NCBI GenBank assembly: GCA_051294375.1
Contig: CM119267.1
Span: 19,791,546 to 19,855,545 of the forward strand
DNA length: 64,000 bases
Direction of reading: 5' to 3'
Source: Paraspadella gotoi
Lineage: Eukaryota > Animalia > Chaetognatha
In this document: positions 1 through 64,000 of the stretch, one piece after another
Position numbering within the stretch: the first letter of the stretch is position 1
Layout: each line of letters starts with the position of its first letter
Position numbers and translations under genes: made by a program
The notes under the pieces: model-generated
What the model saw: only the letters and a program-made list of their open reading frames with translations
The model's database searches: none
What the model was told of the DNA's origin: nothing

Positions 1-57
1 CTTTTCCTCCCGCTTCCGCTTGAGCGGACGGTGTTCTTGAGAGAGGAAACTGGCCAT
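1..57 (-). CDS. Probable N-terminus of a further gene running off the window (MASFLSQEHRPLKRKREEK...)
   Basis: ATG at 57 in GAAATGGCC context, open to the window edge, GC-rich like other exons, NLS-like KRKR. Only 19 codons visible. Confidence 0.35.
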   Translation of the reverse strand, partial: MASFLSQEHRPLKRKREEK

Positions 58-800
58 TTCGATCAACGATTTTGTTTTGTTTTTTTCTTTTTGTTTAAGT
101 TTTAAGTTAATTTCTCGCAAATGTTTTTAACGTTAGTTTTATTTTTTTTTGGTTCCAGTTCCTCTTCCTCTTTCCACAGGAAGAAAGTGTCTCCTTCGCC
201 CGCGAAACGAACCGTGCCCGCCTTCAGAGGCAGATCGAATCGCAGGAGCCTCACATCGTCGACAACAAAATCAGTTTCTGTCTTTCGCCACTTATCTTCT
301 AAAGAGAACGTTACACAGGAGATTATATGTTTGTAAGAGTGAAAAGTCGCGGAGTTAGTCGTACATTGTATTTATTAATTGGGTTACAATCGCAATATTT
401 TTTTTTTGCTCACATCGCGGGAAATAAAACCTTTCTTTGGTCACGCTAGCGGGGGGTAGAGCGTATTATTACAGGCGACGGAGTTAAGGGGAGCTAACGG
501 GCCCGTCAATTGAATAATTAAACCAAAATGAAGAGGTACTTTCTCCGGAGTCCTACCCGCGAATCCGGCAAATCATGATTTTTTTTAAATTCGCAATGGA
601 GTTATTGCGCTAAGACACCCGCCATGAACGGACGAGGTTGATTGAAATACACACAAAAAAAAAAAACAACCTAAGACAAGGACGCTTTAATTCTCATCAA
701 ACCTAGCTAAGAGGAAAAAAAAAATAAAAACAAGTCAAACGAAATAAAAGTTAACTATTTCGAAAGAAAATTATCGTGAGAGATCTTCGAACAGAGGCTT

Positions 801-1652
801 TCATTTTTCCTCGCACCATTCGTTCTCCTTGCGAACCTACGAAGAAAAAAAGTAAACATTAGAAGCCTGGAAAAAGTAGTAAAATGCTAGGGTTAATTTG
901 ACACGTTTCCTATTCAATTATTCTATGCTACCTGCTCTTCTTCGGCCGGCGTAAAATCGTTCTTGATATTGAAGGTCTTCCTGATTTCTTCGGGGGTCTT
1001 CCCTTTGATCATGTTCGCCACCTGCAGAGCCGCGAAATCAACCGAATAAACATCGAGCAGAAATTTTCTACAATCTACAGTTGACTCACCGTTTTGCAAG
1101 TGACATCCAAAAGCCCCTTGATGTCGAGATAATTGGCGGCGAGGATGAGCTCGAAAAGAGTTCCCTGATCAACCTGAGAGACGGGAGAAAAGATATGAAG
1201 AGAAGTTCAATCGCACAACAATATAAAATAAAAAACCTACCTTGAGAAACTCGATGTCCCAGGACGGAATGTCATCAGTTCTCTTCTCCCGGTTGTCGTC
1301 GTCCTCGGGCGGGGGAGGATCGTCCTTGTGATAGGTGCACCATTGAATCACTTTCTGTTTCGGGGGGAAAGTAGAAAGGGAGGGGGAAATAATTAAATAG
1401 ACATTAAATCTTTCAGTTTTTTCTTCAAAATAAATCTTCATAAACTATGACAATCTTGTTTCGCCATTAGCCAAAAATCGAGTCAACCTTCAAGATAGCG
1501 GCGTTGACGTTGGGCAGCGGGATGGCCTCGTCATCCTCCTCGTCCATGCCGAGGTCTTCGAGCATCGTCTTGATGGTGACCGAAAGCTTGGCGATCTCCA
1601 CGTCCACCTCGAAAATCTCCCCGTCGGAGCTCTGGAGCTTGATGTTCGGCAT
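801..1652 (-). CDS. SKP1: S-phase kinase-associated protein 1 (5 exons: 1652-1488, 1354-1241, 1173-1090, 1021-932, 836-801)
   Basis: Spliced translation [22 protein letters not shown]...[23 protein letters not shown]...[51 protein letters not shown]...[11 protein letters not shown]. All introns GT-AG and in phase. Confidence 0.97.
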
Positions 1653-2431
1653 CTTTCGTTTTATTTCGTGCGCGAATCGCGATTTTATTAAAACTTTTTT
1701 AGTGTCTTGGAACAAAGGGAAGATTATTCCTGTGACGAGAGATGACTGAACACCAAGATTATCGGAGGATCTGAAATGGGGAGGTCAGACAGAAGTCAGT
1801 AGGAGACGGAGAGGGAATAAGGTGAAGTTAGGTTAAATTTTTTTTTTAAGTAGGCAATTGACAATTTTTTTCATTGCTTAGCAAATTAGCACTTAATAAA
1901 AAATATTCAAGCAATTTAAATTTACGCCCATAAAGTATAATTAACTTAATTTTAAAATCAAGTTCATAAATGTAAAAATCATAAAATTGAGACCGGTCAT
2001 AACAGCTTTTAGAGCAAAAACACACGTTGGGCGTGAGGGAGATAGTAAATAGGTTTAAGCAAAATATATACCAAGTGAAAATAATTTATAAGATATTAAA
2101 TAGGAAAAAAAAATATAGAAAAGTAACCGACACCAGAAAAATTACTTATGATAATTTAAATAAAAATGTTTTACTTCAGGAATTTCAGCTTAGTCTAACT
2201 TACATCTTCACCTTCAGACTCTATAAAACAGCAAAAATGATTAAGGACAGGAGCGAAGCAGTAAATATAAATATGGAAAAAATATATATATTACTATGAA
2301 AATGACTAGATAGATTGACGTTTTCAAATGCGACAAAGAATACTCTAAATTACAGACAGTCGTCAATGGTAGCAAAAACTAGTTATTTTTTGGTTTTTTT
2401 TTTTTTTAATATCGTGAGTTAAGATAGATAT

Positions 2432-5400
2432 TCAGTTTTTTCCGGCCCCGATCTGGCTCATCATAATTGTCATAACTTCTTCGAGCTTGAGCGCGGCGGA
2501 GGTGTCGCCGTTGACTTTGAGGTCGCCGCACATATAAGCGTGAAAGACGGAGAGTTCTCCTCGAAGGAGTTGAGGAAACCTAGACGCCGGTAGGGAGATG
2601 CAAGCGTCGGGGGAATTCGAAGGCAGCGGACCCTCACCCACGGAACCTAAAAAAGAAAATTAGGCTTGATGAGCGGGGTTTGAACGACGGACCACGACGA
2701 GAGTTTATGTCCAACAGGCTAATGACTGTGGCGGGTTCGGCTCAATCAATCGAAAAACTGTCCAGGTAAAAATAGAAAAGTTCACGCTAAACTTCGAAAA
2801 CTCACCCAATCCGTGTTTGAGATCCAAGAAAAAACGAAGCGAATCTCCGGACGGCCCCAGATCCTCCAAAGTAATCTCGTACGTGGATCCGATGCTGCGG
2901 ACGAGTTTCTCCGACAAGACGCCGCTCAGCACGCCGAGAAACAACCGCGTCAACTCCCTAATTTGAACGCCTTCCGATGACACCGGGGCTTGGCCGGAAG
3001 AGTCGACCTCCGTAACGTCCGGCTCCTTAGCTGGAATGGGAGGATTCACCACTTTCTTCGTCACAGCGACGGGGGTCCCACTTTCCACGCCCATCAATTT
3101 CGGCGCCAGTTGTTGAAAGATGGCGCTCATGCTGTCTGGAGCGGAGGAATTCCCTGTTCCGGCGGAGATTCCCGAGAGAAAATGGGCGAGTTGGCCGAAC
3201 CCCGGATGGCGGGACTCTTCCCTCGGCTCTTGCAGAACTTTGGGTTTGGAAATTAAGACTTGGCCCACTTCGCAGCCCCACTGGCAGCAGGTTTCGTTGA
3301 GGATCTTTTGCAGTTTGGATCCGAGAACCTTGAATTAGTTTTAGTGGAAGAAGATGAGAGTAAAAAAGGTGGCGAAGTTATGCAAAAGCATCCAGCAGAA
3401 ATGTTTAACCTGGCTATCATTCTGCAGCTCGTGAAGGGTAAGTGTAGATACGTTATTGATTAGCGTCGTTTTTGCGAGAGCGCGAATGGAGAGATCGAGG
3501 TCCTGAACGAAAAGCGTCGCCTGCAGAGGATCGCAGGTCCTAAAGTAGACGTCTGCTCCGATCTCCACCCCGGCACCGTCTTTGATTAAAACCGTTTGAG
3601 GCGGAACGAAAAATGCACGCATGCGCATATCGATGCGGTGATGCCTCGGAAGAAGGGAAAGGAAACGTATTTAAAACTAATCGTGTTGCTAATTATATTT
3701 AGGCAAAATTCGAATTTTGAGTCGAACCACAACTGACAAACAAAAGATTATTACACTGAGAAAAAATAAGTAAATAAAATAAAATAAAACAAAATAATAC
3801 ATTATTATGTATTATTAATCTTTAGTAAAATTTGACAAAAGAGTTGTTCTTTTTAAAAAAAAAAAACAAGTTATTCCGTATATAAATGATGAGACCATGA
3901 CTGTTCCCTCCGCACCGTCGTGTGCTGTTATCGAGCGAGATACGGCGAGAATCAGCTGAGCCGAATCAACTCATTAGATTTCGGTCACTCGTGGAAGCAA
4001 TCTTCCTCGGTCACTAAGAGGCGAGACCCGAGTCATTACATGACCACTGGTGAAAAAAGACCACCAGCGTGGAGACCCAAATAAGAATGTGTCCAATATC
4101 GACTATTTTCATTTACGTTTGTGCTCTTCATTTCTTCATTTATCTGAGCGGAATTTTTAAGATTTTTCTGGTCGGAGACCTCCAAGCAAAAGATACAGAA
4201 CAAATTCAAAGTAATAAAACAAGCGTCAGCGACGAAAGGTGAGTAGTAAAAATCATGAAAATCCCTTTTTTTCCTACTTTTAGTTAGATAAGGCAATTGA
4301 CTCCGAAACCAGTGACTGCGCCAATACATATAAACAGATCAAATTGATACACTACTAAAGTGCCTTTATTTTTAAATAAAAAATAGTATGAATTCATGTA
4401 CTAAATATTTAATTAATCCAAGTCAAACAAATTACAGGAATCAACAATCAATTAATCGGGCAAAAAGGAACCGTCAGAACCTTCTAGTCTCGCAACCTGC
4501 CATGGACGACTTAGAGCCAAGCATTGGGATCAACAACCACATCCTCCGCATTTCAAAGCAGAAGCTTAAGCCTAAAGTGAGCAAGGACAACCGCGCCAAG
4601 GGCGTCTCCAGGAGCCTCGAGAGGAGCATGCATGTCGTCGGTGTCATTCGAAAGGTCCATGCCGATCTCGCCAGCTATTTCTATCCGCCCTCGCCGGAAT
4701 TCGTGGCGATTCCAGAGGAGGCAATCGAAGAGGAGGCAATCGAAGAGGAGGCAATCGAAGAGGAGGCAATCGAAGAGGAGGCAATCGAAGAGGAGGCAAT
4801 CGAAGAGGAGGCAATCGAAGAGGAGGCAATCGAAGAGGAGGCAATCGAAGAGGAGGCAATCGAAGAGGAGGCAATCGAAGAGGAGGAGAAAAACGGCGAA
4901 ATCGAGAACGAAGGGTCGGAAAACGAGAGTGCCCTCATCGCGGCCGACGAATTTACGCGCTCCTCAGACGTTGTCATAAACCAGAGAAACGAGAAGGAAA
5001 AATATTCCTCCGCGAACGAGTCGAAGACCCCTCTCTCCGAACACGCCGCAAAAGAGTCAAAAACCCCTCGCTTCGAACAGGCCGCCGACGAGAACGAGAA
5101 CTTCGCGAGAAGTATCTCCAGGAACGGAACGACCGCGAATTCTCCAGAGGAATCGAGACGCTCTTCTCAGAATACTGTGGAAGAAGACCCGGCAATGTGC
5201 AAACCTGCATTGCTTAGGATTGAATAAATACCAATTGTAATTAGATTAGCTTCAGTTTGACCATCAACTCGCGAAAATTGCGCAATGCGCGCATATTTTG
5301 CCCACTGTATACGCGTCGTCGTAGTTACAATTTGTTATCGATTTCGTTTTGACGGAATCGAATTTTTTTTATTCCAGCATGTTAGTTACATATTTTCAGT

Positions 5401-8400
5401 TCTTAAGCAAGGAAACTAATAAAAAAAATTTTACCTCAAATTGTAAAAATTGTTTTCACTCACACGTCTATGCATGGTAGTAGGACGACTGGACCGGGGC
5501 CTTTGGGCTCCTGCATGCGGCCCAGTCGAAAGATGACGAGACGTTCATAGTTGGATATGATTTTGAGGCAGAAAAAGAGGGAAAGAGGAAAGGAGAAGAC
5601 GACGAGCATGTAGCAGGTGCAGACTACGCACCAGTTCACTGAATAAGGATATCATAAAGATTAAATATTTTCTAAAAACTGGTGATTAAAAAACAAGTTT
5701 GAGCAAACAATGTCGGATCTGCCTACGATAATTAAGTGGTTATAAGCTAACTTGGTCAACTTGCATAATTTAATCAACTTGCATTATTTGGTCAACTGGC
5801 ATAATTTTGTCAGCTGACATAATTTAACTGACAATTTGGTCAATTAGCATATTTTTGTCAATTGGCATAATTTGGTCGGTCAATCAATCAGAGAGAGAGA
5901 GTAACTTAAAAAAATTCAAATAAATGTGTCTTTTGGTTTTCTAATTTGAACTCTTTTCCACTCCTACGATTCCATCAAAAAATTTATATCCAGCTTCATC
6001 ACATACTTTCCTACCCACACACAAAATTTCATTTCAATTTATCTATCCAATTTTTAATAAATATGAGTAAATTTAAATAAATATGACTTTTGTTTTTTCC
6101 ATTTAAACCAATTTCCACTCGCACGATTCCATCAAAATTTCATACCAATCCATCCATCCAATCACGAGTAATTGAAGTTTTTTTGCTAAGGACGGACGGA
6201 CATCATTTTTTTTTAATTTATCATAATTCGAGGTTCTGATATGATAATGATTTACCGACAATATTTTGGGGTGGGACCGTCAGACCGTCAAAGTGAATTA
6301 TAGAGTCAGAATCTGCTGATAAGCAGATCCGACTAAAAACGTTTCAACTGGTGAACGTAACTAAAGGATACCGTAGAAAAATGTTAGGTCACTGTCCCTG
6401 AAAACAATTTTTAGTTTAAACTTTATTGAAGTAATCCTTTCTTTTTCGTTGTTACTATTAATTAGAGAATTGACAAAGTTTTTGTTTGCAACGAATTTTA
6501 TTTATAGTTGAACAGACATGTTTCGACTTGTTTTACAAGTCTTCATCAGCGTTTTGACAGAATGGTTTAAAATTTGTGCATAGAAGAAAGAGAGAAAGAG
6601 AGAGAGAAGAGAGAGAATAGGGTAAAAGTTTTCCAACAAAGTGGTGAGACAGAATAGTGGTCAGATGAGAGGACAGGTAAGGTGAGGACAGATTGAATAA
6701 GTTGTGAAAAGAAGTGAAACTTAGAGAGAGAGAGAGAGAGAGAGAGAGAACAGGGATAAATAATAATAAATGATACATTGTGCAATGTACAACAAAGATA
6801 AATGCTTTGAAACTAAAATTAGTAAAATTTAACAATTGTATAGTGGATAAATAGTTAAGGGATAGAAAGTGAAAAATGAAATGAAATTTGTGTGAAAAAT
6901 GAAATATGAGAATTTTAAGTGTTAAGTAAATGATTAAATGAAATTTAAGGAGTAAGAAAGAGCTCAAAATGAGCTGGCCCCCTTGGTTTATGCAAATGAA
7001 GGGCATGGACGATGGTGACGGGTCATTGGCGCGTCAGTGGCTGAGAGGAGAGTGCGACTGAACTGTAAATTCTGTACCGGGGATTGTACAGGCGGAAAAA
7101 TTCCCAATGCCACTCTTATGTCTCTCTGACCTGATACGCCTGCCGGCTGCCCTCTTCTCGCCTGCTGGCGAGGTGGGCGATTGTCTATTTTTGCCACTTT
7201 TGCGACAGGGATGATAGACTCCTCTCCTTCCTCCTGAAGCCGTCGTTTTGGGCGACGCTCAGTCCACAGAGAGAGGGACTGAGTTGCTGCATTAGAAGGA
7301 GTGGATCGTTTGCCCATTGCCTGCGTAAGGGTCTCCGCCTGTCTCTGTTGAGTGGAGACGGGGGAATCATTGTGCGGGCGTGGTGGGGGCGGGGCCTCCA
7401 CATATATTTTAGTTTCAAAGCATTTATCTTTGTTGTACATTGCACAATGTATCATTTATTATTTATTTATCCCTGTTCTCTCTTCTCTCTCTCTCTAAGT
7501 TTCACTTCTTTTCACAACTTATTCAATCTGTCCTCACCTTGACCTGTCCTCTCATCTGACCACTATTCTGTCTCACCACTTTGTTGGAAAACTTTTACCC
7601 TATTCTCTCTCTCTCTCTCTTTCTCTCTCTTCTTATGCACAAATTTTAAACCATTCTGTCAAAACGCTGATGAAGACTTGTAAAACAAGTCGAAACATGT
7701 CTGTTCAACTATAAATAAAATTCGTTGGCAAACAAAAACTTTGTCAATTCTCTAGTTTAAACTTTAAAGACTACAGAAGGCTTCTTATTATAAAATGTGG
7801 TACCCATTTTTTGTGACCAGAATCTGTTCCCACCAAACTACCGGATAGAATTTCATGAAATTTTACATTTAGAGTTCTAATGACAAAATAAATGGAATTA
7901 TCGAGTTGAATTTTAATATTGAACCCCTGGGGCTGGACCCCTGGGGGGCCAAAAAATGCTTAATTTTTTTTTTTCCATTTTTTAAAATTTTTTAGGAGAA
8001 TCAGGTTTATCGATGTTTTAAACAGAAATATTTTTTAAAACTAAAAATAAAAAAAATTTTGCTAATTAATCGGTGTTTGAAAATGCATGGTTCATCGTTT
8101 TTCTCCAAATTTTCCAGAATTATTCCAAATCTGACTTGAACAGCTGATGTTCATGAAGCTGAAACTTATGGTAAACTAATATTTTTGTGGAAAACAAAAA
8201 AAAAAAAACAAAAAAACAAATTGACTATTTTTTGCCCCCATGAGTGACCCCTACCGGGCTCCATATCTCACCTCAGGGGTCAAATGTTGAAATTCGCCTC
8301 GATATTTCTATTTGTATTCACATAAGGATCGTTCATACCAAATTTCATTAAAATCTATTCAATAGTTTTCTCGGAAGGTGTTCTGGTCACAAAAAAATGG

Positions 8401-10180
8401 TACCACATTTTATAATATGGAGCCTTTTGTAGATTGTAATCAATTTTTAGTCTGTATTATGAAGATATGAAAGGGTAAGACATGTAATTTAAGATAAAGC
8501 AGTTTTAACTGGCTATTAGGGTGGAGTGATGAAAAGATTGAATGATTGAACATTATTTTTTTGCTGCTTATGGACATAATTAAAACAAGTTTGAGCAAAC
8601 AATGTCGGATCTGCCCACAATCATTATCGGTAATTAATTATTAAATAATAAAAGTTAATTAATTAGGCAATTAATTTATTAATTTGATCCAAAATATTTG
8701 TTTTGATTAACTGATTAATTAATTATTGATTGACTAATTAATTAACTGATTATTTGATTAATTAATACATCTTGCATTTACATTTAAAGAAAAAGAAGCA
8801 TAGTCAATTAGTGAAACAGGTTCTTTGTTTTTTCCATTTAAACTCATTTCTACTCGAAAGATTCCATCGAAACTTGATTTCCAGTTTAATCACACACTTT
8901 TCTACCCAAATACAAAATTTTAAGTCAATCGCCCCATCCACTTATGAGTAATTGGTGTTCAAATAGTGAAATATATTTTTTTGTTTTATTTAATCTCATT
9001 TCCACTCGGACGATTCCATCAAAACTTCATATCCAGCTCAATCACACACTTTCCTACCCACACACAAAATTTCATTCCAATCCATCCATCCAATCACGAG
9101 TAATTGGTGTTTTTTGCTAAGGTAGGACGGATGGACATATGGACATCGTTTTTTTTTGTATAATTTTTTATAATTGTATAATGTTTTGACATAATATAAG
9201 TAAATGCCCGACAAAATGGAGGGGGCGGACCAAATGACCGACAAAGTGAATTATAGAGTCAGGATCTGCTGAGAGCAGATCCGACTAAAAATTTAAATCC
9301 TTTTAAATTTTTTTTAGCATAAAAGTAAATACAATTATTTATAAAGTAATATCCTTATAAAATCGTTAAATTTAAAAAAAAAGTTTTTTATTTTTAAGAA
9401 CAGATTTGGATTCGTTGTAAAAAACTAAAAAACTTTTATAAAATATATTATATGATATTTTAATGTTTGTATCGCAAAAAATGATTAAGACGTTTATATA
9501 AGTTTCTATTACAGAGAATAAAAAAATCATGAATTTTCATTTTTTTCCCCGTTTTAAACGCTGAAGATGACAGAAATTTTGATAACATGTTTTATATTTT
9601 TGATTCAACTTTTTATGAAAAATCTGAATCTCTATTAAAAGTTTTTAAAAAAAATATTTTAAAAATTTACTATTTTATAAAAATATTATTACAAATATAT
9701 TATATTTTACTATTCAGTTCCCGAGACAATATGAACAAAATATTTTTTATATGAGTTAATCATACTATTTTACAGTTAAATATCCTTTCTCGATCATTCG
9801 AATAAATTTTTTGTTCTTGCCTTAGCCAGTCAAATTCAAGTGACGAATCATTTATCGGCAAATGCTTAATTTATTGAACCATTGATTTTTAAAGTAGACC
9901 GTTTGCTTTCAATTGAATTATATACCCTCCCTAATGACATCGGCTCGTCTCACTCGAATGTAAAGAAAGCAAAAATCATTGCAGAAAACTCACTACCTGC
10001 GATGTCACAAAAAGATCGAGAATGCTCCCACTCTCCAGCTTCACCATGTCGGAAACCGCTTTCTACTCCATAGTTTTTTGACCACCGCTGCGATTGACTT
10101 GCAGAGTTATAGGAAAATATTGATTTGTAGCTGATCGGCTGAACAGGGTTCAGTTTGGCGTATTTTGTGATGCTAGTCAT
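2432..10180 (-). CDS. STOML1: Stomatin-like protein 1 (SPFH/band-7 plus C-terminal SCP2 sterol-binding domain); exons ~10180-9997, 5638-5464, 3644-3410, 3328-2806, 2646-2432
   Basis: Hydrophobic segment then YERLVIFRLGRMQEPKGPGPVVLLPCID, RAFFVPPQTVLIKDGAGVEIGADVYFR; C-terminal AYMCGDLKVNGDTSAALKLEEV (SCP2). Splice phases join in frame. Confidence 0.9.
4502..5227 (+). CDS. Putative acidic low-complexity protein nested antisense in STOML1 intron 2 (ORF open from 4388; likely ATG 4502)
   Basis: 279-aa ORF, GCCATGG context at 4502, 11x EEAIE, codon-aligned 12-aa duplication, AATAAA overlapping the stop. No recognisable family. Confidence 0.4.
   Translation: MDDLEPSIGINNHILRISKQKLKPKVSKDNRAKGVSRSLERSMHVVGVIRKVHADLASYFYPPSPEFVAIPEEAIEEEAIEEEAIEEEAIEEEAIEEEAIEEEAIEEEAIEEEAIEEEAIEEEAIEEEEKNGEIENEGSENESALIAADEFTRSSDVVINQRNEKEKYSSANESKTPLSEHAAKESKTPRFEQAADENENFARSISRNGTTANSPEESRRSSQNTVEEDPAMCKPALLRIE
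4715..4879 (+). repeat. Perfect 15-bp tandem repeat (GAGGAGGCAATCGAA) x11
   Basis: Read directly from the sequence. Confidence 0.97.
5693..6335. mobile_element. Non-autonomous Helentron/DINE-1-like element, family A copy 1
   Basis: Begins ACAAGTTTGAGCAAACAATGTCGGATCTGCC. Ends with hairpin ATCTGCTGATAAGCAGAT followed by CCGACTA; subterminal IR GTCGGATCTGC/GCAGATCCGAC. GGAC microsatellite and A-run flanks. Same ends at 8585-9287 and 28865-32006. Confidence 0.75.
6511..6553 (-). ncRNA. Minimal type I hammerhead ribozyme (copy 1)
   Basis: Minus strand reads AACG-CTGATGA-A-GACTTG-TAAAA-CAAGTC-GAAA-CATG-TC-TGTT: conserved core, 6-bp stem II, palindromic stem III, stem I AACG/TGTT. Confidence 0.85.
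7663..7705 (+). ncRNA. Minimal type I hammerhead ribozyme (copy 2)
   Basis: Identical motif on the plus strand: CTGATGA 7667-7673, GAAA 7692-7695, predicted cleavage after C7701. Confidence 0.85.
7771..8432. mobile_element. MITE, probably Tc1/mariner-derived
   Basis: Imperfect TIRs of ~50 bp (CTACAGAAGGCTTCTTATTATAAAATGTGGTACC...GTGACCAGAA / TTCTGGTCAC...GGTACCACATTTTATAATATGGAGCCTTTTGTAG), TA at both ends, non-coding interior. Confidence 0.75.
8585..9287. mobile_element. Helentron/DINE-1-like family A copy 2
   Basis: Same 5' end as 5693; 3' GGATCTGCTGAGAGCAGATCCGACTA; shared internal CACACACTTTCCTACCCACACACAAAATTTC blocks. Confidence 0.75.
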
Positions 10181-10889
10181 TTTGAACGCAACATGATCGG
10201 CCCTAAAGTTCACGCTAAATAGATGTAAAAAGATAAATATTCAAAAATTAAAATTAGTCATGAATGAATGAAGAAAATGGATATTGTAGTAGAACAGTAT
10301 TAGTAGAGAATCGAAACACCAATCACCGGTTTTTTTTAAAAAAGACATTCTTTTTCTTTTCAATTTAAAGAAGTTTTATTTAAAAAATGGTTCAAACCCC
10401 ATAAAAGCTCGTAACTATCATGCGCCCGTTGAAATAAAGAATATCTAACAGGAAGATATGGTGCTTAAAATTTGAGTCGAATATTATCGATCATAAATAA
10501 TGTGAGGTCTCCTTTTCAATATTTTATCAGGTTCCATGAGAAAATATACGAGAAAGTAAAAAAAGTGTTTCTATTCCGATCACAGATAGATTGTATTCTT
10601 GAACCTGACAATATAAAATATTACAAAAATTTCCATCACCAATCATGAGTGTGCAGCGCAATTGGTAAACAAGGGGTTTCAATTTTTATTTCAATAATAT
10701 CTTACAAAATGAACGAAATAAAATCAATGGCAGTGGGCATAATAAGCGAAACCTTAAAAAAATGTAGCGAAAAAATTGAACAAAAAACAATGCCCGCACG
10801 AAACTGCCGTCTTTAATTAAAAAAAACAAAAAAACCCCAAACTATCAAATTTAACATCAATTAAAATAAACATTACCAGTCTAACTCTT

Positions 10890-13800
10890 TTAGTTTCTAT
10901 AATGTTCTTGCGCACTTTGAGCGTTGATCTGCTGCGGCAGAGGCAAGTAGTGGTGAGTTCTGGGAACGAATTCTCTCAAGATTTCCCTCGCCATGCTTAG
11001 ATTGTTCTGCGAAATGGTGAGCGCACGGGCCGCGGCGTGGGCGTCCATCCCTTCGCTGACTAAAATGGCGACGTTCGGCGCCATTGCGGCTTGCGACGGC
11101 CGAGACCGCGACGGCTCTTCCGAGTCGGTCACGACGGCCCCAGACGACGCGCGACGAGCGGCGTCGGGCCTCGAAGCATCCCCGGAAGAGGTCCTTCGCA
11201 CGAGAGCGTGCGTCGGGTCCGCGTTTTCCTTGAAGTTTGACTCGGAGAGAGGGATGCGGGATGGCCGCGCGGAATCAGGCACATCGAAGGAGGCGGCCGA
11301 GAGTGGCGCGGGTGACATGCCCTTGGAGATGGATGGCGAGGAAATGGAAGACGTCATCGACGAATCCGGCGTCACCCGAGCAGGAGGAAGCGGAGGCAGA
11401 GCGTCGTAATCGGCCGATACTGACATCGCCTGGAGAATTATAATTTATATTTTTTAATTTGTAAATGAAATTGGTACAATTGAAGTTAAAAATTAACCAT
11501 TCATTTAATAAAAATCTTAAAAGTATAGTGCTCTCGCCAGACGTTACTATCAAAAATTAATGAAAAAAACAAAAACAAAAATCTTAAAAGCATAAGGATC
11601 GTCGCAATTGCATAAGAAAAATCTGGATTGACGACTTATTTTGATACCATGACTGTCCAGTGTCCAATGGACAGGCTGAAACTAATTGTTGAAGAGTGGA
11701 CTAACCTGACTTCGAACTGTAGGTTTGCAGCTCCTCCTCGGCACGGGTGGCACTGGCGGCGACGTTCCGTCCACGTGACTCGCGGAATCTGCGTCCGCTC
11801 GAGCGGTTTCGTCGAGGGCCGGCGACGAAGCAGAAATCGTCATCGAAGAAAATCCCGTCGCACTGAGAACGGAGGCGGCTTCGGCGTTTGGCGTCTGGCG
11901 CGAAGACGAAACGGCGTTGTCGAAGTCCATGAAATCCGGCGTCGAATCGTCTCGAGTCGACGAAACCTGACGGCCCAACGACGTTTCAATGGAATTTAAT
12001 TCCGGAAGAAAAGGGCGATGGGGCGTAGCGGATGGGGACGTAGAAACCGCGCTTGAATTAACGGGATGACGCGGAGAGGATGCGGCGCCGTCCGTAGGAT
12101 AAAAAGCGAGACCGAAATCTTGAGGCGTCGGAGGAATAACGGGAGCTTCGTTGGTTGCCGGTTGAGATGCTTCCGCGACTGAAGGCACTGGGTTTGCAAT
12201 TGGCGGTGGCGGAAGCCGCAAAGGGGTAGAAGACAATTCTCCGGATGTAGGTCTGCTACCGGAGTCAGGGCCGGAAAACCGGTTGGAGCTCTTCCCCGAC
12301 GGCGTATCTTTGCCGCTGACGGAGCGGCCCGAGCGGACAGGGGGAAGCGGCGGCGCCACAGTATCCTGAAGGGCGTTCACGGAGCCGCCGTCACCAAAAC
12401 TTGCTGCGAAAGGGAGAGGTTGACCGGAAGGGGGCGGAGGCGGTTGACGACGAGGGATTGGCGGAGAACCGCCAGGGGAATGAACCGGGGACGGCGACGG
12501 CGTGGGACGGCGGGGAGGAACCGGCGGAGGAGGCGGACTTCGACGAGCAGCGGCCGGGGAAGAGGCGGGAGATTCCTTGGAGACGAGGGAGTAGGAATTG
12601 GCGCCATAGAGAAGGGCGTCGTGAGCATCGCGGGAAGGCGCCGAATTGTCAGGTCCGCTAGAAACGGACGCTGATGCGAGGGTACCGCCGCCGATTTCTC
12701 CGCTCTTGGAGATGCTTAACTTTTGGGCATTGACTAGCTTGGCTTTCTCTCCGTAGGATGGCCTCAACGTTGACGACGGCGATACCGAGGTCCAATTAGA
12801 GGGCTCTTCCATGACTCCGGAGTCGTTGTCGTCGTCGTCGCTGACCGGCCGATGACGCAGGTCCGAGGCGGCGTAATCCTCCTTGTGACGAATGGAATTT
12901 AAGGCGCTGAGCGGGGGACCAGAAGTGGACGCGACGACGTCGCGATCCTCCCAATCACCGAAAGTCGTCGAAGTCGAAGACGTCAACTCTGAGAATTCGT
13001 CTACTCCGCCGACGGCATTGCACGACGGCGACACGAGCGACGCCGCGCCCGATAATGCCGCTTGAGACGACGCAGCGCCGACGAAGTCCTCGGTCTCCGC
13101 CGTTTTTCGGGGCGTCGTCTTTTTCGGGTCGAAAGGATCGACGACCACGGGCTCCCAGCTCTTTATCTCTTGACGACAAAACGGGCAGCTTTGGCCGTCG
13201 GAATCCTACGAGAGAGAGAAATCAAAAATCGAAATAAAACTGTCAGCGGTAGTTTGATTATTAAGTTTTACTGGAAAACAATTTCAGTATATATATAGAT
13301 ATATCCTATATCTCATTGAGGCTTGAATCACGCACCTGCCACGACTGCAAACACGGGGTGCAGAGCAAATGACCGCAGGGTTCGATTCTCATGTCCTTGT
13401 CATTTTCGGCGCAGATTTTGCAGAGTTGGAAAGTGGAGCCCATCTCACAGTAGAGCTCGTACTGTTCCTGCGTAACCTCGATGTGTTCCTCGTCCGTGTC
13501 TTGGATGGCCGACGAGAGATCGGGATTGATATTTCGGCCGTCGGGGAACAAATAGAAACCTACCGTCGAATCGAAGGATAATTCTAGATTATGTTAAAAC
13601 TTGCAACGAATAACTTAACGAATAAATTAAAAAGAGCGAAAATTATGTCATGGTGTGACATTGCTGAATGCTGAGTAATTTTAAAAATAAGAAAATTCTT
13701 ACCTTCTCGATGACCATCGATCAGTGCTTGACAGAGCGATTTGTTTTGCGGAATGGTTTGAAGAATTTGCCCGTCATTCGTCACATAACCTAAAAGGTGG

Positions 13801-15188
13801 CCATGTGAAAGGAATAAAAATTAAATTTATAACGATTTGGAACTTCCTCGACCAACCTATGGCCCATTGACCAAGCCGGGTGCAGCTGAGCCGGAAGATG
13901 TAACTGCCTGGCTTGCCAATGTATTTTTGCAGCCGGGCTTTGACCTCGTCGTATGTCAAAAACGCTACGTATCCCGGGTGGGTGACGGCGAGCAGGTTCC
14001 AGTTCTTTAACAGTGATGTCCAAGGCTGGAAGAGACGCGAAAAGACGTCGAACTCGAAATTGGAGATGTAGTCATTGCAGGTCAAGTCGATGGTCGACTT
14101 AAGGGCCATGGCTTCAAGACCTGTGCCAAAAATATAGAGCTTTTTAAAAATTAATATCACGTGAAAGCGATCTCTTAATGATGATTAATCATAATTGATC
14201 ATAATCATAAGTACGGCTTTTTTAATCAATCACAAACGAAATGAGTTTATTTCCATTCCGGCATTTGCCAAAAGTATGTCCAACATAAAAATCAACGAAC
14301 CAGAAGAAATGGGGTGAATCTCTTGCAACGCCTGCCGAAAGAACTTCCAGGGAACAACCGTCTTGTTTCCGCAAGAATCGCGCCAAAAATCAGAAGCGTC
14401 ACTTTTCGTGATTTTGTATGTATGACCCGAAAAGATCCCTTCCGGAAAAATGGCCTGGAGTGAAAGACGGGGAAAATGTTCTTAAAAAAACGCTGTTATT
14501 TTTAACTAATATTCTCAGAATTATTCAATGAAGAAAGATTTAAATATTACTTTCAATTCCGCCAACATGTGACTAAAGACCAAAGAAAGCTTGGTAAGAT
14601 TTCTCCTGTAATGAGAATTCTCCTCGAACATCCTCTCCTTGCCGTCCTTAAACAGCTTGATGGCCTGCTTGCATTTGCGGATGAGGTTGTCGACAAACAC
14701 TTTGAAGTACTCGATATCATTGAGAACGTGGATGCGATCTTCGTTCTTGGAGACTATCAGGCGAAGATGCTGATAGGTGTCCGGCAAAATGTCAAGGACG
14801 TAGGGGGGAGAATTTTTCAGGTTCTGTAAGGGAAATCGTTGGGTGAGGATTACCACGACACAAAGTCTACTTCACATAACTTCTTTACCATCTTGGGATG
14901 TTGACAGAGCTTGACTACTTTGTCCATCAATTTCCAAGACTTTTCGATGGTCTTCTTGTCGATAACGAGAAGTTTGGCTGGCGCCACCACGTTGGTGATA
15001 CCGAACTGAATGCGCGAAAAGATGTGGGGAAGACGAGCGACGGCTCCGTTGGCTCCGGGAGTCCCAACGGACGATGGTCGTTGAGGAGGGAGCGGCGGCG
15101 CTCCAGAGGGAGAAACCAGGGTGGGAGGAGGGGAAGGGGAGGATGACGCGATCGCTCCCTGGGTGGGAGTTCCCACCCCCGCCATCAT
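10890..15188 (-). CDS. CBL: E3 ubiquitin ligase Cbl (TKB, linker, RING, Pro-rich region, UBA), multi-exon
   Basis: [102 protein letters not shown]; UBA-like [20 protein letters not shown]. Confidence 0.96.
11579..11634. mobile_element. 5'-end fragment of HINE-like family B in the last CBL intron
   Basis: ATCTTAAAAGCATAAGGATCGTCGCAATTGCATAAGAAAAATCTGGATTGACGAC matches starts at 34671, 40185, 45537 and 55982. Confidence 0.7.
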
Positions 15189-16655
15189 ATTTCGCTACTC
15201 TATTTTTTACGTGTGAGGGGATACTTTTTTGATTTTGATGCCTTCGGGTTTCGTATAAAAAAAGTCGTGGGTTGAAACACGAGTCAAGTGTTCGTCTCGC
15301 GCATTTTAAGTCATTCTCCCCCCCAACCTAAAAAAGTTAGAAATATATAAAGCATATGGAAACTTTCTTTTTATAATTAAAGGACACTCTCTACCATAGA
15401 GTTGATTTTGTTTCCAAAGGCAAGAGAATATATCATATTAAGGTCAACATTATTTTTAAATATTTCTTTTTGATGAGAACAAGTTTTTTATAAATACTAC
15501 AAGTTTTTTATAAATACTATTTGTTTACAAAGTTTCAGGTTTACTTAAATTTTTTAAAATCGATTATAGAAATATAATTGAAAATGAAATCAAATCTTGC
15601 TTCTCACAAAAACGAAAGTTTGTAAACCATTTTTAGCTTTGCGGGTTTCTCTGGATACTTTCAAAGGAAAAAAAAAATTGCCCAATAGTCTTCCCTCAGC
15701 AGTGAGCAAGAATGAAAGTCTTGAAAAGCCGTAGCTGAGTTGTACAAATAGGATATATAAAGATCAGCGAAATAAATACATAAGAAGTCAGTGGAGTAAA
15801 TAGACGGCTAACAAGCATCAACAGAGACCTACGTACGTTCTATCTTCCGTTGATCTATAACATAGAAAATTGAAACCGTATTTAAAAAAAAAACTGAAAT
15901 GAATAAAATAATATAGAAAACCTGCAACAGGACCCATGGTAAATTTTTTCCGAAAACCGGTGAATTTTTTCATAACAGTGAATTTACAAAAAAGATTTCA
16001 TAATTAGAAAGAATATCGGTTTGAGGATCGAACGTGAGTAAATGAGAAAAGACAATAACTATTTAACGATAGGACTACACTAATATGAAATGGAAGACAC
16101 TGCAGCTGTCTTTTCATCTCCGATCTGATCGCAAATACCGTCTTTAATTTAAATTCGAAACAAGGATGATGAACAACGAATAAATTACTTAACAGGTCGC
16201 ACGCCATGCACATAAAAGATGCATCAATCACGCTCAATATCGAAAACCATGCGGTCAGACCAGAAAATAAACCGGAATAAAATGGCACTGTGATTGTATA
16301 CTACTACACTCTAAACAAGCCCAAGGCATTTCTAATGCCTTTTAAAAAGAGAAACCACGCCATTTTCCCCTGGTACGATTGCACAACTAAAAGAAAAACA
16401 CCCATGCAACACCCTAAGTTTGCCCGAACCGAAAAAAATATTTTAATTAGTAACAATCAATAGGGATGAAATCTTAAAAAAAATAAAATCCCGGGTAAGT
16501 GAGATCAAACACGTCTAAAATTTAAATTAAGCTTTACTCGACTACAATATTAACAGGCGAAATGTCGCGTCGTAAAAATGACTTAGAATATACTCGCCAT
16601 AACTTTAGTTTCTCATTACATTCTGAACTCTAAGGAAAAAAAAATTATAAATTAT

Positions 16656-19600
16656 TTATCCCAGGTTCCAGATTCTCAGAGTGCCGTCTGCAGACGCGGT
16701 GAAAAGATTATCGTCATTGACGGCAAGGGCTGCGATGGACTTCGGGTGCGCCGTTTCTTCCTGCGACAACAAATTAAACCCTCCGGCGCCGACGTCCCAC
16801 AGGCGGAGGGCGCCGGAACGACAGGCCGACACCAGCAGGTCGCCCTCTTCTTCCCCGGGAGGCGCAGCGGCACGATTTCTCCAAGCCACTGGCGGTATGG
16901 CCAAGTCGGAAACCCAATCTTTGTGGGCGTTGTTCTGCGTGGCGACCAAATCGACGGAGGTGAGGTCCCATTTTTTGATGTGACAGTCTCGCGATCCCGT
17001 GAAAAGGTAGGCCGTTCGCCCGCTGGTGGATTTTTTAGCCGCAGACTTCACCCGCGTCATAGCCAGGCACTGAACGCCGTCGTAATGCGGGGGATGCAAC
17101 GTGTGACGAGCCGATAACACGCCCTGAGGATCCGCGGGAACGTCGTAAAGCTTTACGGTGTGGTCACGCGACCCGATGACGACAGTGTGTCCCTGGGGTG
17201 TTTCCGGTTGGGGACCGGACCGATTTTTCAAAGAGTTCAACGAAGGCCCCGTGAGAATGCTGAGAACGTCCGTTTTGGAACCGGTGCTGAGACGAGACAC
17301 GGAGGCGAAACGTCGCAAGTCCCAGATCCTGACAGCAGAGCCCGAAGCAGCGTACAGCAGCGGCGCCGCGGTACAGGAGAGAGAGACGGAGTTGATGAGC
17401 GACTCGCCGTGCGGAACGACGTTGGTGCGAGTGGAGGTGGAGAGTGGCGGGTGGCCGTCGTTGATGAGACCCGAAGAGTTAAGAGTCTTGATGCAGGTTT
17501 GCGATCTGCGAGCGAGAGAAAATGTTATTTTAGATATGAGTTTCTCATTAATGATTTTCCAACAGGAATGATGTACGATATCTATTACAAAACTGGAACA
17601 GAAAGTAATCTAACCTTGTGTTGTGTAGATCCACCCTCTATTTTCAGAAGACAACACTAACGTCCCCATCCCAAACATTGATAAATAATATCATATTTAA
17701 ATATTTAGGACAAAAATATTATAAAAAATAAATAAAGTCATAAATAATAGTTATTTTTAAATCTAAAAAAAAAATATAAATAAAGATAGTGAAACAAGTA
17801 ATTTTACAATTTTCATATATAAAAAGCGTGTAAGAAAATAATCCAAATTCTGTTTATTGTTGATATCTGTTTATCGAGTCAAACTTTTGATATGAAATAA
17901 TCTTCTCATTACCTTAAATCCCACACTTTGATGTACACCAACGACAGCGTGAACAACAACTTGGAATCTGGAGCAAATTTGACGCACGTCACGTTGTTGG
18001 GGTGACCGGTGAGTGACGAGATCTCGTGACCAGTCGTCAGATCCCAAACTTTGGCCACACGATCTTTGCTGCCGGAAAACATTCTGTCATTAGTGGCATC
18101 GACGCTGAGCACCGCCTTGGCGTGGCCTTCCGCCACATGGAGGCAGTTCAGAACCGTCGAGGAGCTGGAATTTGACGACTGGCGAAGAAAAGGCGAGGGG
18201 CCGGAGACGCCGGCGTTTCGAACGTTATCGGTGGACACGTGAGGTCGAATGATTCCTTTTCCTGAGTCGGCCACGCTGTTCCGTGCCGCTCTTCCCGATA
18301 GACGCGCGAAAACGTTGCCCCTACGGAAAGCGGAGGGCGACGGGGGAGGCGTTGCTTCGGGGGTGGCGTTCGTTAGGCCTCCCTCGACCGAGGAGGTGGC
18401 CCAGGAGTCATTGGATCGTGCGTTTACGTTATTATTGTTATTGTTGTTACTGCTGGACGGATGGATCTGCGTAAGATTTTGACCGCTACCCGCTTTTCTT
18501 CTCAAACGCGGGGACGGGGAGGATAGGGCGACGCCGCCCTTACCGCCACTGGAACGACCCTTGGCGCCGAGCCCTGGACCAGGGAAGCTGCGAGTCATGG
18601 GAGCGGATGTCGGTGGGTTCGAAATCGGCGGAGGCGGCGGCATCGACCGCTTTTCGGAATTGTTGGAGGAAGAGCGAGCTCTAGCGAGACTAGAGTTGGA
18701 ATTTTTGTGAGACACCTCCCTATCTGGGACGGTGACTTCGCGACCCGGGGTGCGCGAGGAACGCTCCGTATGGCGTTCCGGCGCGGATCTAGGGTTAGGA
18801 AGAACGGGTTTGGAGGCCATTCCGCTCGAGGCGGAAGAAGCGCTCGAGGAAGGCGGAAGAGGATTTTCGTTGATGGAGGAAGTTGAGGATGATGTGCTTC
18901 CTGAAGATCCGTTGTGAGAGGAAGGGTTGAGAAGGTTCAAGACTTTAGACGTCAGATTCTTGGAAAAACCCGATAACTTAGAAGGCGAAGGCCGATTCAG
19001 GACCGTGTAACTCCCCCCAAGTTGTTTTCGGGCCAAATTTTCGTCCAACTTCGACGCCGATGAGTCCTCTAGCTGAAAGGAAGCCGCGTCATGGGAAATC
19101 TTGGGTACAGAATTGTTCTCGACGGAATGGCTTCTTCTGAGCAGATCGAATGTCCCACTGAGCGCAGAGTTTCGAGAGGGAAGGCCGTGAGAAGAAAACT
19201 TTTGTAAATCGGCGCCTGGGCACGATTCAGAAGAAACGTTCACAGGTTTTCGATGACCGAGCAAAGGTTTAGATACGCTGAGTTGAGAGGGCGATTGATC
19301 AGAGATCGATCGAGGCGCGAGGATCAGCGAATCGGACACCGAACTTGCGGTTCTGACAGATGTCACGGATGACAGATCGTTCTGCGGTTGAGAATCTTCG
19401 ATTGGGGGTAGGCTTAACGTGGTGACAAAGGCATTGACGTGATGTTCGGGAGGGTGCGATTTGAAATTAGCTAGATCCGGTTCGGTTTCATCTTCGATCA
19501 TAGGAAGAGCCATGTCAGAGTCGCCCATGCCGAGAAGATCCTGCGTCGTCGCGGTCTTTCGACGGGCTTTGCTGTTGCGACGTTGGATCTGGGAGAAAAT

Positions 19601-22600
19601 CATCGATGGCGGTCCCCCGTTGATCAAGGGAGCGTGCGTCGTTTGCGAAATATCTTCCATTTCGTGCAGCATCATTTTGGAGTCGGTGGGCGACGCCGAT
19701 CTGGAAGAAGCCATAGAAGAGCCCGGAACTCCGACGTTTTCGTTGCAATTTTCTTCATAAGAGAAAATATTGTCCACTTCCAAATCCGTTTTGTCCTGAA
19801 TCATGTACTGAAGTAGCTGCTGCTGAAGCACGTTGTTTTGACGGGTCTGAACCAATTCCGCCTCCAGTCCTTTAGCAGAAGCCTCCTTCTGTGAAGCTTC
19901 CAGTCCCTTGTCAATGGCGAAAACAAGAAAAGATTCAAGCAGGTAGCGAGCTTCTTCTAAGTTCACAGCGTTGATGAGTTTGCTCACGCTGACGTCCTCG
20001 CCCTCTGATTTGCTCTCTTCCAACTGCATTATCGCGTCTTGGCATTCGGATATGTTGTCTTGAACAAAATTGATGTTATCTTGCACGGACTCGATTTGAT
20101 CAATTATCTCCGATTCAGCATCCCTGGCAATCTGTGATTTCACTCCTTGCAAGGCCTCCATCTTTTTTTTCAATTTCTCTAATCGTTTACTCAACTTTTC
20201 ACGTGAAGATACCCATCTTTCCATTTCCTTCTCCATGTTCGCAATCGTTTGTTTTTTCTTTACTATATTCATAATGTTCTTTTCGATATTTTGCCACTTA
20301 AGTTTAGCGCCGGTCTTTGTCCGTTTTTGGAGCACAGCGGTCGTTGTTCGCGGTTTGTTACCGCGAGAGGCAAACAAGTCTGACTCTGAGGTATGTTTCT
20401 TTTGCATAGATTTTGAAACGTTATCAGAGGCGTTTTGCAAACGTGAGGTCGATACGGAAGGAGTACTAGCCAGACTTGTGGTCGAGTTCCTTTGGGTGCC
20501 GGGGAGAGACCCCGACACTGGTTTGACCTGCCGCCTCAAAGCGTTGACCTCCTCTTGCTTTCGCTTTAAAATTAAGTCACGCTGCCTCTTTTCATCCTCA
20601 AGAGTCCGGATTCGACGATCCTTTGAATCCTTATCCTTTTTCAATCTATTAAACTCTCGCTGCCTTTTTGCCTCATTTTCTTTCATCTTTGCCGATTCGA
20701 CCTTCATCTGTTGCATCAACTTTACTTTGGTTGTTTTCATGTCCTTGAGTTCTCTCTGCAATTGATGTAACTGCTTCTCGTGTTGAGTTTTGTTACGCAG
20801 AAGCTTTTCATGCTCCTTTTTGGCTGCCTCCAGTTTTTTTATATCCAGTTGCATATTAGAGAGTCGCTTGTCATAGTCAGCTTTTATGTTTTCAACTTTT
20901 TCCTGAGATTGAGAGGACAGATTGCTGACAGAGGCCAAAACTTCGTCGCGTTCTTGCGAAGTGGCTTTGATCATTGTTTGCAACTGTATTATCTTCTCCT
21001 CGTAATTGGACTGCATCAATGCCATCTTGCGTTGTTGCATCTCTAATTGTTCTATAAGGCGTTGTTTTAAAGATATTTCATTAGTTATTTCAGCCAAATC
21101 ATCTTGAATTCTGTCCGACTCCTCCGTGTTGCTGTCATCATCATCCTCATCCTCACTTTCAATCTGCTCTTCTTGCATCTCCTCTTCCTCTTCATTTTCC
21201 TCCTCTTCGTCAATAACAATTATCTCGTCATATTCGGACATTGCTTCCGAGCATTCGCTCTGACTTCGGGCATGTTCGTTCTCTAGATCCATGTCCGTTT
21301 TATCTTCTCCCTCTTCTTCAACCTGATCCAAACCGACGGGGACAACCATAATCTTTTTCTTAACTTTTTTCTGTTTCATCTTTACATCTTTTTTTGCTTC
21401 TACCAAAACAGACTCCAATTCCTCTTCGTCCCTGGATTGTGAGAGATCGAAGGTGCCACTGAATCCGACCATCGACATGGAAGAGTTAGCTCGAAATGGA
21501 GAAGTCTGCGATCGAAGCTGCGCCCTCTTGTGCATGGCTTCAGATTCCAAAAGCTTCGATCTCAATTCTTCAATCTCCTCCACATATTTCCTGACGACAG
21601 CGGTCATTTGTTCCATTTCCTCTGCGTCTTCGGCATTTTCTCCCATATCAGCTTTCTTCATTTTTAACACTTCCATATCAGCCAGCAGTTGAACATTATG
21701 AACGCGAAGTCCGTCTGCGGTTTCCTGCAACACTTTGATCCGTTCACGCAAGGCATTGTTTTCGGTCTGGAGCATCGTGTTTTCATGAAAGAGATCATTA
21801 TACCCTTCTACTCCGTCGGCATCGATCAACCGTTTTCCCGTCTTGTATTCCAGCAATTCCTCCTGAAGACGGTTCACTTCTGCTCTCAGGGCGGCAAGCT
21901 GCTGCGAGGTTTTATCCTGATTAACCGAGATGCGGTTCTTGATGTTCTTCGCTCTGTTTGCATATTTGAGAGTATTCAGTGTCTCCATGAAATCCCGATC
22001 CGACGGAGAAATACAAGCGATCATAAGAGTTCGGGAATTTCCCCCCAGAGAATCTTGCAACAACCTCGTTAACTTTGAATCCCTGTATGGAACGTGGCTG
22101 CCCTTTTTAGACTTGTCGCCGAGTGCGGAAATCACATTGCCAAGAGCCAAGAGACCACAGTTGATAGATATCCCCTCCTTAGCGCGATCTCCTGTGGCCC
22201 CGGTACGTTTGAGGCGCTCGCTTCCGGCTAAATCAACGAAGTGAAATTTGGCAGAGAGAGTCTCGAATTCGTTGAGTGGTTGAGAATCTTTTGACTCCTC
22301 CCCGTCCTCGGGGTCAGTCTTGGACAATCGTTGCTGCCGAATGTGAAGCGAAAAAATGGCGTGCGACCGCGAAGATTGAGCATTCATGTTTGTGCTGGCA
22401 GTGGTTCTAGACAGGGCGCCCAAATGAAGGCACTGCATGGTTTCGGCCACGGACGAGACGGCTCTTGTGGTCACACCCACACAGTAAATGCCGCCCGTCG
22501 CGTCCTCGTGGATTTTGACATTGCTCTTGATCCTAGAACCGGTGGTGGCGCTGTCAAACAAATCAATGATATCCTCGTTGTATAACTCCATAAATTGGGC

Positions 22601-23172
22601 ATTGATCTTAAAATCCGGCGGCGGGAGTCTGGCCTCTACGGCTTCTTCGCGTCGGCGCTCGATGCCTTCGAAGAGATGTCGAACTGCTCGCGGAATGACG
22701 CCTAGATCAGCTTCAACCACATTCACGTCGAAACCGGTGCCCATAGTGTGGGTTTTTCCGGCGCCGGTCTGACCATAAGCAAGAACTGTCGCGTTGTAGC
22801 CTTCGAAACATCCCTCTACGAGATTTTGAACGCTTGTATTATAGACGTGCTCTTGGGTGCAATCGATGTCGTAACAAAAATCAAATGTAAAGGCCTAAAA
22901 GAGAAGTATTTTTAGTAGAAAACAACTTTTACAATGACATTAATTTATTTTGCACGTTCTTTATAATAATTTTTAAAAAATACAAGAGACATATTCCGTC
23001 AGAATTTTACCTTGTCCTTTCCTAGCGTAATTTGAGGTTCGCCGGGTGTGACATTGGTGCAAACGCGACACATATCGACAAGCTCCTTGTGTAACTGCGG
23101 TCGAATCCGAATCGCCACGCGAACGTTGTTCGCGTCTGCGCTCGAGGCCGCTTCCGATCTTGGAGCCGCCAT
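16656..23172 (-). CDS. KIF21: Kinesin-4 family KIF21 (motor, coiled coil, WD40); 3 exons ~23172-23011, 22894-17912, 17505-16656
   Basis: [69 protein letters not shown]; WD40 repeats [12 protein letters not shown] and [10 protein letters not shown]. Confidence 0.95.
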
Positions 23173-23467
23173 TTCTAGAGTTTCGCAGCGGCGAAAATTG
23201 TCTTGTTACTCGAGCTTCATTTCCCCCCTGAGAGGCTTTTACCGTAAGCGCGAAATACCGGATCCGGTTGGTCCGGAGTCATGGTTTTATACGAAACAAA
23301 GGGAACGATAACGTGAGCGTTTTTTGTACCACATAATAAGGTTTTGATTAAGCGAAATAAGGCGAAAAGCGAAGAGGGACTAAATAAAAAGGAAAATTGG
23401 AAACAAACAAATTTAACAATGCCAGTAAAAATAACTAAAAATATCGATCGTTTTATGAAAAAAATTA

Positions 23468-24291
23468 TCACTTCAATCGCAAAACGAGGCTCGTCACTGA
23501 ACTCCCAGTCTTCCCTCCGAAGCTAAAAGTCGGGAAAGCGATTCTGTCATGAATTTTAAACTTATTCCCGAAAAAGATCATCAACTCGTCTTCGGTCCAA
23601 TTGCACGAAGTCAAAGAAAAAACCCCATCTTTCTTTAACGACGCCGCGACTCCATCGACGTAGCGACGCTTCTTTCCCTCAGCGTCGGCGGGGCAGAGAG
23701 AAACGGCGTCAAAGGTTCCTTTATCAAGGACAACATCGAATAGGTCAGTCTTTTCGACGGCCGCCGTCAAGTCCCGAAATGCGAAACGGACGAAGGGCGT
23801 CGTGAAGTCGGCCTGCGAATCCCCCTCGATCACTTTAAAATCTTGGAGCTGACCCTCAGCGACTTTGCTCGAGGCGACTGTGGCGGCAAGTGAGACAGCG
23901 CCAAGAGAATAATCAACGCCCGTCAAGCATCGCCATCCTTTGGTCGCTAAAGCGAGAAGAGTAGAACCGTTGCCGCAGCCGATATCAAGAACGGAACTAC
24001 ATTTTTTTAAATTTAGCATTATTAATCTTTTAAATTTTTTTATAAGCTGTGAGAGACCGACCTATCTTTGTTAATTCCCTCGTTTTCAAGCCATCGGACG
24101 ACACGATTTACGGCCCCTTCTCCGAACCACACAGTTCCCTCATCGCCAAAATCCCGATAATTGTCCAGCTCCTTGGCGTAAGCAGAGTCCCAATAATCTT
24201 TAGTTCCGAGCTCTGAGGAATTCAGCGAGGATCCGTGATCGTCGTCGTCATCGTCGTTTCGATTCGAGTCGACCGCGATCGAATCGCTCAT
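23468..24291 (-). CDS. EEF1AKMT2: EEF1A lysine methyltransferase 2 (METTL10/Efm4), 2 exons
   Basis: SELGTKDYWDSAY, WFGE, VLDIGCGNG, DKGTFDAVSL, TSCNWTEDEL, PTFSFGGKTGS. Confidence 0.92.
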
Positions 24292-24294
24292 TCT

Positions 24295-24315
24295 TCTATG
24301 AAAACAAAAGAGAAT
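24295..24315 (-). promoter_or_regulatory. Candidate trans-splice acceptor of EEF1AKMT2
   Basis: ctcttttgttttcatAG|AAGA-ATG, within a 114-bp spacer after the DDX31 stop. Confidence 0.55.
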
Positions 24316-24405
24316 CGGGGTCAACCCGACCCGACGACAGGAAAAAAAAAACTCTCTTAAAGTTCCACCCAACATTTCCCCCCCCCCCACATCTATTTTT
24401 TCTCC

Positions 24406-26508
24406 TCAAAATCCGCTGGCGAATTCCGAGAGAATCTTTTCCTTTCTCTTTCGCTTCGCCGCCTCCTCCGCTTCCAAGTCTCTTTTCCGCTTGGTCGGGA
24501 AGTGCGCCGCAGCGTCCGTCTTCATCCTCGACGGTTGCTCTCTTAACGCGAAGCTCTTTGCCACGTGACCCAAGTGCAGCGCCTTCACGTTGAACCCGAG
24601 CTGCTTCAATTCCTTGGGATAGGTGGCGTAGGCGCGAACGTAGGAAAAGTAGGCTGATTTTCCAGCCTTGTTCAGTGACGTCCTAAGACGTTCCGAGTCT
24701 TTTTCTTCTTCGACGTCAGCGACTAAGTTTTCCATCCTTAACTGCATGCACGTCGCTGCGTCCTCCATCTTCGGTTTGCCGCCGTCTTCACGACGGGCAC
24801 CTGGTATCAAGCCTTCAGTTAGCACTCGCAAAAGCGGAATCTCTTCAACCTTCGGGATGCTGGTTTTCTCCCGTAGGTAATCGACGTACTCAATCTCCGT
24901 CGGCGTCAGAAATATAAGGGCCTTGCCGCGTTGACCGGCGCGCGCGCACCGCCCGACGCGATGGACATAATCTTCCGGCGGACCCGGCGGATGAAACTGG
25001 ACGATCCACTCGACGTCGCGAACATCGATGCCGCGAGCTCCGACGTCGGTACAAAACATTACGGAGCTCTTCGTCGTCGAGTCGATGGCTTTGAACGAAG
25101 CGAACGTCCTAGTCCGTTGCTCCTGCGCCATTTCGCCATGAAGTCCGAAAAATGCGACTCGTTTCTGCCCCAAATCTGCCTCGTTGCTTTCGTTAATAGG
25201 CGCCCAAGTGACGCCCGTGGCGCGGGCGGCGTCTCGGTCGACGTCGGATAGTTTTAAGGCATTAAGGGCGGCGTCGAAGAGGTGGTGGAAAAAGTCTACG
25301 CATTTGTGAGTCGAAACGAAGACTATCATCTTAAACGGTTTCGAGTTATAACGACAGTGACACAAAATGAATGCGACCAACGCGACCAAACGAAGTTTGT
25401 TAGGACACACGAGGAAGAGATGCTCCAAGGTGGAAGGCGTCGTCAAAGCCGACCCATCGGACGTGTCCTCTATCTTAGAAGCATCTATCGTGACGGGGTC
25501 TTGGAGTGTGAGTTTGACCAATCGAAGCACTTCGTCGTTTAGTGTGGCGGAGGCCAGGATCGACTGCATATTCTTTCCTTCTCCCCGGAGTTCGACGATC
25601 TTGGTGACGATCTCGTTCAAGTCTTTCTCGAAACCCATGTCCATGAGTCGATCGGCTTCGTCGAACACGGCGAACTTCAGCGTCGACAACTGCGCGCGAA
25701 ACGTTTCGGTGGTGTTGAGGTGATCCAAGAGACGACCAGGGGTGGCGATCAAAACGTTGACGCCTTTTCTCAGACGAGCTTTTTCTGATTTCTTTTTCTC
25801 ACCGCCCATGAGGTGTCCCGGCACGATCCATGTACATCCCGCGCAAAGCTTCTGAAACGTCTCCAAGCCCTGCAGCACCAGTTCGCGCGTGGGAACGATG
25901 ACGACGGCGTAAGGTCCGTCGCCGCGATCGATCTTGGGTCGTCGCGTCATAAGCTCGTGGATCACGGGCAGCGCGTATGCAAGCGTCTTGCCCGATCCAG
26001 TTTGTGACTTAACGAGCGCGTCCCTTCCTTCTGCTATTTTGGGAATAGCTTCGATCTGCACGCGAGTGAAACGGGCGACGCCGAACTGGTTTCGCAATAT
26101 CGAAAGGATGCGTCGGTGAAAGCTGAAGGGGTTATCGTCGAGTTCGTAAGAGGAAAACAATTCCTTTTTCTCTTCAGCTTCGTTTGCTTCGCGCGGTTCA
26201 GATTCTCCCGCCGACGGAATTTTCGGATTTTTCGAAAAGAGATTCGAAATGAAGGGACGCTCTTTCGCCGGGATCCGTCCGGCGCCGAGAGATTTTCGTT
26301 TAAAATTTTCCGTCTCCGACGATTTTTTCCCTTCGGATTTTCGAGGTTCAGTTCGCTTTGTTTTTTTGTTTGTTTTAGTTGCATCGTTCGAATTTTCGAT
26401 CGTTTCCGTGGGAAACACGATATTTTTAGTTCTTGTTTTGTTCTTTTTGTTTTCGGAATCATTGGAACTCGAGAAAATGTTTAGCAAGCAATCGCCGACG
26501 TCGTCCAT
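24406..26508 (-). CDS. DDX31: DEAD-box RNA helicase DDX31/Dbp7, intronless
   Basis: SQTGSGKTLAY, GGEKKKSEKARLRKGVNVLIATPGRLLDH, DEAD, HRVGRCAR, LHLGHVAKSFALREQP, terminal SEFASG. Confidence 0.93.
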   Translation of the reverse strand: MDDVGDCLLNIFSSSNDSENKKNKTRTKNIVFPTETIENSNDATKTNKKTKRTEPRKSEGKKSSETENFKRKSLGAGRIPAKERPFISNLFSKNPKIPSAGESEPREANEAEEKKELFSSYELDDNPFSFHRRILSILRNQFGVARFTRVQIEAIPKIAEGRDALVKSQTGSGKTLAYALPVIHELMTRRPKIDRGDGPYAVVIVPTRELVLQGLETFQKLCAGCTWIVPGHLMGGEKKKSEKARLRKGVNVLIATPGRLLDHLNTTETFRAQLSTLKFAVFDEADRLMDMGFEKDLNEIVTKIVELRGEGKNMQSILASATLNDEVLRLVKLTLQDPVTIDASKIEDTSDGSALTTPSTLEHLFLVCPNKLRLVALVAFILCHCRYNSKPFKMIVFVSTHKCVDFFHHLFDAALNALKLSDVDRDAARATGVTWAPINESNEADLGQKRVAFFGLHGEMAQEQRTRTFASFKAIDSTTKSSVMFCTDVGARGIDVRDVEWIVQFHPPGPPEDYVHRVGRCARAGQRGKALIFLTPTEIEYVDYLREKTSIPKVEEIPLLRVLTEGLIPGARREDGGKPKMEDAATCMQLRMENLVADVEEEKDSERLRTSLNKAGKSAYFSYVRAYATYPKELKQLGFNVKALHLGHVAKSFALREQPSRMKTDAAAHFPTKRKRDLEAEEAAKRKRKEKILSEFASGF

Positions 26509-26518
26509 TTCGACCGGC

Positions 26519-26562
26519 CTACGAAAATAAAAGAAGCGTAACAAGTAAAACGGGTTTTTATT
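26519..26562 (-). promoter_or_regulatory. APEX2 poly(A) signal adjoining the candidate trans-splice acceptor of DDX31
   Basis: AATAAA (26562-26557) followed by cttcttttattttcgtAG (26520-26519), 10 nt before the ATG. Confidence 0.55.
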
Positions 26563-26613
26563 ACAGCCAATGAAAAGTTTTGGAATAGACTGGATAAAGC
26601 GCGGATTTAAATT

Positions 26614-28301
26614 TCAAGATTTTCGCACCCATTCGAAATGATTACATCTCGCCTCCTTGTTAGATGCGTGGCCCTGCGGTCTCGGACAAACGTAAAACTT
26701 TTTGCCCAAATTGGGTCCGGCCTTTTTGACCGTGTTCAAAACGCATGGCTCCTTGTGCCCCTTGCACAAGGGGGCTTTGGCCGGGCCCTTTAAAAGCCTT
26801 TTCCAAGTTTCGCTAGATTTCGCGTTGGCATTATTTTCCGAGTTGACCGACGGGTTTTCTTCCGAAATCTGCTTTTCGCTTATCGACTTTTCCTTTTTAT
26901 CCCCGGAGGGGATCTCTGAGGCTTCGCTCCGTGGCTTCGACGCGGATTTTTGTAAAAAATCCAACATCGTCTTCGGCGTCGGTTTCGCCCTCTTTGCCGC
27001 ATTTCCGCCCGCATCCGCCTCCTCCGAGGATCGTTTGAAGCGATCGTCTTTCTCGCTTGCCTTGGAGAAAAAACAACCGAGCGTTTTCTGGCTCCCGCCG
27101 GCGAATTCAGGCCAAAATTTGGTGGCTGTTTTAGGCCAAACGGGGCCAGACGCAACAGTTAGATCGAATTCAGCGACGACGGGACAATGGTCGGACCCCT
27201 TCACGTTGGGTAGGATTCGACAATCTCTTAGACGACGCGATTTCAATGCGATGTCAGGAAAAACGTAATCGAGCCTCGTTCCGTAGTTGGTGGCTCGAGC
27301 CCCGATTGCCGTGTTCCAACAAGTGAAGGCGTTTTTAAGGTCGGGATTTTTGCAACGGAATGCGTCGGCGAAGACGGGGGCGTCACCCTCATTAGCCAAA
27401 ACTTTTCCCACTATCGCATCGTGATCGATGTCGCAAGAGTCGGGGCAGGGGTGAATGAAATCCGTCAAAAAAGTCCGACCGGGATTTTCGTAAAATTCCT
27501 TGGGATCTCTCGTATCGCCTTCGCAATGGTCAATTAAATGATGAGACGTGTTGATATCGCCAACGATGACGACGCGACACCCGGATCCTGTCATCGAGCA
27601 ACGAAGACTTACGGAAATAACGACTTATCTCTTTAGTAACGCCCGACCTTACCTAAGAGATTCATTGCTTTCTTTTTCATCAGCCGGTAAAACTTCATCT
27701 TAAAATCGACTCTCTCGCCTTCGTCTCCCCCGAAGGGACAGTACACGTTAATTATCGAGAGAGTTTCCCCTTCCGAAGTTTCGTGGTGGGTAATCAAAGC
27801 GCGTCCTTCGCCGTCGAGCTCTGGAAAAGGGAATTCCAACTAATACTTAATACAAAACCCTTTGTAACTTTCAGTCGCCCTCTTAATCCGAAACAGGACC
27901 TAACCTTTCAGCTCTTCCTTGGAAAATTCAGAATCATCGTTGCCAGCCCAATCGGTATTTTTTGCTTGGGACGACCCAAGAAAAATGTCCGTCAAACCTT
28001 CCTCAGTCTTCGTCGGCACGCAGGAATTTCGGCAAAAAGTGGCGACGCCAGAATAGGCTGATCGTTTCTTGGGGAAACTGAAAAAGGAAACGTAGCCGTC
28101 GACCAAAGCCAGAGGCTCTTCCAGTTGGTCTCGCGGGGTTTTGACTTCCTGCAAGCAGACGACGTCGGCGTCTAGAGTGGTCAAGATGTGCTTGAGGGAT
28201 TTAGTGTTCGCCGATTCGGTGTTCGGGTTATCGTCGTCTTGGAAGTTCCCCCCGTAGGTCGTGGCTCTCAACCCGTTAATATTCCATGTTAAAAGTTTCA
28301 T
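26614..28301 (-). CDS. APEX2: AP endonuclease 2 (ExoIII domain plus GRF zinc finger), 3 exons
   Basis: TWNINGLR, CLQEVK, YSGVATF, GDIN, NYGTRLDY, GSDHCPV, PIP-like QKTLGCFF, C-terminal CKGHKEPC...FYVCPRPQG...CNHFEW. Confidence 0.95.
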
Positions 28302-28864
28302 AATTGTACCCGCTGCTGAGGTCGGCTTGCTTGACTGATAAAATATAAAAATACCACATTGTACAAGGAAAAAGTCGCCGAAACGTTTAACCTTTAATAC
28401 ATTTTAATACTTTATATGTTGCAATCATGGAGAGGGAGGGAAATTTTTTTTTTCTGAATAGAATGCTCTCATCGTTAGGTAAAATATGATTAAATATAAA
28501 GGCGTGGCAGACAAATAGATAAACAAATCAGGACTTCATAAAAAACAATCATTTATTATACAATAATAATATTTTTTGTCTCTGCATCATTTTCCTTTTA
28601 ATATTAAACAATAGCGTATAAAAAAGATTTGTACTTAGAGCAAATTAGTTTTGACAATAATTTTTTTTTCTTTTAAATACCACACCTAAATTTTTAATCA
28701 TATGAAATTGGTACAACCAATATAAATATTTCGTTCAAAACTCATTCAAATTTAAAAAAGCTCTATTTTTTGGAAGAAGCCAAATAATTTTCCCGATTTT
28801 TGTTTTCAAAGCTTCAGGTTATTGAAAAAAATAAAATTTCGGTGACTAATTTTTTAAAATAAAA

Positions 28865-31800
28865 ACAAGTTTGAGCAAACAATGTCGGATCTGCCCACAA
28901 TAATTAAGCGGTAAACAAACTAAATAAATAAATAAAATAATATAGTAGAATTAATTACAAATAAAGTACAAATAATTTTTTCAACTATCAACTATTATAA
29001 TTTTTTCCACTCGCATCATTTTTTTCCACTCGCATCATTTTTTTCCACTCGCATCATTTTTTTTCACTCAATGAATTAAAAAATTCATGAGTAAGCATAA
29101 ATAATAAAAATTCAAGTCAACTTGTCTTTAGTTTTTTTCCATGCAAACTCATTTCCACTCCTCGATTCCAACGAAACTTTATATCGTGCTCAACCACACA
29201 CTTTCCTACCCACACCCAAAATTTCATCCCTTTCTATCCATCCAATTATGAATAAATCGATTAATTATGGATAAAAATTATTAAAAAGATTTAAATAAAA
29301 GTGACTTATGTTTTTTCCATTTAAACTTTATTTAATAAATTAATTAATTTGATCCGAAATGTTTGTTTTTAGGTCTTTTCGTCACTGACCACGACAAAAG
29401 CAACGACGATGATGGCGACGACGACAATACTGACAATAACGATCGAGTTGTTTGATTGATTAAATAATTAATTTATAAATAAATTGATTGAATAATTAAT
29501 TAATAGATAACTAAATAAATTGATTGATTGAATAAGTAATTGATTAATTGACCGATTAATTAATTATTTATTAATTGACTAATTGATTAATTATCTAATT
29601 AATTATTTAATTAATTAATACATCTTGCATATACATTTAATATAAAAAGTGAAACAGGTTTTTTTTTTCACCTTAATCACAACATACTTTCCTATCCACA
29701 TACAAAATTTCAAGTCAATCGCCCCGTCCACTCATGAGTAATTGATGTTCAAATAGTGAAATAATTTTTTTGGTTTTTTCCATTTAAACTCATTTCCACT
29801 CGCACGATTCCATCGAAACTTCATATCCAGCTCAATCACACACTTCCCTAATGAGCGGGGTTTTCCGTCTCTTGCTTATCCTTCTGATAGTATCTATAAC
29901 GCATGTAGGATCGAGTCTTTAAGACCTCTCAGGTAAGCTCGGCTTTGCCACTATTCGAATAGTATAAAACCGCAATAACAAACTCTAAACCCCGACGATG
30001 GCTAATTAATATTAATACGATCCGTAACGAATGAAATCATCATCACGCATAAAACGGGGTAAAACCGAAAAGGAATAGTTTTAACGTTTACCGCGTTGGA
30101 ATTCGAGATTTCAGTCATCTTTTCTTCGTTTTATTAATTTTCCCTGAAATTTTTTTTTGTTCGCATACGGCGAATTCAAGAGGATGAAAAGACCTTTCAA
30201 CTTTCAAATTCTATTGATACCGGACTCCAATATTCTGCTGACAATGTTTTACAGCGCAAACTATACCTAGGATAAGCTCTGAGCAGAAAAAGTCAGAGGT
30301 TTTTTTAATATATTCTTGGACCGGCCAATGTAGAATGATGGCATATATGCTATTTTTAAGTTCAAAAAAATCCGACCATAAATATAGAAAATATTAACCA
30401 AAATCTCGGAAAATCCAACCCCTTCTTTGGAAGATTTTCGCCATATAGATTTTTTTCGCGAATCTGACTCCCGGTTGAAAACTCTTAGAATTCCGATCGT
30501 TAAGCTCTCTCTTTTACTTTTACTTTAAATAAAAATTTCACCAAAATGGATAATTCACTTTAACATGATTGTATCATATTAATAGACCAAATGAAATGTT
30601 AAAGAAAAATTTCTGAGAGCCCTTCAGACATATTGCTATCAGAATTCCTGAATTCGAAGTTTTATTGTAAAATGACAAACATACCTTAAATGCGTTGACA
30701 TTGTATTGAGTTGAGAAATCCCTTTATTTTATATATAAAAATTGCAGTCAAAAATATTTTTCCCGAGCGGACCAGTCCATTTGAATCGAATGGTTCGATG
30801 TCAAAATGATGAGTTAGGATTTGTCAAAGAGAAAAAAAAATGCGGAGCCCTTCAGATGCAACAGCAGGATCGGAAATCGAGTGTTTTTACATCTATTTTT
30901 TTTACGCTGAATTTTTTACCCAAAGGAGGCAATGTGTAATCAATCATCTCCTTGAATTTTGGTAGTTCAGATTTTTAACAAAAAAATTTCTTTCCCATTG
31001 AAAAAGGATCTTCCTCCAATATTCTAAGCGACAATAAGAACTGGTTTTACATGCGGACTATACCTTTATCAAGACATTTGCTTTGCAAGAAATTTTTGAG
31101 AGTCTCTCTTCTTTCTCTTCTTCTCTCTACTGTCTCTCTCTCTACTCTCCTCTCCTCTGATTTCATCAACTACTTATCTGCTTCATCCTCCTCATCAGCT
31201 CGCTCAATTCTTACTTAAACCTCTTGTCTTACCATTGAAATGATTGTGTGAAATCTAGATGCAAATTTGGCGTCTAATAAAATTTAAACCAAATCTCGCT
31301 ATCATCCTTTGTTAATAAAAATTCTTTTTCAGTGCAATAGTAATTATAGGGAATTAATCATTTGAGAAAAAAAATCAGTGCGAGAAAAAGAGGAAAAATG
31401 AAGATTTTAAAAAAAAATCTGAAATTTAAAAAAACCGGTAAAAGAGATTCCGAAATCTTTTGTTTTTACTCGATTGGCGAAAAAATATACCCCGTTTTAT
31501 ACGTGATTGTATTTTGAAACAAGACATTACGAAATAACGATGAACTGTATTGTTTGTAAACAAATATCGATCGTTTGATTTATATTTTTAAACACTTTTA
31601 CAAAAGGTAGAAATATTAAATAATATCGACGGATTACGACGAGCGTTTTATGATCCAACATCCCTACCCACACACAATTTTATTCCAATCCATCCATTCA
31701 TTCCAATCACGAGCAATTGAAATTTGTTTGTGATTTGCTAAGGTGGGACGGACGGACGGACAGACAGACAGAAGGACATCTTTTTTTTTTGCATAATTTA

Positions 31801-32006
31801 TCGACATGATGCAATAAACCTTTTTTTTTCGTTGTTATTTGGGATTTAGAGAAATGCAAAGTTCGTTGTAAAAAATTCTAAAACTTTGCATTTCTCTAAA
31901 TCATAATTTATCATAATTCGATGTTCTGACATGATTTAAGTGAATGCCCGACCAGATTGAGTTGGCGGACCGATGGACCGACAAAGTGAATCAGCAGATC
32001 CGACTA
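28865..32006. mobile_element. Helentron/DINE-1-like family A copy 3 with nested insertions
   Basis: Family A termini, (GACG/GACA)n microsatellite near 31746-31772, internal tandem repeats; interrupted at 29851-31660. Confidence 0.72.
29851..31660. mobile_element. Nested non-coding insertion (DNA-transposon derivative?)
   Basis: Splits the family A motif CACTT(T/C)CCTACCCACACAC with duplicated TCCCTA (29845-29850 and 31661-31666). Internal inverted repeat ATCACGCATAAAACGGGGT (30042) / ACCCCGTTTTATACGTGAT (31489). Confidence 0.55.
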
Positions 32007-32298
32007 AAAATGGTAGCACCAACGCAACCCCATACATTAAATTCCACAACTTTTTGTCAAAGGATAAATATACGATTCCCCTTCCCCTCAAAAATTGCAA
32101 TAAAAACATTTAATAAAATGTTTCATTAAAATTTTCGAAAATAAGAATTACCGACAGAACTTAATGAAAAAGGAACTTCAACTTGTATTGGTTTAGGTCA
32201 AATATTAATAATTATTAAATGGTTTCGACTTTCACTTATTTTTCATATACGAAGATCTTTAGATAAAATCGACAGATTCTTAGGAGACCTATTCCGCT

Positions 32299-33012
32299 TC
32301 ATCGAGTCAATTGACCACCATCAACAGGTAAAACGGTTCCAGTTATCATCGACGAAGCGTCACTCAGTAAAAACAGAACGGTTTCCACGACATCCTCAAC
32401 TCTGTTCCACCTTCCAAGTGGAACGACATCCTTAGGATCAGCGCGGCTCTCGAATATCATCTTCCCCATCTTGGTTTCCGGAGTCAATGTAGGGTTGACC
32501 GAATTGACTCGGATATTCGAAGGCCCAAGCTCGTTGGCCATTCCTCTGGTAACATGGTCGAGAGCGGCCTTGGATGCCGCGTATGCCATGTATCCAGGGC
32601 CGAATTTCAAAGCCGAGGTCGAAGACACATTAACAATGGAACCTTGCCGCCCAATCATTTTTTCGGCAACGCATTGACATACGCAGATTGTTCCTTTAAG
32701 ATTTACGCCCAAAATCTTGTCCAAATCATTAGGATCGATGTCGAGGAAATGAGCGAATATGAGCACTGCCGCGCAGTTGACCAACCCATCGACAGCCGGC
32801 AAATCTCGGAGGCTCTTTTTCGTTCCCTCCCAATCTGAAATGTCCTGACAAATAGTATGGACCCCTTCGTTCTTATTTTTTAAATCGAGCAAAGACTCTT
32901 CGGATTTGTCGAGAGCGTAAACAACGGCTCCCTTATTAACTAGCGCCTCGGCTATTCCTCTCCCGATGCCAGATCCGGCTCCGGTTATCAAAAAGTTTTT
33001 TGCCTGGAACAT
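32299..33012 (-). CDS. Short-chain dehydrogenase/reductase, L-xylulose reductase (DCXR)-like, intronless
   Basis: TGAGSGIG, LVNCAA, IVNVSS, YAASKAALD, ELGPSNIRVNSVNPT, SMITGTVLPVDGG. Confidence 0.88.
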   Translation of the reverse strand: MFQAKNFLITGAGSGIGRGIAEALVNKGAVVYALDKSEESLLDLKNKNEGVHTICQDISDWEGTKKSLRDLPAVDGLVNCAAVLIFAHFLDIDPNDLDKILGVNLKGTICVCQCVAEKMIGRQGSIVNVSSTSALKFGPGYMAYAASKAALDHVTRGMANELGPSNIRVNSVNPTLTPETKMGKMIFESRADPKDVVPLGRWNRVEDVVETVLFLLSDASSMITGTVLPVDGGQLTR

Positions 33013-33320
33013 TTCGGTGTGGAATTATTGACGCGCGGTCTAAAGATTAAATGAAATATTATTCAACACGCTCTACAATAATTAATAATTTTTACGAAAG
33101 GTAATATTAAAAAATATCGTGCAAACAGAATAAATTAGATAGGGAAAAACTAATATGTAATTCATGATTAACGCAACATTATCCAAACAAGGGCGATTTC
33201 AAATAAGTTACGTAACATGACTAAACTTGAAAAAAAAGTCATCTTTTTCGAGAAAAGGTCTGATTACTGACTGATTTCTGACTAAATTAATAATAAGAAG
33301 ACTTAGATTGAACAATGGCT

Positions 33321-36300
33321 TCACTTGCTTTTATCCTCTTCTTCGAAGAGCTTTTTCGACGCCGGATATTTCCCAGGATCATTCTTAAAGTCCGTATCTC
33401 CCGCGAGACGTGTTCTGATGGATGCGTTGACCGAGGACGAAAACGCCTCCTGCAACTCCGGAGAGCGGGCCACGCTTTGCGCCACCTCCATTGGCGCCGC
33501 CCCGCTGGTAGGCCTGACGCCGGCAGCCGTTATTGCCCGCCTCACCGCATCCGGGAGGGATGCTCTCAAACTCCTCGAGGCTTGCGTAGCGGAACCCTCG
33601 GCGCCGGTGCCCTGCGACGAAGTCGAGACCGGAACATCGGAACCGAGATGCAGCGTCTTACGTCTCTTGTTGGCCGGCATTCCGCTCAAGTAGGCGTCGC
33701 TGAACGGCGGTTGGGACGGCATGGTGCGCTGACGTTGAACGTCCTGTTGGATAATCGCCACCCAATCCGGCGGGACTATCTGTTCCCAGTTACCGGACGA
33801 ATCGTTGGCCGCTGAAGCGACGGCGTCGGCGAGGACTGGCGACGAATGACGATTAGCGCCACCAGTACCATCCCCACGCGCCTGAGCAAAGTGACGAGGA
33901 CGCGCGCCGAGTGGGGGACGTTTTTCCGTCAGCTTCGCTTCCGGTTTCGGCGGAGTCTTTCCTCTTTTACCACCACCTATCTTTTGTTCCGCTTTTTCTG
34001 AAGAACTTGCCTTATTTTCGTGTTCTAAAATATGAGAAAATTAAAAATTTTGCTCTTTTGTGTCTCTGTCCTTATGATTCCTTTGTATTTTGTCCTCTCT
34101 CTCTCTCTCTCTCTCTTTCGAATGGAAATATTGGCAAAAAAAAATTAAAAAATGCACTTGTAAATTCTACTAAGAGTACCTTAATACTAAAAAATTAACT
34201 TATTTTTTACAAGACGTAAAAAACACTGAAGATGTTTCTACGAAGTGATAGTTAAAAGTCAGTTTTGGTTGTTTTTTTTTTAAATATTTTTTTTGTCATA
34301 AAACAGAAATAATACCAGTCGTTTCAGGTTGGTCATCAAAAATTTATAAAATATACTATCTAGGAAAAAAGTATATGACATAATTAATTTATTCAATAAA
34401 AAGTATATAAAACAAGGGTAAAACATTTTAATATTTAGTATACCCTTTCTCGGCATCAACTACTACCTACCTTTGTCTGGGTATGCTCTTATACAGCAAA
34501 TTGAGGTATGCCAGTTAAATGTTTTTCGATATCTTTAACGCAATTCTGCGCAGCCCCGATATTAATGTTGCGCATCTTTCCCTCTTTTCTGAGAGCTATA
34601 ATAATATTTTTTTGAACCAGAAAAAGGTGCAAGGCCTTTAACATTGTCAAATTAAAAAAATATTTAAAAAATCTTAAAAGCATAAGAATCGTCGCAACCT
34701 GGATTGACAACAAATTTTGCTATTAAAAAAATTAAATTTGAGAAAATATAATTAATTTACAGAAAGAAAGAAAAAAAAAGAATAAATATAAAACAGTAAA
34801 ATAACTTATTTTCGAGTTTAATTTTTAACAAGTGCTAAGTCTGGAGAAACATTATTGAAGGTACTTTTGTTTTACTTTAGCCCGCCGATAAGCGAGCAGT
34901 TTGGATCGAATGCGACCTCTCTAAATACTGTCAACAATTCCCAGACAAAAGACAAAGTGAAACTTGAAACTGAAAAAGTAAAATGAAGTAAAGTAAAATA
35001 AAAAAAAGTAAATATATATTTAAAAAAAAACTATTATTCTGATTAATATTTAGAATATTTAAAAAAAATCCACAAAATATCGGATGTAAATTGGGAATAA
35101 ATGGCGATAATAAAGTTTTTAGAGGGAAAAAATTAATCGAGAGAGAGAGAGAGAGAAAGCCCAAATCGTTTTCAGACAAATCAGCAGAAGCACCCAGAAA
35201 AAAAAAAGAAATCAAAAGGCAGCAGCAGAAGCTGCAGGAGAAAAGAGAAAAAGAATAAGCCCCTGCAGAGCCAGCTGCAGACTCGTTTTTTTCCCCCTTT
35301 TCCCTTTCTCTATGAATCAGTGACTGGGGAAAGAGAGAAGGAGAGAGACATGTAATTAAAGAAAAAAGAGAGAAAAAGAAATATGAAAATAAAAGAGAAA
35401 ATTTGTTTTGTTTGATAAAACAAACAAAACATATTTAATAACTGTCCAGACTCAATTTTAAGCACATCGATGATAGAGAAGCTGTATATAAATTTTAGCT
35501 TCATACACCCAAATTTAATCATAAAAAAAACAATCTATAATTTTGGAACGCCGACGACAACGACGACGACATTGCGACGATAAAAATAACTAAATACAAA
35601 AATGGTAACAAATTAAATACATTTTTTTCGCCATTTTTTATTTGAAGTAACAATATTTTCTTGCCTGTAACTTCTAAACGATTTGACCTACAAAAAAATA
35701 TAAAAAAGCTACTGAAAGGAAATTCAATATAAATTCGGAAACGTTCTGATTTTTTTAAATTAAATAAGTTTTCAAGTAGATATCTTTTATTAAAATTGTC
35801 ATATACTTTTTTCCTAGATAGTACGCTTCAATATTGGCAAACTAATTTTCTTCTAACCATCTATTTAAGAATCAAGTCCAAAAATCTTTAAAATATTTCT
35901 TGCGCGCTAAAAAAAAATCAAACCCAAAACAAGAAAATAATAAAAACAGAAATAATACCTGTCGTTTTAGGTTGGTCATCGTCCAGAGATTCTTTGGCTT
36001 CCGACCAATCCTCTTCATCTTCCCAAGATCCATCTTCTTCCATCGGCTGCTCACCCTCTCTCTTGGCCGCATTATCCAACGGTCTCTCGCTCTCGTGAAT
36101 TACCAAACCGTTTAGCTCTTCGTTATTGACGTGCAATCTTCGCACAACGTCCGTCAGCTGCTGCCCTACAATACGTACAATCCACTCAACAACGAGCGGG
36201 TTGTAGTCCCTGAAAGCGGAACGAATGATGTTGTTAGTAACTTGACGAAGATCGTCCTCTCCAGCCGTCATGAGCAGAGTGAGACCGACGAACTCGTGGA

Positions 36301-39300
36301 CGCTCTGACACAACTGCTCATAAACGACGTTGCCGAAGTTGGAGTCGGCGACGTTCGGATCGTAGACGGCTAGAAGGATGCGCAACCAACGCGTTTCGTA
36401 TAGTCGACGAAGCGTCGCTAAAAAATCCACGCCGCGTACGACGGTAACGTTCTCGAGAATGTTCGGTCCCGCGTTCTCGTCCTCTAGGGGCGTCATCGGA
36501 GGATCACCGGCCTCTTCCGCCGACGACGCGCTTCCAGAATCCGAATTTTGCCTGCCGACAACAGCCCGTTGACTTTCGCGAAGGCTATCTTCCACCAGCG
36601 GGGTCGCCGCCGCCCTCAGATTCTCCTCTGTCGGCGGTCGCCCTTCGAGCAAACGCTGGTTGATAAAATTCCTCAGATGAGGACGAAGTGGATTTAATGG
36701 CTCGCCGTTACCGCGCGTGTAGACAGCGAGCAGGTCCAGAAACTGCAATCTGGTAAATATGATGCCGACCATTTCGCCCAGCGGGCCGTCCATACCGATC
36801 AGCGAGGACTCTTCAAACATTGGCGTGACGCGATTGAAGAGAGAGGCGATGGTTTCATCCGATTCTTGCCCGGCGCTTCTCTGGGCCAGATAGTTGGAGA
36901 AAGTGGAAATAAGATTGACGAACATATCGTCGTGACGATTTCCACTGGAAACAGCAGAAGTAGAGGAAGACGTTTCTTCGTTAGCGTTGGGGCCGGATTG
37001 ACGGCCGCCGGCGAGAAATGATCTCAAGGTGTCGGTCCACGGTTGAATACCGACCCCTCCGCTGGGAGGATTGACGGCAGGCGGGCTTTGGTTGACGACC
37101 GAGTTGATCAGGGAAAGTAGATCGGGTTGAACTTGTAGAGGAGGCGGCTGCGATTGTGGCTGGGCTGTGGATTGGGTTTCGTTTGGACGTCGACTCGCCT
37201 CTGTTGAGGGCGAACTGTTGACGGTGGTGGCGCCCGGTCGACTGGTGGTCTGTACATTCGCGCGGTCAACAGGTTCTATCGTGACCTGGGTAACGGATAT
37301 CATGTTCGCTCCATCACGTCTCGTGCGAGTGATTGAAACGGCTGGGGCTCCAGTAGCACTATTGCTGCGCGAGCTCGGAGACGAGATGCGAATCGACCTC
37401 GATGGGGGCGTCGGAGAAGCATTTGCGCTATTCCCACGACTGGAGCCCCTTGAAGCGGAAGAAGTCGGCGGTTGGGATCCATCGGGACTTGGAATTGTTC
37501 CAGTGACCCCTTGAAGAATGCTGCCTATCAAATTTGCCACCGAATTAGTATGCGCACTTCCACGACGGGACCCGGATCTAGGTTCTGATGTTTGGGTCGC
37601 TGATCCATTGGCGGAACCAGCGCGACGTATGGAGCGATGCCTCGAGGAGCACATCAAGATAGGATCATATGCTCTATCGACATTGGGAACATTAAGTGGC
37701 ATCGCTTGAGCTCCTTCAAAAAACGCTGGCATCGGTAACTGCATGTTCGGGGCCTGCTGTCGCTGTTGCGATTGCTCCTGACCGTTAGAGGTGCCTGTGG
37801 AAGGACGAGTTCCCGTGGCCGTTGTAGGAGTTGTTCCATTTCTAGATGCAGAATCGGCGGCAGGAGTTTGTCGGGAAGAAGATCCCGAATTAGCAGAAGC
37901 ATCTCGGGTGCGACTACTACTACGGCTCCCACTTTGACTCCGACGAAACCCGAGATCCTGACCCGATAGAATAGGTTGGGTGGCGATAACGAATCCGGAG
38001 CCATTGGGACCTTGTTGCACTCCCACAGTAGCAGCTTGTTGAATCATTTGAGCAAAACTATTCCCAAAACCTCCTGCCAGGTTAGCTGTTGGAGGAGAGG
38101 ATTGATTAGTAGAAGCGCTACTTTCGCTTCCATCCCGCGTTCTACTTCCAGAGCGAGAACGTGTCTGGGTGCCACTTGTTACTGTAGAGGAGGTGGATGG
38201 TCGCATGACGAAGGACACTCCGCCCGAAGGTCCCACAACAAACTGCATACCACGGGGTGGCTCTGAGGCAGAAGTTGGAGTAGCTCTTTCTCCTCCCGGC
38301 ATCCCATGAAAAATAGGCAGGAACATTCCGGGAGGCGGCGGAGGCATTACGCTCTCTCGAGAACCCCCTTGCGTTGGCCTTCCAGCTGCAGAGTCAGACG
38401 CGGATGAGGTTGTATTAGAACCACTGGTTGAAGAGGCAGTACCCGATGCATCATTAGTCGCTGAGGCGCCATTCGTCCCCATATTTATTGGAAAATCATT
38501 TGGCACGGTCTGCTGGATTACGGCTGCTCCCGCGGGCACAGCAATCCCTCCTGCGCCCCTTTGACCACCCATTGCACGCGCCAATTCTTGTGGTAGTTGT
38601 GGCATAAGAAACAGCGGATTTTGCTGGTTGACTGCGCGAGCATGGAGATGGCGGGGTGGATCTGACGTCATGTCCACCATTACATCAGAGATGGCATGAT
38701 AGGCGTGGGATAGGTCGTGCATGACGCGCAATACAGTATCGGTGCGACGTTGCTCGTCTGCACCTGTGCCGTTACCCCCCGGAGCGTCGGCGTCCATCGC
38801 GTCGCGAAGAGACTCCAGGTGAGGCTGAAACCGTTGTTGCAGGGTAAGGATATCTGAGAGAGCCGCTGCCAAACTGGATAAAGGGGGACCAGGGCTCGCC
38901 GGGGTGTCACGGTTGGATCCAGTATCAGGAGGATTTGACGATAAGGTGGCGCTGGCGGATGGTACCTCATCTCCTGATGGAACCGATTCTTCCCCAACGT
39001 TCACTGGAGAAGCGTTGATTGATGCGGTGGCGTTGTCGGCTATGGTTGAAGGGGCATTAATTTCTGAAACAATTCTTGTCCTGGCAGCGCTGTCACCGTT
39101 GATTTCTTCAGATTCAATTTCGGTGCCATCCATAGTGGGGGAGGCATCAATGTTATCAGTTTCATGGGCCGTACCCTCGACAATCATGGGTTCTAAGATG
39201 TCATTGACAGTGGTTCCGTTCCTTGCGGATTCAGCCTGGGTCACTGAAGCAGTTGTTTCAGGGGCGGAAGCACCCTCTGGCGCCGGTCGAGGATCCCTTC

Positions 39301-41616
39301 TGTCCTCCGACAAGTCGCTGGGTCTCTGTTCCAAGGCGACTATCCGATTTCCGGCTTCAGCGATGATCCGCCTGGCCAGATTCAATCGCTCAGAGGCTTC
39401 GCAACGAGGTCTGAGGTTAGCGTGCAACGCTCCGAGGTTGATATGAACATCAACCGAAGCTCCGTCGGGAGAGGTTCGAGTGGAAACTTGCGCATTGCGG
39501 CCGGCGTCTCCAAACTGTTCTAGAGACTGTTGGATCATGTTTTGAATCTGTTGGGGATCGACAACTTCGGGCGCCGGAACGGTGAAGGCGCCCAAAAGAA
39601 GCCCATTGGGCACATCGTCCTCGCCTCCTCCGGCCGAAGCCGCCGGTCGTCGACGGCGGGTGGAATCGCGGGAGCGGCTTGATTCCCGCGACGAGGATGG
39701 GCCCAGGTCTGGGCGAGTTGACTGGGGCGGTCTGTGGGAGACAATGAAATAAAAAATTTGTACCATTCCAAAAATTACAGAAGAGGCATCGACATCCCAT
39801 GCTTGCTTCCCTTCATTTTTATTAGCCATAGCCGATGAAATTTAAATGCTAATGTATACAACGTTAAAATAATCTATCATGAGCATAGATTTTAGTATTA
39901 AAATATTTTTTGTCAAATTTTTTTTTTTTGAGGGTACTCGCCTAATTAAAATTATTATATTACTATATAAAGAAATTTGTTTTTTTGAAATCTTAAAATT
40001 TTTTAATGGATAAAAAGTTAAACAAAAAATATAATTACAGCTTTTAAATTTTTTTACGTTTTCTTAGTAACAATTTAAAAAAAATGATAAAATCATCAAA
40101 AGATGATGTTGATGATGATTTTTTATAGTTTTTCTTATTTTTGAGTCAAAATTTGACCTACTTATCATAAAAACATTTAAAAAGTCTTAAAAGCATAAGG
40201 ATCGCATAAGAAAAATCGGGATTGACGACAAATTTTGATACTAAAAAAAATCCAAATTTGAGAAAAGAAAATTAATTTATAAACAAAGAAAAAGAAGAAA
40301 AGAATAAGTATAAAGAAAGAATAGAAAGGAAAGAAAGAATAGAAAGAATAGAAAGGAAAGAAAGAATAGAAAGGAAAGAAAGAATAGAAAGGAAAGAAAA
40401 AATAGAAAAAGAAAAAAAATAGAAAGGAAAGAAAAAAAAATAAAAAGAGTGACGAGAAGAAAGAACGAAATAAAAATCCGATGTTGCGATAGAAAAATGA
40501 TAACATGCACGAATGCGATGCCTAATTTTACGAGTTCAATCCAAATTCAAATTTTTTTTTTTAATAAAAACGAAGAGAGATAGAGAGAGAAAGCCAAATC
40601 ATTTTTGGACGAATCAGCAGCGGCAGCAGCAGAGGCAGCCAGAAAAAAAGAATCAAAAGGCAGCAGCAGAAGCAGCAGGAGAAAAGAGAAAAAAAAAAGC
40701 CCCTGCAGAGCCAGCTGCAGACCTCTTTTTTTCCGATGAATCAGCCTGGGAAAAAGAGAGAGAGAGAGAGCTACATATAATTAAAAGAGAAAAGAAGACA
40801 AAAATAATAGAGGAAATTTGTTTGTTTTGATAAAACGTAAACAAAACATATTTATTATTTAATAACTGTCCTCAGTTGGTGAGGTGAGGACTCCTCACCC
40901 AATTCAAGGACCTCGATGATGAGAAGGCTGTATATATATTTTCAGCTTCATACACCCAAATTTAATCATCAAAAAGGAGATTGATAAGTTGGAACGCCGC
41001 AAACGACGACGACACCACTTATGTGCAAAAGCGTTACGAGATCGTCGCAAACGCAAAGCGAATTATACTTTGTGTAGACAACTTTTTATTAGCTATCTGA
41101 ATCTGGTCTTAAAATTTAAAATTTCTCAAAAAAAAGTTTGGCCTTTTCTATCTATAAATAAATATTAAAAAATTAATTACTCGGGTATAGAGCCATATAA
41201 GAAATTGTTTGTCCATTGAAAGTATGCTTAAAAATGTATAAATTTTCGTTTGAGCTTGTACTCACTCTAAATTTTTGACTCACCCCATTGAGTGCGGCTA
41301 CCCCTATTTTTTTCCATTACTATTAAAATCTCAATTGTTACTCTAAAATTAATTTATTAACATTAATGTTACTCTAAAATTAATTTATTAACATTAATTA
41401 CCTCTGAACCAAATGAACACATTTCCCGTCAACATCGTAGTCGGCCAACTTCTTGTCATCCTGGAGAACTTTCCCGACATGAATGATACGTTGTCGGTCC
41501 GCCGGAATTTCAACGGATCCGGCGATTCGTTCCTTGAATGCCTTTACAGTGATGTCCTCCGGTACCGAGAAATTCCGGTTGCGTCCGTCCAATGTCTTAA
41601 CAGTTACTTCCAACAT
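33321..41616 (-). CDS. BAG6: BAG6/BAT3/Scythe; exons ~41616-41402 (Ubl), 39731-35959, 34024-33321
   Basis: N-terminal [16 protein letters not shown]...GKCVHLVQR Ubl domain; C-terminal [16 protein letters not shown]...[17 protein letters not shown] and BAG-similar tail. Splice phases consistent. Confidence 0.92.
34669..35581. mobile_element. HINE-like family B copy in BAG6 intron 2
   Basis: 5' ATCTTAAAAGCATAAGAATCGTCGCAA; core GCAGCAGAAG...CCCTGCAGAGCCAGCTGCAGACTC; 3' TTGCGACGAT (subterminal inverted repeat). Confidence 0.7.
40185..41061. mobile_element. HINE-like family B copy in BAG6 intron 1
   Basis: Same 5' end and core; internal AAGAAAGAATAGAAAGGA tandem repeats; 3' ATCGTCGCAAACGCAAAGCGA. 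Confidence 0.7.
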
Positions 41617-42591
41617 ATTTGTTAGCAGCCGCAGGCTAATTTACTTTTTCTGGTAAAAATTAACGACAGAAAAACTAATCAATTGATGCACTGCCGTTAA
41701 TAAGGCAGGGATGACAATAACTAAAATTTAAATACCGCTAAATAGAGATCAAAGAAGGTAACCAATGCACATTCAAATTTGGCCTAATAAACTCGCAGAC
41801 TATGGCTCGTCGAAAATTAGTGAGATCTTGAAAATATATTTTCAGACTCCGATGAAATGGACACTGTAGCAGTTAATAAAAAAACGAGAAAAAATTAAAT
41901 TATGACCTATGAAATGAATGGAATGCTGTATTATTCTAGAAAAAAGCTATATTATTAAGATCTCGAGTGAAGACTAGTACCAAAAACCTCCGACGGGAAA
42001 AAATAAAACTTAACTAATACGTGAACTGATATGAGAAGAGAAAATAAACAAAATATAAATCTGCCATCTCAATGAATTTATAAATGAATCTAAGATCTCA
42101 TTTAAATCTATAAAATAATGCTAAGTATAAATAACAATTCGAGGAAAGTTTCGAACTTTTTATATCACAGGTCAAACTAACTCTCCAAAATTTTGTATTG
42201 ACATTTAAAAGTTCCCATGTCCAAGGTACAAAAGATTAAATGATACCTATTACCGAACAACAAATTCTCCCGAAATCGTTCCATCGCGGGGCGACTGTCC
42301 ACTGAATTCATTTTTTTTAAATAGATTTTTCTTTCTTCTTTTTAGATAAAAAGGAAATTTAGTTTATATTACAATAAAAATTATTCTTTATTCATAATAT
42401 ATTATAGAAACTAATAAATCTTAAGTCAAAAAATAGAGACAGACGGACGAACGGATACAAATAATCGCGGGACCAACATTAATAATTAATGTGCAGCGAC
42501 TTCGCGAATACAAGACAATTCCATGATGCAGGGGAAAAAAGGAATGCAGGGAATCGTGATTGACTATATGACATGCGCCGAGCTTCGACCT

Positions 42592-43731
42592 TCAAAGAAG
42601 ATCGTAGAAATACTCTAATCCTTGACCAATCTCCCAAATAGCGACGCCCGTTTTAAGTTGGTCACAAAGTTCCAACCGTTTGTTTATGGAGTACAGCGTT
42701 GGATAATAAATCTCCTCGCCCTTCCTTGAAAACTTGTGTTCCATTTCTTTTCCCAGCCACGAGACCTTGTACTTGTCATTGTTGAGTTTTTTGACGAGTT
42801 GTGAGCCCAAAACCGGTTCGGACCCGAAGCTACCGTAGCGATATCCGTAAAAGTTGAGGCCGACCAAAATCTTGGATCGATGGGGGGACTGAGCGTCGGG
42901 AACGATATCTTCGACACTTCGCCGGACCCAATCGATAGGCGCGTTGGGCCCGGGTCTCACGGGGTAATCGTAGGTCATGAGTGAAAAAAAATCGACCGAG
43001 TCTTTGAGCGTGTCGAAGTCGATGCGACTGAAAGGTTGGGGACCGTCAACGGGTGTCGGCGGGATGACCAGCAGAAACTGCTTGCCCATGTCGTGAAGGT
43101 GATCGCCTAAGTGAATCAGAAAGTGGAGCAAGTCGTTCCTCTGCTGGGATCCCAGCCAGGCCGTCTCGAAAACGATTCCGTCGAAGTTTCGATCTCCCAC
43201 GTAGTCGCTGAGCCGCTCGACAATGGCGATCATCGAGTCCTCCGTGGCGAAGACTCTCGCATAGTCATCGGCCTGCCATCCGTCGAGTAGTACGCGGGGA
43301 ACGATCTTGAGTCCCTTGTTGTTCTTTCGTAAGATCTTGATCCAGTCGTGATCCACGTCGTGGTCCCCGGAAATGCGCATCTTGAGCCCTTTCTCCACGC
43401 GCATCTGCAGCCAAACGGGCGCCACGTGGGTAAACTTATGAGTGAAGGCCTTAGCCATATCGTAGCCGTGCCCGTTCCAAGGAGTCACATAAGCAAGTGA
43501 AGCTGCGTTGGGAAAACTACGAGTCTTGCATGCTTTGCAAGGGAGGTCGTGATGAGCGATTAGGTCTTTGCTCTTTAGCTTTTCCGTGACAAGGCCACGA
43601 GCGTGAACATTTTCTGTCACTGGCGCCTCCTTCGATGGCAACTTCTTCGCTTTTTTAGGGTTTGTCTTGGACAATGTTCCGTCGCAGCGGAGGAAGGCAC
43701 ACGTCACGATTAGCAAGTAGAGAAATTTCAT
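42592..43731 (-). CDS. CHID1: Chitinase domain-containing protein 1 (GH18-like, secreted), intronless
   Basis: Signal peptide, TLSKT, LAYVTPWNGHGYD, FDGIVFE, FSLMTYDY, KILVGLNFYG, GVAIWEIGQGLEYFYDLL. Confidence 0.94.
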   Translation of the reverse strand: MKFLYLLIVTCAFLRCDGTLSKTNPKKAKKLPSKEAPVTENVHARGLVTEKLKSKDLIAHHDLPCKACKTRSFPNAASLAYVTPWNGHGYDMAKAFTHKFTHVAPVWLQMRVEKGLKMRISGDHDVDHDWIKILRKNNKGLKIVPRVLLDGWQADDYARVFATEDSMIAIVERLSDYVGDRNFDGIVFETAWLGSQQRNDLLHFLIHLGDHLHDMGKQFLLVIPPTPVDGPQPFSRIDFDTLKDSVDFFSLMTYDYPVRPGPNAPIDWVRRSVEDIVPDAQSPHRSKILVGLNFYGYRYGSFGSEPVLGSQLVKKLNNDKYKVSWLGKEMEHKFSRKGEEIYYPTLYSINKRLELCDQLKTGVAIWEIGQGLEYFYDLL

Positions 43732-44255
43732 TATTGAATTCTTATTTTCCTAAATAATATTATAATTATTTTTAAAACAGAAAACATCTAAAACTTTTAT
43801 TTCTAAAAAAAAACTGATCTAGTCATACGTATGCGCATCAACAGCTTGAAAAAAATGGCCAGCAGAAATCAGAACAGAATTCCATCACAGCCAAGATTAG
43901 TTGTCAGAGTCCTCCGGTCCTTTCTCCTTCTCTTCCCGACTTCCGGTCAAAAATAAAAAAAATAGTTTTGACCCTTCGAGTTGATTTTTTGTTTCTCAAG
44001 CTTAAAGTTAGGGTAAACAAAAATATATATCGTCAAAGATTAACAAGAAAAATCGTTGGTGTTACAGGCGATCGAAATACGAAAGAAAAAAAACCAATGT
44101 GAGAAAAAATGGCATCGCGGAAATAAGTAACGAGTAAAGCGGCATTCCCCTATCTAATGCAATAGCATTCAAAAAAGCACCGACCCAATGGAAAAAAAAA
44201 ATATTCAAAAAATATATTAAAATCCAAAATGGAAGTTACAAATCTCGAAGAAACG

Positions 44256-44576
44256 TTATTGTTCCATTTCAGGCTCTGCCCTTTGTTTTTCTCCTTCGTC
44301 ATTCGCTTTCTCAACTCCCTCGTTATTCCCTTCCTTTTCATTCTCTTCGCTCTTCTCCGTCCTTTCCTCTTCATTCTCCTTCGTCTTCCCGTTCTCTTCG
44401 TCCTTCTTCGCGCCCGAAGCCGCGGCTTCGTCGCCAAGGGACGCCAATCGCTCTTCCATGCGTCGAATCAAGTCCTGCTGCTTGCGAATCATGTCGTCCA
44501 CCATGTCGCGTTGCATCTCGGTCGTTTGGAGAACGGCCTGCAACTCCTCGTGGGACAATCTAGGTTGCGACGACAT
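44256..44576 (-). CDS. Small hypothetical coiled-coil/acidic protein (106 aa)
   Basis: GCCATG start, exon-like GC content between AT-rich flanks, amphipathic helix then E/K-rich tail. No family recognised. Confidence 0.55.
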   Translation of the reverse strand: MSSQPRLSHEELQAVLQTTEMQRDMVDDMIRKQQDLIRRMEERLASLGDEAAASGAKKDEENGKTKENEEERTEKSEENEKEGNNEGVEKANDEGEKQRAEPEMEQ

Positions 44577-45011
44577 GGCTTTTATATTTTATATATATAT
44601 AGTTTTTTTTTGACTAGTTTTAAATAATTCAATTTTTCCACCTTAAAAAATACAAATTGTACTGAATTACTTTTAATCAACGAACAAGTTCATGTCGACA
44701 AAAACAAAAACGAGCGTCAAAAAAAATCACCAACATCATTGACGTTCAAGTTTGCGGTAACAACGAATACTAATTCAGTAAAGAAGAAAAAAAAACAACG
44801 ATTTGATAAGAAATAAAGAAAAAAATTAAACTACATATAATCTTTTTCAATAACTAATTTCAAACTGCTTGATACTTAAATCCCAATTCTGAACTAGTTT
44901 GGGAAATAAACAAAACGATAAACCGGCCTGCATTTCAGCCCGAACAGTCGGTTTCGGATCGAAAGACCGGCTTTTCGAATGAGGTCGCGAATGGTCGGTC
45001 GATCCCTCACA

Positions 45012-48000
45012 TCAGATGAGCAGTTTCTCGATGTTTTGCTGAAGAGCGATGATTGAAGGTTTGAGCTGAGATTCTTCGTTCACCGTGACGGAGCAAGCCA
45101 CCACGGCGCGCGAAACGCCGCACGCCCGGCCAAGAGCCTGCAATGGTTTTAAAGGTAAAACTAAGGAAAAAACGAAGAAAATAAAAAAGAAAACCCAAAA
45201 ACCTTTAAATAAAAATAATTCTATAAAGAAGAAAAAGAGAGAAAGCAACTGAACAGAAAAAAGACAATTTTAAAAACTTTTTTGAATCGGCGTTTTAAAT
45301 CACGATAATTAATAAGGGAAAAGTGGTCAAAATAACTGACCAGAACGCTTACCGTTTTGGACCTCACAAAAACGTAGGGAACGTTCTTGTCCTCGCAGAG
45401 AAGCGGGAGATGCAGAATGATCTCCAAGGGTTCAGCGTCAGCCGCCATGACGATGAATTCCGCAATACCGCGATTCAGAGTCTTCGTCGCTTCGTTGGCG
45501 CCTTAAGACCAAGTCATTAAAAAAAGAAGAATAAAAAATCCTAAAAGCATAAGGATCGTCGCAATTGCATAAGAAAAATCTGGATTGACGACAAATTTAC
45601 CTTGATATCTCTCACTCTCTGCGAATTATTAAATGACCATTGTAATCATAAAAAAAACTGTCACTTTGTAAATATTATTATTATTTTTTTAATAAATTTA
45701 TTAATATTTAAATATTATTTTTTTGAAAATGTAAATGTATTATACTTAAGCCAAAACTTAATTTTAAGTTTAACTCTAATTTACCCTTAACTTACCCCAA
45801 CCAAACTTACCCTAACCTAAACTTACCTCTAACCCTAACTTACCTCTAACCCTAACTTACCCTAACCCTAACTTACCCCTAACCCTAACTTACCCCTAAC
45901 CCTAACTTACCCCTAACCCTATACTAACCCTAACTTATTTTTAACCTTAATTTATTTTTCTAGTTAACTTACACTTATTCTTAATTTATTCTTAACCATA
46001 ATTTATTGTAACCTTAATTTTTACCCAAAATTGTATTGGTTGTAACAATTTCATATAACAAAAATAAAAAATATTTAAAAAAAAATTATGATATCTGAAT
46101 TCCTTTATTTTTTTCCCGAAACGTTATCCTCTTCCGTTCCATTTCGTTCCTCTTTTTTCCGTTAATTCTTTAAGAAAAACCTTGCTCTTCATTTCCCTAG
46201 GCCTCCAGAGGGCATTGATCTCCAGGATATTTAGAATATTTAGGGAAAAAAAATTTTATGGTTCCAAGTGGAACCGGGATCTTCATGGTCTTTTCCCACC
46301 AACAGCTGAGCAGATGCTGCACTTGTTGGTGGGGAAGAACTACATGATAGAATCACGAAAATCTCGGATGTAAATTTTGAATAAATGGCGGATAATAAAG
46401 AAGAGAGAGAGAGAGAGAGAAGTCAAATCGTTTTCAGACTAATCAGCAGCAGCAGCAGCAGAGGCACCCAGAAAAAAAGAAAGAAATCAAAAGGCAGCAG
46501 CAGAAGCAGCAGGAGAAAAGAGAGAAAAAGAAAGAGCACCTGCAGAGTAAGGCGTAGTGAAAGTTACGTATGGAAATTCTAAAAGTAAATTATGAACAAC
46601 ATACCATCAGTAAACATTAATTTGTAAAAAAAAAATCATTTTGTTTTTTAATTTTCGCAGTAGGCTATATTTATATATAGTACTATCCTTATAAAATCGA
46701 AAAATTTCAAAATAGGCTTTTCTTAATTTTGATTGCAGATTTGAATTCCTCGTCAAAAGTTGATAAAAGTATTAATTATTTTTAGACATTGTGTAATNNN
46801 NNNNNNNTTTTTTAAAAAATCATTAATTGCGATCTGTGATTGGTCGAAATTGGTCACGTGACCATCAAATTTTAGTTTTGGTATTATTTTTACTTAATAA
46901 AAAATTCTTTCTCAATTAAGCAATGGAAATTTTATATATTTAAAGCAATATATTAAGATTTATGAACAATATCAAAGAAAATAAGCGAGAAAAAGAAATA
47001 AATAAAACCCGGACATACAATCGATTTAACTCTTTCTTATTTTCTCCCTCTCTCTTTTTCTCTCTATCTGTCTCTCTCTCTCTGAAGAAGAATTTTATCT
47101 TCTCGCATGCGGAAACTAACGTTCAAGCGTCCCCCGTCCGTTAACCAGCGTGACCGTGAGGGGATCGAACCTAGAACTCACGGTTGGTGAACGAGTACTT
47201 AGCTGTCCAAGCCAATGGGACGAGCTGAGTTTTACCAAGCTATACAGGAGGCGAATTTAGGATTCGCCACAAGCGGCGCTTTTTGAGTCAGCAAAATCAC
47301 TCCAAAATCGGAATTCATTTTTTAACAGGTCGATTGACGATATTTTTTTAAGAAAGATTAAAAAAAATTTGTTGTGAACAGCGAAGCCACGAGACGGGTT
47401 GCGTAGTTTTTACGAAGCATATCTTTGTACAATACCATTTTTTTTAGTATTTATGGTGTAATCCTTTCTTTCGTTGTTTTGGAGAGATTAGCAAAGTTTT
47501 TAATTTTGTACAACGATTTTATTTAATAAGATGCAGACATGTTTCGGCTCACAAAATTTGAGCCTAATTGCATTGCTAATCATTTTTTTAGTAAAAACCA
47601 TAACTATTGTGGATGACACCACACCGATGAAGTGGCCAGATATTATATATTCACTATCTACCAACGATATATCGTTCAAATTTTAAGGTCACACGGTCAT
47701 TTTTCTTTTATAAAAAGCAAGAGACTTTGTATTGAACACTCTTGAATGTTGCCTAAAATCATGTCTCTAATAAAACATTTTTCCGTTTCTTCATTGGTGA
47801 GTCCTTCTCACGAACTTGCAACCACTTGTTAATTACTGCCCCACACACCATGCTTCTCACTTTTCTCTCAGCCGAACAGGGTACTCGTACTGTTCTGCCC
47901 TGTCTATCATCAGCGCTACACTTGCGACAGGCCCTCTACAAGAAGAAACACCATGACTTGTGACAACAAACTTTTCATTCAAGATGTCTTATTTTGAATA

Positions 48001-49901
48001 CTAAGGCCCAGGCTCATGCCCCAAAAACCGATTTTTGACTAACGGATTCTTCACTGAAACAGAATACATTCTTCAAATTTTTGTCCCTCTTAAATCTTCA
48101 ATTAAAAAAGTAAAATGGTTAAAAACAACTAAAAGAAAATAATTGATGACGCAAAATTCGAAATTCAAAACCTGAAAAAACAACTGGAAAAATAAGAACA
48201 ACCACAACAAAAAATACAACAAAAAATAATAGAGTTGACATGTAAAATCAAAAAATAGATGAACAAATGGACATGGAAACACAAAAAATACTACAAATAT
48301 TATAACAAAACCAATCTGAACTATTGCAAGATGCATCAACCCAAACGTTAAGGATATTCTACGATGCAGAAACGCAAACCGATCCTTCTCCCGATTCTTT
48401 TCCCGATTCTTCTCTCGACCCTTCTAACGATTCCTCTACCGATCCGTCACACCAAAAATCTCCGCATCCGTCTCCTGATTAAATTAGCGCTCTCTATGCC
48501 AAAGTCGAGATGATCAAATCCATGGTGGACAATCCCAGCTATGTCCCACCTTACCGCCGTCCTTCGCCAACCCGCAATGAGCGCCACCAACCTTTCAAAA
48601 GGAATATCTCTTGGCGACGCCTGGAAAGCTTTTCTACCGGCACAATTCCGCGTCTTATGGACTTAAAAGTTGAGCCCATCCGTGTCTTGCCGGGGGGATG
48701 TGTGGACGACACTACACCGATCAAGTGGCCAGATATTTTGGTCGAAGATTTTTACCATGATCTCTCTCTCTCTCTCTCTTTCTCTCCTGTGACTCGCGAC
48801 GCAGCAAATATGAAGTCTCCAACGATATATTGTTCGAATTTTCTTAGTTTTATATTTGAATCTTCCCAGATCTGTGCCAAAATTTTAATAACAATAATTT
48901 TTTCCTGAATGATATGAAGGATAATACTTTAAATCCTTTAATAATTTTCGATACTAATCACATTAATTATTATAATTAGAATATTTGTTTATTTATATCT
49001 TTTCCAAAAAAATATAAATTTTAAGATTTATTAACTGTATGTACAAATAAATATTAGTGTTGAGATAAGACAATGCAGATTTTAATTTTTTTGCCAATAT
49101 TTCGATTTATTTTGAGAAATCATTTGTCCTTTAATCTCATTTGCATATTATAGTGCAGGTTAAAATTTTAAAAACGTAAATATTCAATAATGCGCTATAC
49201 ATTTAAAAAAAATAACTTCATATACATATTTAAGTACATAGAAAGTACAGGAATCTCAGACAGGCAAGCCTAACTCGGAAATCGATCCGGCCCTACTGCA
49301 GATCAACTGCAGAGAAGAAATCAAAAAGGCAGCAGCAGAAGCAGCAGGAGAAAAGAGAGAAAAGAATAACCGCTGCAGAGCCAGCTGCAGACTCGTTTTT
49401 TTTCCATTTCCCTTTGACTATGAATCAGTGACTAGGGAAAAGAGAGAGGGAGAGAGACATGTAATTAAAAGAGAAAAGAGAGAGAGAAAGAAATATAAAA
49501 ATAAAAGAAAAAATTTGTTTGTTTTGATAAAACGTAAACAAAACATATTTAATAACTGTCCTGACTCAATTTTAAGCACATCGATGATGAGAAGCTGTAT
49601 ATAAATTTTCCGCTTCATACACCAAAATTTAATCATAAAAAAGGCGATCTAGAATTTGGAACGCCGCCGCCGCCGACGACAACGACGACGCCACTTATGT
49701 GCAAAACCACAGCAATATCGTCGCAAACGCAAAGCGATTGCGACGATAAAAATTATAAAGCCACAAGATAAATCCACCTCGCCCCCATTTACCTTTCTTC
49801 AGCTGCTTGTAATTGCAAGCTTGTTCAACAAGCTCTAAGATTTCTCTGGTCAGCTTAGGATCGGCCAAAGGATAGGCCTTAGGATTAACTTCGTCAGCCA
49901 T
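45012..49901 (-). CDS. SNU13: SNU13/15.5K/NHP2L1 (L7Ae family); exons ~49901-49792, 45502-45352, 45137-45012
   Basis: [14 protein letters not shown]...NYKQLKKG|[58 protein letters not shown]...IEKLLI*. Confidence 0.96.
45780..45940. repeat. Telomere-like minisatellite, unit ~CCCTAACTTACCCCTAA
   Basis: Read directly; CCCTAA hexamers alternate with CTTAC. Confidence 0.85.
46798..46807. other. Assembly gap (10 N)
   Basis: Run of n characters. Confidence 0.99.
47145..47226 (-). mobile_element. tRNA-derived SINE-like head
   Basis: Minus strand: A-box-like TGGCTTGGACAG and B-box GGTTCGATCCC at tRNA-like spacing; no clean cloverleaf. Confidence 0.5.
47608..48845 (+). mobile_element. Degenerate small LTR-type element
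   Basis: Direct repeats TGTGGA(T/C)GACAC(C/T)ACACCGAT(G/C)AAGTGGCCAGATATT at 47608 and 48701, with a second shared block at 47661 and 48819. PPT-like GGGGGGA just before the 3' copy. Confidence 0.5.
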
Positions 49902-50085
49902 TTTTTTGTAAAAAATTTAAAGATGAAAATGGAATGATGTGAATGTTTCTAGCGCCTCTCCGCTTTTTTAACGAAGCTTCACTGAGGGCCTAAGAGGGCA
50001 ACAAAATCTATCTGTAAATTAAAGTAACAATCTTTTACAAACGCCATAACAAACAAATTTAAAACCAGGCGATTGAAAAAAAAAA

Positions 50086-51147
50086 TCACAGATTCTCGAC
50101 TCTTCTCGTCTTCTTTCTCCTAATCAAGGGTTTTTCGTCTTTGGGCAAGGCAGATCGAGAGACTTCGTCGCCGTCGTCAACGCCCCGATCGAATCGAGCC
50201 AAGATGTCGCCGTAGATTTGGTCCGTCTCCTCGCGCGTCACCGAATTGCGGTATTGCAGGACGAGGTCGTACTTCTCCCACACTTTTCGCCTTCCGGGTT
50301 CCGTCAGTTTGAATCGTTCCATCTGGTCGAGATTAGCGAGAATCGTTTCCTGGTCGATGCCGCGGAATCCCATGTTCTGCCACTTTTGGGTCCAGGGGCG
50401 TGGCTTCATCTTGACCAAGAGGTCGTTGACGGGCACCTCCTCGGAAGAACCTCGCGGAATAGGCTTCATGTCCATCGGGACCGTGCTGTACTCGGGCAGG
50501 GCGTCTCGGAGGTAGTACATCTCGTCGTCGAGTCGACGCTCCAACTTGAGGACGACGATCTCGCGAATCATGGGATTATAAAGTTCGTACATGATCTCGA
50601 TACCTTGCTCGTCGACGACGTTGCGGAGGACGAAGCGATGGCGAAGACCGGGGTCGCCCTTGGCGATGCATATCCCGATGAACTTGGACAGTTTGGTTGG
50701 CGAATAAGGGTCAGCCACGGTCACCGACAAGATGGACCCCACGTAAAACTCGGGGATTTTCATGACGGCGCGGCGTTTTAAGAGGTCGACCCGCTCCAAC
50801 GATTCGCGAACCGAGTCACGGTGTCCCCAGTAAGTCGTCGGCACGAATTCGGGCATGGTGTACATGAGTCGATCCACTTTAGTTTCTGGTGGAGGTCGGT
50901 TCGGGTCGGAGGGAAGAGTCGTTTGCGAGGATTCCAGCTTCTCATCGACGGGACCGTCGAGTCCCTTCCCTCTTTCCCATTCTTTTTCGCGCTTACGATG
51001 ATACTCTGCGAAAATTGGACTGACGGAGCTGGAACGTCTCGTCGACGAAATCCGAGGGATCGAAGAGATCGGGACAATGTCGAATCGTTTTAAGAAGGAA
51101 AACTTGGAATTGAAAGAACAGGCGCGAAGACAGCAAGGCAGCGCCAT
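50086..51147 (-). CDS. MRPL19: Mitochondrial ribosomal protein L19 (bL19m), intronless
   Basis: PEFYVGSILSVTVADPY, FIGICI, FVLRNVVDEQGIEIMYELYNP, LERRLDDEMYYLRDALPEYST, KMKPRPW; basic N-terminal presequence. Confidence 0.93.
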   Translation of the reverse strand: MALPCCLRACSFNSKFSFLKRFDIVPISSIPRISSTRRSSSVSPIFAEYHRKREKEWERGKGLDGPVDEKLESSQTTLPSDPNRPPPETKVDRLMYTMPEFVPTTYWGHRDSVRESLERVDLLKRRAVMKIPEFYVGSILSVTVADPYSPTKLSKFIGICIAKGDPGLRHRFVLRNVVDEQGIEIMYELYNPMIREIVVLKLERRLDDEMYYLRDALPEYSTVPMDMKPIPRGSSEEVPVNDLLVKMKPRPWTQKWQNMGFRGIDQETILANLDQMERFKLTEPGRRKVWEKYDLVLQYRNSVTREETDQIYGDILARFDRGVDDGDEVSRSALPKDEKPLIRRKKTRRVENL

Positions 51148-51285
51148 CTCGTTTAAAGGGATAAACCTAAGAATGTAACGAATATTTAAAAACAATATCA
51201 TAGCAAAATGTAAAATCAGCGCATGATTTAACAGAGTAAAATTGTTGTATATTAAATTATACAGATTCTCTAATATGTTCGAGTT

Positions 51286-54041
51286 TTAACCGTCGTAAAA
51301 TCTCGGACCCCGCTCCCTGTCATTCTTCGTATGAAGTCTCCATGGCCTTCCCAATAATGCCGCCATTCCTTTCTCAAATGCGGTGAGTGCATCGTTTTTC
51401 GGCGGTTTATGAAGTTTGTCGCGAAAGAATACGAGGCGTTTCCAAATTGTTTTTCTGATGCGAACGACGATCTTGACGAAATGAAGACTGACCGTCGAAT
51501 CGAGCACAATATGCGTCAGATGCCGACATTCCCGAATGACTTTGACCGTGTCCGCTAACAGCGTCATCTTGTCCCGTCTTAGCGGAGAGGACGAAAATAT
51601 TCGGCTTAGACGAGATCTTGTTTGGTCCCAGTCCAAAATTCCCCACATCAAAACAGTAAAAAAGATAACATTACCCATTCTCGTCGATTAGTTCACAATG
51701 CACGTCCAAGCGCGTCAATGTCTGACCCCAAGCGAGAGCAATGCAACGGAGCGCGTAAAGCGTCGCCACGGCACCAGGAAGCCATTGGCAAGAATCAACA
51801 GGTACTTTGGGGTGAAACATAACTCTTCGTTCGCTGAACTTGGTAAAATCGAAAAATTCCACAAACGTTAACGTCACTTTCAAGGTTGAATTCGTTACAA
51901 AGATCTATTGCCATAGTCATATATTTTTTATAATATGCGACATTTTAGTAACATCTTGACCGTTATATGTATTCCATAATAAAAATACCTTTGGTTTTAC
52001 GGCTAAAAAACCTAACAATTCAAGCTATTTAAAGATTAAAAACGAATCTTTGCATCGAAATCAGACCCCGCAGGTAAGGCAATTTATCGGCCAGTGATTG
52101 CCAATAAGCTCCAGGCGGCAAACCGGAAGTTTGAAATGAGTCCCAACCATTCCAAGACGCTCTAAGGATAAGCCGCACTCTCTCCAACGTTCCTCTCCCC
52201 AACATCGAACAATAGTGAGGATCAAGAAAGAATCGATCGTCCGTGTAAGCCGACAAGGATAGTCGAAGTTCCATGAGATTAGTGAGACAATCGACCAGAT
52301 GAAACTCCCGGTTCGCTTGGGTGGTGTAAAGGGTGTGGCCGGAAGAAAATTCTTCCTCGCTCCACACCCACTGGTGACTCATGATACACCAATCAGATCG
52401 CCCGATGGACCAAAACTCTGGGTCTTCAAAATCAAACCAAAAGATTGAGAGTGTTCGGAGATTTTGTATCAAGTCGGTATTGCATTGGATCGCCAGAAGG
52501 GGATCAGTGGTTGACAAATCTGTCGAGGCGTAGTGAGCTTGCATTTCCGAGTAACTGTGACGACAAAGACTTAAAAATATACAATTAAGTTTGAAAAATG
52601 CTTTGAAAAAAATAGTGAAATTTAAGAAGCTCTTTCGGTATTTGTCGTCATAGTCACGTTTGCTCTATTATGGTGTCATCTTGCAATCTCGGCCACTTTA
52701 CAAGGTTTATCTCTTTGCAAGTGTCATCCAGGGCTTCGATGAGTTGAGCCACGCGGTCCAGCGCCGCTTCCGACCTCCTTAAGGGGTAATAACTTGAATG
52801 CCAAACTTCCTCTATGGCAAATGTGAACGAACGAACGCCTTGAAAAAGGTGAGCCTAATGAAGCCACTAAATCCAGTGTTCAATAAATCTCGATTTTTCT
52901 GGCTAAAAAATAAATTTATTTTTTTCTTTCTTCTGATTTTCTTTCACCTTGTTTTTAATTTGATTTTTTTTTTTGAAAATTCCATTTTATAATATTCTAT
53001 ATTTTTCTTAAATACATCATCGCAGGAGTATCAAAGCTATCAAAACCAAAATCGGATCGGATACTCCCTGCGATGATAATTATATTATGCGCGAAAGTAA
53101 TGTCTCGAGGCGACTAAAATTTCCCTGTGGGCAATGAATAATGCAATAACTTCACAAATACCTCGACATCGCTTTTGAGTTATGAGAGCGGAAAGAAGGA
53201 AGTCGAAGGGGAGTTCGAACATGTGTTTCCGCAGCAAGTATACGACTAATATTTTGGGAACATTCGCTGGCGACATAGGCGGAAAGAAATCAAGCAGCCT
53301 GTCCCGAAACTGGGGAGGCACGGACCTCGCGAGAAGGAGCTCCCCAGCACCCGCAGACAGCGTAGTCAAGTGATCGGGACGACGGGCTATCAAACGAACC
53401 TGACGCCACAACGACGGCGACGAAAGCGCTGTATGGGCTTCGATCGTCTGCTGGCGCAATTGCGAAAGGACTGGACGTGCGGATAAGGGCATGAAACAAA
53501 GGGACGCGTTCGGAATTGACTAATTTGGTCTTTACTATATAGTTTAAGTAAAACAATGCTTTAAAAAAGTTCAATGATTACAACTAAGAATTATTTTTTA
53601 AAAATTTATTATTTAATTTAATTTATTTTTAATTACGCTCGGCCAATTAATGATATATAACTTATTAGAGAATTAGAGTAAAGCGAATAAAAAGTATTTC
53701 AGAACGCGACCCTCACCTGAATAAAGACTTAACCGCTCTGCGATCGACAGATATGAAAAGATTGTTTCCAGCACTTCGTAAGGTAAAGAACTAAAAACAT
53801 TCCCGGTGACTTGGTCAGTCTCATCCGACAATCGAGAAAATAATGACCTTGGCGATAAAGACGAATCAGAGGACACGGCCGCGATGAGATTTGACTGGGA
53901 ATTTTCGGGCAGCGAAGTGACTCCGCCGGATGACGAGGAACGATCTGTCTCCGTCAGGGAGGAGTTGGACGTGTCCAAGGACCGTTTGTCCCGACCTGGA
54001 CAAACGTATGCGTCATCGCAAATTTTTCTCCGCTTCGACAT
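51286..54041 (-). CDS. F-box protein with LRR-like C-terminal region; internal exon structure only partly resolved
   Basis: FSSLPYEVLETIFSYLSIAERL spliced to ...ALSSPSLWRQV; downstream segments LRTLSI, LMELRLSL, CRHLTHIVL. Phase of one junction near 52555-52700 unclear. Confidence 0.65.
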
Positions 54042-54262
54042 GTTTAACTTTCTTTCACAGAAAGTCAACGCTACGCAAACAGACAGGACTGATGGTCTTT
54101 GGAAATTAAATCAGAAATTTTAAAACAAAACAGGAAGCCCCTTTATTTTTGTTTCAAAATTTAAGGTTGACAAGAACAAAATTCTGTAACTAGAAGTAGA
54201 ATAAACTAAACACGAAACATTGCAACTCTTTATTTTTCCGTTCTTTCACGTTCATTTTGCTA

Positions 54263-55298
<1,036 letters not shown>

Positions 55299-55550
55299 GG
55301 TTTTATAGAGTTGCGAAAATTTTGCAATAGAAAAGCCCCAAAAAAGTCGTTTTTAATTTAAATCTTAAGTTCTGAAAATTGTAAACGCAATAATAAACCA
55401 ACAATTTTTTTTTTTTAAATTTTCGAACGTATAACCCGCATTTCCCTCGATACGGATTAACAAAAGAGTTGATAAATATCGCATTAAGGCGAGTGGTTTC
55501 GGCGTTATAGTCTTGTGTAAGAACTAAAAAATCTCGAACAAAATCTTCAA

Positions 55551-58500
55551 TCACAAAACTTCGAAGGTAAACTTGGGTCCCTCTTCCTCGCTCTTTCTTT
55601 CTTCTTTCTTCTCCTTTCCTCTCAACTCTCTGTTTCTCTTCTTTCTCTCATCCTTCGACTTTTGTTTCTTCCTCCTTTTCTCTTTCGTCCGCGCATTGTC
55701 CCTCGCCGCCGTCACGACCGGATTCGAAGGTTTCAATCGATGAAGTTTTTCGATTTCCGTTTTCGCAACTCGGACGGCGTCGGCATCGGAGTCCGTCGAG
55801 GTCGTCAGAGAGGGTAAGTTCAAGCAGCCCTCTTTGGTAAGGTATCGACCCGAAAAGCCAATGGGAAAGATTGGCTTGGAGAGAAGGTCTTTCAGGCGTG
55901 ATTTCAGGCTCTAGAAGTAGAATAAAGTTAAGCTATGTAACTCAAACATACCGAATCATCTTGTTATAACCATATGATAAAAATCTTAAAAGCATAAGGA
56001 TCGTCGCAATTGTATAAAAAATATACATATGGACCCATAACAAACTTTGACACTCAAAAAATCAATTTTGATAAAGGAAAACTATGTTTTATATATAAAT
56101 CTATTAAAAAAGAGAGAAAGAAAGGAGAAAAGAGGGAAAAAAAGCCCCTGCAGAGCCAGCTGCAGACTCATTTTTTTCCCAATATATCAGCCTGGGGAAA
56201 GAGAGAGAGAGCTACATAATACATATAATTAAAATTTAATCATCAAAAAGGCGATCTATAAATTGGAACGCCGACGACAACGACTACGCCACTTATGCGC
56301 AAAAGCAAGATCGTCGCAAGATCGTCGCAAATGCAAAGCGATTGCGACGATAAAAACAAAGGTACCTTGAGTTCCCTCAGCATGAGATTTCTCTGATGCC
56401 TGGCGTCGTTCCTCGCTTCCTCGTCCCCCTTATTTTTTCTCTTTTTCGATGAAGCCCCGATTTCGTCGTCATCGGCGGCCACGATGTGATTTTCGGCCAG
56501 ATCGAATTCAAGCTCAGCCTCTTTGGCCTGAGTTTCGAACCATTCAATGTCCCGAAACTCTTTCTTCATGCGATGCTCGGCGCGGTCGATGTCCTGGGCC
56601 AGCTGCACTCGTCGTTTAATTCCGGGCAGAAACTTGGACTCGATGGGAAATAAGGGCAGATGCTCTGACTGAGGTAAAAATAGCATTACAAATGTCACTT
56701 CCGGGCGGAAACGTTTAAAGTAAGTTGTAAGTAACAAACCTTGTTTAAGTTATTACAAATTCGATGATAAAGCGTCGTTTCCTGAGGACCGACGAGCACG
56801 ACCGAAACGCCCTCATTGTTTGCGCGCGCCGTCCTGCCGCTTCTATGAATATACGTTTCTGAAGTACGAGGTACTTGATAATGCACAACGTGTTGAACGT
56901 TGGGAATATCAAGACCCCTCGCGGCGACGTCCGACGTCATAAGAAGAGCCTTCTCGCGAGCGGCGAATCGGTCCACGTTTTTCAGCCGTTGTCTTTGCTC
57001 CATGGAAGCATGGAGAGGAAGAGGCTCGCACTCGAGCAACGAGAAGAGCGAGACCAAGCGCCGGATGCAATCGATGCTATTGCAAAAGACCATCGTGCGC
57101 CCGGGAAATTGTTTGAGAAAGTAAAACAAGTACACGTCCTTTTCCTCCACGGCGCAGTTAATCCTGCATTTAAAAAAAAAAAAATTAATCACAAATAAAC
57201 GTAATTTTATTCCCTCAAAATTAAACCTAGTTTCAACGACGTTTTCTGCAGTGCCTTCCTTTCGAGACAAGTCGACGATGGCGGGTTTCTTACGAAGTCC
57301 GATCTCTTTGATTAACTTATCCAGCTTAAGGTCTACCGTCATGTCGATGCGCTTCTTGATTGATCGCCGAGGACCGGAATGGACAAAAGTTAAAGTGGCG
57401 GAGAAAATTAAAGTTTGCCGCTTTTTGTCCCCCTATAGAAATAATAAGAATAATTATTGAGGGAATACGTGGAAATGCTGACTCTTGTTTTCAACTATCT
57501 AAATTTAATACCTTATTCATGTGATTAATAATAGAGGACAGCTCTTGGAAGTGACCCCTCTCAATCATCCGGTCCGCTTCGTCGATGACCAGCATGTCGC
57601 AATAACGAATGGCGTCAAGATGTGGCTCAGCTTGCATCATCTCCCACAATCTTCCAGGCGTCGCAATGATGATTTCTGGTTTACGCTAAGTTTTAAGAAA
57701 CGATTTAAACCTCCTTACTTCAAAAATATATATAAAAAAAAACTAACTTTTAAGAGACGCGTCTGCTTTTCTTGTGCCATTCCCCCAACGACTGTAATCA
57801 CGTTGACGTCGCAATATTTGGCGGCGTCTTTTATGTGTTTGGCGACTTGCAAAGCCAATTCGCGCGTCGGCGTCAGCACCAGAGCGATAGGTGGATTGTC
57901 GTTTTCTTGGACTTTCGTCGATTCACTTTCGTCAAATACATCATTATCCTCAACCATCGTTTCGTCGCGTCCTTTCTCATCGACTTCCATCGCTTCCTCG
58001 CCCTCGACTTGTTCCTCCCCGGACGGGTCATTATCGATCGCGCTATACTTCGCCTCTAAATCATCTAAAAATGTTTGATATTTCTTCTCTATCTCCAAAT
58101 GCGATTTTATTTGCGTCCCGCCCATGTTCTTCATAAAGTCGAGAAGGGCGACGCTCGAAATTTGGGCTGAACCCGGATCTTCGCAGTCACTCTCTTCGCA
58201 CTGACTCGACGTGATCAAACTTTCGTCCTCAGTCGAATCTTTCTCTTCTTCTCCATCTCCGCCGACCACGAACGTGCTCAAATCCGTAATTTCTTCGATC
58301 TGCAACTCTTCGTCGTCGTCGTCGTCATCTTCAAAGAATCGATCCTCTATCTCATTACCTTCCCCGAATCCTTTTTTCCGTAAAGCGTGCGCGAGAATAG
58401 GGATTCCAAAACAAAGCGTCTTTCCGCTTCCGGTCTCGGCGGCTCCTATAACGTCGCGCCCATCCCTCACGGCCGGCGGTAAGGTCAGCGCTTGAATGGG

Positions 58501-59392
58501 CGTTGGTGCCGTAAAACCGAGCTCTTCCAAGGCGCGCATAACGGGCGGCGGAACGAAAAGGTCTTTCCACGCGCTGGCGTCTCGCGAAATGACGGTCGGC
58601 GCTTCAGAAGTAATTGAGTCCGTCGTATTTTTGAAGATTTTTTTCGACAACTTAGTCTTCGTTTTCCGATTTTTTTCTTTTTGCAGTTTCCGCTGATTAT
58701 CTTTATCACCACTCTTCTCCGTCTTTTCGTCCGATCCATCATCTCGAACGGCTTCGCCCTCTTCCCCAACTTCCGCCGCTGCTTTCTGAGCCTTCAATCT
58801 TCGCCTCTCCCTCTTGCTCAAGGCAGCCCGGCGCCGCTTCGAACCCAATCTCTTTTTCCGTTCGCCGTCGTTAACTTGACGACCCTCGTCGGACACCGCG
58901 GTTTCGATGACGGGACGAAGGGAGGATTGCGGCGAAGGTTGGTTGAGATCCTCTACTTTTGATGCCGCGTTGGAAATCAATTTTCCGCCAGTTTTAATTT
59001 TCTTTGTCTTGATGCGAGACTCGTTTTTCCTCGCCACCTCACTGCCGATTTTTTTTATTTTCGTCGTCGGTTCCTTTTGCTTTTGTTGCGCCGATTTCGT
59101 GACAAGCTATTCAGGAATGTGAAGGGAAGATGAAATTTATTAATTAAAAATCCATATAATACGTTTACATTAACCCTCCTTGAACCTTTTTTCTCTTTAT
59201 CTCTCCTCCCGAAGACGCTAGGTCGTAGTCGAGTAACTCTTCAATGAGAGTCACGCCTCCTTCGCCGAAGTCTCTTAACTGATTCAGATCAATTTCCAAT
59301 GAGGCCCAGTTTCCGCGCTCCACGAGACGCTTTTGCCCCGCGGAAGGGGCGCGCGGATGTTCCGCGGAGCATTCGCTAATTAGTTCCGTCAT
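55551..59392 (-). CDS. DDX24: DEAD-box RNA helicase DDX24/Mak5, multi-exon
   Basis: [16 protein letters not shown], long acidic insert, [56 protein letters not shown]. Confidence 0.92.
55982..56351. mobile_element. Short HINE-like family B copy in a DDX24 intron
   Basis: Both termini present: ATCTTAAAAGCATAAGGATCGTCGCAATTG ... ATCGTCGCAAATGCAAAGCGATTGCGACGAT. Confidence 0.75.
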
Positions 59393-59660
59393 AGGAAATC
59401 TATAGATTTAGTTAATTGTTAGATTCTTAAATCATAATCATTTTTGTGCCGGGAAGCATAAAAAATTGTCATTGATCACATTTCTGCAATTGAAAGTATT
59501 AAAATTTTATAACGATAAAACCTTCACAATTCAAACGGGAAGCGAACAAAAATTGCTCATAGTGTACTCTTTAAAAAAAAAAAAAAACGTTAAAGATGCC
59601 TAATAAAAGAAAACCAGAGCTTCGATGATGTCTCATTTTTCGCGGACCACAGAGTCCTCT

Positions 59661-61391
59661 CTACGACGTCGCGGTCTTGCCGTCCTTCTTCATGTGGCCC
59701 ATGAAGTTCTTCTTCTCCTCGTGGGTCTGGAAACGGCCGTGACCAAACTTGGAGGTGGTGTCGATGAGGGTCAGGTTGATGTTTTCGGTCGCGACCCTCT
59801 TCGTCTGCGGGATGAGCGACTTCCTCAGATTGAGAACGCGCTTCCTGATTCCGATGCAGGAACCTGGGTCCATCGAAAATGGATGAATGTAGTTTCCCGG
59901 GTTATCGGTTTGGTAGAATTCCAATGTATGTACGTGACAATCTAGCATTCTACATACCCTTAATCATGACGAAATCCTCCTTGACCATTCCGTAGTGAGG
60001 AAATCCTCCCATGGGATTGATTGACTTTTCGGTGATATCTTGCTCAGTGGTAGCGTTGTTCTGGACTACCTTGCCGTCCTTGGTTTTGAAGCCTTCGCCG
60101 ATGCGGTAGATCTTCTTGTTAATCTCCGTACGATGATGATATCCCTTTTGTCCGACGCGCGCCACCGAGTAGGCGACGCGAGAAGGATGCCAAGCTCCGA
60201 TACAAGCCACCTGTTAAAATACAGAATTTACAGACGGCCAATATTTGTTTTTGCAATTCGTGTGCTCGTTAGCTCCACAATACATTTTAATACGTATATA
60301 TAAAGCGAAACATATTTTCTAAGACATCAATATTGACAATAGTTACAAATGACGTACCTTTCGAAGTCCCTTATGGGTCTTGCGTGGCAGCTTCTTCACG
60401 TGCCAGCGGCCGACGACGCCTTTGACGCCGTGACCTTTGGTGACGCCGATGATGTCGATCATTTCGTCCTTAGCGAAGACATCCGTAATCGGGACAGTTT
60501 TTTCCATAAGGCCGCGGGCAAAATCGACCTTATTAAAAAAAAATTACTTGCGATTTATCAATCTTTATTTGGCTACTAGTCACCAGGCGACAGTCTAGTA
60601 GACAGAACAATCACAAAATTGAGGCTCTGTACCTTTTCCGGGATGGTGCCGCCGTTAACTTGGATTTCGTGAATATGCGCCTTCTTTTGGCGCTTGCGTA
60701 AAAGCTTAATCTGTGATAACATTTGAAAATATATAGTCGACAACTTTCTCTTTCAACCATCTACATAGATAGCTACAAATAGCTTTTAAAAAACATGCAC
60801 AAAGATTTGAGTCACCTGCGTGTGGGTGATGACCCGGATGACCTTGCAGTATTTCTTCATTTTAGCGAAGTCCTTTTCGATCTCCTTCTTGCCGTCCTCG
60901 GCAGACCACTTTTTGGTGTACTTGGTGAAGGCCTTTTTCTTAGACTTGTACCAATTCTTGTAAAACCTCCGGCGGCAATCCTCGGACAGGTGCTCAGCCC
61001 ACACGGTCTTGAAGGTTCTCATACCGTGCGGCGTCTCGATGTAACTTAATGGAACGAAATCGATCATTAGGACATTGAGATTGCACTTCTGAACTAATAT
61101 GAGCATTGAGAAAACGTACCCAACAACGCCGACGACCATGATGGGAGGCGTCTCGATTATGGTAACCGGTTCAACTACTTCTTTCTTGTTAACCTTTGAC
61201 CCAGGACGATCGACCAGACGGCAGACGTGGGTCATTCCAGCCTTGTACCCAGTGAAGGCCGTCAAATGAACCGGCTTCTTTGGGTCATCCTTGGGAAAGG
61301 ACTTAATTCTCCCCTTGTGGTTCTTGCATCGCTTCTTCGGCAGGAATCCCAAATTCCCGTGACGAGGCGCAGAAAATTTACGATGAGACAT
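59661..61391 (-). CDS. RPL3: 60S ribosomal protein L3 (uL3), multi-exon
   Basis: [69 protein letters not shown]. Confidence 0.98.
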
Positions 61392-61424
61392 TCTCGAAGA
61401 TGATTCCGAAAAACCTTACTTTTT

Positions 61425-61445
61425 CTAAAAAAAAAATAATGATTT
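61425..61445 (-). promoter_or_regulatory. Candidate trans-splice acceptor of RPL3
   Basis: T-run followed by AG about 33 nt upstream of the ATG, in a 141-bp U-rich spacer. Confidence 0.5.
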
Positions 61446-61532
61446 GGGAAAACTAAATTGCAATTGTAAATTATTGCGTTAATAAAATAAACGAAACAGA
61501 ATGAAATAAAACAATGCTCGAGAATCAAAATG

Positions 61533-63064
61533 CTAAGAGGACCAGGTTATTTCTATTCTTGAAACTGTCTGGTCGAGACACCCGACGACGATGCCGCAAG
61601 TCTTTTCTTTAGCAGGTGCCTCGTAAGGCACCAAGGAACAAACCCAGGCGCTGGTCGGTTGCGATGCTACAAGGCGCCCTCCGTGGTAAAGGTGGACGCG
61701 ATCAAAGTTTCCCGCGGCGACGAGGGCGTCGTGGATTCGCGTCGCCGGGGCCAACGATCCCGAGGAGACGCGGGCGGAGGATGATGATGATGATGATGAA
61801 CGGCGGCGACCGATAGCGCTGAAGTAGGAGGTTCCAGAGTTTGACACAGGAAGCGTTAAAAGCTTAGTGATGCAGTGGTCTCCCTTCACGAAGGATTGAC
61901 GAACAACTTCAAAATTCTCCATGATGTAGATGGCGCCATTTTCACAGCCCAGGGCTAAATAAAAAGCAAGGAAATAATAATCCGGGTCGTCTTAAACCCA
62001 AATCTTATGGCCAATATTCCATACCTATTTGTAAGCCCGATCTAGCGTCGCCCGTTGCGGCCCAAGGCGTCCCGGCCGCTCGCGACGGCTCGTCGTAAGA
62101 GACGTAGTTTCCTACTGCCATTGCGTTTACGATGGAAGGCGCGTGCGTCGCGAAAACGATTCGCCCTTGATTTATCACGTGCACCCGAGCGACGCTGTCG
62201 GCGACCAAAACGTAGGTGGCTTGAGATTCGGCGCTCGTCGGCAAGACGAACGAAGAGATGCAAGTGACGGCCGCCGAGGAGACCGACCCGAACGTCGGCG
62301 TCTGAAAATATACTTCCGTAATTTAATATAATTTTGAAAATGTTATATAAATTATTAGCCTGGAAACCTAACCTCGAGCAAGTTAAGTCGCCATAACTCC
62401 TTGGAAGGTTGAACCCCCGCTACGAGACCGGCGTCTCCACCGACGATGAGCGAAACAGTTCCGTCCAAGTCCTAACATTAGAATTCAAGTTTATCCCTGC
62501 CGCGCCGATCGCGAATGAGAATTAAGAAAGCCGACCTCCGAAACTTCGAGACAGTCGAGCGACTCATTGGAGAGCGAGAGTCTAGACAAAATTTGTCCGT
62601 TGCAAAAAATGGTGAGAAGACCACGCGAGTCACAGGTGATTACGTCTTTCGCGTGAACTTTGGTAACGTCGTGAACGACCATGGCCTAGAAATCGTTATT
62701 TTTTTATATTTACAAATAATGGGTTATAAGTGAATTAGTCGCCATTAGGCATAATTAAATATTTAAAAATAAGTCATAAACGTGGAAACTTATTAACTGG
62801 TAAATACTATTATTACGCCACCTGTAGGGCGTCGCCTTTCGTTTCGTGTTCGGCGACGAGCTTTAAATGGTTCGACGTCGCCGTCGTCCTGGCGACATTC
62901 GAAGTCCCAATCTCGTACACGTAGACTTTTCCATCCTCAGCGGCAACGGCTAAACTAAGACCACGATGCCGAAAGATGGCGTCCACTGCGACGCAGTTAA
63001 AGGCGTGGGGAAGTTTTTGAGTCCAAAGAACTGAAAAGCGTGCCTCGAGTTCTTTGAACAACAT
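61533..63064 (-). CDS. Uncharacterised beta-propeller-like protein (~5 exons)
   Basis: In-frame GT-AG exons giving beta-strand repeats LAVAAEDGKVYVY, VITCDSRGLLTIF, LIVGGDAGLV, VLVADSVARVHVI, ALGCENGAIYIM, IVVGCLDQTV. Confidence 0.7.
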
Positions 63065-63241
63065 TGCCACGACTACAAAGACAAAATATTTTCCTCTACT
63101 GAGGAAAGGAGCTCTGTGAAACAGGAAGCCTAAATTTTAAAACATTTCAAATGTTACAGCTTTTACTAAATAATTTTCATTTTAACAAAACAAAAGTTTT
63201 CATAATTAGTCGACGAATAAAGGACCATCAATCGTTTTAGC

Positions 63242-63570
63242 CTATGAAGCCGGGGTGGCGGCGGCGGCGGCGACGGCGGCGAGACGGGCAGCTTTCTCGG
63301 CCCATTGTCTCTCGTTCTGAGCGCGAACCTAAATGAAACAAAACAAGTAGAAAACCAAACTCTCACTGGCTTCCGATCTTGTACAAAGAAAACTTCACCA
63401 ACCTTCTTCTTTCCGAGCTTGTTGTTTTTCTTGGAAAATCTGAGGTTCCTCAAAAATTTACGATCCATCCCATCCTGGCTGGAATGACGATGGGTTTTGG
63501 GCTTCTTGATGCCGTTCCTGTGGTTCTTACGGTTCTGATTGTGGTGAGAATAATTCTTCGACTTGGCCAT
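63242..63570 (-). CDS. RPL29: 60S ribosomal protein L29 (eL29); exons 63570-63403 and 63328-63242
   Basis: [24 protein letters not shown]...[17 protein letters not shown]; second exon [27 protein letters not shown]. Confidence 0.95.
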
Positions 63571-64000
63571 CTTTAATGTCAGTTAAACGTAAATTTAACG
63601 AGTTATCTGCTATAAAGCATAAAAATCTATTTGAAACTGGTTTTTCAAAATTGAAATTTTGGACAAAACAAATGTTCAAATATTTAATTCTTTTCTAAAG
63701 ATTGCTGAAAAAACTAATAAAATAACTACAAGTACGAGTAAAAGAGAATTAAGCTAGTCCTAGTTTTCTTCTGAATTCTCCTGAAACGCTTCCGCCATGA
63801 ATAATTTCCCGAGAGACTGTGCAGAGAACTGTCCGACTTGTTTGCAGTAGTTCGTGACCTAAACAACCACGCGTTACTCATGATTGGACCGAAACAGTAG
63901 TTTTTTTCTTTTTCAACTAGTAGATTTTCTTATTTACCTGATTGCTTATAAGCAAAGTATCCAACCGTATCGGAGCTGGAATCGGTTTGAATATTTTAGT

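Follow-up and report, generated by a model that had tools for sequence, protein, structure and literature searches.

A 64-kb run of 21 head-to-tail genes, very likely from a chaetognath, that probably consists of operons resolved by a spliced leader

In the chaetognath Paraspadella gotoi, 18% of genes lie in operons and about half are trans-spliced, and the longest operon recognised under a 250-bp rule holds nine genes, as given in the text of the genome survey (Piovani et al. 2025, PMC12460157). Metabolic and ribosomal genes are on record as members of chaetognath operons (text of PMC12460157 and PMC2481426), and tunicate operons reach 11 genes in the accounts consulted (PMC4122922, PMC11067885, PMC2776167). 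No report of an animal operon of more than 11 genes, or of the array described here, was found in the literature searched, most subscription papers being outside its reach.

The window, that is, the whole 64-kb stretch of DNA that was analysed, contains 21 genes of unrelated function placed head to tail on the minus strand. Two of these are truncated by the window ends, and the run continues to each edge, leaving the array open on both sides. The initial annotation had counted 19–20 genes on this strand, a count that was borne out and extended to 21 through Pfam, spliced models and edge frames. When all stop-to-stop frames of at least 70 aa on both strands were searched against Pfam, the 138 minus-strand frames gave the families of 17 genes, with eIF3h_C added at the upper edge, and none of the 134 plus-strand frames rose above a family cut-off (two hits had E of about 0.01). 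No family was assigned to two of the 21 genes, a 106-aa gene and, at 57-1, a frame represented by 19 codons only. All 847 HSPs from a tblastn search of 273 proteins against the window fell on the minus strand, a weak check, as the proteins had been retrieved with minus-strand queries. Were orientations independent, 21 genes on the same strand would have P = 9.5e-7; a genome of 21,072 genes that lacks operons should contain 0.01 such runs, and one with Paraspadella operon frequencies 0.06–0.12.

From the upper end downwards, the array opens with the 3' end of eIF3h (gene 1, 63760..64000, running beyond the window edge), which has Pfam eIF3h_C on both exon pieces and an intron spliced in runs X1, X3, X4 and X5. 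It is followed by RPL29 (63242..63570; 84 aa, PF01779, one intron spliced in four runs) and by a BBS/ITFG2-like beta-propeller gene (61533..63064; 396 aa, four introns, modelled from RNA joints and an open spliced frame), for which ESM Atlas feature hits of 0.88–0.94 to BBS1/2/7/9 and ITFG2 clusters serve as a lead only. Next are RPL3 (59661..61391; 401 aa, five introns; PF00297, RNA joints and a tree), a DEAD-box helicase that we take to be DDX24-like (55551..59392; Pfam DEAD and Helicase_C, X1 contig), RPS5 (54263..55298; PF00177, RNA joints), and an F-box gene (51286..54041; Pfam F-box) whose relatives are two unnamed homolog clusters, at 57–58%, aligning through its last codon. Intronless MRPL19, encoding mitochondrial ribosomal protein L19 (50086..51147; PF01245, X1 contig), precedes an L7Ae-family gene, presumably SNU13 (45012..49901; Pfam L7Ae, 127 aa), with a 4.3-kb first intron that holds repeats and a 10-N assembly gap (46798..46807). 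The 106-aa acidic ORF (44256..44576) has a coding score of 0.72 bits per codon and no match in Pfam or ESM Atlas.

Below it lie a GH18-domain gene with an intronless CDS, assumed to be CHID1-like (42592..43731; PF00704), BAG6 (33321..41616; Pfam ubiquitin, BAG6 and Bag6_BAGS) and a short-chain dehydrogenase, presumably DCXR-like (32299..33012; adh_short). The remainder comprises an AP endonuclease with a GRF zinc finger, taken here as APEX2-like (26614..28301; Exo_endo_phos and Zn_ribbon_GRF), intronless DDX31 (24406..26508; Pfam and named homologs), a methyltransferase that we assume to be METTL10/EEF1AKMT2-like (23468..24291; Methyltransf_31), a KIF21 kinesin (16656..23172; Kinesin, KIF21A and WD40), the E3 ligase CBL (10890..15188; Cbl_N, N2, N3 and RING), a Band7 and SCP2 gene of about 443 aa that is presumably STOML1-like (2432..10180; Pfam, open spliced model), SKP1 (801..1652; Skp1 and Skp1_POZ), and the start of a further reading frame, recognised from sequence only, which leaves the window at its lower edge (1..57). 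Rfam gave no matches on the window; at gathering score, neither an SL RNA nor a snoRNA gene came up.

It is extremely unlikely that the array is partly an assembly product, with separate pieces joined over the 10-N gap or over the repeat blocks found in several introns and one spacer. The SNU13 exons that flank the gap can be spliced in frame, at GT-AG ends, into an intact protein, the BAG6 domains are in order across repeat-filled introns, and RNA contigs match the genomic order over 49792–64000.

Kinetoplastid genomes are organised throughout as same-strand gene clusters, with all mRNAs trans-spliced. The array resembles these directional clusters as a long same-strand run of unrelated genes, and a run that is open at both ends and longer than Paraspadella operon frequencies predict could fit such an organisation, in which every gene on a strand is read through constitutively. 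Array genes, however, have many cis introns, and the strand is probably not exclusive. STOML1 intron 2 holds a plus-strand frame (4087..5227) with the highest coding score among the 80 frames outside minus-strand genes, and its two exons, joined in frame at GT-AG, are likely to be a nested gene. Its predicted product of about 318 aa has a hydrophobic N-terminus and an acidic stretch encoded by a 15-bp repeat; a database search matched it only through that repeat. The initial annotation had placed every recognisable gene on the minus strand, which is true of all 21 array genes and probably untrue of this nested one. Its suggestion of a kinetoplastid-like cluster was not upheld; with the likely opposite-strand gene, and with ATAC peaks of the ordinary kind and 18% of genes in operons in the text of the Paraspadella survey (PMC12460157), this organisation appears very unlikely.

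Spacing within the array is uneven. From RPL29 downwards, the stop-to-ATG spacers measure 177, 141, 268, 252, 221, 138, 184, 435, 524, 975, 308, 3997, 105, 114, 295, 1467, 709 and 779 bp, all 18 recomputed as first annotated (with about 4000 refined to 3997), and to these are added 189 bp between eIF3h and RPL29 and 743 bp between SKP1 and the frame opening at 57. Twelve of the 20 spacers are 310 bp or shorter and seven exceed 500 bp; nine consecutive genes are spaced at <=310 bp and ten at <=500 bp. Repeats shared within the window amount to 4757 bp inside five gene spans, and self-BLAST found them absent from 19 of the 20 spacers. The exception is the 3997-bp spacer (28302..32298), with repeat blocks common to STOML1 intron 1. 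These blocks span 3.1 kb (28858–31991), the length earlier assigned to one transposon, of which just 1044 bp have matching repeats in other parts of the window; the extent stands, and a single element is at most conjectural. This gathering of repeats in introns and one spacer suggests that selection would keep the other spacers short.

Even with the 12 tight junctions taken as operonic, the remaining eight, all with spacers above 310 bp, point the same way too (P 0.004 if independent). This would agree with the whole run, 21 or more genes over >64 kb, being one polycistronic unit whose larger spacers represent long 3' UTRs, 5' UTR introns and a repeat insertion instead of promoters; the open ends of the array are compatible with this, and donor-like sites in seven of these eight spacers could begin 5' UTR introns. 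On the other hand, co-direction across the three spacers longer than 800 bp needs no explanation (P 0.125), a promoter would fit within the 3997-bp spacer, and the longest operons in the published texts have nine genes in Paraspadella (PMC12460157) and 11 in tunicates (PMC4122922, PMC11067885, PMC2776167). A single unit is a possible but rather doubtful reading.

Counts of poly(A), ETS-like and donor-like patterns established no motif shared among the spacers, and a simple acceptor filter found no trans-splice acceptor candidate in six of the 20. Where acceptors are predicted, they include sites at 63113, 61424, 51166, 33039, 26518 and 24295. ETS-like motifs are a common promoter element; as a raw count, 7-mers of this kind occur in five of the 20 spacers. 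They would suit a reading in which most genes have their own promoter, in the spacer or in the last exon of the upstream gene, with single-gene trans-splicing and with co-orientation due to collision avoidance or chance. The Paraspadella figures, with about half of genes trans-spliced and only 18% operonic according to the survey text (PMC12460157), also fit. Against this, both UTRs would have to be accommodated in spacers of 105–300 bp, and the expected number of such runs without operons is that given above; we consider own promoters for most genes unlikely, also in view of the RNA contigs.

Runs X1, X3, X4 and X5 were taken as RNA on the basis of spliced joints, and their contigs aligned over nine of the 21 genes and eight of the 20 junctions, with none below 46900; uncovered stretches in X3–X5 were not counted as evidence. 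Run X2, a small share, also contains divergent contigs. Cis introns are removed in the RNA contigs of array genes, and spliced X1 contigs cross seven of the eight spacers examined with no joint within any spacer, although these are assembled contigs, and one that covers two genes is not proof of one transcript. The RPL3–DDX24 spacer is unbridged, both contigs ending at a masked T run (59562–59597). Read-through or trace DNA could give bridging contigs if each gene had its own promoter, but no intron-retaining contig was seen over 58900–64000. For a single unit the contigs cut both ways, as coverage ends above 46900, yet a 3145-nt X1 contig, extrapolated by length, would take in SNU13 and the 106-aa gene and reach about 43930.

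At 63113..63116, the RNA contigs and a ranking of acceptors put the RPL29 poly(A) site right on the acceptor predicted for trans-splicing of gene 3. An 11-nt non-templated tail lies at 63113 in X3, an X4 contig also ends at 63113, and the predicted acceptor AG, which ranks first of the nine AGs in its spacer, ends at 63114, 49 nt before the ATG. No AATAAA or ATTAAA lies in the 60 nt upstream of the poly(A) site. At the one junction with a visible tail the poly(A) site thus falls on the acceptor AG, with 0–1 nt of intercistronic DNA if the acceptor is used as predicted, and the zero intergenic DNA leaves little room for a separate promoter. This is one case, from two runs of one study, noticed post hoc, with a chance of 1–10% of arising by coincidence.

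Placement by RPL3, as the initial annotation had proposed, points very likely to a chaetognath. The RPL3 mRNAs of two relatives (L001 and L002), at 91% protein identity to the window RPL3, carry at their start the final 26 and 27 bases of the chaetognath leader SL2.0 (compared with Table 3 of PMC2481426), and in one gene tree all three fall in a seven-row clade with support of 100/98. RPL3 of named animals is at most 77% identical to that of the window. Judged from these sequences, the lineage of the array very likely has SL trans-splicing. The leader was absent from the sequence start of 78 of 80 loci, one internal near-match in L003 being taken as chance, and the window contains no copy of it, the best match being 19 of 27. 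As for a leader on the array's own transcripts, X1 has no loose contig end over 58900–64000, assembled contigs being unable to show RNA starts, and none was present among 24 of 363 loose ends listed in a wider contig alignment, those mostly at repeats. No support emerged for a tunicate, arthropod or nematode placement, since neither RPL3 nor DDX31 had a close match from a named animal in the searches.

The tight spacing, the co-direction even of the eight wider junctions, the scarcity of repeats in spacers, the RPL3 clade with SL2.0, the zero-length junction and the bridging contigs together favour the reading of the run as leader-resolved operons, in which, probably, at least the upper nine or ten genes form one polycistronic unit and the rest one to a few more. 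From a promoter above the window edge, RNA polymerase II would pass through eIF3h, RPL29, the beta-propeller gene, RPL3 and DDX24, and would continue through RPS5, the F-box gene, MRPL19, SNU13 and probably the 106-aa gene. The 36-nt leader, seen on RPL3 of two relatives, would be spliced on at an AG just ahead of every start codon. As the RPL29 poly(A) site coincides with the predicted downstream acceptor, the upstream 3' end is probably made by the trans-splicing cut itself, a mechanism put forward for operons of Ciona. Judging by length alone, the 3997-, 1467- and 975-bp spacers may hold internal promoters or long outrons, the first being the most likely break between units. Of the original proposal of one or a few long polycistronic units, the operonic part is thus supported by the SL2.0-bearing relatives, the junction and the contigs over seven of eight spacers, but a single unit for all genes goes beyond it, as RNA contigs cover eight of the 20 junctions and seven spacers are above 500 bp.

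The upper unit would come close in length to the largest operons described from chaetognaths and tunicates; the nine genes given as the Paraspadella maximum are matched or exceeded by the tight cluster on its own, and the run as a whole has twice the 11 genes of tunicates. Distance-threshold calls would split such arrays at long UTRs or inserted repeats, and animal operon sizes may therefore be underestimated. The RPL29 junction offers a testable case for a question raised for Ciona, namely how the upstream 3' end forms when the poly(A) site is the next acceptor, and for how one transcript yields both a very abundant ribosomal protein mRNA and a functionally different neighbour. If the single unit were true, it would hold >21 genes over >64 kb, about twice the longest published animal operon, with largely zero-length junctions in a repeat-rich genome, and a large part of the housekeeping genes of this chaetognath would sit in giant transcription units.

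Among described systems, and as far as the cited texts go, the Ciona intestinalis operons without intercistronic DNA are like the RPL29 junction in that the upstream 3' end lies directly at the acceptor AG (Satou et al. 2006, PMC1488885). Ciona differs in phylum and leader, its operons mostly have two genes and up to seven (PMC7986045), and its ribosomal protein genes mostly avoid trans-splicing, whereas the array has three cytosolic ones (PMC1488885, PMC7986045). Oikopleura dioica and C. elegans also keep housekeeping genes in leader-resolved polycistronic units, but with intercistronic DNA of 23–30 or about 100 nt and in compact genomes, unlike the array with its repeat-filled introns of several kb (PMC4122922, PMC11067885, PMC2776167). 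C. elegans has a dedicated SL2, whereas an operon-specific leader is unreported for chaetognaths in the texts consulted (PMC12460157, PMC2481426, PMC2776167). An SL2-type operon was rejected for the array, with 0–1 nt at the one mapped junction against about 100 nt.

Also similar is the RPS14–PCNA operon of Spadella cephaloptera, in which the poly(A) site of a ribosomal protein gene likewise abuts the next acceptor, and whose leader family is that found on RPL3 mRNAs of the array's relatives; it comprises two genes with a 3-base gap, whereas the RPL29 junction has 0–1 base and belongs to a far longer run (text of Marletaz et al. 2008, PMC2481426). Some of the array may overlap with the published Paraspadella operon list, the comparison having been made through the text of the paper and three PDF supplements, in which none of six gene labels occurs (PMC12460157). 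As described in that text, Paraspadella operons share with the array a head-to-tail order of mixed functions, a richness in ribosomal and protein-metabolism genes and short spacers, and the lack of leader specificity for operon position is counted as a further likeness (PMC12460157). Set against the nine-gene maximum there, the array has nine genes at <=310 bp, ten at <=500 bp and 21 in one direction (PMC12460157). Operons resolved by a leader are already known in chaetognaths, and what may be new here is their size.

The array comprises 21 genes lying head-to-tail on the minus strand, from the 3' end of eIF3h at the upper edge of the window down to a frame opening at 57, the last gene, which rests on 19 codons; both ends of the run are open. 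The DNA is of animal type, with short GT-AG introns. A Pfam scan of all stop-to-stop frames of at least 70 aa on both strands of the window placed none of the 134 plus-strand frames at a family cut-off, and the 138 minus-strand frames gave RPL29, RPL3, two DEAD-box helicases, RPS5, F-box, MRPL19, an L7Ae protein, a GH18 protein, BAG6, a short-chain dehydrogenase, an AP endonuclease, a methyltransferase, KIF21, CBL, a Band7-SCP2 protein and SKP1. The minus strand also carries a 396-aa beta-propeller gene (61533-63064) and, within the tight cluster of upper genes, a 106-aa acidic ORF (44256-44576) with clear coding-like codon use and without a family. The label DDX31 comes from named homologs in the database, and the labels DDX24, SNU13, CHID1, DCXR, APEX2, METTL10 and STOML1 are assigned from domain content. 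A 10-N gap lies inside SNU13 intron 1, and the flanking exons join into an intact protein.

The initial annotation had counted 19-20 genes, overlooking the eIF3h 3' end, and had placed every recognisable gene on the minus strand, which holds for the array but probably not for the whole window. Among 80 frames of at least 60 aa outside the minus-strand genes, a plus-strand frame within STOML1 intron 2 has the top coding score; an upstream exon, whose donor is strong and which encodes a hydrophobic, signal-peptide-like N-terminus, joins it in frame. Judged from these features, 4087-5227 (+) is likely a nested gene of two exons and ~318 aa. A 15-bp acidic repeat occurs in it twelve times, and all of its database matches arise through this repeat, no homolog being found beyond it. 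Such a gene leaves the run uninterrupted, yet shows that the region is not strictly one-stranded. A GC-richer insert (6536-7930) in STOML1 intron 1 is possibly a mobile element remnant; it has an inverted repeat and a minus-strand frame of 155 codons whose coding score is modest.

All 18 stop-to-ATG spacers listed previously were reproduced and, with two added, the median is 282 bp, 12 of the 20 being no longer than 310 bp. Within-window repeats occupy 4757 bp in five gene spans and are absent from 19 of the 20 spacers, which fits selection for short spacers. One dispersed family lies in introns of CBL, BAG6, SNU13 and DDX24 (11560-11647, 35074-35571, 40169-41061, 45516-45598, 46358-46758, 49315-49752 and 55979-56356), parts of it being very deep in contigs of X1, a sequencing run of this organism; a second is shared by STOML1 intron 1 and the 3997-bp spacer (28302-32298). 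SNU13 intron 1 also holds degenerate telomere-like short repeats (~45760-45940) and a segment at 47100-47270 where X1 depth runs into the thousands and variant contigs are numerous; this segment may be a tRNA-derived repeat head, with no Rfam match to it.

Five of seven sequencing runs of the organism, none of them catalogued as RNA, contained the stretch, and contigs were aligned to 46900-64000 (X1, X2, X3, X5) and to 58900-64000 (X1, X3, X4, X5), covering 9 of the 21 genes and 8 of the 20 spacers, all above 46900. X1 matches the window near letter-for-letter and skips every intron shown, and therefore represents RNA. Three X1 contigs run unbroken across seven of the eight spacers (eIF3h-RPL29, RPL29-propeller, propeller-RPL3, DDX24-RPS5, RPS5-F-box, F-box-MRPL19 and MRPL19-SNU13), a contig spanning two genes being no proof of a single molecule; at the eighth, RPL3-DDX24, contigs are interrupted at a masked T run. 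None of the splice joints listed for 46900-64000 lies inside a spacer (0 of 12 over 58900-64000), and on this evidence the acceptor-like AGs of the spacers do not seem to terminate 5' UTR introns. These contigs, which cannot reveal RNA starts, showed no leader. In the RPS5 region (54260-54560), X3 and X5 each have two RPS5 contigs, one identical and the other divergent and deeper, the latter representing a paralog or a second species; paralogs are reported for chaetognath ribosomal proteins.

At the RPL29 junction, an X3 contig terminates at 63113 with a non-templated tail of 11 A, and a contig from X4, a run of the same study, stops at the same base. This position directly follows the AG at 63114, which lies 49 nt before the propeller ATG and ranks first of the nine AGs in that spacer under a matrix built from 16 RNA-shown acceptors, a single, after-the-fact coincidence with a chance of 1-10%. 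No AATAAA or ATTAAA occurs within 60 nt upstream of the poly(A) site.

The spliced RPL3 (401 aa) shares 90-93% identity with one protein cluster and at most 77% with any named animal; DDX31 has one match at 60% and named matches at 37-44%. A metagenome-contig scan gave 80 loci, of which the closest two, L001 and L002, are RPL3 mRNAs sharing 365 and 364 of the 401 residues. Their first 26 and 27 bases are the 3' part of SL2.0 (Table 3, Marletaz et al., 2008, PMC2481426), the commonest Spadella leader and one reported in Flaccisagitta too (PMC2481426). In a 34-row tree of the window protein, the two loci and a chosen subset of 151 proteins without a named chaetognath, the window RPL3 falls inside the L001/L002 clade (100/98), and this grouping with leader-bearing mRNAs, which supplies the placement by RPL3 proposed earlier, makes the animal very likely a chaetognath on sequence grounds. 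The window has no genomic copy of the leader (best 19/27). RPL3 is thus trans-spliced in close relatives, 40 and 51 nt from the start codon, similar to the 33 nt of the predicted window acceptor. About half of Paraspadella genes are reported as trans-spliced and 18% as operonic (PMC12460157), so a trans-spliced gene need not be part of an operon.

Taken with the co-orientation and short spacers, these data make an operon-like array real and well supported. One promoter upstream of the array would drive read-through of nine or ten genes, with the leader joined to each downstream gene; where a junction has zero length, the trans-splicing cut itself probably makes the upstream 3' end, an idea already raised for Ciona. 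Consecutive genes number nine at a spacer limit of 310 bp, ten at 500 bp and 13 at 1000 bp. At each of the eight looser junctions the genes point the same way (P 0.004 if independent), which makes it probable that several of these junctions are operonic as well and also speaks for the entire run, 21 or more genes, being one unit; the three largest spacers need no operon to explain their direction (P 0.125), and we hold a single unit to be unlikely. If operons were as frequent as in Paraspadella and evenly spread, a genome should contain 0.06-0.12 runs of 21, which is rare but not impossible, the window having been chosen from many. Against an operon reading, a simple filter found no acceptor candidate in 6 of the 20 spacers, and 5 of 20 contain ETS-like motifs. 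Before the GH18 gene, an ETS-like motif (43939-43946) and a donor-like site (43828) make an internal promoter with a 5' UTR intron possible. The earlier proposal of one or a few very long polycistronic units is supported in part, by the taxon, the bridged spacers and the poly(A) site, one unit for all genes being the less likely form of it; we think it probable that there are several units, one with at least nine genes, a reading that includes cases where the single unit holds in part.

The RPL29 junction, with its predicted acceptor, resembles Ciona, in which 19 of 19 cases had the upstream end lying immediately at the acceptor (PMC1488885), and is close to the 3-base gap described in Spadella (PMC2481426). 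Spadella is among the operon-bearing animals of a review (PMC2776167); the first part of the Flaccisagitta genome preprint (10.1101/2025.03.14.643333) does not mention operons, and a term search of the Spadella preprint (10.1101/2025.01.31.635879) gave no instance of the word 'operon'. A limit of 500 bp was used to call operons in Oikopleura (PMC11067885), and operons reach seven genes in Ciona (PMC7986045) and up to 11 in tunicates (PMC4122922), longer animal operons than these not being found in our literature search. For Paraspadella, 1,470 validated operons are reported under a 250-bp rule (Piovani et al., 2025, PMC12460157), the longest having nine genes, including ribosomal, ubiquitin and proteasome genes, and possibly overlapping the present array. 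Operons themselves are already known in the phylum, and the array is notable for its length.
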